This document shows positions 1 through 64,000 of a DNA stretch of 64,000 nt, piece by piece. The stretch spans positions 224,001-288,000 of the forward strand of contig CAWAGQ010000003.1 in the NCBI GenBank assembly GCA_963781585.1, given 5' to 3'. Position 1 is the stretch's first letter. Each line of letters opens with the position of its first letter. A model generated the notes under the pieces. That model saw only the letters and a list, made by a program, of their open reading frames with translations. It was not told the origin of the DNA and searched no databases. The translations under genes and the position numbers were made by a program. This stretch comes from an uncultured Gemmatimonadaceae bacterium. Lineage in GTDB: Bacteria; Gemmatimonadota; Gemmatimonadetes; Gemmatimonadales; Gemmatimonadaceae.

Positions 1-498
1 CAGGGCCATGGCCGCCTGCGTGGCCAGGGTCCGCGCCGCCGCCAGCGCCTCCGCGTCGAACGCGTCAGGCGACGCGGCATGCGCGCCCACCAGTCCGAGC
101 AGCCGGCGCCCGTGCATTACCGGAACCACCAGCAACGAGGTCGTCTTCGGCACCGTGGGCAGGATCGCGCCGTCCGCCGCGGCCGCCCGCGTGGCCGCCG
201 CCCCCGACAGGGCCACCGCGTCCCCGCCCCGCCCCGCACGAATGATGGCGCCGTCGCCCAGCCGCACATCGCGGGTGGGAAGTTCCACTCCGCCCGACTC
301 CTGATACAGCACCCGTGCCGACAGCCGGTCCAGGTCGGGCTGCACCACGAAGACGCCCTCGCCGCCGGCAGTTGAAGACACGCCGCGTCCCAGCTCGCGC
401 GCGATCTCCGATGCATCGGCGGCCCGGGCCAGCGCCGCGCTCGCCTGTTGCAGCCGGTGGAGCCGCTCCGTGCTCAGGTCAGTCTTCACGTCCGGCAC
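1..498 (-). CDS. GAF-domain protein, N-terminal part only (runs off the window edge); probably a sensor kinase or cyclase
   Basis: Not in the ORF track. My translation from GTG at 498 reads MPDVKTDLSTERLHRLQQASAALARA...SLLVVPVMHGRRLLGLVGAHAASPDAFDAEALAAARTLATQAAMAL, a typical GAF C-terminal pattern. An in-frame TGA lies just upstream. Confidence 0.75.
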   Translation of the reverse strand, partial: MPDVKTDLSTERLHRLQQASAALARAADASEIARELGRGVSSTAGGEGVFVVQPDLDRLSARVLYQESGGVELPTRDVRLGDGAIIRAGRGGDAVALSGAAATRAAAADGAILPTVPKTTSLLVVPVMHGRRLLGLVGAHAASPDAFDAEALAAARTLATQAAMAL

Positions 499-522
499 CT
501 GCGGTCAAGCCTCCCCGATTGC

Positions 523-1404
523 CTACCGTCGCGGCACGAGAAACGTCCCGGCGAGCGGAGCCACCTCGATCACTACCGGGGTGACCGCAACCAGTTCGCC
601 GTCGGCCTGCACGGCTTGCGGAGGTTCGCTCGCGAGACAGAATCGCTTGCCCTTGAGAAATCGCATGCACGGATGCGGCCGGAAATCCTTGCGTACGACG
701 CGCCAGGCGATGCCGAGCACATCCCTGGTGGTCCTCGGGGAGAGGACGCACAAGTCGAGCATTCCGTCATGCGCCGAGATGCCGGGGCCCAGCAGCAGCC
801 GGCCTCCAAAGAGCGATCCCGCGTTCGCCACCATGGCGAGGATCGCCGGGATGCGCACCTCGGTACGGTCCACGACCGCGGTCAGATTGAACTCAGGGCG
901 CCGCAGTGCAGCCGTGCCCGCCGTCAGGAAGTAGGCCAGGACGCCCCACCGCCGCTTGTGGCCTGCGCCGGTGGACGCGATCATCGTTGCATCGATGCCA
1001 AGGCCGGCCGCAAACGCGAAGTACACGCCGTTCTCGAACCGGCCCAGGTCTACACGCCGGCATTCCCCGGCAAGCAGCTCTCGCACGGCGCGTGCCACGC
1101 GCCTGGGGACTCCCAGCGATCCCGCGATGAGGTTTCCCGTACCGCCGGGGAGGACGCCGACCGGGACACCGGTCCCCGCCAGCGCTCCAACCACCTCCAT
1201 GACCGTGCCGTCTCCGCCGAGCACGAAGACGGCATCCCACCCTGCCGCTGCATCCCTGACGGATTCCAGGGCGTGACCGGGCTTCCCCGTCGTGAGCACG
1301 TGGTACGCCACGCCGGCTGTGCGGAAGGCGCCTTCAGCGGTCCGGAGCAGTCGCGCTCCGCGCCGCGAGGCCGGGTTCACCACCAGCAGAGCGCGCGAGA
1401 TCAG
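523..1404 (-). CDS. Diacylglycerol kinase family (YegS/BmrU-like) lipid kinase
   Basis: Motifs VVNPAS, LGGDGTVMEV, LPGGTGN and QADGE. The upstream part of the 523..2301 ORF overlaps tamB and is spurious. Probable start is the CTG overlapping the tamB stop. Confidence 0.9.
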   Translation of the reverse strand: MISRALLVVNPASRRGARLLRTAEGAFRTAGVAYHVLTTGKPGHALESVRDAAAGWDAVFVLGGDGTVMEVVGALAGTGVPVGVLPGGTGNLIAGSLGVPRRVARAVRELLAGECRRVDLGRFENGVYFAFAAGLGIDATMIASTGAGHKRRWGVLAYFLTAGTAALRRPEFNLTAVVDRTEVRIPAILAMVANAGSLFGGRLLLGPGISAHDGMLDLCVLSPRTTRDVLGIAWRVVRKDFRPHPCMRFLKGKRFCLASEPPQAVQADGELVAVTPVVIEVAPLAGTFLVPRR

Positions 1405-4400
1405 TAGCGAAAGACGCGGAAGAGGTCGAATCCCAACTGGCGCACCGAGGTCGAGAATCCCCGCTCGATGCCCTGGCTGCACAACAACGCACTCAGAGAC
1501 GGCTCGACGCTGGCCGACACACCCAGCCCGATGCTCGGGTCGATCTGGTACTCGACCTTCGCGCCAATCGCCTGTGCCAGACTTCCCGGATCGAGCTTCT
1601 GGCTCGACAGCGGGTTGAGCTGCCCCAATTGACAGACGCCGGCCGTCAGAGAAAGGAAAGTCCGATCGTTGAGCTGTTTGCCGATGCCGAGCTGCGCCCC
1701 GGAAAAGTACCCGCCGGCCGACGCCTGCTGCGCGTTTCCGAGCCGCAGCCGATCCGCCGCCGTTTGCACTTCTACGTAATCGAACAGTCCGCCCGAGAGA
1801 CGGGACGAGAGTGCGTTCACCGCCGACCCCAGCACCACTGCGGACAGCTGCGAGTAGTTCTGGCGCAGTCCCCCGCCCACGTCGAAGCTCGGCGTCCGGA
1901 AGACCAGGTAGCTGATCATGTCCGACTGTGAGAGCTGCAGCGAATCCGCGCTCTCCAGCGTGAGTTGGGGACTGTCCAGCGTGCCCTGGATCTTCACGCG
2001 GATACGGATGGTGTTGCGTCCGCCGTACGTGCTGGACGCCAGTCGCTCGGTGTAGAGCGCGCTGATATCGAGCGCGGGATTGAACTCCGGCGTCCCGAAA
2101 AACCGTAGCTGTCCCTGCTCGATGTCGAAGCTCCGCTGCACGATGCCCAGGTTGAGTACGTATCGGCCGCGCTCGGTCTGGAGGGTGCCTTCCAGCCCCA
2201 GTTGTGGCGGGCCGTTCTCGGTGACCGTACGTCCCTTGGTCACGCGTACCGACCCGCCGAGCTTGATGTTCACATCGCCCGAACCGGCCGATCGCAGCCA
2301 CACGTCCGGGCCGATCACCACATCCACGTTGGAGATGGCGAGATTCTTGAGCACCGCCGGGGGTGGCTCGGGGAGGATGTTCAGCCGGGCGAGCGCCAGC
2401 GTGTCGAGTCCGAGGCTCTTCAGATCATCCCGGGAGAGACTGATGAGCTGCTTGTCGCTCGACTCCGGCATGTTCACGGAACCACTATTCACGATCACCG
2501 TGCCGGTCAGTTGCGATCCGCTCATGTGCCCTACCAGGTGCAGCGGAGGCCGCGTGCTGATGTTCAGGTCGGCCAGATGCTTGTTACCGACCGCGTGAAA
2601 ATCGTTCGCGGTCAGCGTCAAGTCGAACGCCGGATCCTTGCCGGCGGACGGCGAGACGACGTGCAGTGGGTCCGTCAAGTAGCCGGCGACGCGGAACATG
2701 TTCGACGGCGAGTCACCGCTTACGATGGAAAAGCGCTCGACACGCACCGTGTCCTGGGCCGCACGCACCACCGCGTTGATGTCGCGGAGGCGGACGCCCG
2801 CCCTGGGAAGCGTGAGCGCTCCTTCGGTCACCGTCACGAGGCCGCTGAGTGCCGTCGAGTCGCCTTTCCCGGTTACGTCCAGGTTCGCCGTGAACTTGCC
2901 CACCGCGTCTCTGACTCCGGAGGTAAAGCTCTCGAGCAACCGCAGGTCCACGTCGCGCGAGGCAACCCTTACTCGGAGAGTGTCGTCTCGCATCCGGCCG
3001 CGGCGGTCGATGGGGAGATTGTAGGCGACCTCGGCCACCACCGTGTCCTGTTCGGCGAGCAGGACACCTCCCAGGAGCCGTTCGTCCTGATAGTGCCCGT
3101 TCACGCTGACGCGCGGGAGCTTCACGTCGCCCACCTCGGCGCCTTGCACGCGAGCCGCGAGCTGCAGCTCCGGTGCCTGGCGCGTACCCGTCAGGTCCAC
3201 CTCCCCGGTCAGCGTGCCACCAAGCGGAACGCGCGCCTGCATGAGATCGGCCAGGTCTCGCAGATGTATCGAATCCACGCGCAGCACCGCCAGCATGTCG
3301 CCCGAATCAGGGAGGCTCCCCGCCAGCGTGATTCGTTCCGCTTTCTGACTCTCCAGTACGAGCGTGTCGATCACAATGTGGTGCCGCTCGACGCGCACAC
3401 TGGCCGGCCGGGCGAGGGTGAAGCCGTGGTCCAGCATCGTCACGTCCAGCGACCGGATCCGTACCGTGGTAGTGTCGCTGGCGAAGGCCAGATCTCCCGC
3501 CGACGCCACAGACGTCCCGTTGGCCGCGTTGGCCAGCAACGAGAAGTCACCGCTCAGCGAATCGGCGAAGTGCACGGTGATTCCCGCGTCCCTGAGCGCG
3601 ACTCCCGACACGTTCATTGCCTCGCCCGACACGTCCAGGCTCCCCACAGGTGAGGTAGTGAGGTTGCGCAGCTCCACGCCGGCACGCACGTCGCGAGCGG
3701 CCACTCCCATCGCCGACACGCCCGCCGCGTCGATCGTGGCCAGCACCCCCAGGGAATCGATGGAACCCTTGAGAAAGCCCTGACCGGAAACGATCCCCCG
3801 GAGCGAGTCGGCCACGGCCGCCGGTGGGGCGCCGCCGGCAGGGGGCATCGCGCCCAGCAGGCGCCGGAAGCCCCCCAGCGAATCAGCGTTGATGGTGAAC
3901 TGCAGAGAGTCCCCCATGGTCCGGTCGAGTCCGAGCGCGCCCGAGGCGGCCAGCGTGGCTGCGACCGTCTCCGCGAACAGCGTGTCGACGAACACCTTCC
4001 GGTTTGCGAAGCGCAGCCGCGCCCGGGAGGTGGGGAACACGCGAATGCTGTCGAAAAGCGACCGTTCCATCTCGATGGTCGCCGACCCCGTCAACGTTGT
4101 CAGCGAATCGCCCGACAGGCGGATCGTGGCGCTCCCCGTCAGAACCGTGTTCGGCGTCACCGCCGTATCAAGCAGCGTTCGCAGGTTGAGCCCTGCCACG
4201 CGCAGGGTCCCGTCGAACCCGTACCCACCCACGGAGTCGGCGTCCACCCGTCCGTCATAGGCCAACATGCCCGCCGTTCCACGCAGCTCCGTGTTGAGCG
4301 AGAAGTCGGGCAGCGACCCCTCGATCCTGATGGGACCCTCGTATTCTCCGGTCAGCGGAATGTGCGAGGTCTTGTAGGCTGGGGCGAAGCTCGCGAACGA

Positions 4401-5981
4401 GAGCGGCGCCACGTTGAGTGCCAGATCGTAATGGAGCGTATCGCCGAACGTCACGCGCCCCGCCCCCGTCAGGTGCGACGGTGGGGCAGCGCCGTAGGTG
4501 TGCGTGATGTTGGCATCGCGGAAGCGCAGGTCGAGGAGCGAGGAGTCGAGCGTGGCCTGCCCGCTGACGAGGCCGTCCAGACGCGGAAAGCCCGTGTTCA
4601 GGTACTGGAGCGTGCGCAGGTCGAGCTGGGAGAGCGCCAGATGAAAGCCCAGGAAGACGGTCTCCGACGGCTTGAGGATGTTCAGCAGTCCGTTGCCGCG
4701 CGCGTAGGTCACCGCGCCCGGAACGTTCTCGTCCCGGTAGATGATGTCGGCCGAATCGACGCGAAACCGGTTCAGCGGGCCGCCGGCCCCTCTTACCGTT
4801 CCTGTGAGTGTGCCGCGAAACGGGTATGGCAGGGGCTCACCGCTGAGCGCCTCGATAAGGCGAAAATCGACCGGATCGGCGTTGATGTTCACGTCCTTCA
4901 GAATCGTGATCGGAGCGCCCACACCGAACGTCATGGTGCCCCGCAGGCGGGATGCCGTGGTTCGTACGTCCATGTTGCGCAGCACGTAGTCCACCACTGC
5001 GGGGTCCTTCTGACTCCGCATCAGCAGCGTCATCCGGCCGCGGCCCTCCTTGGGCAGGGTCGGGTAGACCCACGCCACGTCACCGAGCGTGACCGAGTCC
5101 CCCACGACCGTGACGTCGTATCGTACGGGCACTCCGCCTCCCCACCACAGCTTGCCCTTGGCGTTGCCGGCGGATCCAGGCAGGTCGAAATGGGGCAGAT
5201 CGAGCCACAGGGAATCGGACTTCAGCAGCACCGTGCCGCGCACGTTTCTGAAACGGAACGGTGGGTCCGACTCGTTCGCGTTGAGGGAGGCGATGTGGAT
5301 CGCGCGGCCTCCTGGTCCCCGATCGTCCAGCCGAGCCGAGTCGACAGTCAAGCCGGCGTTCACCCAGTGCATGACCTTCACGAAGCCGCCCGGGACGCGG
5401 CGAATCTCCTTGTCCGTGCGCTTCAGGCTGTAGGCAACGGCGCTGTCGCGCCGGGCGCCATGCAGGGAGTCGTCGGGTTGCCACGGCTCCGTGACCTGCA
5501 CGGTCAGATTCGTCAGGCGCACGTTGTGCAGGGCGATGTAGTCGCCCCAACGGCCGGCCGGCTGCGGCAGCGTCGATTGGCCGGATGGGAAGATCTTCCG
5601 GAAGTTCGAATTGCCGCTCGAATCGATCCAGATGCGGACGGTGGGATTGGCCAGCGTGACCCGCGTCAGCACGATTCGCTTGTCGAGCAGGTCGCGGGCG
5701 TCGAAGTCCACGGCGATCTGGCCGGTACGCACGAACAGCGAGTCGTCGGTGCCCCGGATCTCCGCCGAATCGATGATCACGCTGGTGAGCAGCGTGCCGT
5801 GCATCGACCCGAGATACACGGTGCCGTGGACTGCCCCGCGGATTTCGCGCATCACGAGCGCGCGGATGCGCGCGCGGCCGAAGTCGGTGCGCGTGAGAAC
5901 TGCCAGCGCCACGATCAGGAGCGCGAACAGGCCAAGCAGGCTCCCCGCTGACGCGAGCACGACGGTCCGGCGTCGAATCAC
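1401..5981 (-). CDS. tamB: Translocation and assembly module TamB (AsmA-like)
   Basis: 1526 aa, N-terminal TM anchor, beta-rich, C-terminal DUF490-like region (FNPALDISA...IQGTLDSPQLTLES...LGIGKQL). Adjacent to an Omp85 gene. Confidence 0.88.
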   Translation of the reverse strand: MIRRRTVVLASAGSLLGLFALLIVALAVLTRTDFGRARIRALVMREIRGAVHGTVYLGSMHGTLLTSVIIDSAEIRGTDDSLFVRTGQIAVDFDARDLLDKRIVLTRVTLANPTVRIWIDSSGNSNFRKIFPSGQSTLPQPAGRWGDYIALHNVRLTNLTVQVTEPWQPDDSLHGARRDSAVAYSLKRTDKEIRRVPGGFVKVMHWVNAGLTVDSARLDDRGPGGRAIHIASLNANESDPPFRFRNVRGTVLLKSDSLWLDLPHFDLPGSAGNAKGKLWWGGGVPVRYDVTVVGDSVTLGDVAWVYPTLPKEGRGRMTLLMRSQKDPAVVDYVLRNMDVRTTASRLRGTMTFGVGAPITILKDVNINADPVDFRLIEALSGEPLPYPFRGTLTGTVRGAGGPLNRFRVDSADIIYRDENVPGAVTYARGNGLLNILKPSETVFLGFHLALSQLDLRTLQYLNTGFPRLDGLVSGQATLDSSLLDLRFRDANITHTYGAAPPSHLTGAGRVTFGDTLHYDLALNVAPLSFASFAPAYKTSHIPLTGEYEGPIRIEGSLPDFSLNTELRGTAGMLAYDGRVDADSVGGYGFDGTLRVAGLNLRTLLDTAVTPNTVLTGSATIRLSGDSLTTLTGSATIEMERSLFDSIRVFPTSRARLRFANRKVFVDTLFAETVAATLAASGALGLDRTMGDSLQFTINADSLGGFRRLLGAMPPAGGAPPAAVADSLRGIVSGQGFLKGSIDSLGVLATIDAAGVSAMGVAARDVRAGVELRNLTTSPVGSLDVSGEAMNVSGVALRDAGITVHFADSLSGDFSLLANAANGTSVASAGDLAFASDTTTVRIRSLDVTMLDHGFTLARPASVRVERHHIVIDTLVLESQKAERITLAGSLPDSGDMLAVLRVDSIHLRDLADLMQARVPLGGTLTGEVDLTGTRQAPELQLAARVQGAEVGDVKLPRVSVNGHYQDERLLGGVLLAEQDTVVAEVAYNLPIDRRGRMRDDTLRVRVASRDVDLRLLESFTSGVRDAVGKFTANLDVTGKGDSTALSGLVTVTEGALTLPRAGVRLRDINAVVRAAQDTVRVERFSIVSGDSPSNMFRVAGYLTDPLHVVSPSAGKDPAFDLTLTANDFHAVGNKHLADLNISTRPPLHLVGHMSGSQLTGTVIVNSGSVNMPESSDKQLISLSRDDLKSLGLDTLALARLNILPEPPPAVLKNLAISNVDVVIGPDVWLRSAGSGDVNIKLGGSVRVTKGRTVTENGPPQLGLEGTLQTERGRYVLNLGIVQRSFDIEQGQLRFFGTPEFNPALDISALYTERLASSTYGGRNTIRIRVKIQGTLDSPQLTLESADSLQLSQSDMISYLVFRTPSFDVGGGLRQNYSQLSAVVLGSAVNALSSRLSGGLFDYVEVQTAADRLRLGNAQQASAGGYFSGAQLGIGKQLNDRTFLSLTAGVCQLGQLNPLSSQKLDPGSLAQAIGAKVEYQIDPSIGLGVSASVEPSLSALLCSQGIERGFSTSVRQLGFDLFRVFRY

Positions 5982-5984
5982 GGC

Positions 5985-8243
5985 TCAGAAGGGCTGGCCA
6001 ATGGAAAACTGGAACGTCAGGCGACTGAGGAAGCTCGTCTTGGTCGCCGGAGCGTAGGTGGCCGGACAGTCAGTCTGATCGATTTGTCGCGGCGGCGTGG
6101 TCTCGTCGCCGAGGCGAACCCGCAGCGTATTCCCCGGACTGACGCAGATGAGTCGCACGTCGCCGCTGGTGGAGTAGGACCCGGTCGCGAGGGGATTGTA
6201 GTAGGCCGGACCGCTGGGTCGCGCATAGGGATTGTAGCCCACGTCCACGCGCAACGGCCCGATCGACGAGAAGTATCGAGCGCCGACTCCCGGTGTTACC
6301 CGGAACTTCTGGAAACTGATGCCGGTCCCCTTCCGTCCGCGGTTCCACACCTGGCCACCATCCACGAACATCGCGAGCTGCAATACGTCGGGCAGAACGA
6401 AACTGGGAAGCCGCAGCTCTACGTTGGCCACAACGGCGTTGTCGCCCCCGGTGGGCACCACCAGCTGACTGGTCTTGTCCGGAACCGCCTGCATGAACAC
6501 CAGCGTGTCGTTTCCGGGAATGGGGATCGTATCGATCTTCTCGGGAATGTAGATGGAGGGGCCCAATTCGTTCTGTCGGTAGCCCCGCACCGTGGTGGGG
6601 CCTCCACCGTAGAGGCGCTGTTCGAGTGGGACGAAGGTGGGACTTCCTGAGAAGCTGAGGCGCTGTCCGAGGACGACCCCGTATCGGAAGCGCAGCGCCA
6701 GCGCGCCACCGAGCGCCGGCCGATACAGCGACGCGTCCACCACCAGGCGATTGAACGCGACGTCAGGCGACGAGCCAACGAGGCTCGAGGAGTGTCGAAC
6801 TTCGAGCCGCATGACCGAGCCACGGGTTGGGCTCACGATGCTGTTGGATTCATTTCTGGTTCCGGTCCAGCCGAGTACCGCGGAACGCGTCTGCCGTTCC
6901 AGCCGTTCGCGCGCCGCGTCCTCGCACACGTTGAACACGCCGCAGAAGAACGCGGCCTGGGCCACCGTCCGGCCGTACTCGAGCTGGTACGAGTAGATCT
7001 TCGGAAACGTGCCGTTGGCGTCCTGCGTGAGCGATCCAATGAGACCGAACGGCGTGTCGCGCAGAAACGCCTCGAATTCCGAACGACGCTCACTGTACAC
7101 GGTGAGTGACGGCACGTACGGAAGACGGAACAGCGCCGCCTGCGAAATCGTTGTGGCGGCGTAGTAGTTGAGTGTGTCGCTGAGCGGATCGCCACGCACC
7201 GTGCTGGTACAGAGCCCGAACTTGGACACGCGGCCGTTGAGATCCAGCCGACGCAGCCGGCCAAGCAGCGCATAGTTCGAGAATGACCCCTGCGTGCGGA
7301 GACAATCCAGGCTCCCCCATCCGATCGAGACGCGCGCCGCGTGGAGGTCCGCCTCGAGCAGTCGCACGTCGATCGAGACAAGGGAGTCGGCCGGATCCGT
7401 GAGGCTCCCCGAGTCGATCTGAATGCCCACGTTCTGAAACGCCTGGCTGAGGTACAGTCCGCGCTGGACCGTCTCCAGGTTGCTCTCGTTGTACAACTGC
7501 CCCTCGCGCACACCCAGCACCGCCCGCACGGCCTCCGGCTTGAGGGTGGTGTGGACGCTGTCGCGGGGTCCGCTGCCCGGTGCGTGCAGGCGCTCAACGT
7601 GGATGGCAATTGCACCGATCCGCATGCGGGGGCCGGGCATGACCTGGAAAGCAACCCGCGCGGTATGTTGCGCCGTGTCGGTGTCGAAGTCCCGCAGCAC
7701 GTCGGCGATCGGATAGCCGCGGTCCCGCAGCCGCCGTACGAGCGTGTCGCGCATCGACGACACCACCAACTGGTCGAAGCGGTCTCCTTTGTTCAGCGGG
7801 AGCCCGCGCAACACACGGCTCCGCTCGGGAAGGCTGTCGAGCCCCGCGATCGTCAGACTGTCCACCACCGTGGGGCGCCCTTCGGCGATCGTGAATCGGA
7901 CCTGTGCTGCATCGTCGCCCTGCAGGGCGATGCTCGATCCCACCGCGACATCGGAGAATCCGTGCTGGCGATAGAACACGATCAGCCGCAGAGAGTCCTG
8001 CCGTACCGCCAGGGAATCGAGGCAATAGCGCTGCCCGATGATGTGCAGATGTCGCCGCGCCCAGGAGTCCTGCGTCGTCAGGATGCGATTGGCCAGTTCA
8101 TCGTCGCGGAACGTCTGATTACCGGTGAACAGCACCTGTCGCACTTCGCGGTCACCGGGGTCACACGTCACCTCCTGTGCCACCACCGGCCGAATCGCGA
8201 CGAACAGGGCCGCGCCCGCCGCGAGCCGCCACCATCTGGTCAC
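5985..8243 (-). CDS. Omp85 family (TamA/BamA-like) outer membrane protein with POTRA domains
   Basis: Signal peptide, POTRA-like repeats, YGGGPTTVRGY motif, GPLRVDVGY, C-terminal FSIGQPF. Start placed at GTG 8243 just after the upstream stop. Confidence 0.9.
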   Translation of the reverse strand: MTRWWRLAAGAALFVAIRPVVAQEVTCDPGDREVRQVLFTGNQTFRDDELANRILTTQDSWARRHLHIIGQRYCLDSLAVRQDSLRLIVFYRQHGFSDVAVGSSIALQGDDAAQVRFTIAEGRPTVVDSLTIAGLDSLPERSRVLRGLPLNKGDRFDQLVVSSMRDTLVRRLRDRGYPIADVLRDFDTDTAQHTARVAFQVMPGPRMRIGAIAIHVERLHAPGSGPRDSVHTTLKPEAVRAVLGVREGQLYNESNLETVQRGLYLSQAFQNVGIQIDSGSLTDPADSLVSIDVRLLEADLHAARVSIGWGSLDCLRTQGSFSNYALLGRLRRLDLNGRVSKFGLCTSTVRGDPLSDTLNYYAATTISQAALFRLPYVPSLTVYSERRSEFEAFLRDTPFGLIGSLTQDANGTFPKIYSYQLEYGRTVAQAAFFCGVFNVCEDAARERLERQTRSAVLGWTGTRNESNSIVSPTRGSVMRLEVRHSSSLVGSSPDVAFNRLVVDASLYRPALGGALALRFRYGVVLGQRLSFSGSPTFVPLEQRLYGGGPTTVRGYRQNELGPSIYIPEKIDTIPIPGNDTLVFMQAVPDKTSQLVVPTGGDNAVVANVELRLPSFVLPDVLQLAMFVDGGQVWNRGRKGTGISFQKFRVTPGVGARYFSSIGPLRVDVGYNPYARPSGPAYYNPLATGSYSTSGDVRLICVSPGNTLRVRLGDETTPPRQIDQTDCPATYAPATKTSFLSRLTFQFSIGQPF

Positions 8244-8244
8244 G

Positions 8245-9171
8245 TCAGGCGATCTCGACGAGCATCGTGCCCGGACCACGCTGCTTGGCCCGCCGCTTCA
8301 CATCGGCGGCTCGCATGCCCAGATGGGCCAGGTTCACCCACGCCTCCGGATGCACCAGGAGTACGGCCGCCGAGATGCGCGCCAGGGGGAACCGCCGCAC
8401 CTGCCCCTCCCGATCGACGCCGGTGAACGATCCCGCGCGACGCGCCTCTTCCCCCACGGCTTGTTCGATCACCTCGCGACACCGTGTGGCACATTCGGTC
8501 ACGAAGCCCTCGGCCCGGGCCGGCGCCGTGAGAATGATGAAGTCGTCGCCTCCGATGTGGCCCACGAAGTCCTTCTCCTCCGCCCGCCCCACCGCCGAGG
8601 CGCTTTCGCGCATCGCGGCGCCCAGTCCGCGGATCACTTCGTCAGCGATGGCGAATCCGAAGGTGTCGGCAAACGGCTTGAAGTAGTCGAGATCCAGGTA
8701 GCACACTGCGAACGATTCCCGGCGGTCGATTCGCGAGGTGATCTCGCGATCGATTGCGCGCCCGCCCGGCAGCCCACTGGTCGGATTGCGGTCGCTCTCC
8801 CGCTGCACCAGACGCAACAGCGCCTGGACCCGCGCCCGGAGCTCCCGCGGGTCGAACGGCTTGGCGAGATAGTCATCGGCCCCGGCCGCGAATCCTTCCA
8901 CCTTGCTCTCGACCGCGCTCTGCGCAGTCAGCATCAGGACCGGAATGCGCGAGGTGAAGGGATTCTGCTTGATGCGGCGACAGACTTCGAACCCGTTCAT
9001 CCCCGGCATCGCGTGATCGAGGATAACGAGGTCCGGCTCGCGTTCCTGAATCCCCGTCAGCACGCTCAGCCCATCCTCGACGAGCGCGACGTCGTGCCCG
9101 AGGGAGCGGAACAGGTCCCGCAACATCAGGCGCATCTCTTCGTTGTCGTCCGCCAGCAGCAAGTAACTCAC
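8245..9171 (-). CDS. Response regulator receiver + GGDEF-family domain (GGDDF variant)
   Basis: LLADD...VILDHAMPGMNG...YLAKPF receiver, followed by NPTSGLPG, DLDYFKPFAD and GHIGGDDF. Confidence 0.9.
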   Translation of the reverse strand: MSYLLLADDNEEMRLMLRDLFRSLGHDVALVEDGLSVLTGIQEREPDLVILDHAMPGMNGFEVCRRIKQNPFTSRIPVLMLTAQSAVESKVEGFAAGADDYLAKPFDPRELRARVQALLRLVQRESDRNPTSGLPGGRAIDREITSRIDRRESFAVCYLDLDYFKPFADTFGFAIADEVIRGLGAAMRESASAVGRAEEKDFVGHIGGDDFIILTAPARAEGFVTECATRCREVIEQAVGEEARRAGSFTGVDREGQVRRFPLARISAAVLLVHPEAWVNLAHLGMRAADVKRRAKQRGPGTMLVEIA

Positions 9172-9324
9172 AATTCGACAGTAAGTTGCGCGTTCGTTTT
9201 GACTCCTCCAACCGGGGTTGGATAAGTTCACCGGCCTTCACGCTTCGTGTCAACGTCAAGCGGCGGATTGAAGCGCACTTAGGCCACCGCTGCCTCCGGC
9301 CCACACCCCCTTCGGGATCGCACC

Positions 9325-9624
9325 ATGACTCTCGACGAGTACCAGCGCCAGGCGAGCCGCACGCTCAATCCCCGACTGGACGAAAGTGAACGGCTGGTCG
9401 ACGCCGCGGCCGGACTCGCCGAGGAGGCAGGCGAAGTGCTCGCGCACGTGCGCAAGCATCGTTTTCAGGATCGTCCCCTCGACCGCGACCGCGTTCGCGA
9501 GGAACTGGGTGATGCCCTCTGGTGCCTGGCCGCCACCGCGGGCGCCCTCGACATGTCGTTAGGCGAGGTGGCCGCGGACAATCTGCGAAAGATCGCCCGG
9601 CGGGCGCACGACAACGGCCCCTGA
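9325..9624 (+). CDS. MazG-like nucleotide pyrophosphohydrolase
   Basis: YQRQASRT, GLAEEAGEV, EELGDALW and NLRKI motifs. Confidence 0.88.
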   Translation: MTLDEYQRQASRTLNPRLDESERLVDAAAGLAEEAGEVLAHVRKHRFQDRPLDRDRVREELGDALWCLAATAGALDMSLGEVAADNLRKIARRAHDNGP

Positions 9625-9649
9625 CCGTCGGACTCTTCCCTCCCGGCCT

Positions 9650-10666
9650 CTAGTCTTCCGCCTGACCGAAAATCGCCATGTTCGAACTGTGGCCCGGATT
9701 CACCTTCTTCTCCGGATAGATCCAGTGCACGGCCTGATTCACCGCCGTGGCGACCTCGCCAAATCCCGTGGCAATCAGCTTCAGCTTTCCCGGATATGTC
9801 GCCACGTCTCCGGCCGCATAGATCCCCGCGCGCCCCGTCTCCATCCTGCTGTTCACCAGGATCTCGTCTTTCTCGAGCGTCAGGCCCCATTCCGCGATGG
9901 CCCCCAGATCGCTCACATATCCGAGCATCGGCAGCACCACGTCGCACGGCAGCGTAGTCACTTCCTTGCTCTTCGTCGCACGCACGGTCACGCCCGTCAG
10001 CATGCCGTTGTCGCTCACCACCTCGTGCAACTCGTGGAACGTCAGGACCGCGGCGCGTCCCGCAGCGGCCGCGCGCTGGATCTCGTTCACCGTGGCCGCA
10101 TGCGCCCGGAACCGGTCGCTGCGATGGACGAGCGTCACCGACGCCGCGCGATCCAGCAGCTGATGCGCCCAGTCGAACGCCGTGTCGCCACCACCGATGA
10201 TCACCACGCGCTGCCCGCGAAAGCGCTCCGGATCGGTGACCACGTCGAAGATCCCGCGGCCATACCAGGGATGCGCCGCGGTCTGCGGTAGGCGCCTCGG
10301 AGAAAATGCGCCGATGCCGGCGGCTATCACAATCGCGCGGGTCGGGAAGCGCGCGTCGGCGGTCCGCAACTCGAATCCCCCGTCTCCCTCCACCAGGCCC
10401 GTCACCCGCTGATTCAGGTGAGCGGCGCCGCGAAACTGGAGCGCTTGCTCTTCGAGCAGCTTTACGAAGTCCTTGGCCAGGACCTTCGGAAACCCGCCAA
10501 CGTCGAAGATGTACTTCTCGGGATAGAGCGCCGTGAGCTGGCCGCCGGCCTGCGGCAGCGCGTCGAGGATTTGCGCGGCCACGCCCCGCATCCCCGCGTA
10601 GAACAGACCGAAGAGTCCAGTCGGCCCGCCGCCGAGAATCGTGATGTCGACCGGATCGTGAATCAT
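9650..10666 (-). CDS. Thioredoxin-reductase-type ferredoxin-NADP(+) reductase
   Basis: GGGPTG, GGQLTALYPEKYIFDVGG, GGGDTAFD and YAAGD...GKLKLI; no CxxC motif. Confidence 0.88.
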   Translation of the reverse strand: MIHDPVDITILGGGPTGLFGLFYAGMRGVAAQILDALPQAGGQLTALYPEKYIFDVGGFPKVLAKDFVKLLEEQALQFRGAAHLNQRVTGLVEGDGGFELRTADARFPTRAIVIAAGIGAFSPRRLPQTAAHPWYGRGIFDVVTDPERFRGQRVVIIGGGDTAFDWAHQLLDRAASVTLVHRSDRFRAHAATVNEIQRAAAAGRAAVLTFHELHEVVSDNGMLTGVTVRATKSKEVTTLPCDVVLPMLGYVSDLGAIAEWGLTLEKDEILVNSRMETGRAGIYAAGDVATYPGKLKLIATGFGEVATAVNQAVHWIYPEKKVNPGHSSNMAIFGQAED

Positions 10667-10787
10667 CGTAGCAAGATAGCGCCGCGTGGAGTCGCAGTCG
10701 CGCTGGCGCACCGCGTGGCGTTGGGTTGACCCAACGCCCATCGCGTGCCGCTCGCTGCCCCCCGGTCTCGCTCGTATCCTTAGCGCA

Positions 10788-11333
10788 ATGAAGATCTATA
10801 CCAGAACCGGCGATCGTGGCGACACCGGACTGTTCGGCGGCGGCCGCGTGGACAAGGACCATCCTCGCGTGGAAGCATACGGCGACGTCGATGAGCTCAA
10901 CGCCATTCTCGGCACCGCGCGCGCCACCGAGCCGATGCCCAGGATCGATGAAATCGTGGTGCGCGCGCAACGCGACCTGTTCAGCATCGGCGCGCTGCTG
11001 GCCACCCCTGATCGCGCGAAGATGGCTGAGCACCTCGACAAGGCGCGCATTGACGACGCTCGCATCGCGGAACTCGAGCACGCCATCGACGAATGCGAAA
11101 AAGAGCTCGACCCATTGCGCAGCTTCATCCTGCCGGGTGGCACTCCCAAGGCGGCCGCGCTGCACGTGGCCCGGACCGTCTGCCGGCGCGCCGAACGGCG
11201 GGTGGTGACCCTCCGACGGGACACCGATGTGCCGGAACTGGTCGTGCGGTACCTGAACCGCCTCTCCGACCTGCTGTTCATGCTGGCGCGCGTCGCGAAT
11301 CGTCGGGCCGGAGCGGCCGAGGTGACCTGGTGA
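10788..11333 (+). CDS. pduO: PduO-type ATP:cob(I)alamin adenosyltransferase
   Basis: MKIYTRTGDRG, YGDVDELN, FILPGG, ARTVCRRAER and YLNRLSD. Confidence 0.93.
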   Translation: MKIYTRTGDRGDTGLFGGGRVDKDHPRVEAYGDVDELNAILGTARATEPMPRIDEIVVRAQRDLFSIGALLATPDRAKMAEHLDKARIDDARIAELEHAIDECEKELDPLRSFILPGGTPKAAALHVARTVCRRAERRVVTLRRDTDVPELVVRYLNRLSDLLFMLARVANRRAGAAEVTW

Positions 11334-11399
11334 CTGGCGTCGGCGCGGGCCGGCGCAGGGACTGTGCGCCCGCCCTGCGCATCGTTCGGCGGAGGCGAC

Positions 11400-12557
11400 G
11401 TGCCTGACATCCCCATCCTCGGCTACATGGCGCGGGTGGTTCCGGGCCTCGTCGCCGAGGCCGGACCGATCGTGCACGCGGCAGCCCCGGCTCACATGTA
11501 CGCCGTCATCACCGATGACCACGTGGCGGCGAACTGGCTGACGCCGGTCCGACGTTCGCTCCAGCAGGTGCCCGGTGCGCAGGTCGTTGCGCGCGCAGTG
11601 GAGCCGGGTGAGGCACGGAAGACCCGCCAGACGTGGGCCGCCCTCACCGACTGGATGCTGGACGCCGGATGCCGCCGGGACACGACCGTCGTCGCGTTAG
11701 GCGGAGGGGTGGTGGGCGACCTGGCGGGTTTCGTGGCGGCCACGTTCATGCGCGGTGTACCGGTGGTCCAGATCCCGACCTCGCTGCTGGCGATGGTCGA
11801 TGCCGCCATTGGGGGCAAGACCGGAGTCGACGCACCGGCCGGAAAGAACCTCGTCGGCGCGTTCCATCAGCCGGCGGCGGTCCTGATCGACCCGCTGGTG
11901 CTGTCCACGCTCCCGGCGGCGCACATGCGGGCCGGCCTGGCCGAAGTCATCAAGCACGGGGCCATCGCCGATGCGGCCTTCTTCCGGGAAGCGGCGGCCT
12001 TCGGATGCCGCGTGCACGACGCAATCACCCGCGGCACCGCCCCACCGTGGAGCACCGAGGACGCCTCCGCGCTGCTGGCCCGGAGTGTCGCGATCAAGGG
12101 CGGGATCGTCTCGCGCGACGAGCGGGAGTCGGGCGAACGGCAGATCCTGAACGCCGGACACACGGTGGCGCACGCCGTGGAGTCCGCAAGCGAATACCGC
12201 ATCCTGCACGGCGAGGCGGTGGCCATCGGTCTGGTGGCCGAGTCGCGCATCGCCGAGCAGGGCGGCTGGGCGGAACCCGGGACCGCGCGGCTGCTCGAAT
12301 CCGCCCTGGCCGGCGCGGGACTGCCGGTGCAGCTCCCCTCGGAGCTCGCCGTCGACGTCCTGGTGCGCGCCATGCGGGTGGACAAGAAGATGCGTCAGGG
12401 ACGAATCGCCTTCGCGCTGCTGGCGGCTGTCGGTCGGCCGGCCGGAAGCGACGCGGGCGGTTGGAGCACGTTCGTCGCCGAAGACGACGTGCGATCGGTG
12501 CTGGCCGGGATGGCCGCGCCTGACGAGCCAGCGCGACCGGCGAAGCCGGCCGCCTGA
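11400..12557 (+). CDS. aroB: 3-dehydroquinate synthase
   Basis: LGGGVVGDLAGF, PTSLLAMVDAAIGGKT, GHTVAHAVE and HGEAVAIG. GGAGG precedes GTG 11400. Confidence 0.93.
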   Translation: MPDIPILGYMARVVPGLVAEAGPIVHAAAPAHMYAVITDDHVAANWLTPVRRSLQQVPGAQVVARAVEPGEARKTRQTWAALTDWMLDAGCRRDTTVVALGGGVVGDLAGFVAATFMRGVPVVQIPTSLLAMVDAAIGGKTGVDAPAGKNLVGAFHQPAAVLIDPLVLSTLPAAHMRAGLAEVIKHGAIADAAFFREAAAFGCRVHDAITRGTAPPWSTEDASALLARSVAIKGGIVSRDERESGERQILNAGHTVAHAVESASEYRILHGEAVAIGLVAESRIAEQGGWAEPGTARLLESALAGAGLPVQLPSELAVDVLVRAMRVDKKMRQGRIAFALLAAVGRPAGSDAGGWSTFVAEDDVRSVLAGMAAPDEPARPAKPAA

Positions 12558-12576
12558 CGAGTTGAGAGACCGTCCG

Positions 12577-12765
12577 GTGTCGAGTCTCGCGGCGCTCCTG
12601 ATCGCGCTCCTGCTGATTGTCGTGCTCGTGGCTTTCGCGGCGGTGTTGCTCGGCGTCGTCTGGTGGGCTGTCCTCGGGCTCTCGGTCCTGGCACTCGCCG
12701 CGGCATCGCTAGTGATCCGGCGCCGACTGCGCCAGTCGCGCGACGTCGAACGCGCGGAGTCATGA
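12577..12765 (+). CDS. Small membrane protein (two TM helices, basic tail)
   Basis: Very hydrophobic ORF ending IRRRLRQSRDVERAES, directly after aroB. Confidence 0.55.
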   Translation: MSSLAALLIALLLIVVLVAFAAVLLGVVWWAVLGLSVLALAAASLVIRRRLRQSRDVERAES

Positions 12766-12874
12766 AAGCCGAGCAAACAGATCACATTTCGTTCGGCGTG
12801 GCCGCAAGTTGTTGACAATTCAGGATATGCCAGAAAGGCGTCGAACCACGCCTCGCTGGCACAGAAAATGGCTG

Positions 12875-12903
12875 TTGACGGTTACGGAACGCGTTTGTAT
12901 CGT
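12875..12903 (+). promoter_or_regulatory. Sigma-70-type promoter upstream of the sigma factor gene
   Basis: TTGACG-N17-TATCGT, about 70 bp before ATG 12973. Confidence 0.6.
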
Positions 12904-12972
12904 GCGCGCCCACTCTGCAGGACCCTGTCGCGAGGAGAACTCGCCGAACTCCCTAACGGGTAAGGGGCGCGT

Positions 12973-13866
12973 ATGCAGCAAGTGACCGAGAGCCGGGCCA
13001 AAGGGTTCGTTCGTTCCTCCCCCTCCACAGCTTTCGATCAATACCTGCACGACATCCAGAAGCTCCCCCTCATCACCGATCCGGAAGAGGAACGCCGCCT
13101 GGCGCGTCGCGCCCAGAAAGGCGACGAGAAAGCCGCCGAGCGGCTGGTCACGGCGAACCTGCGATTCGTGATCTCGTACGTGAAGAAGTACCAGGGGCAC
13201 GGACTCGATCTCAGCGAGCTCGTCGCCATCGGGAACGAAGGCCTGCTGAAGGCGGTGCGGAAGTTCGATCCGGATCAGGGCGTGAAGTTCATTTCGTACG
13301 CCGTGTGGTGGGTGCGACAGGCGGTCCTCAAGGCGCTGGCCGAGCAGACGCGCTCGGTGCGCATCCCGCTCAACCAGAATTCGCAGCTGATCCGGCTGTC
13401 GCGCGCCGAGACGATCCTCTCCCAGGTGCTGAAGCGCGATCCCACCGATCACGAAATCAGCCGGCTGCTCGAGGACACAGTTGAGAACGTCCGCTCGGCG
13501 CGGCAGATGACCTCGACCGAAGTCTCCCTCGATGCTCCCATCGACCGCAGCGATCGCGACGCCGCCACGTTAGGCGAGCGGTTCTCCGGCGTCGATGGCA
13601 CCGAGATCGAGGAGCGGACTGACGGCCGGCTGATGCGCGAGTTCATCGACCGGGTCTTCGCCAAGTACCTCACTCCGCGGGAGCGCCGGATCCTCTACCT
13701 CTACTACGGGCTCGAGGAAGGGTCGGAGGCCATGACACTGGAACGCATCGGCGCGCTCATGGGCGTCACGCGGGAGCGGATCCGGCAGATTCGCGAGCGC
13801 GCCTTCGAGAAACTCCGCGAATCACCCGACGGCCGCGCCCTGGCGAGCTTCTGGACCGCCGCCTGA
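12973..13866 (+). CDS. Sigma-70 family RNA polymerase sigma factor (regions 1.2-4, no region 1.1)
   Basis: DQYLHDI, ANLRFVIS, GNEGLLKAVRKFDP, FISYAVWW and TLERIG...TRERIRQI. Confidence 0.93.
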   Translation: MQQVTESRAKGFVRSSPSTAFDQYLHDIQKLPLITDPEEERRLARRAQKGDEKAAERLVTANLRFVISYVKKYQGHGLDLSELVAIGNEGLLKAVRKFDPDQGVKFISYAVWWVRQAVLKALAEQTRSVRIPLNQNSQLIRLSRAETILSQVLKRDPTDHEISRLLEDTVENVRSARQMTSTEVSLDAPIDRSDRDAATLGERFSGVDGTEIEERTDGRLMREFIDRVFAKYLTPRERRILYLYYGLEEGSEAMTLERIGALMGVTRERIRQIRERAFEKLRESPDGRALASFWTAA

Positions 13867-13894
13867 CCGCCGTCGCCAGCCCGCGACGTACCCA

Positions 13895-13923
13895 CGGGGC
13901 CCCGGAGCGCTTCCGGGGCCCCG
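13895..13923 (+). terminator. GC-rich hairpin after the sigma gene (terminator or mRNA stabiliser)
   Basis: CGGGGCCCCGGA-gcgct-TCCGGGGCCCCG is a perfect 12-bp stem, but there is no U-tract. Confidence 0.55.
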
Positions 13924-14084
13924 CGCCGTTGAGGAGTCCGCGAGGCTGACTCGTCAGGGGTGCGCGCCCGGAGTCGTGCGGGATTCGTCATGATCAGCGG
14001 ATCCCATGCCTGCCGCCCACCCCGATCGGTCGCGTGTGCGTCTTTCTGGCCGCGCGTCGAAAGAGAACGAATTACCTTCCCCGA

Positions 14085-14756
14085 GTGAGCGTTCGTCTTC
14101 TTCCCATTTTTCCGCTCCCACTCGTTCTGTTCCCGCGGGAATCGCTCCCGCTGCACATCTTCGAACCACGCTACCGCCGAATGCTCGCAGACTGCCTGAC
14201 CCGAGACCGCCGGTTCGGCGTCGTCTGTCTTCAGGAGAACGTCGACGAGCGCGACATCCCGATCGGCACCGTAGGCTGCATCGCGCTGATCGAGCAGGTC
14301 GCGCCCCTTCCCGATGGGCGGTCCAACCTCGTGGTCAACGGAACACATCGCTTCACGCTCGAACGATTCGTGCCCGATGCGGCGCCCTACCACGTTGGAG
14401 AAGTGGCAACCATCGATGACGACCCCGAACCGCCCCTCCTGCTGAAGACGGAGGCGGAACACCTTCGCGCGTTGTTCACCCGGGTCGGCCGGTCTGCTCG
14501 CTCCCTCGCCAACGATCAGTCACCACCACCCGAGCTCCCCGAGGAAGCAGCGGACGTCTCGTTCGTGGTCGCGCAGTACCTCGATCTCGAGTTGGCAGCC
14601 AAACAGGCGCTGCTCGCGTCACGGTCGCCGTCGCACCGCCTGCGCCACCTGGTCGAACTCCTCGACGCAGTCGCCGACAGCATGGATGAGCGCGCCGACG
14701 TGCATGAGCGGGCTGGCGGAAACGGCAATGGGCCGCGACCGCGGCACCCGAAATGA
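14085..14756 (+). CDS. Lon protease N-terminal (substrate-binding) domain protein
   Basis: LPIFPLPLVLFP...LHIFEPRY, and LPDGRSNL. Confidence 0.9.
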   Translation: MSVRLLPIFPLPLVLFPRESLPLHIFEPRYRRMLADCLTRDRRFGVVCLQENVDERDIPIGTVGCIALIEQVAPLPDGRSNLVVNGTHRFTLERFVPDAAPYHVGEVATIDDDPEPPLLLKTEAEHLRALFTRVGRSARSLANDQSPPPELPEEAADVSFVVAQYLDLELAAKQALLASRSPSHRLRHLVELLDAVADSMDERADVHERAGGNGNGPRPRHPK

Positions 14757-16189
14757 CGGCACCGTCCGGGCTGGCGGCGCGTCTTGCGGCGATCGTCGGG
14801 GACAGGCACGTCCTGGAACGTCCGGCGGAGCTCCTGGTGTATTCGGCCGACGGACTGCCAGGGTATCGCAAGCGCCCGTCGCTCGCCGTGTTTCCGGGTG
14901 CGCGGGACGAAGCCGTCGACGTCGTCAGGCTGCTGGCCGCCGAGCGCGTCCCCTTCGTGCCGCGTGGGGCCGGCACAGGATTGTCCGGTGGGGCGCTCGC
15001 GGACGACGTCGTACTGTTGGGCATGAACCGGCTCACCCGCATTCTCGACATCGATGCCGCGAACCGTCGGGCTCTGGTGGAGCCGGGCGTGGTGAACGTG
15101 GCGCTGTCGCGGGCGGTCGCCCCGTTCGGCCTGTACTACGCCCCCGACCCCTCCAGTCAGGCAGCCTGCACGATCGGCGGGAATGTCGCCGAAAACGCGG
15201 GTGGTCCCCATTGCCTGAAGTACGGCACGACCGTCAATCATGTGATCGCGCTCACGGCGGTGCTCCCCGACGGCGCGGTCGTGGCGTTAGGCAGCGCCGA
15301 CGGTGAAGTGGAAGGCTACGACCTCCGCGGCGCGTTCGTCGGCTCGGAAGGCTGCTTCGGTGTCGCCCTGGACGTCACCGTGCGCCTCACACCGTTGCCG
15401 CAGGCCGTGTGCACCATGCTCGCCGATTTCGGCTCCATCGACGCCGCCGCCCTGGTGGTCTCGGCGATCATCGCCGAGGGCATCGTGCCCGCCGCTCTGG
15501 AGATGATGGATGGCCCGACGATCCGTGCCGTCGAGGCGTCCATCTACGCCGCGGGGTACCCCGTCGATGCCGCCGCCGTGCTCCTGATCGAGATCGATGG
15601 CCTCGCCGCCGGCCTCGAGCAGGACGTCGATCGCGTGGAGGAGATCTGTCGCCAGGGCGGATGCCGCTCGATCGTCACCGCACGCGACGAGGCCGTCCGT
15701 GCCAGGCTGTGGCAGGGCCGCAAGAAGGCGTTCGGCGCAATGGGACGCGTTTCGTCGCACCTGGTCGTGCAGGACGCGGTCGTACCCCGCACCAGACTGC
15801 CGGCCGTGCTCGCCGAAGTGGGGCGCATCGCGGCCGCGTACCACGTGAACGTCTGCAACGTATTCCACGCGGGCGACGGAAACCTCCACCCGAACATCGC
15901 CTACGATGGACACGACCGCGACGAGCGGGAGCGCGTTCACGCCGCGATGCGGGATATCATGCGCGCTTGCGTGGCGGCTGGCGGGAGCGTGACCGGCGAG
16001 CACGGCGTGGGACTCGACAAGCTGGATTACATGCCGCTGATCTTCTCCGACGACTCGCTCGATGCCATGTGCCGTTTGCGCGATGCCTTCGACCCGGACC
16101 GCCGTGCCAATCCGGGCAAGGTCGTTCCGGTGCGCTCCTGTCGCGAGTGGGCGGGAGTGCCGGCCACACGGGCGGTCGCGGCCACGTGA
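14753..16189 (+). CDS. glcD: Glycolate oxidase subunit GlcD (FAD-linked)
   Basis: PRGAGTGLSGG, APDPSSQAACTIGGN, FHAGDGNLHP and GEHGVG. Confidence 0.88.
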   Translation: MTAPSGLAARLAAIVGDRHVLERPAELLVYSADGLPGYRKRPSLAVFPGARDEAVDVVRLLAAERVPFVPRGAGTGLSGGALADDVVLLGMNRLTRILDIDAANRRALVEPGVVNVALSRAVAPFGLYYAPDPSSQAACTIGGNVAENAGGPHCLKYGTTVNHVIALTAVLPDGAVVALGSADGEVEGYDLRGAFVGSEGCFGVALDVTVRLTPLPQAVCTMLADFGSIDAAALVVSAIIAEGIVPAALEMMDGPTIRAVEASIYAAGYPVDAAAVLLIEIDGLAAGLEQDVDRVEEICRQGGCRSIVTARDEAVRARLWQGRKKAFGAMGRVSSHLVVQDAVVPRTRLPAVLAEVGRIAAAYHVNVCNVFHAGDGNLHPNIAYDGHDRDERERVHAAMRDIMRACVAAGGSVTGEHGVGLDKLDYMPLIFSDDSLDAMCRLRDAFDPDRRANPGKVVPVRSCREWAGVPATRAVAAT

Positions 16190-17370
16190 CGGGCAGGCTG
16201 GTGGACCGGCTGCCGACCGGGCTCTCGCGCGTGGACATTGCGGCGAACGAAACCGACGTCGTGGAGATCGTCCGTGCTGCGCACGCCGCCCGGACGCCGC
16301 TTCGCATCGTCGGCGGCGGCACCTGGCTGGAGGCGGGCCGGCCGGTGGCCGCGAAGACCGGCATCGACGTGTTGCCGCTGAGCGGTATCACCGAGTACGT
16401 GCCAGGCGACCTCACGCTCACGGCGCGGGCCGGTACCACACTGGCCGAGATCGACGCAGCCACCCGCGCTCACCGGCAGTGGCTCCCGCTGGATCCGTTC
16501 GGGCCGCCGCTCGGGACGCTGGGGGCCACGCTCGCGACGGCGTCGGCAGGGCCGCTCGCGTCCAGCATCGGGTCCCCCCGCGATGTGGCGCTGGGCCTCG
16601 CCTTCGTCTCGGGCGACGGGAAGCTCATCCGAGGCGGCGGTCGCGTGGTCAAGAATGTCGCCGGCTTCGACCTGGTCCGGTTGGCAGTGGGCGCCTGGGG
16701 CACGATCGGCGTCGTGGTCGAGGCCACGGTCAGGCTGCGCGCCCGGGCCGAGGCCGATGAAACCGTGGGCCTGCGGCTCCCGCCGACCGCGCGCGAGGTG
16801 GCGGAGCTGCTCGGTGCGATCCGCCGCGCCGCCGTTGCGCCGCTCGCGGCGGAGCTGATCTCTGCCAGCCTGGCCCAGCGGATCGGGGTGGGAGCGGAGA
16901 GCCTGCTGCTGGTGCGCCTGGCGGGAAACGCCGCGTCCGTCCGCGCGCAACGCGCCGAGACGGCGCGTTGCGCGCCGGCCGCGGACGTGGCGGCCGACGT
17001 ATGGGAACGCCTTGCCGGCGCCGAACCGCCGTCGTCCTGGATCGTTAGGCTGTCAGGCCGCCCGTCGGAACTGGCACGCCTCTGGGAGTGCGCACTCGGA
17101 TTGGTCGACGGCGCGGGTGGACTGGCGCACGCTTCCCTCGAGCGCGGCGTCGTGCGCTGCTGGCTCGACGGCGCGAACCCACCGATGCACGAGGCGGCCG
17201 TCGGGGCGCTCGACGCCGCCGGCACCCGGATCTTCGAGCGACTGCCGGCCGCCGTCTGGCTCCGCCTGACGGTCCCCGCCGCCGATGACCCGCTGTCACG
17301 CGCGGTGCGACACGCTTTCGACCCGGACCGCATTCTCAACCCCGGCATTCTCGGGGAGCTGCAATCGTGA
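16186..17370 (+). CDS. glcE: Glycolate oxidase subunit GlcE
   Basis: GTGA overlap with glcD; YVPGDLTLTARAG, GGRVVKNVAGFDL and FDPDRILNPG. Confidence 0.87.
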   Translation: MTGRLVDRLPTGLSRVDIAANETDVVEIVRAAHAARTPLRIVGGGTWLEAGRPVAAKTGIDVLPLSGITEYVPGDLTLTARAGTTLAEIDAATRAHRQWLPLDPFGPPLGTLGATLATASAGPLASSIGSPRDVALGLAFVSGDGKLIRGGGRVVKNVAGFDLVRLAVGAWGTIGVVVEATVRLRARAEADETVGLRLPPTAREVAELLGAIRRAAVAPLAAELISASLAQRIGVGAESLLLVRLAGNAASVRAQRAETARCAPAADVAADVWERLAGAEPPSSWIVRLSGRPSELARLWECALGLVDGAGGLAHASLERGVVRCWLDGANPPMHEAAVGALDAAGTRIFERLPAAVWLRLTVPAADDPLSRAVRHAFDPDRILNPGILGELQS

Positions 17371-18650
17371 GCAACGACGCGCACACCGCCGGTGCCGCCA
17401 GCCCCGCCACCGCGTTGGCCGATGCCGCGGCCGGCCTGGACGCCTGCGTCCACTGTGGATTCTGCCTGCAGGCGTGTCCCACTTACCTCGCGCTGAGCGA
17501 TGAGAACGACAGTCCACGTGGCCGACTGTTTCTCATGCGGGCCGTGGTGGAGGGCGACCTCGCGGCAACCGATCCGGCTTTCCGAACGCATATCGATCGA
17601 TGCCTGGGGTGTCGGGCCTGCGAGACGGCGTGTCCCAGTGGCGTGCCCTACGGCGCGCTGCTGGAGGCCAGTCGGGCGACCATCGGTGCCTCTCGACCCG
17701 TTCCACGCCTGACGAGGATGCTGCTCGCCACGATGGCCCGCCCGGTCTGGCGCTCGGCGGCGCTCGCCCTCGGTCGCGCACTGCGCGCCACCGGGCTGGC
17801 GCGGCTGTTCGCGCGCCTCCCGGGTCGCGTGGGATTCGCATGCGCCATGCTGGAGAGCTCCCGACCGGTCGCCATGCGCGCGAACTACGCCCCCCACGAG
17901 TCGGATGCGCGTGGCCGCGTGGCGGTGCTGGTGGGATGTGTGATGGAGGGCCTGTTTGCGCCCACCAACGAAGCGACTCGACGCACACTCGCGATGAACG
18001 AATACCGGTTGGTTCCCGCGCCGGGTCAGGGATGTTGCGGCGCGCTCCACGCGCACGCCGGTGACCTCGCCGGCGCGCGCGCGCTTGCGCGCCGCAACAT
18101 CGTCGCGTTCGAGCAATGCGGCGCCGACTCGATCGCGGTGAATGCCGCCGGATGCGGTGCGATGATGAAGGAGTACGGACACTTGTTCGGACGCGATGCC
18201 TCGTGGCGCGATCGCGCGGCCGCAATCGGGGCACGCGTACGTGACGTCACCGAACTGCTGGCGGCCGCCGGTCCGCGGCCAGGCGGCCCGCTCCCCCTGT
18301 CGGTGGCCTACGATGCACCGTGTCACCTGTTGCACGCCCAACGCGTCGGCACAGCGCCGCTCACGGTGCTCCGCGCCATTCCCGATCTCGACCTCACACC
18401 GCTTCCTGACGCCGACCAGTGTTGTGGAGGCGCGGGCATCTACAATCTGGTCGAGCCGGGGCTCTCCCGCGCGGTGCTGGCGCCCAAGCTGTCGGCCATC
18501 GGGCGCTCCGCGGCGCAATTCGTGGCCACGGGCAACCCGGGTTGCCACATGCAGATCGGTGCCGGTCTCCTGCAGACGCACCAGCCGGCGCGGTGCATCC
18601 ATCCCGTCGATTTGCTCGACGCGTCCTACGCACGCCTGCGGCCGTCGTAG
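17367..18650 (+). CDS. glcF: Glycolate oxidase Fe-S subunit GlcF
   Basis: CVHCGFCLQACP, CLGCRACETACP and two CCG domains. Confidence 0.88.
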   Translation: MSNDAHTAGAASPATALADAAAGLDACVHCGFCLQACPTYLALSDENDSPRGRLFLMRAVVEGDLAATDPAFRTHIDRCLGCRACETACPSGVPYGALLEASRATIGASRPVPRLTRMLLATMARPVWRSAALALGRALRATGLARLFARLPGRVGFACAMLESSRPVAMRANYAPHESDARGRVAVLVGCVMEGLFAPTNEATRRTLAMNEYRLVPAPGQGCCGALHAHAGDLAGARALARRNIVAFEQCGADSIAVNAAGCGAMMKEYGHLFGRDASWRDRAAAIGARVRDVTELLAAAGPRPGGPLPLSVAYDAPCHLLHAQRVGTAPLTVLRAIPDLDLTPLPDADQCCGGAGIYNLVEPGLSRAVLAPKLSAIGRSAAQFVATGNPGCHMQIGAGLLQTHQPARCIHPVDLLDASYARLRPS

Positions 18651-18714
18651 CCGGGGCTCGTGAACCGCGCCGGCGACGGTACCGTTTCCTTCCCCGCCGG
18701 TTTACTCCTTCTAC

Positions 18715-19407
18715 ATGCTGGATTCGGTGCTCTTCGAGTTTGATGGAGTTCTCGCGGACACCGCCGACGCGCGCGCGGACGCGCTGCGGTCGACGCTGCA
18801 CGTGGACGGCGTGGATCTCTCGGACGACGAATACCGGTCCGCGTGCGCCGGGCTCGGCTTCGAGGAGGCCGTGCGGAACGCGATGGCGCTGCGCGCCGCG
18901 CCCGTTGACGCCGCAGCGATCGCACTCGTGGCCTTGCGCGCCGATCGCACCTATCAGGCGTACCTTGGCAAGGGGCTGCGGCTGGCCGACGGCGCGCGCG
19001 AGGTGATCGAGCGCTTTCTGCCGGTGACCCGACTCGGCATCGTGACCCGGTCCAGTCGCCGCGAGGTCGGGTTCGTGCTCGGGCTGGCCCGCCTCGAACA
19101 CGCCTTTACGTGCATCATTGCCGCCGAGGACGCCTATCCCGGCAAGCCGTCGCCGGCGCCGTACCGGGCTGCGTTGGAGCGGCTCACGCGGCAGCGGCCG
19201 CTCCTCGCGCACGCGCGCGTCGTGGCTTTCGAGAACGGCCTGGCCGGCATCCGCGCCGCCCGGGGCGCCGGAATCGAGTGCGTGGCCGTAGGCGATCTGC
19301 CCGCGCACGTGGCGATCGAGGCCGACGCGTTGCTCCCGGGGATCACCGGCCTCACCCCTGACCGGCTGCTCACACTGCTCACGCGCAGCAGCGAGCCGAT
19401 CGTCTGA
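18715..19407 (+). CDS. HAD-superfamily protein with altered catalytic motifs
   Basis: LFEFDGVLAD, GKPSPAPY and FENGLAG. Confidence 0.8.
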   Translation: MLDSVLFEFDGVLADTADARADALRSTLHVDGVDLSDDEYRSACAGLGFEEAVRNAMALRAAPVDAAAIALVALRADRTYQAYLGKGLRLADGAREVIERFLPVTRLGIVTRSSRREVGFVLGLARLEHAFTCIIAAEDAYPGKPSPAPYRAALERLTRQRPLLAHARVVAFENGLAGIRAARGAGIECVAVGDLPAHVAIEADALLPGITGLTPDRLLTLLTRSSEPIV

Positions 19408-20480
19408 TGGAAGCCCACACGCCTAACGCGATCGGACGCAGCGACGGACGCGGACCGGAGCCGCGGTCGCACGGTCCGTCGTCCGCCGGCAACCCGGTGC
19501 TGGAATACGACGCCCTCCGGGGCGCCGCCATCGTCCTCGACCGCAGTGATCGGACGCGGGCCACGTTCGCCGGACCGGCGGCGGCCGAGGTGCTCACCGG
19601 CCTGCTCACCAACGACGTTCCTGCGCTGACGCCCGGTCAGGGTCAATACGCGGCCGTGCTCACTCCCAAAGGGAAGATCATCGCCGACGTGCGCGTGTTC
19701 GCGCGCGACCAGGACCTGTTTGTCGATGCCCCCGCCCGCGCTTCGGCCGGGTGGTGGAACCTCGTCCGCAAATTCGTCAACCCGCGCCTGGCCCGCTATG
19801 CCGATGTCAGCGCGTCGCTCGGCGACATCGGAATCTTCGGCCTGGCGGCGGTGGGTGTGGTCGGCAGAATGTGCGGGCTGGGCCCCGAGGAGCTGACAGC
19901 GCTCGCTCCGTATGCGCACCGGCAGGTGCAGCTCGGGAGCGAGAAGGTCATGCTGGCTCGTGTGCCCGATGCCGGGTTGGATGGATTCGAGTTCTTCCCG
20001 GAGCTGGAGGCGGTGCTCGAGGTGCGTGCGCGCGCGATCCAGTGCGGCGCCACGCCCGCCGGCGCGGCCGCGTTCGAGATCGCCCGCATCGAGGCGGGAC
20101 GCCCCGAGTGGGGTCTGGACATGGATGACACGACCCTGCCCCAGGAGGCCAACCTCGACACGCTCCACGCCATCTCGTACACGAAGGGATGCTATACCGG
20201 GCAGGAGACGGTGGCCCGCGTGCATTTCCGCGGACACGTGAATCGTCACTTGCGTGGACTGGAGTTCGATCCAGCAGTCCTGCCGGTGGTCGGCGCCGAG
20301 CTGGTCGATGACGCCGAGCGTGTGGTCGGAGACGTACGAAGTGTCGCGCGCTCTCCGAGACTCGGCGGTGTGGCGCTGGCAATGGTGCGTCGCGAGGTGC
20401 AGCCGGGCGGGATACTCATGGCGAGGTGGCCGGAAGGCACGGTTCGCGTGAGTGTGCTCGAGCTCCCGTTCCCGCCCTGA
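19407..20480 (+). CDS. ygfZ: YgfZ/GcvT-like folate-binding protein
   Basis: Signature KGCYTGQETVAR; also LTPKGKI. Confidence 0.88.
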   Translation: MEAHTPNAIGRSDGRGPEPRSHGPSSAGNPVLEYDALRGAAIVLDRSDRTRATFAGPAAAEVLTGLLTNDVPALTPGQGQYAAVLTPKGKIIADVRVFARDQDLFVDAPARASAGWWNLVRKFVNPRLARYADVSASLGDIGIFGLAAVGVVGRMCGLGPEELTALAPYAHRQVQLGSEKVMLARVPDAGLDGFEFFPELEAVLEVRARAIQCGATPAGAAAFEIARIEAGRPEWGLDMDDTTLPQEANLDTLHAISYTKGCYTGQETVARVHFRGHVNRHLRGLEFDPAVLPVVGAELVDDAERVVGDVRSVARSPRLGGVALAMVRREVQPGGILMARWPEGTVRVSVLELPFPP

Positions 20481-20609
20481 GGGGGCTGGCAAGTCGTTCA
20501 TCCGGCGAGTAGCCTGACAGACGGACGCTCGCGCACGTTCGTGAGGATGACGCCCCGCTCGGTCGATTGCGGATAGCGCGACACGGTTCGCACTTCACGG
20601 GAGTACAGG

Positions 20610-22082
20610 TTGCCAGAACTGCCGAGAACACTGGGCGCTCTCCGGCGTTCCCCGCTCGGCGCTCCGGAGCGGGTGCTCCGCAGCGTCAAGGATGAGATGC
20701 GCGCCAATCTGCTGGCACGGCTGCGTTCCGGCAGCGCGCTCTTCGCGGACGTGATTGGGTACGACGAGTCCGTGATTCCCCAGCTCATCAATGCGGTGCT
20801 GGCACGTCACAACTTCATCCTCCTGGGGCTGCGCGGGCAGGCCAAATCACGCATCCTCCGCTCCCTGGTCACGTTGCTCGACGACGCGATTCCCATCGTC
20901 GACGGCAGTGAGATCAACGACAGCCCGTACGCTCCGATCTCGAAGTACGCGCGGGCGCTCCTCTCCGAGGCCGGCGACGACACACCCGTCGCGTGGGTGG
21001 AGCGGTCCAGCCGCTATGTCGAGAAGCTCGCCACTCCCGACGTCACCATCGCCGACATCATCGGCGATCTCGATCCCATCAAGGCGGCGCGCGGCGGCCA
21101 TCTGCTCTCGGACGAACTGACCATCCACTACGGAATGCTGCCGCGCGCGAACCGCGGCATTTTCGCTCTCAACGAGCTCCCCGATCTGGCCGGGAAAGTG
21201 CAGGTGGGCCTGTTCAACATCATGCAGGAAGGCGACGTCCAGATCAAAGGCTATCCGGTGCGATTGCCCCTCGACGTGCTCCTGTGTTTCACCGCCAATC
21301 CCGAGGACTACACGGCGCGCGGCAAGATCATCACCCCGCTCAAGGACCGCATCGGCAGCGAGATCGCGACTCACTATCCCGAGACGGTCGAGCTGGGCAT
21401 GCAGATCACCACTCAGGAAGCCTGGACGAACCGGGACGCCATGCCGGTGCGCATTCCGGACTTCCTGTCCGAGGTGATCGAGCGTGTGGCGTTCGAGGCT
21501 CGCACCGACAAACGCGTGGACCGCCGGTCGGGCGTGTCGCAACGAATGCCCATCTCGCTCGTCGAGAACGTCGTCTCCAACGCCGAGCGGCGCGCCATTC
21601 ATCTCGGGGAGCGCGAAATCGTGCCGCGGATCGCGGACGTGTATTCGGCCCTGCCCGCCATCACGGGGAAGATCGAGCTGGAATACGAAGGCGAACTGCT
21701 CGGCGCCTCGGTGATCGCGCGCGAACTGATCCGCCGGGCCGCCGACGCGACGTTCCGGGCACGTGCCGGCACGGTGAACGCTGACGAGATCATCATCTGG
21801 TTCGACGGAGGTGGCGCGGTACAGGTGACCGACGACGTCGAGGCCGTCGCACTGCACCGCGCCTTCGGCACGGTACCTGGGCTGGTCGACCTGGTGCATC
21901 ATGTGGGTCTGGCGCCGGAGAGCGACCCGGCCTTCACGGCGTCGGCCTGCGAGCTGGTCCTGGAGGCGCTGGTGGCGCGTCGCAAGATCTCGCGATCCGA
22001 GGGGGGGCAGTACGGGCGGGCGCCGGCCGAACAGCGGCGGCGGCCGAATCAGGATCTCTTTGGCGGCGGGCTGACCGCCTGA
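20610..22082 (+). CDS. Magnesium-chelatase-like AAA+ ATPase
   Basis: Walker A GLRGQAKS, PRANRGIFALNELPDL, TANPEDYT and PLKDRIGS. Confidence 0.85.
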   Translation: MPELPRTLGALRRSPLGAPERVLRSVKDEMRANLLARLRSGSALFADVIGYDESVIPQLINAVLARHNFILLGLRGQAKSRILRSLVTLLDDAIPIVDGSEINDSPYAPISKYARALLSEAGDDTPVAWVERSSRYVEKLATPDVTIADIIGDLDPIKAARGGHLLSDELTIHYGMLPRANRGIFALNELPDLAGKVQVGLFNIMQEGDVQIKGYPVRLPLDVLLCFTANPEDYTARGKIITPLKDRIGSEIATHYPETVELGMQITTQEAWTNRDAMPVRIPDFLSEVIERVAFEARTDKRVDRRSGVSQRMPISLVENVVSNAERRAIHLGEREIVPRIADVYSALPAITGKIELEYEGELLGASVIARELIRRAADATFRARAGTVNADEIIIWFDGGGAVQVTDDVEAVALHRAFGTVPGLVDLVHHVGLAPESDPAFTASACELVLEALVARRKISRSEGGQYGRAPAEQRRRPNQDLFGGGLTA

Positions 22083-22114
22083 CGGCGGACAACGCGGGCC
22101 ATCGCCCAGCCAAC

Positions 22115-22669
22115 TTGTCCACCTCCCGCACTGCCACCCATCCGGCGCCACGGTCCGGCCGCGGGCGGCGCCGGGCCCCTCCGGGCCGCGAGCCGGTCCT
22201 CGTGAGGGCCGCCGTAGGGGACGACGAGCCGGCGGTCACGGCGTTGCGGCTGGCGCTCCTGGCGGAGGAAGCGAGGAGTCCACTCTTCGCCCAGCCTCAT
22301 CCGCGCGCCGCAGACCGGGCGCGCCAACTCTCGGCCACGCAGCTGGCGGCACGGAACGAAGCGGTGCTGCTGGCCTTTGCCGGCGCCCACGCCGTCGGCA
22401 TGCTGCGCTGTTCGATCGCTCGCGGGTTTCCGCTCGTGCGCGACGCCCGCCACGCGGCGTTGACGTCGGCCTACGTTCGGCCGGAATACCGGCGCAAGGG
22501 CGTTCTCCGGGCCCTGCTGTCCGCCGCCGACGAATGGTGCCGAGCGCGTCGGCTCGGCGAGATGCGCCTGCGATGCACGGTGGAGAACGCTGGCGGCAAC
22601 GCCGCCTGGGAATCGTTAGGCTTCGCCCCCGCGGAGATCGTGCACCGCCGCCCGGTTCCCCGGTCCTGA
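22115..22669 (+). CDS. GNAT acetyltransferase
   Basis: YVRPEYRRKG motif A, and N...AAWESLGF. Confidence 0.82.
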   Translation: MSTSRTATHPAPRSGRGRRRAPPGREPVLVRAAVGDDEPAVTALRLALLAEEARSPLFAQPHPRAADRARQLSATQLAARNEAVLLAFAGAHAVGMLRCSIARGFPLVRDARHAALTSAYVRPEYRRKGVLRALLSAADEWCRARRLGEMRLRCTVENAGGNAAWESLGFAPAEIVHRRPVPRS

Positions 22670-22675
22670 TCACGC

Positions 22676-23308
22676 GTGCCGGTCATCACCATCTCTCGCA
22701 TGTTCGGATCCGGCGGCTCGGAGGTCGCCCGCGGGGTGGCGCAGGCCCTTCGGTGGACGCTGGTGGACAACGCGTTCGTGGAGGGCGTGGCCGGGCGGCT
22801 CGGCACCACACCGGCAACGGTGGAAGCCATCGAAGAGCGGGTGCCCACACTGGCCGAACGGATTGCCGATGCGTTCGCCCTTGGCTCTCCGGAGGTGTTG
22901 CCGGCGGCCATGTCCACTCCCCTTCTGCCAACGGAAGAACGGGTGCTCCAGGTCACGCGCCGCCTCATCGACGAGACCCTCGCCCGCGGGCCGGCGGTGC
23001 TGGTGGGACGCGGCGCCCAGGCATACCTCGAACCGCGCGCCGACGCACTCCACGTCCTGTGCTGCGCGCCGCACGAGGCGCTTGTGGCTCGCGTGGCCGA
23101 GCGCGATCACCTGGCGCCGGACGAGGCCGACCGGCTGGTGCGCGAGAAGAACCAGCAACGCGCGCAGTTCGTGCAGGCCAACTGGGGACGGCAATGGCTC
23201 GCCCCGGAACACTATCATCTCTGTCTCAACACCACCTGGCTGGGGATCGATGCCGCGGTCGACCTGGTGGTGCAACGGGCGCGCATCCAGTTCGGCGCTG
23301 CTCGTTAG
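22676..23308 (+). CDS. Cytidylate kinase-like family protein
   Basis: VITISRMFGSGG, VLVGRGA and YHLCLNT. Confidence 0.85.
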   Translation: MPVITISRMFGSGGSEVARGVAQALRWTLVDNAFVEGVAGRLGTTPATVEAIEERVPTLAERIADAFALGSPEVLPAAMSTPLLPTEERVLQVTRRLIDETLARGPAVLVGRGAQAYLEPRADALHVLCCAPHEALVARVAERDHLAPDEADRLVREKNQQRAQFVQANWGRQWLAPEHYHLCLNTTWLGIDAAVDLVVQRARIQFGAAR

Positions 23309-23315
23309 GCACGCA

Positions 23316-24545
23316 CTACAAGGCCCGGACTTCGGGGTAGCGGCGCAGCGTCAGGATGCCGTATACCATCATGATGGCGGCGGCGCCGCCGATCGCCCAC
23401 TGCACGCCGACCACCCGAGCCACAGCGCCGGCCACGAACGCACCCACCACCTGCGGCAGGCCAACCACGATCAGCGAATACATCGACATCAGGCGGCCCC
23501 GGAGCTCGTCAGGCACAAGCGTCTGCAGCAGACCGTTGGCCACCGCGTTGTTGACGATCATCAGAAACCCCGTGGCCAGCAGCACCGGGTAGGCGAACGC
23601 CGGCTCACGGATGTCCGCCAGGATGATCAGCAGCGTAGCAAACCCCAACGAAGCGATGGCCAGCAGCTTGCCGCGCCGCACCCGATGCCCGATCGCCGCC
23701 AACGACAGCGCGCCTGTCAATCCGCCGATTCCAAGAGCCGACAGCAGAAGGCCGTACCCGCCCGCTCCCAGCCCAAGACGGTCGCGCGCCAGCACCGGCA
23801 TCAACACGATGTACGGAATCCCCAGCACCGAAAACACGGTGACCAGCTCGAGCAGGGCGCGCACCGTGCGCTCGCGACGGACGTAGTCCAGGCCGCCCCG
23901 GATCTCCTCCAGCGGACGGCCGGGACGACGCAGCGGCCTCCAGGGCGGCAATGACACCAGCCACAAGCCGATCAGCACAGTCAGATAGCTCAGTGCATTG
24001 ACGCCGAAACACCACGCGAGGCCCAACCTGGCGATGACCGCCGCTCCGATTGCCGGACCCACGATGCGCGCCAGGTTGAATCCGCTGGAGTTCAGCGCGA
24101 TGGCATCGCGGAGATCGTCCCGGCCCACCAGATCGATCATCAGCGATTGCCGCGCCGGGATTTCCACGCTCCCGATCGCGCCCCCGAGCAATGACAGCGA
24201 CAGCAGCCAGCTGACCGTGATCCGGCCGGTCCAGGTGAGCCACCAGAGCGCCGCCGCTTCGACCAGCAGCAGCGCCTGAGCGATCTTCACCAGGCGCAGC
24301 TTGTCGCTCCGGTCCACGAGCACGCCGGCGTGGAGCGAGAAGATGAGAATCGGGAAGGAACCCGATGCCGCCACCAGCCCCACGATGAAGGCGCTGTTCG
24401 AGAGCTGCAGGGCGAGCCACCCGAGTGCCATCGACTGCATCCACGTGCCGATGAGCGACAGCGTCTGACCGGTCCAGAAAAGCCGGAAGTTCCGATGCGT
24501 GACGAGTACACGAAACGGATTGAGGGTCCGGCGCTGGGAGGGCAC
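23316..24545 (-). CDS. MFS transporter
   Basis: About 12 TM helices; HRNFRLFWTGQ, GVLVDR and PDELRGR. Confidence 0.9.
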   Translation of the reverse strand: MPSQRRTLNPFRVLVTHRNFRLFWTGQTLSLIGTWMQSMALGWLALQLSNSAFIVGLVAASGSFPILIFSLHAGVLVDRSDKLRLVKIAQALLLVEAAALWWLTWTGRITVSWLLSLSLLGGAIGSVEIPARQSLMIDLVGRDDLRDAIALNSSGFNLARIVGPAIGAAVIARLGLAWCFGVNALSYLTVLIGLWLVSLPPWRPLRRPGRPLEEIRGGLDYVRRERTVRALLELVTVFSVLGIPYIVLMPVLARDRLGLGAGGYGLLLSALGIGGLTGALSLAAIGHRVRRGKLLAIASLGFATLLIILADIREPAFAYPVLLATGFLMIVNNAVANGLLQTLVPDELRGRLMSMYSLIVVGLPQVVGAFVAGAVARVVGVQWAIGGAAAIMMVYGILTLRRYPEVRAL

Positions 24546-24664
24546 GGGGGAAAACTAGTGACGGGCCGCTGCTCACGTCGGAACAGGACGCTGGATATGT
24601 TGTTGGAGCAAGGGCAAACGCGGCATACTTCGCATGACCAGCTCTCTCCTTCGGCCGTCCCGTC

Positions 24665-25945
24665 GTGCGCTTCCACACCTACTCCAGGTTCACCCCTGAG
24701 CTCGCCGACGCGATCGATCTCGAATCGCTCCTCGAGCGGATGGCGGACTTTCTGCTGCAATCCGGCTTTGCCGGCGGCTCCTACTCGCACCCCTACTGGG
24801 GTGATTTCGGCGAGGAAGAGGACCGGTCGCTCGAAGCTCTCAAGCGCGCGATCCTCGACGCGCTGATCGAGAGCGGTCAGCTCACCCCGGAAATGCTCGC
24901 GGCGCTCCGCGGCGAGGGGGACGAGGAGGCGGCCCAACAGCTCGCCGAGTTGCTGGATCAGATCGTGCGCGGCCTGGCCGAGAAGGGCTTCCTGCACCTC
25001 GACGCTCCGCCCCGGGTGGCCGACAGCCATCAGCCAGTCGAAGGCAAGGGGAGCCTGTCGCACGCCGCGTCGCGCGACGTGCAGTTCCGGCTCACCGAGA
25101 AAGGCATCGATTTTCTGGGATACCGCGCCCTGCGACACATCCTGGGCTCGTTGGGACGCAGCAGCGTGGGGAGCCACGACACGCCCCATCTCGCCACCGG
25201 CATCGAGTCAGACGGATGGAGCAAACCGTACGAATTCGGCGATACCCTCAATCTCGATGTCAACCAGACGCTCAAGAACACCCTCGCCCGCACCGGGTCG
25301 CTCGCCGTTCCCATGGACCTCGACTATCCCGACCTGATGGTCCATCAGGCGGAGTATCGCTCGTCCTGCGCGACGGTGCTGCTGCTCGATACATCGCACT
25401 CGATGATCCTGTACGGGGAAGATCGCTTCACGCCGGCCAAGAAGGTCGCGCTCGCACTCACCCACCTGATCAGGACCCAGTATCCCGGGGATACCATTCG
25501 GGTCGTCCTGTTTCACGATTCGGCGGAGGAGATTCCGCTGGCCACTCTGGCCCACGCGCAGGTGGGACCGTACCACACCAACACCGCGGAAGGACTGAGA
25601 CTCTCACGCCGGATTCTGCTCGGACAGAAGAAGGACATGCGCCAGGTGATCATGATCACCGACGGCAAGCCCAGCGCACTCACGATGCCCAACGGCCTGG
25701 TCTACAAGAACGCGATGGGGCTCGACGCCGAGATTATCGCCGCGACCCTCAAGGAAGTGGCGGAATGCCGGCGGGCCGGCATCATGATCAACACGTTCAT
25801 GCTCGCCCGCGATCGGGCGCTGGTGGAGTTCGTCAAGCGCGTGGCGGCGCTCAGCCGCGGCAAAGCGTACTTCACCAACACCATGACGCTCGGACAGTTC
25901 ATCCTCATGGACTTCCTCAAGCGAAAGACGCGAAAGGTAAGCTGA
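24665..25945 (+). CDS. vWA domain protein
   Basis: MIDAS motif [13 protein letters not shown] and ITDGKPS. Confidence 0.87.
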
Positions 25946-27097
25946 ATGCCCGAGCTGCCATCGCTGGATCGGGAGGAGATCCACCGATACAGCCGCCATC
26001 TCCTCCTCCCCGAGGTGGGATTGGAAGGACAGCGCCAGTTCAAGGCCGCGCGTGTCCTCGTGGTCGGCGCCGGCGGGCTCGGATCGCCGGCCGCGCTCTA
26101 CCTCGCCGCCGCCGGCGTCGGGACGCTCGGATTGGTCGATTTCGACGTGGTGGACCTGACCAACCTTCAGCGTCAGATTCTCCATGGGACCAGGGACGTG
26201 GGCCGCTCCAAGCTCGAATCGGCGCGTGAGCGGATCGGCGACCTCAATCCGCACGTGCGCGTCGAGTGTTTCGAGACCCGGCTCACCTCCGCCAACGCCC
26301 TCCAGATCGCCGCCGGCTTCGACATCGTGGTTGATGGCACCGACAACTTCGCCACCCGCTATCTGGTGAACGATACCTGCGTGCTGCTAGGCAGGCCTAA
26401 CGTCTACGGCAGCATCTTCCGGTTCGAGGGCCAGGCGTCGGTGTTCGCGACGGCCGACGGTCCCTGTTATCGCTGCCTGTACCCCGAGCCGCCGCCCCCA
26501 GGCCTGGTTCCCAGCTGCGCCGAAGGCGGCGTACTGGGTGTCCTCCCGGGGCTGATCGGCAGCATCCAGGCGACCGAGACCTTGAAGCTGATTCTGGGTC
26601 GGGGCACGTCGCTGGTGGGACGGCTGCTGCTCGTCGACGCGCTGAACGTCCGGATACGGTCGGTGAACGTGCGCCGGAACCCGGGCTGTCCCGCCTGCGG
26701 TACCCGCGAGATTCGTGAGCTCATCGACTACGACCAGTTCTGCGGCGCCCAGCCGACCACCGACGGCGCGGCCGGCCAGGTTCCCGAGATCGCACCGCGC
26801 GAGCTGCTGGCTCGCCTCGCCGCGGGCGAGTCGGTCACGGTGCTCGACGTGCGGGAAGCGTACGAGCGCGCCATCGCCTCCATCGACGGCTCCCGCCACA
26901 TCCCGCTCGGCGCGCTCGAGCAGGCCATGGGCACCCTCGATCCGGGTACGGAGATCGTCGTCTACTGCCAGAGCGGCATTCGCAGCGCAGACGCGGTGCG
27001 CCGCCTGCGCGCCGCCGGTTTCACGAGGGTATGGAACCTGGTCGGGGGCATCAATCGCTGGACCGCGGACGTCGATTCCGCCGTCCGTATCTCCTGA
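25946..27097 (+). CDS. moeB: MoeB/MoeZ adenylyltransferase with C-terminal rhodanese domain
   Basis: RYSRH, GAGGLGSP, NLQRQI, CYRC and CPAC zinc motifs, and rhodanese YCQSGIRS. Confidence 0.9.
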   Translation: MPELPSLDREEIHRYSRHLLLPEVGLEGQRQFKAARVLVVGAGGLGSPAALYLAAAGVGTLGLVDFDVVDLTNLQRQILHGTRDVGRSKLESARERIGDLNPHVRVECFETRLTSANALQIAAGFDIVVDGTDNFATRYLVNDTCVLLGRPNVYGSIFRFEGQASVFATADGPCYRCLYPEPPPPGLVPSCAEGGVLGVLPGLIGSIQATETLKLILGRGTSLVGRLLLVDALNVRIRSVNVRRNPGCPACGTREIRELIDYDQFCGAQPTTDGAAGQVPEIAPRELLARLAAGESVTVLDVREAYERAIASIDGSRHIPLGALEQAMGTLDPGTEIVVYCQSGIRSADAVRRLRAAGFTRVWNLVGGINRWTADVDSAVRIS

Positions 27098-27235
27098 ACT
27101 GCCCGCCGGTGTCCTCATCCGGGTGCACGCGCCCCGCGCTGCGGCTGTCGGATGGTGCGGCATCACGCCCGGTTCCCGTGCCTGACGCCGGGCCGCGGCC
27201 GCATCGCGCGTGCCGGTTCCCTCGTTAGGCTCCCG

Positions 27236-27927
27236 ATGTCTTCGCCGAGTCGCAGCGCGCGCCCCCGGTCGCCGACGCCGGCCGCCGCCGTCCGGTTCTC
27301 ACGGAACCTGCGGGCGTGGTTCAGGAGACACGGACGGGATCTGCCCTGGCGCCGCACGCGTGATCCGTACCACGTCCTGGTGTCGGAGCTGATGCTGCAG
27401 CAGACTCAGGTCTCGCGCGTGCTGGACTACTATGAACGGTTCGTGACACGTTTCCCGACCCTTGGCGCGGTGGCGGCGGCGCCGCCGCGGCGTGTCATGG
27501 AGGCGTGGACCGGTCTCGGGTACTACGCGCGCGCGCGCCACCTCCACCGGCTCGCCCGGGAGGTGACGCGGCGCGGCGCCCCGGGTGACCTCCCGGGCGA
27601 GCCCGAGGCGTTGCGCAAGCTGCCCGGCGTTGGCGCGTACACTGCGGGGGCGGTTGCCTCGTTCGCGTACGAGCGCCGCGCCGCACTGGTGGACACCAAC
27701 GTGGGACGCGTGCTGAGACGGGTCTTCGCTCCCGACCTTGACACCGCCACTGCCCATGGCCGACGCCGGCTGTGGCAGCTCGCCGACGCCACACTGCCCC
27801 GCACCGGCCGCGCCGCCTGGACGCACAACCAGGCCCTGATCGAGCTCGGCGCCCTGGTGTGCACCGCCCGCGTGATGCACTGCGATCGCTGTCCAGTGCG
27901 ATCGCAGTGCGCGACGTTGGCGCGACG

Positions 27928-27931
<4 letters not shown>
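27236..27931 (+). CDS. mutY: A/G-specific adenine glycosylase (catalytic domain only)
   Basis: RDLPWR, SELMLQQTQV, GLGYYARAR, HhH LPGVGAYTA, VDTNV and C-x6-C-x2-C-x5-C. Confidence 0.87.
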
Positions 27932-29274
<1,343 letters not shown>

Positions 29275-29704
29275 GGACCAATTTCTCCCTGATCAACGGT
29301 GCTGCCATGCGCGCCCTCGCGCGCCGCACCCAAATCTAGCCCACTGAAATCCCGGCTGGCATTACCGGGCTGCGGATCGGCGACATGTTCGGCGCCGGTG
29401 ATCCGCCAATTCTGTTATCGCGCACCGTGCCGAGTCCGCTGTTGCATTCACCGATCCGCGCGTCTTTTCTTCCCCGTGTCGGCACGATTCCGCGCTTCGT
29501 CCCGCTTGGCGCGCCGCATTCGTGCGCTCTTCCATCTGAGGAGACTCCGGGATCGCTGGCGGCGATACATTCGCGAGGCACTGCTCCGAACACCGGAGCA
29601 TCGAGAGTGATCGACACCGTCGAACGCAATGGGACATCGCGCATTTCTGCGTGGGGCCCGCCCCGGCATTTGCGTCAGGCGTGTCGCGCGTGCGTCCGGA
29701 CCGT

Positions 29705-31000
29705 CTACACGCTGATCCCGTCCCGAATGGCCCTGATGACGAGATCGGCAAACAGGTCGACCTCGTCGGGCATCGTGTACACGCTCGGCGTTACACGCAA
29801 TCCATTGAACTCGGCGTGATTGATCGGCGTGGTCATGACCCGGTGCCGTGCCCAGAGCCAGGCCTGCAGCTTCGACGTTTCCAGCCCGTCGACGTGCAGC
29901 AGCGCTATGCCGCAGGAATGCGTGTCGTCCAGCGGAGTGAGTATCCGCACGCGGGGACTCGCCTGCTGCAGCCGCTTGGCCCACCGGTCGCGCAGGTAAC
30001 GAAGGCGCGCCGCCTTTCGGTCGATCCCCATCCCGCGGTTGAAGGCGATCGCCACTGCTACTGCGTTGTGGTTTGCGGCCGGGTGGGTTCCGATCTCCTC
30101 GTACTTGCGAATGTCGTCATCCATCGATGTCGGCGCCGCCATCAGCGGCCAGAGCGATTTGATCCGTTCCCCCCTCACGTAGAGGAAGCCGGTTCCGATC
30201 GGCGCGTGCAGCCACTTGTGCAGGCTGGTGCCGTAGAAATCGCACTCCAGGTCGTCGCGGGAGAATGGGAAGTGGGCGAATGCGTGGGCGCCGTCCACCA
30301 GCACAGCGATGCCCCGGCTGCGCGCCATCTCGACGATCGGTCGGACCGGAAGAATCTGTCCGGTGAGGTTGGTGATGTGGGTGAGCTCGATCACGCGCGT
30401 CCGCAGCGTGATAGCGTCGCGGAAGCGGTCCACCAGGTATGCGTCCGATGGCGGCGGCACCGTGAACGAAATGGGCTTGACCACAATGCCGTCGCGCCGA
30501 ACACGCTGGTCCCATGTGGTGAGCATGCGGCCGTAATTCTGGTTGGTCACCACGACCTCGTCTCCGCGCCGTAGGTCGAGGCCGAGAATCATCGTCTCGT
30601 TCGACTCGGAGGCATTCCTGGTGATCGCCATCTCCTCCGGATCGCAACCGAACATCCCGGCGAGGTCCCGACGCACGCTCTCGATCCGCGGTTCCAGGAC
30701 CGCCCACATGTGTTCCACCGGCATCTCGTTGGAAAAGCGCAGGTCCCGGATCATCGCCTCCAGGACATGCGTCGGCGCCGGACTCACGCCGCCGTTGTTC
30801 AGATTGACGAGTGTCCGATCGGAGTCGAAGGCGCGGGCGATCTCGCTCCAGTAGTCCTCGTCATCGGCGACCTCCAGGGGCGTCCGGCTCCCCACCACCC
30901 GTTCCGCACGGAATAGTGAGGTGAATGCCGACGCCTTGAGGGCCGGGAGCGCCACACCGGCGCGCATCAGCGATGTGACGAACGTGCGGCGGTTGGTCAT
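29705..31000 (-). CDS. Class V aminotransferase (isopenicillin N epimerase/cysteine desulfurase-like) with twin-arginine signal
   Basis: TNRRTFV plus a hydrophobic stretch, LNNGG, DGAH and SLHKWL (PLP lysine). Confidence 0.85.
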   Translation of the reverse strand: MTNRRTFVTSLMRAGVALPALKASAFTSLFRAERVVGSRTPLEVADDEDYWSEIARAFDSDRTLVNLNNGGVSPAPTHVLEAMIRDLRFSNEMPVEHMWAVLEPRIESVRRDLAGMFGCDPEEMAITRNASESNETMILGLDLRRGDEVVVTNQNYGRMLTTWDQRVRRDGIVVKPISFTVPPPSDAYLVDRFRDAITLRTRVIELTHITNLTGQILPVRPIVEMARSRGIAVLVDGAHAFAHFPFSRDDLECDFYGTSLHKWLHAPIGTGFLYVRGERIKSLWPLMAAPTSMDDDIRKYEEIGTHPAANHNAVAVAIAFNRGMGIDRKAARLRYLRDRWAKRLQQASPRVRILTPLDDTHSCGIALLHVDGLETSKLQAWLWARHRVMTTPINHAEFNGLRVTPSVYTMPDEVDLFADLVIRAIRDGISV

Positions 31001-31088
31001 CTCTGCCTCCACGTGGGAGATGAACGCGTCGCCACAAAGTTGGGGATGATGCGACCGGCGGGCCAGAGCGCTTCAGTCGGAGGACGCT

Positions 31089-31167
31089 TGGCTTCGACCA
31101 TTGGCTTTGGACAATGACCTGTGACCTGTGGCCCTTGGCCTTTGACCTTTGGCTGGCCTCTGGCCTC
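31089..31167. repeat. Degenerate heptamer tandem repeat, TG(A/G)CCTN
   Basis: ...tgacctg tgacctg tggccct tggcctt tgacctt tggc tggcctc tggcctc. Confidence 0.8.
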
Positions 31168-31172
31168 TTCCC

Positions 31173-32294
31173 CTACATCCGTTCGGACTGCGGCAACTCG
31201 AGCACGAAAAAGAACCGCGTGCCCTCATCCAGCGCCGTGTCCACCTGCAACTCGCCGCCCATTGCGCGCACCAGTTTCTGGCAGATCGACAGCCCCAGCC
31301 CCGCGCTCGAGAACGCGTAATCCCCGGGAATCTGTCGCTGTCGAAATGCCTCGAACAGATTCGCGATCACGTGCGCGGGGATGCCCCGGCCCGTGTCCTT
31401 CACCGAGAACTCCACGTTGGTGCGGTCGAACTCACGACAGCTGACTTCCACGAGTCCGGTGTTGGTGAACTTGATGGCGTTGGTGGCCAGGTTGAGCAGG
31501 ACGCGGTTGAGCGCGGAAGGGTGGCCGATGCGCACGTCGGCCGACGGCCCCACTGCTTTCATCGTCAGGCGCTTTTCCTCGGCCATGGGTCGCAGAATAT
31601 CGAGAATCGACTGGAGCACATCTGAGACCGAGAACGCGATCGGCTCCTGGTCAAGCAGCGTCGTGCCGCCGCGGGCGAGCTCGATGACGTCGCCGGCCAG
31701 CGCGCTGAGGCCGAACGCGGCGCTGTAGATCAGCCCCAGCTGGCGCTGCTGAATCGGCGAGAGGTCTCCGCCGGCCCCAGCGCGCAACCGCTCCGCGAGG
31801 ATGAGGATGGAACCCAGCGGGGAACGCATGTCATGGGCCATCTCGACCACCAGTTGCTGCGCGTCGTGACCGGTCAGGCGGGCTGCGAAGCGGTGGGCGG
31901 CGTCGAGGTCGAGCAAATCCTGCACGCGCTCGAACGCACGCACAATGATCACGATGTCGGAGGACTGTTCTCGCACATCCGGCGCCTCGGCATGCTCGAG
32001 AAACGCGCGGCGGAGCCGTTCGAGTACGCGCCGCGCCGGCACGAACGGAGGCAGCCCCGCAATCGCCACGGGCGCGCGCAGGACCGTATGCCGTACGGCG
32101 TCTGTCAGTAGGCCTACGGAGGTCCGCACATCGGCCGGAGTGGTCGTGGAGTGCTCGAACAGCGACCAGGAGGCGGCCACATCCGCGGCGGCGGCGGTGA
32201 GCGCGCGCCAACTGGAGGCGTGTACCTCCGCGGGAGCCGGCGTCGCCGTCCCCCGTTCACGCGAACCCGCGGTCTGCGTTACCTCCGCGCTCAC
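31173..32294 (-). CDS. Soluble histidine kinase (HisKA + HATPase)
   Basis: H-box AHDMRSPL, N-box NLATNAIKFT, DTGRGI and GLGLSI; no TM segment. Start placed at GTG 32294 after GGGGAGAGG. Confidence 0.88.
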   Translation of the reverse strand: MSAEVTQTAGSRERGTATPAPAEVHASSWRALTAAAADVAASWSLFEHSTTTPADVRTSVGLLTDAVRHTVLRAPVAIAGLPPFVPARRVLERLRRAFLEHAEAPDVREQSSDIVIIVRAFERVQDLLDLDAAHRFAARLTGHDAQQLVVEMAHDMRSPLGSILILAERLRAGAGGDLSPIQQRQLGLIYSAAFGLSALAGDVIELARGGTTLLDQEPIAFSVSDVLQSILDILRPMAEEKRLTMKAVGPSADVRIGHPSALNRVLLNLATNAIKFTNTGLVEVSCREFDRTNVEFSVKDTGRGIPAHVIANLFEAFRQRQIPGDYAFSSAGLGLSICQKLVRAMGGELQVDTALDEGTRFFFVLELPQSERM

Positions 32295-32352
32295 GACCTC
32301 TCCCCGGCTGGGTGCGGCGGACGGTCGCCCCGCGGACGACGTCCGGAACCCG

Positions 32353-33879
32353 TCACTCGTCTGTGGACCCGGCCATTTCATCGCGCCGGAATCCGTGCTT
32401 CTCCATTAGCCGATACAGCGTCGTTCGATCGATACTGGCCAGTCGCGCGGCCTTTGACATGTTCGAGCCGGCTCGCGCTACGAGCTGGGACAGGTACTCC
32501 CGCTCGAAATGGGTGATTAGCCGGTCCTTGGCGAGGTGAAACGGCTCGGTCATCACCCCCAGCGAGAGCCCGTTGGTCGGCGCCTCGACCGCGGCATCCT
32601 CGTAGATGGGAACATCCTCTGCCTGTACAAGGTGTCCGGGCTCAGTGAGCACGGCAAGTTGCTCGATCACGTTCTGCAGCTCACGCACATTTCCGCGCCA
32701 CGGGCGCGACCGCAGAAAATCGATTGCCGCGTCGGAGAGTTTGGGGGGCGGCTCGTTGCTCCCACGATGCCGCTCCCAGTACTGCGCCAGAAAATGCCCG
32801 GTGAGCAACGGAATGTCCTCCTGCCGCCTGCGCAACGGCGGGAGATTGATCGGGACCACCCGCAGACGATACAGCAGGTCCTCGCGCAGCGTGCCTTTCA
32901 CCACGCAGTCTTGCGGAAGCCTGTTGGTGGCCGAAATGAACCGCACGTCGACGACCGCATCTTCCTTCTCACTGCCTACCCGGCGGACCACCCCGTCCTG
33001 GATGACGCGAAGCAGCTTCGCCTGCAGGGGCAGCGACATCTCCGTCAGCTCGTCCAGAAAGAGCGTGCCGCCGTTGGCGATCTCCAGCAGGCCGGGCTTG
33101 TCGCGATCCGCCCCCGTGAACGCCCCCTTGCGGTGCCCAAACAGCTCCGACTCGAGGAGCCCTTCGGGTAGAGCGGCACAGTTGATGGGGACCATGGGAC
33201 GCGAGGCGCGGCGGCTATGCGCATGAATGAACTGCGCGATGACTTCCTTGCCGGTTCCGCTCTCCCCCATGATCATTACCGATGCGTCTGTGCTCGCCAC
33301 CTTGCGAGCCAGGTCGACGGCCTTGCGGAATGCCGGGGAAATGCCAAGCAGGGTGATCTTGTCGCTGTTTCCGGTCTGCTTGAGCAGCTGGACTTTCAGA
33401 TCGCGCGTTTCGCGCGCAACCATTACGGCGTGGGAAGCTCTCCCCACCAGGACCTGCAGATGTGTGGCCGAGAACGGCTTGGGCAGGTAGTCCCAGGCGC
33501 CAGCCCGCAGCGCTTCGATGCTCGTCGTCACGCTGGGATTCCCGGTCATCACAACGACGATGGTGTCTTTGTTGGCGGTAAGCGCGGCCTTGAGAATCTC
33601 CATTCCCGAGACCGGGGTCATGTACAAGTCTACCAGCACCACGTCGAAACGCCGGCGCCGCACCAGTTCCACCGCTTCATCGCCCCGACCCAGCGTGGTC
33701 ACGCTGTAGCCGTCCATCTGGAGCACGCTCGCGCACCCTTCGCGCAGCGTGCGGTCGTCATCGACGATGAGCAGACTCAGGCTCGCTTTCACCTCGGCCG
33801 AGATCGACAACGGGTCACGGGCGCCAGCCTCGCCACCTTCGTCCTGCGCTCCGTCACGCACTGCCCTGCCACTGGCCAT
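32353..33879 (-). CDS. NtrC-family sigma-54-dependent response regulator (REC-AAA+-Fis HTH)
   Basis: IVDDD...VDLYM...PKPF, GESGTGKE, intact GAFTGA, WRGNVREL and HTH AARLASIDRTTLYR. Start uncertain. Confidence 0.93.
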   Translation of the reverse strand: MASGRAVRDGAQDEGGEAGARDPLSISAEVKASLSLLIVDDDRTLREGCASVLQMDGYSVTTLGRGDEAVELVRRRRFDVVLVDLYMTPVSGMEILKAALTANKDTIVVVMTGNPSVTTSIEALRAGAWDYLPKPFSATHLQVLVGRASHAVMVARETRDLKVQLLKQTGNSDKITLLGISPAFRKAVDLARKVASTDASVMIMGESGTGKEVIAQFIHAHSRRASRPMVPINCAALPEGLLESELFGHRKGAFTGADRDKPGLLEIANGGTLFLDELTEMSLPLQAKLLRVIQDGVVRRVGSEKEDAVVDVRFISATNRLPQDCVVKGTLREDLLYRLRVVPINLPPLRRRQEDIPLLTGHFLAQYWERHRGSNEPPPKLSDAAIDFLRSRPWRGNVRELQNVIEQLAVLTEPGHLVQAEDVPIYEDAAVEAPTNGLSLGVMTEPFHLAKDRLITHFEREYLSQLVARAGSNMSKAARLASIDRTTLYRLMEKHGFRRDEMAGSTDE

Positions 33880-33969
33880 CGAGCACACTCCGTGAGCGAT
33901 GCGCGCTGCCGCGCCATCTTGTCTCCCGCCCGGGACGGCGTGCCACACGCAAGGCATGGCGGATGGCCG

Positions 33970-34093
33970 AACGGCGCGGCATCTACATGTGTCTGCAAGA
34001 CGATCAAGGGCTGCGGTCGTAAAGCTACAACGCGGCGATGCAGCTACATTGGATGTCAGTCCCAGCCAACATATCTGTGGCGTGACTACCACA
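33970..34093. promoter_or_regulatory. Array of four candidate enhancer (UAS) sites, NNYGG-N8-CYACA
   Basis: 33970 AACGG-N8-CTACA, 34012 TGCGG-N8-CTACA, 34031 CGCGG-N8-CTACA and 34076 TGTGG-N8-CCACA. Confidence 0.55.
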
Positions 34094-34121
34094 TATTCGC
34101 CGAAGCGATGATTGTGCATGT

Positions 34122-34138
34122 CAGGCATGGAAGTGGCA
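34122..34138 (+). promoter_or_regulatory. Candidate sigma-54 -24/-12 promoter for wzc
   Basis: CAGGCATGGAAGTGGCA has exact GG-N10-GC spacing. Confidence 0.5.
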
Positions 34139-34262
34139 ACCACGTTCAGGCGGATACCAGCGGAACTTCGCAGACGCCGTGAGTTGTACGACATCCCGCC
34201 GCGCCCTTTACCAGCTATAATCGTCATGGTAGCGGCGCCTACCTGAGAGCTCTCAGCAACAC

Positions 34263-36704
34263 ATGTCCTCCAGTATTGTCCCCTCCGGTCTGCAGGCCGG
34301 CGTGCCCCAGCCATCCATGGCCGGAGGATTGACCGCGCCGTCCGGTGGTCAGCCGGACGACGCTGCCACCAATCTGGCGGAGCAGATCGGGCGCTCCTTC
34401 TCTGCGCTGAGGCGCTACAAGTGGCTGATGCTGGCCATCGTCGCCATTGGCACCAGCGTCGGTTACGCTCTTACCCGGATCGCAAAGCCAACGTACACGG
34501 TGGCGGCCACCATCTGGGTGAACCGATCCAACGGTGCGGCCGGTCCGATCTCCTCGCCCGGTCTCATCACGGACGCGCTCTCGTGGCCCGACCTTGCAAC
34601 GAGCTTCATCGTGCTCGACAACGTGGTCGCCAAACTCGCGCTCCACGTCGAACCCCACAACGTCGCCGACTCGGCGATCGTAAGGCACCTGCTCCCGTCA
34701 CCGTCGTTGCAGCCGGGGACGTACGACCTGACGCTGGGTGGAGACGGTAACGGGTACACTCTCATTCGTCGCGCCGTCGCGCGCGGCGAGACCGACACCG
34801 TCATCGAGCGCGGCGTGGTAGGTGATTCCATCGGCCGCAAGGTGGGATTCCTCTGGCAGCCGTCACGCGAACTGCTCGCCGGCCGTACCTCGGTCGCGTT
34901 CGACGTGATCACTCCGCGTGAAGCTTCGGCGAACCTCGCGCTGTCACTGCGGGTGACCCTGCCGCCTGGCAGCAACCTGATGCGGCTCCGCCTTTCCGGA
35001 AGCCAGTCGCCGGCCCTGCTGGCCAGCATCATGAATACTGAGGTGAACGAGTTCGTCAGCCAGGCGGGGAAGCTCAAGACCGAGAATCTCACGGTCATGG
35101 CCACGACGGTCGATGAGCAGCTCAAGCGTGCGTACGATTCCCTGCGCGCCGCTGAAGTGGCACTGGAGAGCTTCAAGGTCAATACGATCACGCTGCCCAG
35201 CGAGAACACGGTCGTGACGCCCGGCGTAGCGATGGCGACCAATCCGGTGATGACGCAGTTCTTCACAGACAACGTGCAGTACCATCAGCTGACCCGCGAC
35301 CGACAGGCGATGGAGAAGATCGTCGCCGACGCGGATGCCCACGGCGGGCGGCTGTCGATGGACGCCCTGTTGTCCCTTCCGTTGCTGATCCAGAAAGGCT
35401 CGCCGCTGCAGACCGAGGTGTCGAACCTGGAGACTCAGCAGGCACAGTTGCGGAATCTGCAGCGCACGTTCACAGACTCCATGCCGGATGTCCAGCGGAT
35501 GAAGAGCCGCATCAACGCAATGGAGACGCAGACGATCCCGGTGCTCGCCAGGCAGGCGTTGCAACAACTCGCCGACCAGGAAGGCGAAATGAAGCGCCGG
35601 ATCGACGGGCAGGCGTCGGAGTTGCGGGCGATTCCAACGCGCACGGTGGAGGAGGCGCGCCGCCAACGCGAGGTGGACGTGCGCGCCAACATCTATACGG
35701 ACCTGCAGCGGCGCTCGGTGGCGGCGGCGCTCGCAAAGTTGGGAGCGCTTCCCGATATCTCCGTTCTGGACCCGGCCGTCGCGCCCAGCCGGCCGAGCGC
35801 CGACACCAAGGCCAGGCTCTTTCTCGTCGCGATCGCGGCCAGCCTCGGCGTAGCCGTGGCGCTGGCGCTCCTTCTCGACCGTCTCGACAAGCGCTTCCGC
35901 TATCCGCATCAGGCAACGAGCGAGCTGGGCCTCGACATCGTCGGCGCCATTCCAACGCTCACGAACCCGCGAAACTCCGCGGCCCGGTTGCAGGAGGCGA
36001 CGCAGCTGGTCGAGTCGTTCCGGTCGTTGTCCCTCAGCCTGCGGAGTGCGTTTGACGGTACCGGCTCCATGCAGCTCACGGTCTCCAGTCCGGGGCCGGG
36101 AGACGGCAAGTCGTTCATTTCCGCAAACCTGTCGTCGGCGCTGGCCGATGGCGGATTCCGCACGCTGCTGATCGACGGGGACATCCGGCGGGGTGCCCTC
36201 CACAGCGTCTTCGCTCCGATGGTGCAGGTGCCGGGTCTCCTGGATTTTCTGGCTGGTGAGGCGACGCTCAGCGAGGTCATTCGGTCCACATCGCACAGCA
36301 ATCTCTTCGTCGTGCCGTGTGGCAAACGACGCCGGCATGGCCCAGAGCTGCTCGCGGGTCAGGGCATGACCGGGCTGATTCGTGACCTCGGCAACCAGTT
36401 TGACGCCATCATCGTCGATTCGGCGCCGCTGGGGGCCGGCATCGATCCGTTTGCGTTAGGCGTGGCCACCGGCGCGATGCTCATCGTGCTCCGCACCGGC
36501 GAGACCGATCGACGGCTTGCTCATTCCCGCCTGGAGGTGCTGGACCGCCTCCCGGTGCGCGTCCTGGGTACCGTACTGAACGACATCGGCGAGAACCCGC
36601 AATTCAAGTACTACTACTACCTCGAAGGGTACGGGTCGCTGGAGAGCGGTGCGGACCCCACCGAGCAGATCGGCGCCGGCAACGGCTCCTCGGGGCACCA
36701 GTAG
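34263..36704 (+). CDS. wzc: Polysaccharide co-polymerase/tyrosine autokinase Wzc
   Basis: Two TM helices flank a coiled-coil region; SPGPGDGKS, LIDGDIRR, IIVDSAP and C-terminal Tyr cluster KYYYYLEGYG. Confidence 0.92.
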   Translation: MSSSIVPSGLQAGVPQPSMAGGLTAPSGGQPDDAATNLAEQIGRSFSALRRYKWLMLAIVAIGTSVGYALTRIAKPTYTVAATIWVNRSNGAAGPISSPGLITDALSWPDLATSFIVLDNVVAKLALHVEPHNVADSAIVRHLLPSPSLQPGTYDLTLGGDGNGYTLIRRAVARGETDTVIERGVVGDSIGRKVGFLWQPSRELLAGRTSVAFDVITPREASANLALSLRVTLPPGSNLMRLRLSGSQSPALLASIMNTEVNEFVSQAGKLKTENLTVMATTVDEQLKRAYDSLRAAEVALESFKVNTITLPSENTVVTPGVAMATNPVMTQFFTDNVQYHQLTRDRQAMEKIVADADAHGGRLSMDALLSLPLLIQKGSPLQTEVSNLETQQAQLRNLQRTFTDSMPDVQRMKSRINAMETQTIPVLARQALQQLADQEGEMKRRIDGQASELRAIPTRTVEEARRQREVDVRANIYTDLQRRSVAAALAKLGALPDISVLDPAVAPSRPSADTKARLFLVAIAASLGVAVALALLLDRLDKRFRYPHQATSELGLDIVGAIPTLTNPRNSAARLQEATQLVESFRSLSLSLRSAFDGTGSMQLTVSSPGPGDGKSFISANLSSALADGGFRTLLIDGDIRRGALHSVFAPMVQVPGLLDFLAGEATLSEVIRSTSHSNLFVVPCGKRRRHGPELLAGQGMTGLIRDLGNQFDAIIVDSAPLGAGIDPFALGVATGAMLIVLRTGETDRRLAHSRLEVLDRLPVRVLGTVLNDIGENPQFKYYYYLEGYGSLESGADPTEQIGAGNGSSGHQ

Positions 36705-36792
36705 CGCGCCAGCAGCCGTTCCGCGATGGTCGATGAAGCCTCCGGTGTCCTTCGGACGTCGGCGCACCCTGCGACCAGACCGTCCGCCGAAC

Positions 36793-37746
36793 CTACTGAA
36801 CAAAGCGGACTGGAACGTCTTCGAACGCGCTCACTCCGCGGACGTTCTCCGAGGCGCGGACGTGTCGCAGCGCAGCCTCCGCGCGAAGGAGCATCTCCAC
36901 CGCATCCACCGGCGAGGTCGCAAAGTCGGCAACGGCACAATACCCGGCGTGCACCTGAACGTGGTGCGACGCGGAGCCGTCGGTGAAACTGGCCGATTCG
37001 ATCGACTCGCGCAGCCGTTCAACGAGTCGAAGTGCTCCCCGGTCGTCGGTTGAGGGCGCGACAACCGCGAACTGCACGCCGTTGAGCCGACCGACCGCGT
37101 CGGACGACCGCGCCGTCCTTCGACACACGGTACTCAATTGCTCAGCCAACCCCCTGCCGAGGAAGTCCCCGTCAGTCCCGGCGGGCACGCTCAGCGTCGC
37201 CGGCGCAATGGCCACGCAGGCCAGGGGATAGTGGCGTCGTGCCGCCTCCGCCCCGATCTCCTTCGCGCGACGCGCCAGGCCCCGCACGTTGTACAGTCCA
37301 GTGGAAGCGTCCAGTAATCCGACCTCGCGCGACCGGTCGATCTCACGCTTTGCTCTCACGAACACCAGCAGCTTGAGGATGAGCGCATCCGCGTCGACGG
37401 GAAGACTGAGGTACTCCCACGCACCTGCCCGGTGGGCCTCGAGGCGACGTGCGCGCGCCGCCGGACCGGCAGTGGTAACGACAATCGGCGTGCTCGGCGA
37501 AAACTCGAGGTCCTGGCGCAGTTGGCGACACACGTCGATTCCGCCGATGTCGGGCAGACCATCATCGACGATAATGACATCCGGTTGGGTGCGCCGCACG
37601 AGCTCGAGGGCTTCACGCCCAGTGTACGCGCGAACTGACGCGAATCCGTGCGGTCCCAGCACGCTTTCGAGCGAGCGCGCGGACCACTCCTGATCATTCG
37701 CCAGGAGCACCAGTGGGGGCGCGGCTTCGCTTCGCGTGTCAGACAT
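36793..37746 (-). CDS. Atypical receiver + degenerate GGDEF protein
   Basis: Receiver with LANDQ and EYLSLP (no Lys); DASTGLYN; RSSD-AVGRL-NGVQF. Confidence 0.82.
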   Translation of the reverse strand: MSDTRSEAAPPLVLLANDQEWSARSLESVLGPHGFASVRAYTGREALELVRRTQPDVIIVDDGLPDIGGIDVCRQLRQDLEFSPSTPIVVTTAGPAARARRLEAHRAGAWEYLSLPVDADALILKLLVFVRAKREIDRSREVGLLDASTGLYNVRGLARRAKEIGAEAARRHYPLACVAIAPATLSVPAGTDGDFLGRGLAEQLSTVCRRTARSSDAVGRLNGVQFAVVAPSTDDRGALRLVERLRESIESASFTDGSASHHVQVHAGYCAVADFATSPVDAVEMLLRAEAALRHVRASENVRGVSAFEDVPVRFVQ

Positions 37747-38237
37747 CTCGATCACTGCCTGGGAGCTGGAGTGGGCTGCGGGATACCCGTGGTCGCAGAA
37801 AATGGTGTTTGTGGACAGACCATGGCGTCCCCCATTGCATGAGTCATGCTCTTGGAACACTCTCATCTTTCGGTGTCACGCCCGGACTCGGAATTCGCCC
37901 GTTCTGTCGTCTCCCAACGAAGAGTGCGGCATCAACGCCACAAGGGAGCCCACGGACGAAATGGGTTCGAACCAACCCCGCGACCCTTTCCTTTGGTACC
38001 GACCTGGACTGTAAGGCGTCATGACGTGAGGCACGCAGCCAGTGACCGCGATTGCCCGGGGCCGGGCCGGGGCCAATCATGCTCGCTGAATAGATGGGAC
38101 GTGTGGCATGGTTCCATCGTCCCTTGCAGAGAGTGCCACACGCCAGCCACAGCCGGGTTGGCGGAATGGCTTTCACTTGCTCGACACTTCCAGAAGCCGA
38201 TATCGCCACCCGCATCTGGCAGAATGATGACCACCAT

Positions 38238-38253
38238 GGGTGTGGGACTTGCA
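38238..38253 (+). promoter_or_regulatory. Candidate sigma-54 promoter for the wza-like gene
   Basis: GGGTGTGGGACTTGCA has GG-N10-GC and a perfect TTGCA; the -24 half is weak. Confidence 0.35.
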
Positions 38254-38311
38254 CGGCAACCGCAGGCGACGATCAGCGAGTGCGCCTTCCACGTCACAGA
38301 CCACCGATGCG

Positions 38312-39229
38312 ATGAAGCCTAGCCATTCCGTTCACTTCCGGGGCGTGCTTTCCGGCGTTACGCAGAGGGATTCGCGCAGCCACGCTGCATCGAATCCTGC
38401 GCCAGCGAACTCTGGCGGATGGGTGGGTGGGCGCCGAGGCTTCGTGCGTTGGGTTAGTCTGCTGGGCGCGCTGCTGGTGGCGGCCGCGCTCGTGACCGGC
38501 ACGCGGGTGTCGGCGCAGTCGTCGCTCGGAGAGTATCGTCGGCAGACCACGCGCGCCGACCTCGAGAAATCGGCGGAGGCGGAGGAGAACGCCGCAGCCG
38601 TTGCATCCGACCCGCGTCTTCGCGACCGGCTGCTGGCCGACGCCAACGACAAACGGCAGCGTCTGAAGAACGGCGATTTTCTGCCTGGCGACAGAATCTG
38701 GATTCAGATATACGCCGACTCCGTCGTTTCGGACACGTTCACCGTTCGCAACGACCGCATGCTTCGCCTTCCGCCGTTTCCCGACATCCCGTTGCAAGGA
38801 GTGCTCGACTCGGAGCTCAAGAGCCACTTGGTGCAGTCCCTCAAGGTCTACCTGAAAGGTGACGTGCAGGTGGACGCCACCGCGCTGGTGCAGCTGACCG
38901 TCCTGGGATCTGTTGGCCGTCCCGGTTTCCTGACGGTCCCTGTGGATACGCGGCTCACCGACGTCATCATGGGCGCCGGCGGGCCGGGGACGCAGGCCGA
39001 CCTCGATCGCACGATAGTGAAACGTGGCTCCCAGACCGTCGTGGACCAGAAGGGATTCCAGGATGCGATCCGTCTCGGGAAGACGGTAGGAGACGTCTCC
39101 ATTCGCGACGGAGATCAGATTGTGGTGCCAGACCAGGCGTCGCGGTTTTCCGTCAAGCAGGTGGTGGGTTTCATCGGCGGCCTCGGCGGGCTCTTCTGGG
39201 TCTTCCGCTACGGCATCCGGCGGCGCTGA
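38312..39229 (+). CDS. Wza-like polysaccharide export protein (SLBB domain)
   Basis: DFLPGDRI, VLGSVGRPG, IRDGDQIVVP and a C-terminal hydrophobic helix. Start uncertain. Confidence 0.8.
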   Translation: MKPSHSVHFRGVLSGVTQRDSRSHAASNPAPANSGGWVGGRRGFVRWVSLLGALLVAAALVTGTRVSAQSSLGEYRRQTTRADLEKSAEAEENAAAVASDPRLRDRLLADANDKRQRLKNGDFLPGDRIWIQIYADSVVSDTFTVRNDRMLRLPPFPDIPLQGVLDSELKSHLVQSLKVYLKGDVQVDATALVQLTVLGSVGRPGFLTVPVDTRLTDVIMGAGGPGTQADLDRTIVKRGSQTVVDQKGFQDAIRLGKTVGDVSIRDGDQIVVPDQASRFSVKQVVGFIGGLGGLFWVFRYGIRRR

Positions 39230-39234
39230 CATAA

Positions 39235-40077
39235 ATGGAAGAGCCGACGCGAGACACCCGGGAATCGTCGATACCGATCGTCGATTCGAGAAACGCGCGC
39301 ATTTCCACGCCGCAGCGTCGCTTCGGCCGCATCGACAGTCCCGATTCGCCGATCTCCCGCGACACGGCGCGCGCTCGTGAAGTGGTGCGTGCGGCCGATC
39401 GCAAGCTCTCGATCCGCGAAGTCGTTCCGCGCGACCAGTCTGAGTTGCTGAGCCGGGCGCTGAACTGCGCGGCCGCGTCCATCGGACTCCTGATCGCGCT
39501 GCCGTTTTGCGTCTTGATCGCCATCCTCATCAAGGCGACCTCCCGCGGCCCGATTCTCTACGCACAGACACGGGTCGGGCGCGACCGCCGTTGGCGCGCC
39601 ACGCTGGCCCTTCACGAGCGCCGCGCGGAGGACCTCGGCGGACAGGTCTTCACTATCTACAAGTTCCGCACGATGCGTGTGGACGCGGAGCGGTATTCGG
39701 GCGCCGTGTGGGCACGGGAAAACGATCCACGAGTTTCCAGCCTCGGCCGGTACCTGCGAATCCTCCGGCTCGACGAGCTGCCGCAGTTGTGGAACGTCAT
39801 TCGTGGCGACATGAACATGGTCGGTCCGCGCCCGGAGCGACCCAGCATCGTGGCCAGGCTTCGCGAAATAATCCCCGAGTATCGATTCCGGCACCGCGTG
39901 AAGCCCGGACTTACCGGCCTGGCGCAGATCAACCAGAACTACGACGCCAACCTCGAGGACGTTCGAACGAAGGTGCGGTGGGACCTGAAGTACATCAGCG
40001 AGCGCACGGCGTGGCTGGACCTCAAGATCATGTTCAGGACGGTGCCCGCGATCATTCTCAAGTATCGGGGCTGGTAA
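39235..40077 (+). CDS. Priming sugar-phosphate transferase (WcaJ/WbaP C-terminal type)
   Basis: YKFRTM, RLDELPQLWNV, GDMNMVGPRPE and KPGLTGLAQ. Confidence 0.92.
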   Translation: MEEPTRDTRESSIPIVDSRNARISTPQRRFGRIDSPDSPISRDTARAREVVRAADRKLSIREVVPRDQSELLSRALNCAAASIGLLIALPFCVLIAILIKATSRGPILYAQTRVGRDRRWRATLALHERRAEDLGGQVFTIYKFRTMRVDAERYSGAVWARENDPRVSSLGRYLRILRLDELPQLWNVIRGDMNMVGPRPERPSIVARLREIIPEYRFRHRVKPGLTGLAQINQNYDANLEDVRTKVRWDLKYISERTAWLDLKIMFRTVPAIILKYRGW

Positions 40078-40158
40078 CCTTCCGCCCCGGCGGCTTCTTC
40101 AGCCTCTTCACCCTTTCGGATTTCTCCGTGGAGCCGGGTGCGCGCTGGCAGGGCGTTC

Positions 40159-40452
40159 CTATCGAAAGGCCATCCGGTTGTACACGCCGCCGATCACCCG
40201 TCCCAGCGCGTAGCCCACCACGAACGCGTAGACGAATCCCACGAAGGCGCCGAACCAGGTGACGCGGTACCCCGGGAAGAACGCGGACAACAGGACAAGA
40301 TGTCGTCCCACCGTCGGGCCACCCTTGATCACCAGAAAGACCGTGGCGAGGAAGAGCGCGCCTCCCAGCAGCAGGCCAAACGCAATGCCCCAGGCGCGCG
40401 CATTGAGTCGCAGCACCGCCATCTGGGCAGAAGCTTCAGGCGTCTTGGGCAT
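40159..40452 (-). CDS. Small membrane protein (paralog of 40471..40911)
   Basis: AWGIAFG...GALF...LL..FFPGY..TWFG..VG..FVVGY..G pattern. Confidence 0.75.
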   Translation of the reverse strand: MPKTPEASAQMAVLRLNARAWGIAFGLLLGGALFLATVFLVIKGGPTVGRHLVLLSAFFPGYRVTWFGAFVGFVYAFVVGYALGRVIGGVYNRMAFR

Positions 40453-40470
40453 GGAACTCGTCCGCTCCCG

Positions 40471-40911
40471 TCAGATGTGGTCGAGGAATTCCTTCGTTTC
40501 GGCAAGCTCGGCGCGCGTGCGCAGGAAGAACGCGGTAACGGCCAGCGCCAGGTTCCGGCAGAATGCGCCGAACCAGCCGCCCACGAAACCCACAACGAAT
40601 CCCCATCCCGTGCCCACCACGACGCCGGTCCACGAGCGGTCGTATCCGGCGAAGTACTCGCGCAGGAGGAAAACCGGGAACGATCTGGCGGACGGTATCG
40701 TGAGCACGCCGACGGTAAGGAGCGCCATGAAGAGCGCGCCGGCCACCCCGGTGGCCAATCCGAACGCACGCTTGTGCAACGGAGCGAACGCGTACAGGAG
40801 CGTCGGCATGAGCGCCTCGGCCGGCTCCTGGGTGGGCGTGCTCCGGACACCAGAGGGCCGCTGCACGCCCGCGGCCGAATAGCTCACTCCATTCCCTCGA
40901 CGCACTGTCAT
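40471..40911 (-). CDS. Small membrane protein
   Basis: AFGLATG...GALF...LL..YFAGY..SWTG..VG..FVVGF..G; ATGA overlap with the upstream GT2. Confidence 0.75.
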   Translation of the reverse strand: MTVRRGNGVSYSAAGVQRPSGVRSTPTQEPAEALMPTLLYAFAPLHKRAFGLATGVAGALFMALLTVGVLTIPSARSFPVFLLREYFAGYDRSWTGVVVGTGWGFVVGFVGGWFGAFCRNLALAVTAFFLRTRAELAETKEFLDHI

Positions 40912-42026
40912 GGCTTGTCTGCCGTCCAGGAACTCGGGCGGTTGCGCTCCGGCACCGGTGGCCAGCGTTTGACTCCCACTTCGGCGAACGCCTCGGTGGT
41001 GGGATCACGGAGAGGTGGACCAACCAGGTGCTGGAGAAACAGACCAACGCCGAAGGAGATGCCGCTCAGCAGATAGTACAGCAGATGCATCGGCATCGCC
41101 CGCACCGCAAACCATGGTCCACGCACCCGGATGAAGAATCGCCAGAGTGGGGCGTTGGTGGCGATCACCACCGCGAGGGCGAGCAGCGCCAGCACAGCGA
41201 ACGCCCTCTGGTGAAACGCTACTCCGAGAACGACGAGAAGCGGCGCCAGCCACACGAGCATCGTGTTCAACTTCTCGGTCCAGTGCAGATTGAGCGTACT
41301 CGTGGACAGGACAACGCCGCGATGCGCCAGCAACCGCGCCCACGGGATTCCTCTATCGACGATGTCGGTGCGCACGATGTCGCGGAGTCGCCACCGTTTC
41401 AGGTGCGTGACCTGGATGTCGGGAGAAAGGAGGATGCGGCCGCCGCCGGCGCGAAGTCGCGCGCCGAGTTCGATGTCCTCGATTTGCGGGCGGGCGTAGT
41501 GCCATTCGTCGAACATCCCGGCTTTGACGAACGCATCGCGGCGCACCGCGCCGGCGCCGGCCCAGAAGGTCTCCACCTCGCCAGCGTTTCTGACGTGGAC
41601 ATAGTGATGAATCAGGTTCTGGTATTGCGACGCGAGCCCGGGAGCCGGTGGATCGTCATCATACGCGCCGAACGCCGCCACGATGGCCGGATCCGCCTCC
41701 AGAATCTCCGCCATGCGTCGCAGCGACTCGGGATGCGCCACCACGTCACTGTCGAAGAACGCGATCACGTTCCCGCGCGTCACCTCCACACCGCGATTGC
41801 GGGCATAGGCTGGTCCGTGCGGTCGGCCCGGGAGTCGCACGATGTTGTCGGCGTATCGCGACGCCGCCTCCGCCGTCTCATCGGAACTGCCATCATCCAC
41901 CACGATCAATTCCCAGAGATGCCGAGGGAAGTCGCTCTCGAGCAGTGCTTCGAGCGACTTCGGCAGGGTCAACTCGGCGTTGTGCGCCGGCACCACGACC
42001 GACACGAACAGGCGCGACTCCGTCAT
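40908..42026 (-). CDS. GT2 glycosyltransferase with C-terminal TM helices
   Basis: SVVVPAHN, VDDGSSD, ARNRG, FFDSD and IEDIELG. Confidence 0.9.
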   Translation of the reverse strand: MTESRLFVSVVVPAHNAELTLPKSLEALLESDFPRHLWELIVVDDGSSDETAEAASRYADNIVRLPGRPHGPAYARNRGVEVTRGNVIAFFDSDVVAHPESLRRMAEILEADPAIVAAFGAYDDDPPAPGLASQYQNLIHHYVHVRNAGEVETFWAGAGAVRRDAFVKAGMFDEWHYARPQIEDIELGARLRAGGGRILLSPDIQVTHLKRWRLRDIVRTDIVDRGIPWARLLAHRGVVLSTSTLNLHWTEKLNTMLVWLAPLLVVLGVAFHQRAFAVLALLALAVVIATNAPLWRFFIRVRGPWFAVRAMPMHLLYYLLSGISFGVGLFLQHLVGPPLRDPTTEAFAEVGVKRWPPVPERNRPSSWTADKP

Positions 42027-42772
42027 GGACGCACTCCTACTCTGGCCGCGAGGTGTCGTACGCGACGACCCTGCGCCCGCAACCAGACGCGGCGCCGGAA
42101 GATCGTGGAGCCCCATGCCTCAAGCTGACCAGCGCCCCGGAAATAGTACACGTCCAATCGTGGGAGGACGGCCGCGTCATCGGCGGTGCGCAGGAAGCGC
42201 AATTCGGTCGTACAGCCCGCCGAATAGTTGGATCGCACCGCCTGCACGGCGTCGGCGCTGACCGCTCCGAATGGATAGGCGAAGATGTCGGGACGCATGC
42301 CCAGGGCCGACGAGAGTCGATCAGCGCTTCCGGCGATTTCGTCCTGCAATTCCTGACCGGCGATCCGCGTCAGGTCGCAATGGCTGCGGGTGTGGGAGCC
42401 AATCGCGATCCCCGCTTCACGAACGCTTCCGATGGCATCCCACCCCATGAGCGGGAGTTCGGGCACGCCATTCTCGCCCGGACGACCCCACGAGTTGGTC
42501 CCGCCGACACGATCGGTCACAACGAAAACTGTGGCAGGGAGGTCATGATCGCGCAGCAGCGGCGCGGCAACCGTCGCGACATTCAGGTAACCGTCGTCGA
42601 AAGTGAGGGCGACCGCATCTTCAGAGTCCTCTGCCAGCAGGAGTTCGTCGAGCGACAAGACCCGGACCCGGCCCGATCCCAGAAAGCGCACATGCGCGCG
42701 AAACGTCGTCGGATCTACGGAGATCGGAGATCCGCTGGAGTCGATCGAGTGGTACGTCAGAATCGCGCGCAA
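42023..42772 (-). CDS. Polysaccharide deacetylase (CE4)
   Basis: LTYHS, LTFDDG, GSHTRSH and FAYPFG. Confidence 0.9.
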   Translation of the reverse strand: MRAILTYHSIDSSGSPISVDPTTFRAHVRFLGSGRVRVLSLDELLLAEDSEDAVALTFDDGYLNVATVAAPLLRDHDLPATVFVVTDRVGGTNSWGRPGENGVPELPLMGWDAIGSVREAGIAIGSHTRSHCDLTRIAGQELQDEIAGSADRLSSALGMRPDIFAYPFGAVSADAVQAVRSNYSAGCTTELRFLRTADDAAVLPRLDVYYFRGAGQLEAWGSTIFRRRVWLRAQGRRVRHLAARVGVRP

Positions 42773-42784
42773 TCGGCCACCCCC

Positions 42785-43954
42785 CTATGCCGCTTCGTGG
42801 ATGGCCGCCAGCGCCTCGCGCGCCGCGGCTTGCCAGGTGAGCAGCGACGCGCGTTCACGGGCGGCCTCACCGAGCTCCCGTCGGCGTTCTTCGTCACAGA
42901 GCAGCGACCGCATGGCGGACGCCACGGGCTCCACCCGACCAGGCGGTACGAACACGCCACCGCCCTCCAGCAACTCCGGCAAGGGACTCTCCGTGGTGGC
43001 AATGACCGGCGTTCCACAGGCTGCGGCCTCGACCGCCGGCAAGCCAAACCCCTCCCGCTCGGAAGGTAGCAGCAACGCCACGGCGCCGCTCAACAGGTGC
43101 CGTAGTTCGTCATCGGGCACGAAACCCGTCCAGTGCACCAGAGCGTCGGTGCCGGCAGTCGCAATCAGCTTCACGAGGCGCGCGCGTTCGGCGAAGAACG
43201 GATCGTCGTCCATCGCACCCACCAGGAGGAGATGCGGAGCGGGGCGCAGGTCGCGCGCCAGCGCGGCGTGGGCCTCGAGAATTACATCGACGCGCTTGTG
43301 CGGATTGAATCCGCCAACATAGGCGAACCACCGGGCGCCCGGCGGGAGATCGGCGCGCAACGCAGCGGCGGCCACGTCAGCCGGTTGGCTCGGATAGTAG
43401 GCAGCGGCTGGCGCCTCGAGCGCGACACGAATCCGGTCGCGCGACACGCCCAGCACCCGCACGATCTGACGCGCCGAGTACTCCGAGACCGTCAGCACAC
43501 TGCGCGCCTGGCGAAGCGCGGTCCACACCTTGAGCCGCCAGAAGATCCGCGCGCGTCTGGTCGGAAGGGTGAGCTCCGGGTACTCATCGGCGATCGTGTC
43601 GTGGACCGTCACCACACTGGGCAATCCGGGGGGCAGAGGAAAGTACGAGTACACCGACGGCCAGAAGAACACGTCGGGCGCGACCGCGGCGACGGACCGG
43701 GAGAGCCTCAACATGTCCCGGATCGAGCGTCGGCCGTCCGCCCGGGCCGCGAGGGTAGGTGATTGTCCCAGTGCCACCTCCACCAGACGCATGTTGTCGG
43801 CCCGATACGTCGAGGCCTCGAAGGCGCGGCGGTCGCCAACGCACACGAACTCGTCGTCCGGCGCAAGCGGCGCCATCGCGCGCATCAGCTGGCGCGCGAA
43901 CCGTCCATAGCCGCGCGCGTTCGCCCAGCACGTCGCGTCGACGCCAATGCGCAA
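42785..43954 (-). CDS. GT4 glycosyltransferase
   Basis: TVHD, GGFNPHKR and PSEREGFGLPAVEA. Confidence 0.9.
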   Translation of the reverse strand: MRIGVDATCWANARGYGRFARQLMRAMAPLAPDDEFVCVGDRRAFEASTYRADNMRLVEVALGQSPTLAARADGRRSIRDMLRLSRSVAAVAPDVFFWPSVYSYFPLPPGLPSVVTVHDTIADEYPELTLPTRRARIFWRLKVWTALRQARSVLTVSEYSARQIVRVLGVSRDRIRVALEAPAAAYYPSQPADVAAAALRADLPPGARWFAYVGGFNPHKRVDVILEAHAALARDLRPAPHLLLVGAMDDDPFFAERARLVKLIATAGTDALVHWTGFVPDDELRHLLSGAVALLLPSEREGFGLPAVEAAACGTPVIATTESPLPELLEGGGVFVPPGRVEPVASAMRSLLCDEERRRELGEAARERASLLTWQAAAREALAAIHEAA

Positions 43955-43961
43955 CCGGCCC

Positions 43962-45479
43962 TCACGCGCCTACGGAAGCACGCACCCGGTCGGTCTTCTC
44001 GGCGTTCTCGACCTCGGTGCCTTTCTCTTCCAGCCGCTGTTCCTCATGGTACTCGAAGTCCGTGTTGACGGCCCACACGTCGTGCGACGCCCCCAACATG
44101 TTGGCTACCGTCATCATCGCCGTGAACATCGAGTGGTCCTGGTTGTTGTACTTGTGCATGCCGTTTCGACCCACCGTGTGCAGGTTCGCAATTGGGTCGA
44201 TGTGCGACCGCACCGTCGCGAGGTGGGCACCGTATGCCGAGTCGTAGACGGGATAGGCTTTCGGCATGCGTACCACGCATCCGTCGAACACCCGTGTAGC
44301 GTCGGCAAGCCCCAATTCCGCCAGTTCCCTGCCGGCCAGCGCCACGAGGTCCTCGTCCCGGCTGGTCCACAGCCCGTCGCCCTCGAAGCAGAAGTACTCG
44401 AGGCCCAGACACGTCTTTCCGGGGTCGGGGACCATCGCCCGGCTCCAGTTGTTGAAGTTCTGAATCCGGCCGACCTTCACTCCCGGCGTGTGGATGTAGA
44501 TCCAGTTGTCTGGAAAGACGGTTTCCTGATCGAGCATCAGGGCCACGGTGAGAAAATCACGATAGTTGAGTCCCGCTCCAGCGTCGATGATGTGTTGCGG
44601 CGCGGCCGGCTCGAGCGACCGCACGAGGTGTCGCAGCGGCATGGTGGAGATGACATGCGCCGCGGCAATTCGTCGTTCGCCCTTGGGCGAGCGGGTCCAC
44701 GCCGCGACCGCGCGACCATCCCGAATCTCCAGCCGGGTGACCTCGTGGCCGAGCAAGACCTCGCCTCCCATCTCCACGATGCGCTTCGTTGCCATCTCCC
44801 ACATCTGACCGGGTCCCAGTCGCGGATACTGGAATTCGTTGATGAGCGTCTTGATCCCGGCGGAACGCTTCTGCAGCGATGCGGCGTTGAGAATCGCTTT
44901 CGCCAGCGAGAGGCCCTGAATCCGCTGCGCCGCCCACTCGGCGCGGATCTCCGTGCAGGGTATCCCCCAGACTTTTTCCGTATAGGTCTTGAAGAAGATG
45001 CGATAGAGGCGCTTGCCGAAGCGGTTGGAGACCCACTGCTCGAGGTTGTCCTCGACCGGGTACGGCCTGACATGCGACCAGGCATAGCTCAGCACGATCA
45101 TCATCGCATTCCAGAGTCCCAATCCCCGTAACGCATTCCCCGCCTTCAGCGGATAGTCGAAGAACTTTCCACCGTAGTGAATGCGCGACAGCCGCGGCAC
45201 ACTGATGAACTGATCGCCGAGTATCTCTCTCCACAGCGCGTCGACCGGCTCGATCTTCGTGAAGAACCGGTGTCCACCGATGTCGAAGCGATACCCCCGG
45301 TACTGTGCCGTACGGGAGATTCCGCCGACCACGCTGTCGGCCTCCAGGACTGTGACGCGGGTCCCGCGCTTGGCGAGCAGGTACGCCGCGGTCAGGCCCG
45401 CCGGGCCCGCGCCCACAACCACAACGTGCTCTCCGGGTCGAAGCGGAGCGGCCTGCCTGTGGGCCTCAGACATATTCAC
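43962..45479 (-). CDS. FAD-dependent oxidoreductase (UDP-galactopyranose mutase/HemY-like fold)
   Basis: GAGPAGL, FDIGGHRFF, YTEKVWG, KAYPVY and GRNGMHKYNNQDHSM. Confidence 0.82.
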   Translation of the reverse strand: MNMSEAHRQAAPLRPGEHVVVVGAGPAGLTAAYLLAKRGTRVTVLEADSVVGGISRTAQYRGYRFDIGGHRFFTKIEPVDALWREILGDQFISVPRLSRIHYGGKFFDYPLKAGNALRGLGLWNAMMIVLSYAWSHVRPYPVEDNLEQWVSNRFGKRLYRIFFKTYTEKVWGIPCTEIRAEWAAQRIQGLSLAKAILNAASLQKRSAGIKTLINEFQYPRLGPGQMWEMATKRIVEMGGEVLLGHEVTRLEIRDGRAVAAWTRSPKGERRIAAAHVISTMPLRHLVRSLEPAAPQHIIDAGAGLNYRDFLTVALMLDQETVFPDNWIYIHTPGVKVGRIQNFNNWSRAMVPDPGKTCLGLEYFCFEGDGLWTSRDEDLVALAGRELAELGLADATRVFDGCVVRMPKAYPVYDSAYGAHLATVRSHIDPIANLHTVGRNGMHKYNNQDHSMFTAMMTVANMLGASHDVWAVNTDFEYHEEQRLEEKGTEVENAEKTDRVRASVGA

Positions 45480-45877
45480 GCTCTCGCTGGCGCATCGTCT
45501 CGAGTGAATTCTCGGCAGTCACGTGTTGGCACCGGCCGCCGCTCAAGCGACGACTAACCCGCCGTGTCGCAACGAGATCGGTCGCGCTCTGGCCGGTCAA
45601 CTTGTCCATCAAATCCAGATTGCGCCGTCCCGCTCCGGAACCCGGGTCCCCGGCGGAATCCTGACAAAGGGATGATAAGGGCGGATCGGGACTTTCGCTC
45701 GGCGGCGACGCAGCGGCAACTCGCCAGCCGGCGGGCGGTGTCGCGCCAGGCTCGAGTCGACGAGATGTCGTTCCGGGCGGCGCCCTCTTCACGTGAGCGA
45801 GCAAGGGCGATGCAAGTGCGGCACGGAACGGAGAGGCCGCCCAGCGGGTGAACGCGCGGGTCAGCTCGCTGCTGCTG

Positions 45878-46438
45878 TCAAGCCGACGAATCGCGCGCGG
45901 AATCGCTACGCGCGAGCGAAACGTCATCTCCAAGGCCACGGAGTGCCAGCGGCGAAAACGAGACGGACCCAGTCCTCTCTCTGAAAGGCCCATCGGTGGC
46001 ACCCTCCCGCGCCGGAATCACGGTGATCGGCTCTTCCGGAGGGCTCTCTCGAACGAGCAATCGTCGATATGCAGAAAGCCACTCGACGTCACACACCGCC
46101 GTGTCATCGCGAAGGGCGATCAGATCACCCTCGGCCAGCCGCATCGCCATCGCCAGCATGTCTCGGCGCGTTGAGTCGTCACTGGCGCGGACGATGTCCA
46201 CGCGCCCGGCCTCAGAAAGGGCAAACTCCAGCGTGGACTCGGGATTGCGCCTGACGACAATTAGCTGCGCCTTCATGGCGCGCAACGTCGGTGACATGAC
46301 CCGTACTGCCCGCTCCAGCTCGTGCCGCGCGCCCTGCGAGACGAGAATCACCGAGAGCGCGGGACTGGTGCCCCTGGCTCGAGCGAAACTTGTCTCGCGG
46401 GGGTGTGCCGTTCGTTGCGCCGCGTTGGCAAGTGCCAT
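45878..46438 (-). CDS. Short, degenerate GT2-like protein
   Basis: PALSVILVS...QLIVV...AEGDLIALRDD...WL resembles the N-terminal half of a GT-A fold. Confidence 0.55.
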   Translation of the reverse strand: MALANAAQRTAHPRETSFARARGTSPALSVILVSQGARHELERAVRVMSPTLRAMKAQLIVVRRNPESTLEFALSEAGRVDIVRASDDSTRRDMLAMAMRLAEGDLIALRDDTAVCDVEWLSAYRRLLVRESPPEEPITVIPAREGATDGPFRERTGSVSFSPLALRGLGDDVSLARSDSARDSSA

Positions 46439-46560
46439 ATCGGGTCCGGGGCCGGAGAACGAATGGGAGACGATAGCCTCTGAAGCGGCTCGTGGCGACT
46501 CGCTTCGGTCCTGCCGCCAGGAGTCGACGCGCTTGACGCGCCTGAATCGCAGATCTGTCA

Positions 46561-46578
46561 TGCAAGGATGTTGCCTTG
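46561..46578 (-). promoter_or_regulatory. Sigma-54 -24/-12 promoter for the leftward glycosyltransferase operon
   Basis: Minus strand reads CAAGGCAACATCCTTGCA, nearly identical to the site at 61343. Confidence 0.65.
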
Positions 46579-46965
46579 GTCTCTTCAGGAAGGACGAGCC
46601 CGCCTTACTTCGCCCAACTGCAGATGCCTCAACAGTTAAAGCCGCCGTCCCGCGCGCCGCCCCGGCTCGCTTAGCCGTCTGGTGGGGCGACCTGAGGCGA
46701 GCTTCCCATAAGGTGAGACCCCTCGTGTTGGGTGGATGCGACGCCTCATCCGGTCGGTTACGTTGGAGACCGGTTTCCTGAAGACCATCCGGGCTCTCAG
46801 TCGTCTAACCTGCGTGTCTTGCGCCGGTTGGAGGCCACCTCAACCTGTTGCGGGCGGTCGCGATGCGCTGTGGGAGGAGCGGCGCGCAGGGTCTGTGCGC
46901 GCTAACCCGGGCGGTCGTTCCACGTCTGCGCGACCGCGGCGCGGTCGCATCGAGCGAAGACAACT

Positions 46966-47982
46966 GTGACCGAAATTCTCCTGACCGGCGCTGCTGGATT
47001 CATCGGCTTCCACGTTGCGAGACGCCTTCTGGGAGTGGGCCATGTGGTCCACGGCGTGGACAACCTGAATGCCTACTACGACGTGGCGCTCAAAGAGGCC
47101 CGGCTGCAGCAGTTGGCGTCGGCCGAACGCTTCAGCTTCCACAAACTCGATCTGGCGGACCGGAGCGTGACGGCGGAGCTGTTCGCCGACCTGCGTCCTT
47201 CGATCGTCATTCATCTCGCGGCGCAGGCGGGAGTGCGTCATTCGCTCACGCATCCCGAGGAGTACGTCGACAGCAATCTGGTGGGGTTCGGCAACGTGCT
47301 CGAGGGTGCCCGCCAGGCGCAGGTGCAGCACCTGGCATACGCTTCTTCGAGCTCCGTGTATGGTGCCAATACGGTGGTTCCCTTCTCCGAGCATCAGGGC
47401 GTGGACCACCCGGTGAGCTTGTACGCGGCGACCAAGCGCGCGAACGAACTCATGGCGCACTCGTACAGCCACCTGTTTGCATTGCCGGTGACCGGACTGC
47501 GTTTCTTCACGGCATACGGGCCATGGGGGCGGCCGGACATGGCGGCGTTCATGTTCACCCGCGCGCTGTTCGAAGGCCGCACGATCGACGTCTATAACGA
47601 CGGGGCGATGTGGCGCGATTTCACGTACGTGGAGGATGTCGCGGAAGCGGTTGTTCGGGTGGCGCTCCGGCCACCGCAGGCCGACCACCAGTACGATGCG
47701 CAGCAGGCTGATCCCGCACACAGCAGTGCCCCCTTCCGGATCTACAACATTGGCAACTCTCAGCCGGTGCGGCTCTCGGATTTCGTGGCGATGCTCGAGC
47801 GCCTAACGGGACGCACTGCGCGGAAGCGCTCGCTTCCCATGCAGCCGGGTGACGTGCCGTACACATGCGCTGACACCGCCGATCTGGCTCGAGACGTGGG
47901 TTTCACGCCGACGACCTCGCTTGAGGAGGGACTGTCGCGCTTCGTGGCCTGGTACCGCGAGTACCATGGCCTGACAGACTGA
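46966..47982 (+). CDS. UDP-glucuronate 4-epimerase-like extended SDR
   Basis: TGAAGFIG, HLAAQAGVR, YAATK and GLRFFTAYGPWGRPDMA. Confidence 0.88.
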   Translation: MTEILLTGAAGFIGFHVARRLLGVGHVVHGVDNLNAYYDVALKEARLQQLASAERFSFHKLDLADRSVTAELFADLRPSIVIHLAAQAGVRHSLTHPEEYVDSNLVGFGNVLEGARQAQVQHLAYASSSSVYGANTVVPFSEHQGVDHPVSLYAATKRANELMAHSYSHLFALPVTGLRFFTAYGPWGRPDMAAFMFTRALFEGRTIDVYNDGAMWRDFTYVEDVAEAVVRVALRPPQADHQYDAQQADPAHSSAPFRIYNIGNSQPVRLSDFVAMLERLTGRTARKRSLPMQPGDVPYTCADTADLARDVGFTPTTSLEEGLSRFVAWYREYHGLTD

Positions 47983-48024
47983 TTCCGGGGATCTGGCGAT
48001 GAATCGCGCGGGCGGGCGGGCCAG

Positions 48025-49035
48025 ATGACGGGAACACCGGCACATGCGAACCGCGACCTCGCCTCGTATGCCGGCGTTCGAGTGCTCGTCACCGGCGCCT
48101 CGGGATTCATCGGCCGATGGATCGCGCGGGTGCTGACGCAGGCGGGGGCGGATCTCGTGCTCGGGGTTCGCGACGCCACTGCCATGCGCGGCATCGCCGA
48201 GCGCTATTCCATGAGCGGTACCGTCGCCGTCTGTGATTTCCGCAAAGCCACCGACATCATGGCGCTGGTGCGGTCCACTCGACCGCACCTCACCTTCAAC
48301 GCGGTGGGCTACGGGGTGGATTCAACCGAGCGTGACCTGGCGGAGATGGTGGCGATCAACGCCGAGGCGGTGGTGCACCTTGCGGATGCCATCGAGCAGT
48401 ACGCCGATACCGGCTGGAGCGGCGTCCGTCTCGTCCAGCTGGGGTCGGCGCTCGAATACGGGACCGCGTCGGGGAGGCTGTCCGAAGCGGAGGAAGCCGC
48501 GCCAACCACGTCCTACGGCAGGACCAAGCTGCGCGCCACGCTCGGGTTGGCAGGCCGGCGAGACCTGCGCTCGCTCACGGCGCGGCTCTTTACCGTGTAC
48601 GGGCCCGGTGAACACGCGGGAAGGCTTCTGCCGACCCTTCTCGAAATCCGGCCGCGGGGAACGCGTATTCCACTCACCGAAGGGACCCAGCTTCGGGACT
48701 TCACGTACGTGGGAGATGTGGCCGAAGGTCTTGTGCGCCTTGGGCTTTCCCACTCACCCGCTGGGATGGTGGTCAACCTGGCAACCGGACATCTGGAGAC
48801 CGTGCGCGCGTTCGCCGAGACCGCCGCCCGGGTCCTGGGCATGCCCCTTGAAGCACTCGACTTCGGCGCGATCCAGCGCCAACGCGTGGAGATGGCGCAC
48901 GACGACGTCACCATCGACCGGCTGCTTGCGTTCACTGGCTGGCGGCCTGGGACGAGCATCGAGGCCGGCATCAGCGCCACGCGCGACTTCTATCTCGAGG
49001 GAACCGCGTTGAGCCATGGCCCGGTTCGAGTCTAG
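48025..49035 (+). CDS. NDP-sugar 4-ketoreductase/epimerase (extended SDR)
   Basis: TGASGFIG, GSALEYG, YGRTK and RDFTYVGDV. Confidence 0.8.
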   Translation: MTGTPAHANRDLASYAGVRVLVTGASGFIGRWIARVLTQAGADLVLGVRDATAMRGIAERYSMSGTVAVCDFRKATDIMALVRSTRPHLTFNAVGYGVDSTERDLAEMVAINAEAVVHLADAIEQYADTGWSGVRLVQLGSALEYGTASGRLSEAEEAAPTTSYGRTKLRATLGLAGRRDLRSLTARLFTVYGPGEHAGRLLPTLLEIRPRGTRIPLTEGTQLRDFTYVGDVAEGLVRLGLSHSPAGMVVNLATGHLETVRAFAETAARVLGMPLEALDFGAIQRQRVEMAHDDVTIDRLLAFTGWRPGTSIEAGISATRDFYLEGTALSHGPVRV

Positions 49036-49164
49036 GATTGCGATGACACACCGACACTTCGCTCGCGGCCCGAGCGACGGTCGCGTCGCACCACTGGAAT
49101 CCGGACCATCCGCGCCACCGGCGGGAAGCGCTGGCCGCGTCGCGCACCCGAGCGGGTACCGCGC

Positions 49165-49971
49165 ATGACCGAGATCGCTGCCACGGCCCGATCCCGCGCT
49201 CCAGACCTGTCCCTCATCATGCCGTGCTATGACGAGGAGGACAACGTCGAGTACACGATTCCGAAACTCCTCGCGGCGTTCGAGCAGGCAGGACACACGC
49301 TTCAGCTGGTGACGGTCGACAATGGATCGCGCGACCGAACCGGTGCGCTGCTGCGCGAGATGGCCTCCCGCTACCCGCGGGTTCGCGTCGTGACCGTGGC
49401 GCACAACATCGGTTTCGGGCACGGCATTCTGTCGGGAATCGCGGGGTGCGAGGCCGCGTGGATCGGCATTGTCGCCGCCGACGGACAGGTGGATGCCGAA
49501 GATGTGGTGCGCCTCTTCGATGCCGCAGCGAGTTGTCGTGGACGGGTCGTTGCCAAGGCGAGGCGGCGCTTCCGCATGGATGGTCTGACGCGCAAGATCG
49601 TCTCGGTGGCGTACAACGGGTTCGTGCACCTCCTCTGGCCGCGTCTCGGATCGTGGGACGTGAACGGGACGCCGGTTCTCCTGCCGCGCGACGTGCTGCT
49701 CGCCATGCGGCTCGAATCCACGAACTGGTTCATCAACCCCGAGTTGCTGGTCAAGGCGCACTACCTGGGCGTCCGGGTGCTCGAGCTCAACGTCTTCGCG
49801 CGAATGCGCGGAAACGGGCTGTCGCACGTCCGCGCGTCCACGTGCTGGGAGTTCGTTCGCTACCTGCTCGAGTATCGTCTGCGACCGAAGCCGGCGTGGC
49901 TCAAGCTGCCCGACGAGGACGGTCGGGATGCGGATCGCGGCGACGCCAAGGTCGCGGGGATGTCGGCGTGA
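49165..49971 (+). CDS. DPM1-like GT2 (polyprenol-phosphate glycosyltransferase)
   Basis: SLIMPCYDE, VDNGSRD, NIGFG and ADGQ. Confidence 0.82.
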   Translation: MTEIAATARSRAPDLSLIMPCYDEEDNVEYTIPKLLAAFEQAGHTLQLVTVDNGSRDRTGALLREMASRYPRVRVVTVAHNIGFGHGILSGIAGCEAAWIGIVAADGQVDAEDVVRLFDAAASCRGRVVAKARRRFRMDGLTRKIVSVAYNGFVHLLWPRLGSWDVNGTPVLLPRDVLLAMRLESTNWFINPELLVKAHYLGVRVLELNVFARMRGNGLSHVRASTCWEFVRYLLEYRLRPKPAWLKLPDEDGRDADRGDAKVAGMSA

Positions 49972-51269
49972 ACCCGGGCCCGTCTCGCCCCGAGACACTC
50001 CGATCCGGACCGGGCGCGGCGGACGCGGCCGGTCCGCTGCACACGCGCGCGTCGTGTCGTGGCTGCGGAGGTACGGTGCTAGAACGGGTTCTGGATCTGG
50101 GCCGCCAGCCGCTGGCGAACGCGTTTCTGCATTCCCCCGCCGAATTCCGCGCCGAGCCCACCTTTCCCCTCGAGCTGTTTCGATGTGACGACTGTGCGCT
50201 GGTGCAGTTGGTCCACGTGGTGGATCCCGCGATTCTCTTTCGCGACTACATCTACGTCACCGGGACGTCGGACACGATCGCGCTGCATAACGAGCGATAC
50301 GCCGCCGACGTGACCGGGCAGCTCGGGCTGACGGGCGAGGACCTGGTGGTCGAAGTGGCCAGCAACGACGGCAGCCTGCTCTCCCGGTTCGCCGCCCGCG
50401 GCATTCGCACATTGGGGGTCGAGCCGGCGCGCAACATCGCGACCGAGGCCCGGAAGCGTGGCATCGACACGGTCGAGGAGTTCTTCGACACAACGCTGGC
50501 GCTGGAGGTTCGCGACCGCTTCGGTCGCGCGCGCGCGGTCATCGGGAACAATGTGCTGGCCCATGTGGACGACACGGCCGGCTTTCTCGGCGGGATGGCC
50601 TCGCTCCTCGCGCCAGGCGGCCTGGCGATCGTCGAGGTGCCGTATCTCGGCGACATGCTCGAGCGATTGGAGTACGACACCATCTATCACGAGCACCTCT
50701 GCTATTTCTCCATCGGCGCGCTGATGCGACTTTGCGATCGCGCCGGCCTGTCGGTGCGCCGGATCGATCACCTGCCGGTGCATGGCGGTTCGATCCGGCT
50801 GTACGGAGGGCTGTCGGCCAGAGGCCAGGAGCATGACCCGGCTGTGCTCGCGATGGTCGAGGGCGAACGACGCGCCGGGCTCCTGTCGGGCGAGCGCTTC
50901 CGGCAGTTCGCGCACGACGTCGACGCCAGTCGGGACGCCCTGCTGGCCCTGCTGCACCGGCTCCGCGCAGAGGGGAAACGGGTTGCCGCATACGGAGCGC
51001 CCGCCAAGGGAAACACCCTGCTCAACTACTGCGGCATCGGGACCGATCTTGTGGCGTGCACGTTCGACAAGAGTCCTCACAAGGCGGGACGATACACACC
51101 TGGCATGCACCTGCCGGTCCTTCCCGCAGATGCGATCGCGGAGCGGTCCCCCGACTATCTCCTGCTCCTGGCCTGGAATTTCGCCGACGAGATCATGGCG
51201 CAGCAGGCAAACTTCCGAAGCCGCGGCGGCAGATTCATCATCCCGATTCCCACACCGGTGATCGTCTGA
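49968..51269 (+). CDS. NDP-hexose C3-methyltransferase
   Basis: Zinc CRGC...CDDC, EVASNDG, YDTIYHEH, HGGS, YGAPAKGNTLLNY and LLAWNF. Confidence 0.88.
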   Translation: MNPGPSRPETLRSGPGAADAAGPLHTRASCRGCGGTVLERVLDLGRQPLANAFLHSPAEFRAEPTFPLELFRCDDCALVQLVHVVDPAILFRDYIYVTGTSDTIALHNERYAADVTGQLGLTGEDLVVEVASNDGSLLSRFAARGIRTLGVEPARNIATEARKRGIDTVEEFFDTTLALEVRDRFGRARAVIGNNVLAHVDDTAGFLGGMASLLAPGGLAIVEVPYLGDMLERLEYDTIYHEHLCYFSIGALMRLCDRAGLSVRRIDHLPVHGGSIRLYGGLSARGQEHDPAVLAMVEGERRAGLLSGERFRQFAHDVDASRDALLALLHRLRAEGKRVAAYGAPAKGNTLLNYCGIGTDLVACTFDKSPHKAGRYTPGMHLPVLPADAIAERSPDYLLLLAWNFADEIMAQQANFRSRGGRFIIPIPTPVIV

Positions 51270-52039
51270 TGGACGTTGTGATTCTCGCGGGCGGACGAGG
51301 GACCCGGCTCGCCGAAGAGACCGTGCTGCGCCCGAAGCCGATGGTGGAAATTGGTGGCCACCCCATCCTTTGGCACGTGATGCGCATCTACGCGACGCAT
51401 GGCTTCACCCGCTTCTGCGTCGCCTGCGGTTACAAGGGGGAGATGATCAAGGCGTACTTCCAGGACTTCGTGGTCCACAACAGCGATTTCCGGGTCGATC
51501 TGGGGTCGGGACACATCCAGCGCCTGAACGAGAGTCCCGTCGACTGGCAGGTCACACTACTGGACACGGGCCTCGACACCATGACCGCCGGGCGCATTCG
51601 CCGCACGCTCCCGCAGCTGGAGCCGGGGTCGTTCATGGTCACCTACGGCGACGGACTGTCGAACATCGACGTGCGAGCTCTCGCCCGATTCCATCGGGAG
51701 CACGGCAAGCTTGCCACGGTGACCGCGGTACACCCGCCAGCGCGATTCGGAGACCTGAAGCTCGACGGCGACCGCGTGTCCGCCTTTTCCGAGAAGCCAC
51801 AGTCGCACGAGGGCTGGATCAATGGCGGCTTCTTCGTCTTCGAGCCGGGAGTCGCGCAATACCTGGATGGCGACGAACAGGTTCTCGAACGCGAACCGCT
51901 CACCCGGATGGCCGCCGACGGGCAGTTGATGGCGTACCGGCACTCGGGGTTCTGGCAACCCATGGACACCGTGCGCGAGCGGGAACTCCTCGAAACGATG
52001 TGGGCGAGCGGCCGCGCCCCATGGAAGACCTGGCAATGA
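51269..52039 (+). CDS. rfbF: Glucose-1-phosphate cytidylyltransferase
   Basis: ILAGGRGTRL, PKPMVEIG, TYGDG, WINGGFF and FWQPMDT. Confidence 0.92.
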   Translation: MDVVILAGGRGTRLAEETVLRPKPMVEIGGHPILWHVMRIYATHGFTRFCVACGYKGEMIKAYFQDFVVHNSDFRVDLGSGHIQRLNESPVDWQVTLLDTGLDTMTAGRIRRTLPQLEPGSFMVTYGDGLSNIDVRALARFHREHGKLATVTAVHPPARFGDLKLDGDRVSAFSEKPQSHEGWINGGFFVFEPGVAQYLDGDEQVLEREPLTRMAADGQLMAYRHSGFWQPMDTVRERELLETMWASGRAPWKTWQ

Positions 52040-53049
52040 CCTTCTGGAATCTGCGCAACGTCTTCGTCACCGGAGCCACCGGCTTGTTGGGCTCGTGGCT
52101 CACGACGGAACTGCTTCGCCGCGGCGCCAACGTGGTGTGCCTGGTGCGCGACTGGGCCCCCGACAGCGAAAGCGTGCTGGCCGGAACGCTGCAGCAGTGC
52201 CGACTGGTCCGCGGTGAGCTGGAGGACTACCCGCTGATCCTGCGCGCCCTCAACGAGTACGAGATCGATTCCGTCTTTCACCTCGGGGCGCAGACGATCG
52301 TGGGCACAGCGTCCAGATCGACCCTCTCCACATTTGAATCGAACATCCGGGGAACGTGGACCCTGCTCGAAGCCGCGAGGCTGTGCGGCCCGCGCATCGA
52401 GCGCGTCATCGTCGCCTCCAGCGACAAGGCGTATGGCGCGCACGACACGTTGCCATATACCGAGGCCACCCCGTTGGCAGGTCGGTTTCCCTACGACGTC
52501 TCGAAGTCCTGCGCCGACCTCATCGCGCAGGCTTACTATCACAGCTTCCGCCTGCCCGTGACCGTAACGCGCTGCGGTAACCTCTATGGCGGAGGCGACC
52601 TGAATTTCAATCGGCTCATTCCGGGCACGATCCGCTCTGCGCTCCGTGGTGAGTCGCCCGTCATCCGCAGCGACGGGACCTACGTCCGCGACTACTTCTA
52701 TGTCGGCGATGCGGTCAACGCCTATCTCCAACTCGCCGAAGCGGTGCCGGGCGATGGCTTCGTGGGCGAGGCCTTCAACTTCGGGACCGAGACCCCCATG
52801 TCGGTCCTCGACACGGCGAAAAAGGTGCTGGCGGTGATGGGGCAGTCGCACCTGCAACTGACGGTCCTGAATCAGGCCGTGAACGAGATCCCGCGACAAT
52901 TTCTGGACTGCTCAAAGGCACGAGCGCGGCTTGCGTGGCACCCGGCGAGCACTCTGGACGCCTCGCTTTCCGTCACCGCGGACTGGTACCGGTCGTGGTT
53001 TCGCGACCGTGAGAGGCGACCGGGCCGTCTCCCCTCCCAATCGCCCTGA
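52036..53049 (+). CDS. rfbG: CDP-glucose 4,6-dehydratase-like SDR
   Basis: FW..RNVFVTGATGLLGSW, ASSDKAYG, PYDVSK and RCGNLYGGGD; ATGA overlap with rfbF. Confidence 0.8.
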   Translation: MTFWNLRNVFVTGATGLLGSWLTTELLRRGANVVCLVRDWAPDSESVLAGTLQQCRLVRGELEDYPLILRALNEYEIDSVFHLGAQTIVGTASRSTLSTFESNIRGTWTLLEAARLCGPRIERVIVASSDKAYGAHDTLPYTEATPLAGRFPYDVSKSCADLIAQAYYHSFRLPVTVTRCGNLYGGGDLNFNRLIPGTIRSALRGESPVIRSDGTYVRDYFYVGDAVNAYLQLAEAVPGDGFVGEAFNFGTETPMSVLDTAKKVLAVMGQSHLQLTVLNQAVNEIPRQFLDCSKARARLAWHPASTLDASLSVTADWYRSWFRDRERRPGRLPSQSP

Positions 53050-53112
53050 GGCAGCCTCCCGCCAGGTTCCTACCTCGCATTCAAGGACCGACGGAGGAAA
53101 TGGCGTGCCGGG

Positions 53113-53130
53113 CGTAGCACAGGCGCCACA
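53113..53130. promoter_or_regulatory. Candidate enhancer site
   Basis: CGTAG-N8-CCACA matches the array at 34.0 kb and lies about 100 bp upstream of a GG-N10-GC site. Confidence 0.45.
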
Positions 53131-53224
53131 CAGCCCGCAGGTCAGTGACGTCCAGTCGCGTCCATCCATCGAGCAGTGAGACCAGCCCGTACGAGTTCAT
53201 CACGCCATAAGTTCATCCTTGCCA

Positions 53225-53241
53225 ATGGCTTGCCGTTCGCT
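53225..53241 (+). promoter_or_regulatory. Candidate internal sigma-54 promoter
   Basis: ATGGCTTGCCGTTCGCT (GG-N10-GC) in a 400-bp gap between genes. Confidence 0.5.
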
Positions 53242-53310
53242 CCGTCATTGGTGTTATGGGTTCACGATTTCTCAGGGAACGCGGATCCACCACCCCGAAG
53301 GAGACATTCC

Positions 53311-53457
53311 GTGGGCACCGTCGTTGCCCCTCTCCAACGCGAATCGTACATCGCCAGGCAGGTCTGGCGCGAAGGGACCCTGCGGCTGCAGGAGGTACGA
53401 GAAGGAGGCGGCGGGCTGGGTCAGGAGCCGGGGTTATTCATGGAGGCGCGGTCGTGA
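53311..53457 (+). CDS. Possible 48-aa leader/small ORF
   Basis: AAGGAG 7 nt before the GTG; the stop overlaps the next start (GTGA). Confidence 0.35.
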   Translation: MGTVVAPLQRESYIARQVWREGTLRLQEVREGGGGLGQEPGLFMEARS

Positions 53458-55034
53458 CGTTTCGCGGGCTGCAGATCCGGGTGTTTCTCACGTGCTGGCT
53501 CGTTTACGGCCTCCACTTCGACACCGAGTTCGTCCGCGAGCACTATCTGGTGGTCAGTATGGCCGAGGACCACTCGTTCGATCTGTCGAAGTACATGGCC
53601 CTGCATCCCGACATCTTCCGTAACCCTCCCAGCGCGCCACACGCGGGCGTTCATCATGGAGCGAATCCGGGCGTCTCGATGCTGGGCGCCCTGGTCTACG
53701 CGCCGTTCAAGCCGGTTGTAGACGTGATCGTGCGTCGGGAACTCGCATCGCGCGGTCCGCTGGATACGAGCGCGGTGTTCCGCGACGAAACCCGCCCGGG
53801 TCGGCTGCAGTTCTATGCCGAGACCCGTCGAATGGGTTTGGACGTTCGCTTCGGACTTGTGGTGATGATCACCGCAGTCCTTTGCATGGCGCCGATCGCC
53901 GCCGCCAGCGTCGTCGTAATGCTGCGCCTGTTCGAGGGGGCAGGACTCAGTCGCCGCCTGTCGCTCATGCTCGCGTTCGTCTACGCATTTGGGACACCGA
54001 TCTTCCTGCGCGCATCGTATCTCAATCAGAACCTGGCCATCGCCGTCTACTCGATTTTTGCCTTTCTCCTGCTGTGGAATCCGGGTGATCGAATCCGGAT
54101 GTCCGCTCGGCAACGGGAGATTCTCGCGGGAGCCATGGGCGGGCTGTGCGTGTTGCACGACTACAGTGGTGGCCTGTCGCTCGCCGTCATGGGCGTGTAC
54201 CTGCTATGGCGTGTGCGAAGCGAGCGCGGAGTCAACGAGGCACTTCGCTCCGGCCTTCGGTACGCAGTCGGCGCGGCTCCGGGCATCCTCCTGCTCTGGT
54301 TCTATCAGTGGCAGAGCTTCGGCAACCCGTTTCTTCCTCCGCAGCACTGGATGCCTCCCGTGGAGTGGAGCGACGTGGGCTACCAGGGCGTGGGGGGATT
54401 CACGTTCGAGCTGTTCCGGATGCTGCTCGTCGATCCGCGATTCGGACTGCTCGTCTGCTCGCCTGTGCTGATACTGGCGTTGGCGACGCCATTCCTCATG
54501 CGCCGGCGCGCGTCGTTCGTTCCCAGGCGGGAACTGCTGTTCTGCTATCTCTTCGTGGGTGCGTTCATCGCGTTCTTCAGCACGGTGCAATACACCCGCC
54601 TGCAATGGGTGAACGTCGGGCCGCGGTATCTCGCGCCGGCGATCCCTTTCCTGTTTCTAGCGGCCGCGCTGACGCTGGTGCGCCTGCCCCGGGTGGTGGC
54701 GTACGCGGTTGCCATCGTATCGTTCGTGGTCACATGGTCCATGACGATGGTGCGCAGCCAGGGCAGCGTGCTGGACTCGCTGGAAAAAGCGTTCATAGGC
54801 GGTATCCGTCTCCCCGCTCTGACTACCTTCTCCCGCATGTCCACACAGTACGCGTCCTGGCTCCACGGCGACGCGTCGCCGTTTCCAGTCCTTCTTCTCG
54901 CGGGAGCGGTGCTCTTCGCCATCTGGTGGATTCCCCGTCCGTGGGCCCCGGTCGTTCCGGCTGTTCAGGTGTCCGCGGCCGACGGCACGCACGCGGCTGA
55001 TCCGGACGCATTACCGCCGAGTCCTGCATCGTGA
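53454..55034 (+). CDS. Polytopic membrane protein, probable GT-C glycosyltransferase
   Basis: About 11-13 TM helices, a large first loop with acidic residues (DTEFVRE), FGTP, QSFGNPF and GPRYLAP. Confidence 0.62.
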   Translation: MTFRGLQIRVFLTCWLVYGLHFDTEFVREHYLVVSMAEDHSFDLSKYMALHPDIFRNPPSAPHAGVHHGANPGVSMLGALVYAPFKPVVDVIVRRELASRGPLDTSAVFRDETRPGRLQFYAETRRMGLDVRFGLVVMITAVLCMAPIAAASVVVMLRLFEGAGLSRRLSLMLAFVYAFGTPIFLRASYLNQNLAIAVYSIFAFLLLWNPGDRIRMSARQREILAGAMGGLCVLHDYSGGLSLAVMGVYLLWRVRSERGVNEALRSGLRYAVGAAPGILLLWFYQWQSFGNPFLPPQHWMPPVEWSDVGYQGVGGFTFELFRMLLVDPRFGLLVCSPVLILALATPFLMRRRASFVPRRELLFCYLFVGAFIAFFSTVQYTRLQWVNVGPRYLAPAIPFLFLAAALTLVRLPRVVAYAVAIVSFVVTWSMTMVRSQGSVLDSLEKAFIGGIRLPALTTFSRMSTQYASWLHGDASPFPVLLLAGAVLFAIWWIPRPWAPVVPAVQVSAADGTHAADPDALPPSPAS

Positions 55035-55855
55035 TGGCCGTCCCCCACGCATCCATGGATTCGCCTTCGCCGGCGGAACGCCGGAACGAGCCGTCGGTAG
55101 ACGTCGTGATTCCGGTGCTCAACGAAGCCCACGTGCTGGCCCGGAGCGTCGACACCCTGCGGAGCTTTCTGGCGACCCATCCCGGCATCAGGTGGCGGGT
55201 CGTGATCGTGGACAATGGGTCCACCGACGGCACCGACGAGGTTGCGCGGCGCATTGTCGCCACGTATCACCGCGACGTGCAGTTCGTGCAGCTGCCGCAG
55301 CGGGGTCGAGGGCGGGCGCTCCGGCACGCCTGGACGCAGAGCGACGCAGACATTCTGTGCTACACGGATGTGGACCTGTCAACGGAGCTGGCGGCGCTGC
55401 CCAAGATGGTGCAGGCGATTCTCGAGGAAGGCTACCACGTCGCGACGGGTTCGCGGCTGATGCGGGAATCGCGCACTACCCGCAGCTTCAAGCGTGAGCT
55501 CATCTCCCGGTGCTACAATCTCCTGGTCAAGGCGGTATTGTGGACGTCATTCAGTGACGCACAGTGCGGCTTCAAGGCGGTATGCCGGCAGGTCGTCTCC
55601 GAGGTCATTCCCGACGTCAAGGACCAGTCGTGGTTTTTCGACACCGAGTTGATGGTGCTCGCCGAGAAGCGAGGCTACCGCATCAAGGACGTCCCGGTGC
55701 ACTGGGTGGAAGACGACGACAGCAGGGTGAGAATCGTGCGCACCGCCTGGGACGACATCACGGGCGTCGTGCGGGTGCGGTGGACGTTGTGGCGCGAGGC
55801 GCTCTCACCGCAGCGCCGACGCCCGGTTCCGGTGTCGAAGCACACGCCTGCATAA
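55031..55855 (+). CDS. Dolichyl/polyprenyl-phosphate beta-glucosyltransferase-like GT2
   Basis: VIPVLNE, GRGRALR, YTDVDLST, DAQCGFKA and WFFDTE. Confidence 0.88.
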   Translation: MMAVPHASMDSPSPAERRNEPSVDVVIPVLNEAHVLARSVDTLRSFLATHPGIRWRVVIVDNGSTDGTDEVARRIVATYHRDVQFVQLPQRGRGRALRHAWTQSDADILCYTDVDLSTELAALPKMVQAILEEGYHVATGSRLMRESRTTRSFKRELISRCYNLLVKAVLWTSFSDAQCGFKAVCRQVVSEVIPDVKDQSWFFDTELMVLAEKRGYRIKDVPVHWVEDDDSRVRIVRTAWDDITGVVRVRWTLWREALSPQRRRPVPVSKHTPA

Positions 55856-55925
55856 CGACACGGCACGGACGTCCGATCCGCCGCACCGACCTCTCGGCCG
55901 AGGACGCTCTTCCGGTCCGTCCGGC

Positions 55926-56879
55926 GTGACGGGGATCTTCGTGACCGGGGCGAGCGGGTTCGTGGGCCGGCATCTTCTCCGGGCGCTCGACGCCGCCGGT
56001 GCATCGCAGGTGCTCTGCCTCACGAGAAACGCTGGCGGGCTGGCCGCGCTCGAGGCGTGGAATGACGGCTGGGAATGCATCTCCGGCGATCTCCTTGACC
56101 CCGCGTCGTACGCCGCACGCATCCCGGCCGGCGGCTGCGTGGTGCACCTGGCCGCCGCGGTCGGCAAGCGGCCCGGGCGTGACTACGAGCGCGTGAACGT
56201 GGATGGAACCAGAGTGCTCCTGGAGACGGCCGCGGCTGCCGGGGCGGCGCACTTCGTGTTCGCCAGCACAATCGCGACGACCTACCCCGACCTGGCCCGG
56301 TATCCCTATGCCCGCTCGAAGCGCGACGCCGAAGACCTGGTCCGTGCGGGTAGCCTTCCCTTTACCGTCCTCCGCCCCACCATCGTGCTCAGCGAGGGGA
56401 GCTACGCGCTGGCCGCGTTGCGGCGGATGGCGCTCCGGCGTCGCCCGATCGTGCCCGGCTCCGGACGTGTGGAAGTGCAGCCGGTGAGCGTGAACGATGT
56501 CGCGCGCGTGTTCTTCCGGGCGGCGGTCGATCGCTGGCCGGGCGAGACCGTCGACGTGGGGGGACCAGAGGTCGTGTCAATGGAGCGACTGCTGGCACTC
56601 ATTCGTGAGGCGCACGAATTGCCCCCTCGCGCGCCGATTCACGTTCCCATTCGGGCGATCCGACAGTTCCTCGCGCTGATCGAACCCCTGCTGGGGTTCA
56701 TGCTTCCGGTTACCGCCGGTCAACTCGCGGCCTTCGCGTTTCCGTCTCGTGCGGCGGAGAGCCCGAGAATGTCGGCTTTGCTGCCGGGACTGACGCCCCT
56801 GCGCGGCATGCTCGGTGGCGCGGCCGCAGACACGCGTCGTGACGACGCGCAGCCGCGCGCGCCTGCGGAATCGCGGTGA
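55926..56879 (+). CDS. NAD(P)-dependent SDR/epimerase family protein
   Basis: TGASGFVG, HLAA, YARSK and QPVSVNDVA. Confidence 0.82.
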   Translation: MTGIFVTGASGFVGRHLLRALDAAGASQVLCLTRNAGGLAALEAWNDGWECISGDLLDPASYAARIPAGGCVVHLAAAVGKRPGRDYERVNVDGTRVLLETAAAAGAAHFVFASTIATTYPDLARYPYARSKRDAEDLVRAGSLPFTVLRPTIVLSEGSYALAALRRMALRRRPIVPGSGRVEVQPVSVNDVARVFFRAAVDRWPGETVDVGGPEVVSMERLLALIREAHELPPRAPIHVPIRAIRQFLALIEPLLGFMLPVTAGQLAAFAFPSRAAESPRMSALLPGLTPLRGMLGGAAADTRRDDAQPRAPAESR

Positions 56880-57322
56880 GCCAGATGGCTGATCTCGCCC
56901 GCGAATGCGACGTCTTCACGCGGTATCTCGGACATCGCTCGACGCCGTATGTGACCGGCAAGTATCAGGACGGTCACGGCGCCATTCCGACGACTTCGCG
57001 CTCCGACCTGCTGGATCGGGCGTTGCTCGCGTTCGCGCGGGTGGCGCCGTGGGCGACCGGCCTCGCCGACACCTACGCCGCGCTCTTCCGACGCGATGCG
57101 CGGCTGCGCCTCAAACTCGTGCTGCTGGTGGCGATCCTCGAGAACGCGCCCGGCACCCATCGCTGGTTTGACGAGGCCATCGAGTCGACGCGCGCGACGG
57201 TGGCCGGCGTGATGCTGCTGACAGGGATCTCCTGGGCGCTCCGCACGGCGGTGGCCGTCGCCGTGTTCGCGCTTCCGCACCTGGCGTCGGGACTCAGCCG
57301 GAGCAGCGGCCGCGGTGGCTAG
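56876..57322 (+). CDS. Hypothetical protein with C-terminal hydrophobic helix
   Basis: Overlaps both neighbouring genes and has coding-like composition. Confidence 0.65.
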   Translation: MSQMADLARECDVFTRYLGHRSTPYVTGKYQDGHGAIPTTSRSDLLDRALLAFARVAPWATGLADTYAALFRRDARLRLKLVLLVAILENAPGTHRWFDEAIESTRATVAGVMLLTGISWALRTAVAVAVFALPHLASGLSRSSGRGG

Positions 57323-58943
57323 GGTGCTGGTGGTCGGCTCGGGCGCGTCGGGCGTCCACTTCGCCCTCTCGGCGCTCCAGCGCGGGCATCAGGTGGTGAT
57401 GCTCGACGTGGGTTACGCTCCGGCACGCGAGCAACCGGCGCCGCAAGCGGCGTATCGGGGGCTCAAGGAGACGCTCGACGACCCGGTGGCGTATTTCGTG
57501 GGAGAGCGCGTGGACGGCGTGGTGTACCCCGGACCGGTCACGAAGCATTTCGGCATCCCGCCGTCGAAGGACTACGTCTTCGCGCGTCCTCCCGCGTTCG
57601 CGCTCTCCACGACCGGGTTCGATCCGATGATCTCGTTCGCCCGCGGGGGCCTCGCGGAAACCTGGACTGCGGGGTGTTACGAGCTGAGCGACCACGACCT
57701 GGCCGACTTCCCGATTTCCTTCGCCGACCTCGCGCCCTACTACGCCGAGGTGGCCGGCCGCATCGGCGTGTCGGGCGAGCGGGACGACATCGCGCGCTTT
57801 TCGCCCTTCACCGCGAGCTATCTCGACGCCCTGCCCCTCGACGCGCACTCGCGGCGCCTGCTCGACCGCTATGCGGGAGCGCGCGATCGACTCCAGCGCG
57901 AGCTCGGATTCCACATGGGACGCTCGCGCGTCGCCACCCTCTCGCGCGATCACGCCGGCAGGAGAGCATGCAGCGGTCTGGGGCGATGCCTCTGGGGTTG
58001 CCCGACCGGATCGTTGTATGCCCCGTCGATGACGCTGGGCGAATGTCTCACCTGGACGCAGTTCGAGTACCTCTCCGGGTGCGAGGTCCGGTACTTCGAC
58101 TACGACACCGCCGGACGGGTGACACGCGTGGTGGCCCAGGCCGCGACCGGCGCCGGAGCCCGCGAGTTCTCCGCCGACGTGATCGTGCTGGCGGCCGGGA
58201 CGCTGGGCACGTCACGCATCTACCTGGCCTCGGTTTCGCGGCGGGAGCGGCGCCAGGTCTCGTTAGGTGGCCTGATGGACAACCCGCACGCGGTCATGCC
58301 GTTCATCACCCCTGCCCACCTCGGCTCCGCCATGGAGCCGGACTCGTACCAGTTCCACCTGTTGGCCCTGGCATTGGAACGCGACGACGGCACGCAGGCA
58401 GCGCACGGGCAGATCACCACGTTGCGAGCGGCCGCTGTCCACCCGATCGTACAGAGCCTCCCGCTCGACCTGCGGCGCAGTCTGACGACCTTTCGCCGCC
58501 TGCGCGCGGCCCTCGGGGTCGCCAACCTGTGGAGTCCGGGCGTCCGTCACGCTGACGATGCGGTCACCATCCGCCCCGCCGACGCGGGGCGTGAGGTGCT
58601 GGAGATTCACTGCCGAAGCGATGCCGAGTCGGACCGTGCCGTGCGCGCCGCGATCGCGCGCGTCCGGCGCGCGCTCTCACTTCTGGGGTGCGTGGCGCCG
58701 CGTGCGCTGACGCAGGTACTCCCTCTGGGATCGAGCGCGCATTATGCAGGAACGCTTCCCATGTCGGTTGACGAGCACGAGCACACGTGCTCCGCCGACG
58801 GGCGGGTGCGCGGATTCGAGAACCTCATCGTCGCGGACGGAGCGGCGTTTCCCGGACTTCCAGCCAAGAACCTGACGTTCACGCTGATGGCGAACGCAGC
58901 CAGACTTGCCGACCGCCTGGGGCGCGTCGGCGGCGGGGCGTGA
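57315..58943 (+). CDS. GMC-family FAD oxidoreductase
   Basis: VVGSGASG, GGLAETW, C...GRCLWGCP, LAAGTLG, HYAGT and PAKNLTFTLMANA. Confidence 0.85.
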   Translation: MARVLVVGSGASGVHFALSALQRGHQVVMLDVGYAPAREQPAPQAAYRGLKETLDDPVAYFVGERVDGVVYPGPVTKHFGIPPSKDYVFARPPAFALSTTGFDPMISFARGGLAETWTAGCYELSDHDLADFPISFADLAPYYAEVAGRIGVSGERDDIARFSPFTASYLDALPLDAHSRRLLDRYAGARDRLQRELGFHMGRSRVATLSRDHAGRRACSGLGRCLWGCPTGSLYAPSMTLGECLTWTQFEYLSGCEVRYFDYDTAGRVTRVVAQAATGAGAREFSADVIVLAAGTLGTSRIYLASVSRRERRQVSLGGLMDNPHAVMPFITPAHLGSAMEPDSYQFHLLALALERDDGTQAAHGQITTLRAAAVHPIVQSLPLDLRRSLTTFRRLRAALGVANLWSPGVRHADDAVTIRPADAGREVLEIHCRSDAESDRAVRAAIARVRRALSLLGCVAPRALTQVLPLGSSAHYAGTLPMSVDEHEHTCSADGRVRGFENLIVADGAAFPGLPAKNLTFTLMANAARLADRLGRVGGGA

Positions 58944-59055
58944 TCCGGGACCAATGTGCTGCGCCCGGCTGTCGGCCGCAGACCCGCGCAGCGTCAGTGG
59001 GATCCCGAGGTGCAGAGCACCTGAAGCCCGACATGGCCGGACGCGTCCGATCGGC

Positions 59056-60915
59056 TCAGGCGACGAGAAGGGAACGGCCCTCCAGCGTCGCGGTCAGGGG
59101 CACCGACAGCGCGTCGAGTATCGTCGGCGCGAGATCCAGCAGTGATGCGGACCCTTCCCGGAAGGAACGCGACATGAAAAGCACGCCCGGTACGAGGGTG
59201 GGATCAATGATGTGGTCGCCGCCCCATTTCCGCAGGTTGTCCTCGAACACCACCGCGGGCACGCTGCCTAACGCCGTATCCCAGGACACCCGGTAGCCTT
59301 CGGCAAAATCGACCACCACATCCGGCGACTCGTCGGCGAACGGTCCGGAATACAGCTGCCCGCGGGTGTGGGCCCCGCGCACTGCCACGACGCCGCGCTC
59401 CGGATCCACCAGTCCGGTGATGCGCCGAGCCACCTCGTCGCCTACGCGGTCCGCCTCGTCCCGGGCGACGATCCCCTCGGCATCTCGCCCGCGCACATTG
59501 ACGTAGACGCTTCCCAGTCCGAGTGCATAGGCGCGGGTGCGCCCCCAATCCACCTGTCGCAGAAAATCACCCGCCTCCGGGCCGGGCTGCACTCCAGCCT
59601 TCAACGCCAGGTATCCGTTGGCGTGCAACCAGGCATTGAGGTGGACGCCACGCTGAAACGACCTGAACCCGTGGTCGCTCAGGACCATGACCAGCGTGTC
59701 GTCGCCGCAGGCGTCGAGCACCCTGCCGACGACGCCGTCGCAGCGCTCGTAGTGTTCTTCGATGACGTGCCCGTACCGTGCGCGCTCGTCGGGCCGACGG
59801 CGATTGGCCGGGTGCTCCGGCTCGCCGAACCGCCAGAACATGTGCTGCACCCGATCCGGCGTGTCGAACAGGCAGAAGACAAGCCCGTTGCGCACTCGTT
59901 GCAGCTCAAGCATCAGCATGCGCTCGCGCTCGCGCATGACGTGCTCGCACTGCGCGAGAAATGCATCTTCCCCAAACCGTTCGTTCGTCAGTCCTGCATG
60001 ATCCTCCACCATGCCGGTCGTGTAGAACGGCCCCAGCTGTGCTGCCAGCTCGGCGGCGTACTCCCACGGGTGACTGATGGGAAAAGCCGGCGCCACCGGA
60101 TCGAAGTTCACGGGCGACGCGTGGAGCTCCACCGGCGACCCGGAGCCGACGAGCAGGAATCGCACCATTCCCGATGTGGATTGCAGAGGACCGGAGCGGA
60201 ACCTGAGGCGCAGCCAATCGCTCCACAGGCCCTCCCGAAGCTCCAGCGTGCGCGGCCGCCCGCGACTGAGGATCCGGGCGCAATGCGCTGAAGCATCGAT
60301 GCGCAGGGTAATCGCTTCGGTCACGTCGCCCCGCGTTCGCGGGTCGCGCGGTCCCACCAGGTGAGTCCGAAACTCGCCGCCCTCACCGGCCAGGCGCACC
60401 ACCTGTTCGCTGTCTCCGCGCGCCACATGGTCCGCGGTCGTGTAGAACGTCGAGGTGCCGATTCCGAGGCGCAGGTCGGGAACACCCATGCCCGAAAGCA
60501 ATCGTCCACGGAAGGCGGCCGGCGGATAGGTGCAGGGACACCGGATGATCGCCGATTCGACGCCGGCGTCAGAGAGGATCTCCCACACCGGCGTCCCGCG
60601 CCGGAGGTTCACGGCCTGTGGGGGGAGAAAGGCCCGGGTCTGTTCGTAGCGATTGAGACCGAGATCGGGAAGGTAGGTCGAGGGATCGCGTCGCAGAAAA
60701 TCGAAGATCCCATGACCCCCGGGATTCACCCCGGTCGCGAAGGTGGACCATGCCACCGGCGTCTGGGCCGGCGTCGTCGTCGCAACCCGCGAATACCCGC
60801 CGCGATCACGCAAGCGGGCCAGGTTGGGGAGTCGGCCGCGGGACAGCATCGCGTCCACAAGAGTGGGCTCGAAACCATCGAGCCCGAGAACGATCACCCT
60901 GGGTATCGCTCGCAC
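59056..60915 (-). CDS. Alkaline phosphatase superfamily (nucleotide pyrophosphatase/phosphodiesterase-type) protein
   Basis: VLGLDG, TPAQTPVAWST, DRVQH, SDHG and GDH; no signal peptide. Confidence 0.87.
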   Translation of the reverse strand: MRAIPRVIVLGLDGFEPTLVDAMLSRGRLPNLARLRDRGGYSRVATTTPAQTPVAWSTFATGVNPGGHGIFDFLRRDPSTYLPDLGLNRYEQTRAFLPPQAVNLRRGTPVWEILSDAGVESAIIRCPCTYPPAAFRGRLLSGMGVPDLRLGIGTSTFYTTADHVARGDSEQVVRLAGEGGEFRTHLVGPRDPRTRGDVTEAITLRIDASAHCARILSRGRPRTLELREGLWSDWLRLRFRSGPLQSTSGMVRFLLVGSGSPVELHASPVNFDPVAPAFPISHPWEYAAELAAQLGPFYTTGMVEDHAGLTNERFGEDAFLAQCEHVMRERERMLMLELQRVRNGLVFCLFDTPDRVQHMFWRFGEPEHPANRRRPDERARYGHVIEEHYERCDGVVGRVLDACGDDTLVMVLSDHGFRSFQRGVHLNAWLHANGYLALKAGVQPGPEAGDFLRQVDWGRTRAYALGLGSVYVNVRGRDAEGIVARDEADRVGDEVARRITGLVDPERGVVAVRGAHTRGQLYSGPFADESPDVVVDFAEGYRVSWDTALGSVPAVVFEDNLRKWGGDHIIDPTLVPGVLFMSRSFREGSASLLDLAPTILDALSVPLTATLEGRSLLVA

Positions 60916-61110
60916 CGGATGGCGTTATGCGGCGACGCTGCCAGAACCGTCAGGAGGAACGATTTCAGGCCCTTCGCCCATCGCGCGCATGACGCAACGG
61001 TGATGGCGACGCACACCACTGGATCGAAGCGCGGGAGGATGCGATCGAGTACAGGGATCGCGCGCCGGCCCGCAATTTCGGTGTCACCACAGCAACGTGT
61101 CCGGGCTCAA

Positions 61111-61245
61111 CTAGCGCCGACCGGTAATACGACTCACCAGGAGTCGCACCGCGCCTACCACTCGCCTCCAGAACATGAGCAGAAAGCCCGCAATCGCCGC
61201 GAATGCCGAGGCGACGGGCATGAGGGAATCGGGACCGAGATACAC
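61111..61245 (-). CDS. 44-aa single-pass membrane microprotein MYLGPDSLMPVASAFAAIAGFLLMFWRRVVGAVRLLVSRITGRR
   Basis: Shorter than any ORF in the track. Strong AGAGGAG RBS, GTG start, TM helix plus basic tail, same strand as the downstream phosphodiesterase. Confidence 0.75.
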   Translation of the reverse strand: MYLGPDSLMPVASAFAAIAGFLLMFWRRVVGAVRLLVSRITGRR

Positions 61246-61342
61246 GTGTCAGCGTCTCCTCTATGTTGCCGGTCGTCGGGAGGACCGTCGATCAAGACCA
61301 CGACGAACCATCGCTTCCGACGTTTCCGGAGACAGGAACCCA

Positions 61343-61360
61343 CAAGGCAACGCTATTGCA
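61343..61360 (+). promoter_or_regulatory. Sigma-54 -24/-12 promoter for the PAPS synthase operon
   Basis: CAAGGCAACGCTATTGCA. Confidence 0.65.
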
Positions 61361-61530
61361 AGATCGGCGCGCCAACAAGGCGTGCGCGCCCGCAACGGTG
61401 CCCGCCAGCCCTCGACGCGCGTCGTTAGCGGTATCCATCCGCTATCTTAGCGCATGCGCGGCGAATGCGCTGTGTGGAAACGAGATACGATTCCGCCAAT
61501 GCCGATCCCCGAACTCTCTCAGGCAAGCCC

Positions 61531-63303
61531 ATGAGCAAAGGTGTCACAATCTGGTTTACTGGCCTATCCGGCGCGGGCAAGACGACTGTTGCCTCGCGCG
61601 TACACGAGGTATTGCAGGCCCGCCACATCCTCTCGGAGCGCCTCGATGGCGACGTGGTGCGTCAGAGCCTGACGCGTGACCTGGGCTTCTCCAAGGAGGA
61701 TCGGGACAAGAACATCGAGCGCGTGACATTCGTGGCCAAGCTCCTCACGCGGAACGGGGTGGTGGTCCTGACGGCATTCATCTCCCCCTATCGCCGCATG
61801 CGGGACAAGGCACGCGCGGAGATTGGCGACTTCCTCGAGGTCTTCGTGCAGACGCCGATGGAAGTTCTGCTCGAGCGCGACGTGAAGGGCATGTACCGAA
61901 AGGCCATGGCCGGCGAGATCGAGAACTTCACCGGCGTGAATGACCCGTACGAGGAGCCGCTCAAGCCGGATCTCGTGCTCGAGACAGCGCGCGAGACGAT
62001 CGACCAGAGCGTGGCGCGGGTGGTCCGGGTGCTGGAGGAGCGGGGTTACGTCCCGACTGCCGGCGAATCGGCTCAGGCCGTCACCACGGCCGACCGCGCG
62101 CGGAGCGTCGCAGAGAGCCGCCGGATTCCAGGCCCCAACGCACCGCACGGCGGCGTGCTGGTGGACCGCGAGCTCTCGGGCGATGCGCGCGCCGCCGCGC
62201 TCGCGCATGCGAAGGAGCTGCCCAAGCTGCTCCTGGACGAGCGCGAAACCTCGGATCTCGAGATGATCGGCGTTGGCGCACTGTCTCCGCTCACCGGCTT
62301 CATGCGCAAACTCGACTACGAAACGGTCGTCGAGACGATGCGGCTGTCGGACGGCACGGTCTGGTCGCTCCCCGTCACCAAAGCCGTGACCGCGAAGGAG
62401 GCGGCGTCGATCCGTGCCGGCGGCGAAGTGGCGCTGGTGGACGAGGAGGGATCGCCGCTGGCGGTCATGCAGGTCACCGACGTGTTCCCGTACGACAAGG
62501 AGCGCGAGGCTTCGTTGTGCTTCGGGACGACGGAGACGGCGCACCCGGGGGTGGAGCGGCTGTACCGACAGGGCGAGATGCTCATCGGGGGGCCCGTGCA
62601 GGTCCTTCGCCGGCCGCCGCATGACACGTTCGGACAGTATCGTCTCACGCCGTTGGAGACGCGCCGGCGCATGGACGAAGCGGGGTGGAAGACGGTCGTT
62701 GCGTTCCAGACGCGCAACCCCGTGCATCGCGCGCATGAGTATCTCCAGAAGGTTGCGCTGGAGACTGTCGATGGTCTGCTCCTGCATCCCCTGGTGGGGG
62801 CGACGAAGTCGGACGACGTGCCCGCCGAGGTGCGCATGCGGACGTACGAGGAAATCCTGTCCCGTTACTATCCGGCGCATCGGGTGTTGCTCTCGGTTTT
62901 CCCGGCGGCGATGCGGTACGCCGGTCCGCGCGAGGCGGTGTTCCACGCCATCTGTCGCAAGAACTACGGCTGCACGCATTTCATCGTGGGGCGCGATCAT
63001 GCGGGCGTGGGGAACTACTACGGGTCGTACGACGCCCAGGAGCTCATCGATCGGTTCCCCGCGCACGAGCTGGGAATCACGGCGATGAAGTTCGAGCACG
63101 CGTTCTTCTGCCGCATCTGTGGTAACATGGCTTCGGCCCGAACCTGTCCCCACGGACGCGAGCACCATGTGGTGCTGAGCGGGACCAGGGTGCGCGAGAT
63201 GCTGACCAACGGCGAGCTGCCGCCACCCGAGTTTTCGCGGCCGGAGGTGGCCCGCATTCTCATGGAGTCGTACCAGGAGCAGGCGTCCGCGGCGGAGCGA
63301 TGA
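61531..63303 (+). CDS. cysC-sat: Bifunctional APS kinase (N-terminal) / ATP sulfurylase (C-terminal) PAPS synthase
   Basis: WFTGLSGAGKTT, LDGD, DVKGMY and FTGVNDPYE, then PHGG, LSPLTGFM, FQTRNPVHRAH, GPREA and HFIVGRDHAG, all in one frame. Confidence 0.92.
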   Translation: MSKGVTIWFTGLSGAGKTTVASRVHEVLQARHILSERLDGDVVRQSLTRDLGFSKEDRDKNIERVTFVAKLLTRNGVVVLTAFISPYRRMRDKARAEIGDFLEVFVQTPMEVLLERDVKGMYRKAMAGEIENFTGVNDPYEEPLKPDLVLETARETIDQSVARVVRVLEERGYVPTAGESAQAVTTADRARSVAESRRIPGPNAPHGGVLVDRELSGDARAAALAHAKELPKLLLDERETSDLEMIGVGALSPLTGFMRKLDYETVVETMRLSDGTVWSLPVTKAVTAKEAASIRAGGEVALVDEEGSPLAVMQVTDVFPYDKEREASLCFGTTETAHPGVERLYRQGEMLIGGPVQVLRRPPHDTFGQYRLTPLETRRRMDEAGWKTVVAFQTRNPVHRAHEYLQKVALETVDGLLLHPLVGATKSDDVPAEVRMRTYEEILSRYYPAHRVLLSVFPAAMRYAGPREAVFHAICRKNYGCTHFIVGRDHAGVGNYYGSYDAQELIDRFPAHELGITAMKFEHAFFCRICGNMASARTCPHGREHHVVLSGTRVREMLTNGELPPPEFSRPEVARILMESYQEQASAAER

Positions 63304-64000
63304 CGGCACCGGGTTCGCACGAGCGGTTTGCCGACCTGCAGCTGCACTCGTCCGCGTCGGACGGATCGGATCAGCCGTCCGAGGTGGTGCGGCGGGCCGC
63401 CGGGCTGGGATTCGCGGCCATTGCGATCACCGATCACGACACGATGGCCGGCGTGCCGGAGGCCCGGGCCGCGGCCTCCTCGTTAGGCATCGAACTGCTG
63501 CCGGCCTGCGAGCTGTCCACGCTCGACGGCGACCGACAGGTGGATCTGCTCGCCTACGGCATTTCGCCCGACGACGCCGAGTTCGGCGCCGTGCTGGCCC
63601 AGCTGCGAGGCGGCCGCCTGGGACGGGCGCTCGGCATGGTACAATGCCTCAACGACCTTGGATACAAGGTCTCGTGGGACCGGGTGCAAGCCCTCGCCGG
63701 GAGCGAAAACGTGGGCCGCCCCCACGTGGCCCGGGCGATGGTGGAGGCGGGCGTGGTGCCCGACGTGAAATCCGCGTTCACCGACAAGTTCATCGGCGAT
63801 GGCGGTCGGTGCTACGTGCAGCGCGTGAAGATCGCGCCGCCGGAAGCCATCGCCCGGATTCACGCGGCGCAGGGCGTCGCCGTGGCTGCCCACCCCGGCC
63901 GCACCGGCCTCTCTGACCAGGACCTGTCCGTCCTGGCCGAGGCGGGGCTCGACGGGCTCGAGGTGTTCTATCCACGTCACTCCGCTGGCGAGACGGCGCG
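63300..64000 (+). CDS. PHP-domain metal-dependent phosphoesterase (TrpH/YciV-like), truncated by the window end
   Basis: Not in the ORF track. ATGA overlap with the upstream gene; DLQLHSSASDG, AITDHDT, GRPHVARAM, AAHP and GLEVFYPRH. Confidence 0.85.
   Translation, partial: MTAPGSHERFADLQLHSSASDGSDQPSEVVRRAAGLGFAAIAITDHDTMAGVPEARAAASSLGIELLPACELSTLDGDRQVDLLAYGISPDDAEFGAVLAQLRGGRLGRALGMVQCLNDLGYKVSWDRVQALAGSENVGRPHVARAMVEAGVVPDVKSAFTDKFIGDGGRCYVQRVKIAPPEAIARIHAAQGVAVAAHPGRTGLSDQDLSVLAEAGLDGLEVFYPRHSAGETA

Follow-up and report, generated by a model that had tools for sequence, protein, structure and literature searches.

A non-palindromic octamer over-represented in some Gemmatimonadales genomes as a candidate self-DNA tag

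Known DNA uptake sequences are family-wide, with dialects, and ComP is their specific receptor and ComN a predicted one. According to the accessible part of one preprint (bioRxiv 10.1101/2025.10.24.684340), they number hundreds to thousands of copies, both within and between genes, core DNA is rich in them and newly acquired genes have none, and terminators hold about half of the DUS and USS copies, frequently in inverted pairs. The cyanobacterial octamer HIP1 (GCGATCGC) shows a 15-300-fold excess and conserved sites, for which per-site purifying selection has been argued (PMC5861425, in the sections available). In integrons, the core site is GTTRRRY and the inverse core RYYYAAC (PMC3053210, excerpted text). 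The word CGTTAGGC resembles all of these in some respect. Like the DUS of Neisseriaceae and the USS of Pasteurellaceae, it is short and asymmetric, runs to hundreds or thousands of copies and stands in either orientation; like HIP1, it is an octamer that is tens-fold over-represented, written into codons, conserved in position between species and missing from some lineages; like Chi and KOPS, it is an over-represented 8-mer with kilobase spacing; and seven of its eight letters (GTTAGGC) match the integron attC/attI core.

The window, a stretch of 64,000 nucleotides, belongs to the 5.72-Mb genome of a soil Gemmatimonadaceae bacterium (G000; its sister species is G001). The first-pass annotation had counted 16 CGTTAGG sites in it, and every coordinate and strand was confirmed (Table 1), as was the extension of 14 of them to CGTTAGGC (1.14 expected); dinucleotide shuffles gave 2.39 +/- 1.43 CGTTAGG, and 0 of 100 shuffles reached 16. 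In the whole of G000 the octamer occurs 1442 times (724 forward and 718 reverse) against Markov expectations of 89, 44 and 51 at orders 1, 2 and 3, and it ranks first among the over-represented 8-mers at orders 2-4. The excess also holds against codon-preserving shuffles of the called genes (n = 30), where 711 sense copies compare with 18.9 +/- 5.2 (37-fold) and 309 antisense copies with 27.2 +/- 5.4 (11-fold). The order-5 expectation of 1214 is near the observed count and is no valid refutation because its 6-mers are nearly all motif copies (1706 of the 1849 CGTTAG sit within CGTTAGG). The statement that more than half of the TTAG/CTAA tetramers stand in this context applies to all of G000 (1706 of 3056, 56%). 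The over-representation is thus confirmed, and it is stronger than first estimated.

Table 1. CGTTAGG sites of the window, with reading frames as assigned in Pfam-supported ORFs.
Sequence	Position	Strand	Location	Frame
CGTTAGGC	9557..9564	+	outside any verified ORF	
CGTTAGGC	11695..11702	+	DHQ synthase gene	GCG-TTA-GGC, Ala-Leu-Gly
7-mer CGTTAGG + G	12952..12958	-	between ORFs 11364-12557 and 12973-13866; outside verified ORF	
CGTTAGGC	13568..13575	+	sigma-70 gene	ACG-TTA-GGC, Thr-Leu-Gly
CGTTAGGC	15285..15292	+	FAD-oxidase gene	GCG-TTA-GGC
CGTTAGGC	17043..17050	+	gap 16189-17367; outside verified ORF	
CGTTAGGC	19421..19428	-	antisense in GCV_T gene	G-CCT-AAC-G, Pro-Asn
CGTTAGGC	22614..22621	+	between ORFs 20610-22082 and 22676-23308; outside verified ORF	
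CGTTAGGC	23303..23310	+	stop of ORF 22676-23308, cytidylate-kinase-like	CGT-TAG, TAG = stop
CGTTAGGC	26395..26402	-	antisense in ThiF-rhodanese gene	G-CCT-AAC-G
CGTTAGGC	27223..27230	+	HhH-GPD glycosylase gene	C-GTT-AGG-C, Val-Arg
CGTTAGGC	36454..36461	+	Wzz/GNVR tyrosine-kinase gene	GCG-TTA-GGC
CGTTAGGC	47801..47808	-	antisense in epimerase gene, polysaccharide cluster	GC-CTA-ACG, Leu-Thr
7-mer, variant CGTTAGGT	58261..58267	+	GMC oxidoreductase gene	TCG-TTA-GGT
CGTTAGGC	59266..59273	-	sense in minus-strand phosphodiesterase gene	GCG-TTA-GGC
CGTTAGGC	63481..63488	+	downstream of ATP-sulfurylase gene; outside verified ORF	

The word is mostly installed through TTA, an otherwise nearly unused codon, half of whose occurrences in the called genes of G000 (671 of 1342) stand in CG-TTA-GGC; a tRNA-Leu(UAA) gene was found in this genome. 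Synonymous choice writes the word against codon bias, in 15% of the [ASTP]-Leu-Gly tripeptides (671 of 4432) and 31% of the x-Pro-Asn-[VADEG] contexts (247 of 792). Nine TTA frames had been claimed for the window, six of which (11695, 13568, 15285, 36454, 58261 and 59267) lie in Pfam-supported ORFs and the rest outside verified ORFs, while the other frames claimed, CCT-AAC (19422, 26396), GTT-AGG (27223), CTA-ACG (47802) and the CGT-TAG stop (23303), were all recovered. The sites are therefore not exclusive to the Leu-Gly frame, Pro-Asn, Val-Arg, Leu-Thr and stop frames being used as well as the gaps between genes. In the short intergenic gaps of G000 (202 kb), 63 copies were found vs 3.65 expected (17-fold), the density is 0.31/kb compared to 0.23/kb in genes, and convergent, tandem and divergent gaps are alike. 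Like DUS and USS, the word occupies the cheapest frames in genes as well as the space between them, and it can alter proteins (in RpoB of genus g51 it entails a Phe to Leu change). A peptide or codon effect was rejected in view of the several frames, the two strands and the enriched non-coding DNA; these, with the above-background conservation of sites given below, bear out the view that protein sequence is not the explanation and that selection or drive targets the DNA word rather than the peptide.

A polar role like that of Chi or KOPS, with a DNA translocase or helicase-nuclease as the reader, is hardly tenable for the word. The density of E. coli Chi resembles the absolute density of the word, 1 per 4 kb, and on contig C4 the copy-rich strand flips where the GC skew flips, as such a signal would do. 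However, gene direction accounts for the difference between the G-rich strand (455 copies) and the other (396): the Leu-Gly frame is realised in 245 of 1565 cases on the leading side (15.7%) and 160 of 991 on the lagging side (16.1%, p = 0.74), the Pro-Asn frame in 84 of 280 and 65 of 187, respectively, and with gene direction controlled no replication polarity is left of the skew that the first-pass annotation had suggested examining. RecC was not found in G000 and among the 40 relatives was found in G014 alone, the PDDEXK_1 search gave only weak matches in ORFs of about 560 aa and no ORF of AddAB size, and the excess is far greater than that of Chi or KOPS. KOPS was rejected on the lack of strand polarity, and Chi on this lack and on the searches that gave no RecC in G000 and no AddAB-sized nuclease.

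The copies repel each other below about 300-500 bp (in G000, 29 neighbours less than 300 bp apart vs 105.6 expected; in G009, 8 less than 100 bp apart vs 36 expected, CV 0.86), in same-strand and opposite-strand pairs, and their spacing is more even than random. This deficit of close neighbours is a fragment-level signature. The realised fraction climbs from 1.6% in genes with GC3 <0.72 to 26% in those with GC3 >0.85, GC3 being merely a proxy for residence time, and the word is rare in atypical (low-GC3) genes; the polysaccharide cluster of the window has 1 copy in about 22 kb (the sole one from 36461 to 58261). As in DUS and USS, the word is enriched in core DNA and missing from recently acquired DNA, here by the GC3 proxy.

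Our tentative reading (probability about 0.35) is that CGTTAGGC may tag self DNA at the level of fragments, with DNA uptake sequences as its nearest counterpart. As a double-strand recognition word, it would label the long-resident self DNA of certain Gemmatimonadales, the unit that counts being the DNA fragment and not the single site. The likeliest mechanism would be that of uptake sequences: the uptake machinery, or some other one for DNA transfer, would have a component with a preference for word-bearing fragments, and through homologous recombination word-bearing alleles would displace alleles without the word, so that it would accumulate where coding allows and stay once present. We infer that the reader acts on whole fragments and is part of DNA uptake, and that these bacteria can be transformed. 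ComEC was found in G000 and in 40 of the 41 relatives and does not tell motif-rich from motif-poor genomes; nine prepilin-like ORFs were found in G000 (by regex match only). Natural transformation is not known to have been reported for Gemmatimonadota, and no text combining "Gemmatimon*" with "uptake sequence" was found in a literature search. The word also departs from DUS and USS in several respects: it has 8 letters rather than 9-12, no homologue of ComP was found (ComP_DUS, PF16732, gave no match in G000 and a single match over the cut-off, in the motif-poor G011), and there are hardly any inverted pairs or terminator copies (just 18 neighbour pairs, in all orientations, lie within 200 bp in G000, and the gap types do not differ much in density).

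The enrichment is patchy within one order of Gemmatimonadota (Gemmatimonadales) and was not found outside that order, and one identical word is common to three families, unlike the family-wide dialects of uptake sequences. The motif-poor G294 (66 copies) shares a genus with genomes of about 4000 copies, and poor G003 has no substitute hyper-abundant 8-mer. The patchy spread, the single shared word and the lack of an alternative in G003 count against the uptake reading. The same word with the same tolerated variants as in G000 is present in G009 (321 copies in 260 kb) and on plasmids of the cultured Gemmatirosa kalamazoonensis, where 2.5 copies were expected in 200 kb and 132 were counted.

Site conservation in the sister species is well above background: 63 of 81 G000 sites (78%) are retained in G001, at 87.6% DNA identity, compared to 40% over all 8-mers and 26-52% for ten control 8-mers. 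Contigs C5 and C8 have 72 sites in common, with 14 only in C5 and 16 only in C8. The flanks of the sites diverge as fast as control flanks, and the divergence around shared sites is not below that around control 8-mers. Identical rpoB columns hold the word in four genera, and at [ASTP]LG positions conserved between G000 and G009 it stands in both genomes 5 times, with 2.4 such cases expected under independence (odds ratio 6.5, p = 0.04). In some relatives, the cultured strain included, the word appears to be maintained by selection.

Conserved sites with normally diverging flanks fit direct per-site selection as well as drive, and the word might instead be the directly selected binding site of a candidate chromosome-associated protein, each site being kept by purifying selection, with either a nucleoid organiser or a repair or defence system that spares word-bearing DNA (a non-polar self mark) as the reader. 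This is possible though not probable, and nearly as likely as the uptake tag, which is only slightly ahead. The restriction of conservation to 8 bp between G000 and G001 speaks for such a protein, as do the even spacing, the equal word density on the chromosome and megaplasmids of G. kalamazoonensis together with the scarcity in atypical genes, the shared rpoB columns and the co-occurrence above independence. No nucleoid protein, however, is known to depend on an exact, asymmetric 8-mer that recurs every 1-4 kb; no reader protein was found, the word shows no polarity, and its patchy presence would demand repeated loss or transfer of the reader. The phenomenology of HIP1 also matches (PMC5861425, in the sections available), although CGTTAGGC is non-palindromic and a cognate methyltransferase was not found.

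The tolerated variants carry a C in position 4 or a T in position 1, 6 or 8. As in HIP1, one-letter deviants cluster at the outer letters (TGTTAGGC 5-fold, CGTTAGGT 8-fold), and those in the core are fewer than expected (4 copies with G>A at position 6 against 41.5, and 2 with G>A at position 7 against 12.5). Such a bias would be expected if a methylation-dependent, very-short-patch-like mismatch repair created and maintained the word, according to Elhai's model for HIP1, for which the same bias is reported (PMC4390886, portion available), and G000 does have a C5-methyltransferase and Vsr in a single open frame. This is nevertheless very improbable. Full methyltransferase/Vsr counterparts were found only in the motif-poor G007 and G019, and in G002 and G034 the pieces found were of Vsr alone; C5 methyltransferases (PF00145) are present in 5 of 41 genomes without tracking motif richness, and were not found in G009, G001, G005, G014, G020, G023, G024, G036, G038 and G040. 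The SMRT methylome of G. kalamazoonensis contains only the motifs RGATCY, ATGCAC and CCAGN7TCA and no m6A/m4C motif matching the word, m5C being missed by SMRT (PMC3974934). Furthermore, a site-autonomous bias would not predict repulsion between sites, and the depletion extends to non-transition core deviants. Repair drive was rejected on the methylome and the scarcity of C5 methyltransferases, and the same evidence disfavours the methylation-linked self mark. Among the candidates of the first-pass annotation, the non-polar, hyper-abundant class like DUS/USS or HIP1 thus remains and the polar words do not.

The eight letters are a 5' C followed by GTTAGGC, the core site of the integron attC of this order, and the odds that the top 8-mer would match the attC 7-mer by chance are about 2e-4 for each motif considered. 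Where the octamer turns up in motif-poor relatives, it forms the 3' end of attC sites within cassette arrays (L001 has 23 sites on a single strand over 20 kb, and 5 of 7 folded gave bulged GCCTAAC...GTTAGGC hairpins), and attC arrays adjoin IntI genes (contig C80 of G027, C26 of G025). G000 likewise encodes an IntI (434 bits against a cut-off of 265), and the attC sites of its array on contig C7 terminate in the octamer. An integron integrase or a relative could therefore read the word, and its dispersed copies would be simple integrase sites, linking the genome with cassette traffic. We regard this as unlikely, despite the identity of the word with the core and the array in G000. The attC arrangement, in which core and RYYYAAC pair within an imperfect palindrome measuring 57-141 nt, is restricted to the array copies of L001, L002 and contig C7; unlike these, the dispersed copies lack an attC partner arm or inverse core, a hairpin, a conserved flank and an adjoining integrase gene, and they lie at synonymous positions in conserved housekeeping genes, where insertion targets ought to be selected against. 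The preceding base differs too, being mostly C or T in attC, whereas at dispersed sites C is the least frequent (12%), and CGTCAGGC, in which the GTT triplet is broken, is enriched 3-fold. IntI over the cut-off was not found in the motif-rich G005, G015 and G024, and in G009 it is split over three frames; it occurs in 26 of 41 relatives, including poor ones (G294 has two over the family cut-off and a third at 258 bits).

A remoter idea is that some Gemmatimonadales use the attC core itself as a self-DNA or uptake tag. Each gene cassette already holds one copy, and therefore a reader for uptake or transfer tuned to CGTTAGGC would first serve cassette capture, with molecular drive later spreading the word genome-wide. 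If true, natural transformation would be tied to the integron cassette pool, and the chicken-and-egg origin of uptake sequences would have a starting point.

All 16 CGTTAGG sites that the first-pass annotation had placed in the window are present, with the coordinates and strands it gave, against 2.39 ± 1.43 expected, and 16 sites were reached in none of 100 dinucleotide shuffles; 14 of them extend, as it had also counted, to the octamer CGTTAGGC (1.14 expected). The window comes from contig C3 (224001-288000) of the source Gemmatimonadaceae genome, G000 (5.72 Mb, 17 contigs, 67% GC), whose citrate synthase has its best matches, with 74-77% identity, in MAGs labelled Gemmatimonadota, Gemmatimonadales or Gemmatimonadaceae. 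In the whole assembly the octamer occurs 1442 times (724 + 718), where first-, second- and third-order Markov models predict 89, 44 and 51 copies, and it has the highest z-score of all 8-mers at orders 2, 3 and 4. A fifth-order model, which the annotation had named as a possible refutation, was run and predicts 1214 copies (order 6: 1417), yet this is not a valid refutation, because the 6- and 7-mers on which such models draw are almost entirely copies of the motif. In codon-preserving shuffles (n = 30), also proposed there, 18.9 ± 5.2 sense and 27.2 ± 5.4 antisense copies were expected and 711 and 309 observed. The flanks of the 1442 copies show codon periodicity only, with the same 58-nt context in at most 3 copies (C before the word weakly disfavoured; G or A after), which rules out a longer repeat or mobile element. 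No Rfam family matched in the window.

Genes were called with a home-made caller (3996 ORFs covering about 79% of the DNA), and the frame counts are therefore approximate: 983 of the 1441 sites taken could be assigned (458 unclear), 655 to NCG-TTA-GGC, 231 to G-CCT-AAC-G (antisense), 55 to GC-CTA-ACG, 18 to C-GTT-AGG-C and 24 to stop-containing frames. Half of the TTA codons in called genes (671 of 1342) stand in the context CG-TTA-GGC; a tRNA-Leu(UAA) is encoded. The word spells 671 of 4432 [ASTP]LG tripeptides (15%) and 247 of 792 xPN[VADEG] contexts (31%); for the remaining two frames the figures are 1.3% and 2.8%. Between called genes, 202 kb of short gaps hold 63 copies (3.65 expected), at similar density in tandem, convergent and divergent gaps. 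From the realisation across frames and the enrichment in gaps it follows that CGTTAGGC is a DNA-level feature on which coding is a mere constraint. A peptide or translation effect is excluded by the antisense and intergenic copies and by the greater use of the word in the most codon-biased genes. The realised fraction rises with GC3, from 1.6% in genes below 0.72 to 26% in genes above 0.85.

The strand polarity that would be expected of Chi or KOPS, both suggested by the annotation, did not appear: leading and lagging genes realise the word at 15.7% and 16.1% (p=0.74), and the second frame at 30% and 35% (p=0.31), which disfavours such polar words. The G-rich strand carries 455 copies and the other strand 396. 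Close neighbours are scarce, on the same and on opposite strands alike, with 29 pairs closer than 300 bp in G000 (105.6 expected), where pairs at 300-500 bp still reach only 0.59 of expectation; in G009, a motif-rich relative, there are 8 pairs closer than 100 bp (36 expected) and the spacing CV is 0.86. Only one of the window sites lies in the polysaccharide-synthesis cluster (see table), a region of lower GC in which the word is nearly absent and which is probably more recently acquired DNA.

Conservation across orthologs, another check that the annotation had suggested, is in line with its reading of selection at DNA level. In 338 kb aligned with G001 of the same genus (87.6% identity), 63 sites are common, G000 alone has a further 18 and G001 alone 8, and the state opposite an unmatched site is mostly one letter off the word. 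Of the G000 sites 78% are conserved, where the figure is 40% over all 8-mers and 26-52% in ten 8-mers taken as controls. The flanks of the sites diverge as much as those of the controls, so recent exchange around the sites is ruled out. Between contigs C5 and C8 of G000 itself, 72 sites are common, 14 occur only in C5 and 16 only in C8. Synteny between these contigs extends over 358 kb, with 88% identity. From this it seems that the assembly, whose contamination is put at 7.19%, combines parts of two related genomes or else includes a very large old duplication. In the more distant comparison with G009 (99 HSPs, 56% amino-acid identity) 8 sites coincide out of 33 in G000 and 144 in G009; at 43 conserved [ASTP]LG positions there are 7 G000 sites, 15 G009 sites and 5 in both (odds ratio 6.5, p=0.04). 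In rpoB the word stands at two alignment columns in four genera, and in genus g51 a Phe to Leu change in RpoB creates a site. Relic codons were not found in the motif-poor relative G003, where the Leu codons opposite G000 sites are ordinary ones (1 of 19 rare, compared with 6 of 63 at controls).

The word is indifferent to orientation and equally dense in coding and non-coding DNA; its sites repel one another, are restricted to native DNA and are maintained site by site. These findings point to a putative reader that would score whole DNA fragments, and to long accumulation of the word in situ. We know of one mechanism only that has such properties, sequence-biased DNA uptake (bioRxiv 10.1101/2025.10.24.684340), and for this reason we would tentatively prefer it as the best explanation, with a probability of about 0.35. 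Close behind stands the possible, if doubtful, alternative of direct selection on the binding word of a putative protein, as has been argued for HIP1 (PMC5861425; PMC4390886). The signature is strong, with half of the TTA codons in one octamer and amino acids of RpoB altered, and in practice the word also helps to tell native from acquired DNA in such genomes and metagenome bins. To our knowledge, hyper-abundant words with a known reader have been described for two bacterial families only (DUS, USS), and we know of no explanation of HIP1 after decades; CGTTAGGC is a third, independent case of a hyper-abundant word, in a poorly studied soil phylum.

Among 41 relatives and 301 genomes of the phylum, strong enrichment is confined to one order, every genome surveyed from other orders and classes having at most 70 copies. 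It is found in family f1 (6360 copies in G009, 4469 in G305, 4141 in G298, 3896 in G241, 1100 in G166, plus others), in family f2 in genus g79 alone (up to 1061), and in family f3 (G040 561, G036 345, G038 177). G294 has 66 copies despite belonging to the same genus, g51, as G241 and G298 (about 4000 each), so that close relatives with and without the word can be compared genomically. In a tree built from the RpoB of 30 relatives (the other 11 of the 41 are without the full locus) G000, G015 and G009 are grouped (support 99), and at least 4-5 changes between rich and poor states are required. The unpublished G008, G086, G125 and G204 were counted as poor rows only, and no claim is based on them. 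The word is also the top 8-mer in 200 kb sampled from plasmids 1 and 2 of the type strain Gemmatirosa kalamazoonensis KBS708 (132 copies, 2.5 expected; about one per 1.5 kb); this carrier is cultured and fully sequenced, which opens reader and function to direct search. In the literature the exact octamer was met only in primers and unrelated contexts, no paper linking Gemmatimon* with "uptake sequence" was found, and none on an over-represented octamer or 8-mer in Gemmatimon* was among the matches listed.

None of the candidate genes (RecC, ComEC, ComP_DUS, IntI, C5-methyltransferase) tracks motif richness: RecC was found in just 1 and ComEC in 40 of the 41 genomes, ComP_DUS has no real match in the genomes searched, and in G000 the matches to PDDEXK_1 are no more than weak. 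G000 encodes a single C5-methyltransferase, which is joined in frame to a Vsr. Full counterparts of this fusion occur only in the motif-poor G007 and G019, and PF00145 in 5 of 41 genomes, which rules out the C5-methyltransferase/Vsr protein as driver; together with the SMRT methylome of KBS708 (RGATCY, ATGCAC and CCAGN7TCA only; PMC3974934), this disfavours methylation-linked repair.

In the motif-poor G027 and G025, clustered octamer matches proved to be attC ends within cassette arrays adjoining integron-integrase genes, so that neither contamination nor DNA received from a motif-rich genome is their source. One such array (L001) carries 23 sites along 20 kb of one strand, and five of its seven folded attC sites form bulged hairpins GCCTAAC...GTTAGGC; attC is defined by a core GTTRRRY and an inverse core RYYYAAC (PMC3053210). 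An integrase-related role for CGTTAGGC could thus be drawn from the attC sites ending in the octamer, but it is unlikely: dispersed copies are without a partner arm, and the presence of integrase does not track richness. The identity with the integron core, if not a coincidence, bears on how cassettes circulate and arise. Chromosomal integrons are common in the order (in 26 of the 41 relatives IntI scores above its curated cut-off), and G000 has its own.

Coordinates of features in the window, on other contigs of G000 and in relatives
Feature	Location	Description
Stretch with ten of the 16 CGTTAGG sites	window 9.5-27.3 kb	
Polysaccharide-synthesis cluster	window 34263-57000	Wzz-type kinase, sugar transferase, glycosyltransferases, epimerases; GC 0.64-0.66
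C5-methyltransferase/Vsr fusion	G000:C7:476337-478676 (L009 661-3000)	single 779-aa open frame; N-terminal region with XRE-like helix-turn-helix, C5 DNA methyltransferase, Vsr endonuclease
Integrase and cassette array of G000	G000:C7:160000-187000	outside the window
Integrase gene of G000	G000:C7:185885-186829	same strand as its cassettes
Cassette arrays	G000 C7; L001 1-20000; L002 1-9000	8 to >23 attC sites, about 85-95 nt each
Identical three-copy element of G000	C7:172407-173237; C7:183006-183836; C13:309021-309851	at least 1.9 kb; encodes a 303-aa tyrosine recombinase; two copies within the integron array; each begins at a GTTGAAC core-like boundary
Sample of motif-poor G003	G003:C4:1-400000	

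Against codon shuffles with the motif codons taken out, the deviants TGTTAGGC, CGTCAGGC and CGTTATGC are enriched 5-, 3- and 2.3-fold in G000, and CGTTAGGT is enriched 8-fold on the baseline of a separate, first deviant analysis. Substitutions of the second or seventh letter, whatever the base, and G>A at the sixth fall to 0.1-0.4 of expectation (e.g., 4 observed, 41.5 expected), and G009 has the same pattern. CGTCAGGC has its own extended context in G000, CTCGTCAGGCR (424 copies). CTCGTCAGGC, with 424 copies in G000 and not among the top words in the G001 sample, is perhaps a second form of the word that is specific to the lineage. Other abundant words in G000 are AGGCCAAAGG (184 copies) and AGGCCATAGG (68 copies), and ATGCCGTCAGGCGT is common to 77 copies, which points to a distinct small repeat family. 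In G003 no dialect of the word was found: in a sample of 400 kb from its 3.8 Mb no 8-mer was comparably hyper-abundant. The same sample has a family of 10-mers around ACAGTCGGAC / GACTGTCCGA (about 15 copies per 400 kb) as well as CAAGGGCAAG, and both resemble small repeat elements.
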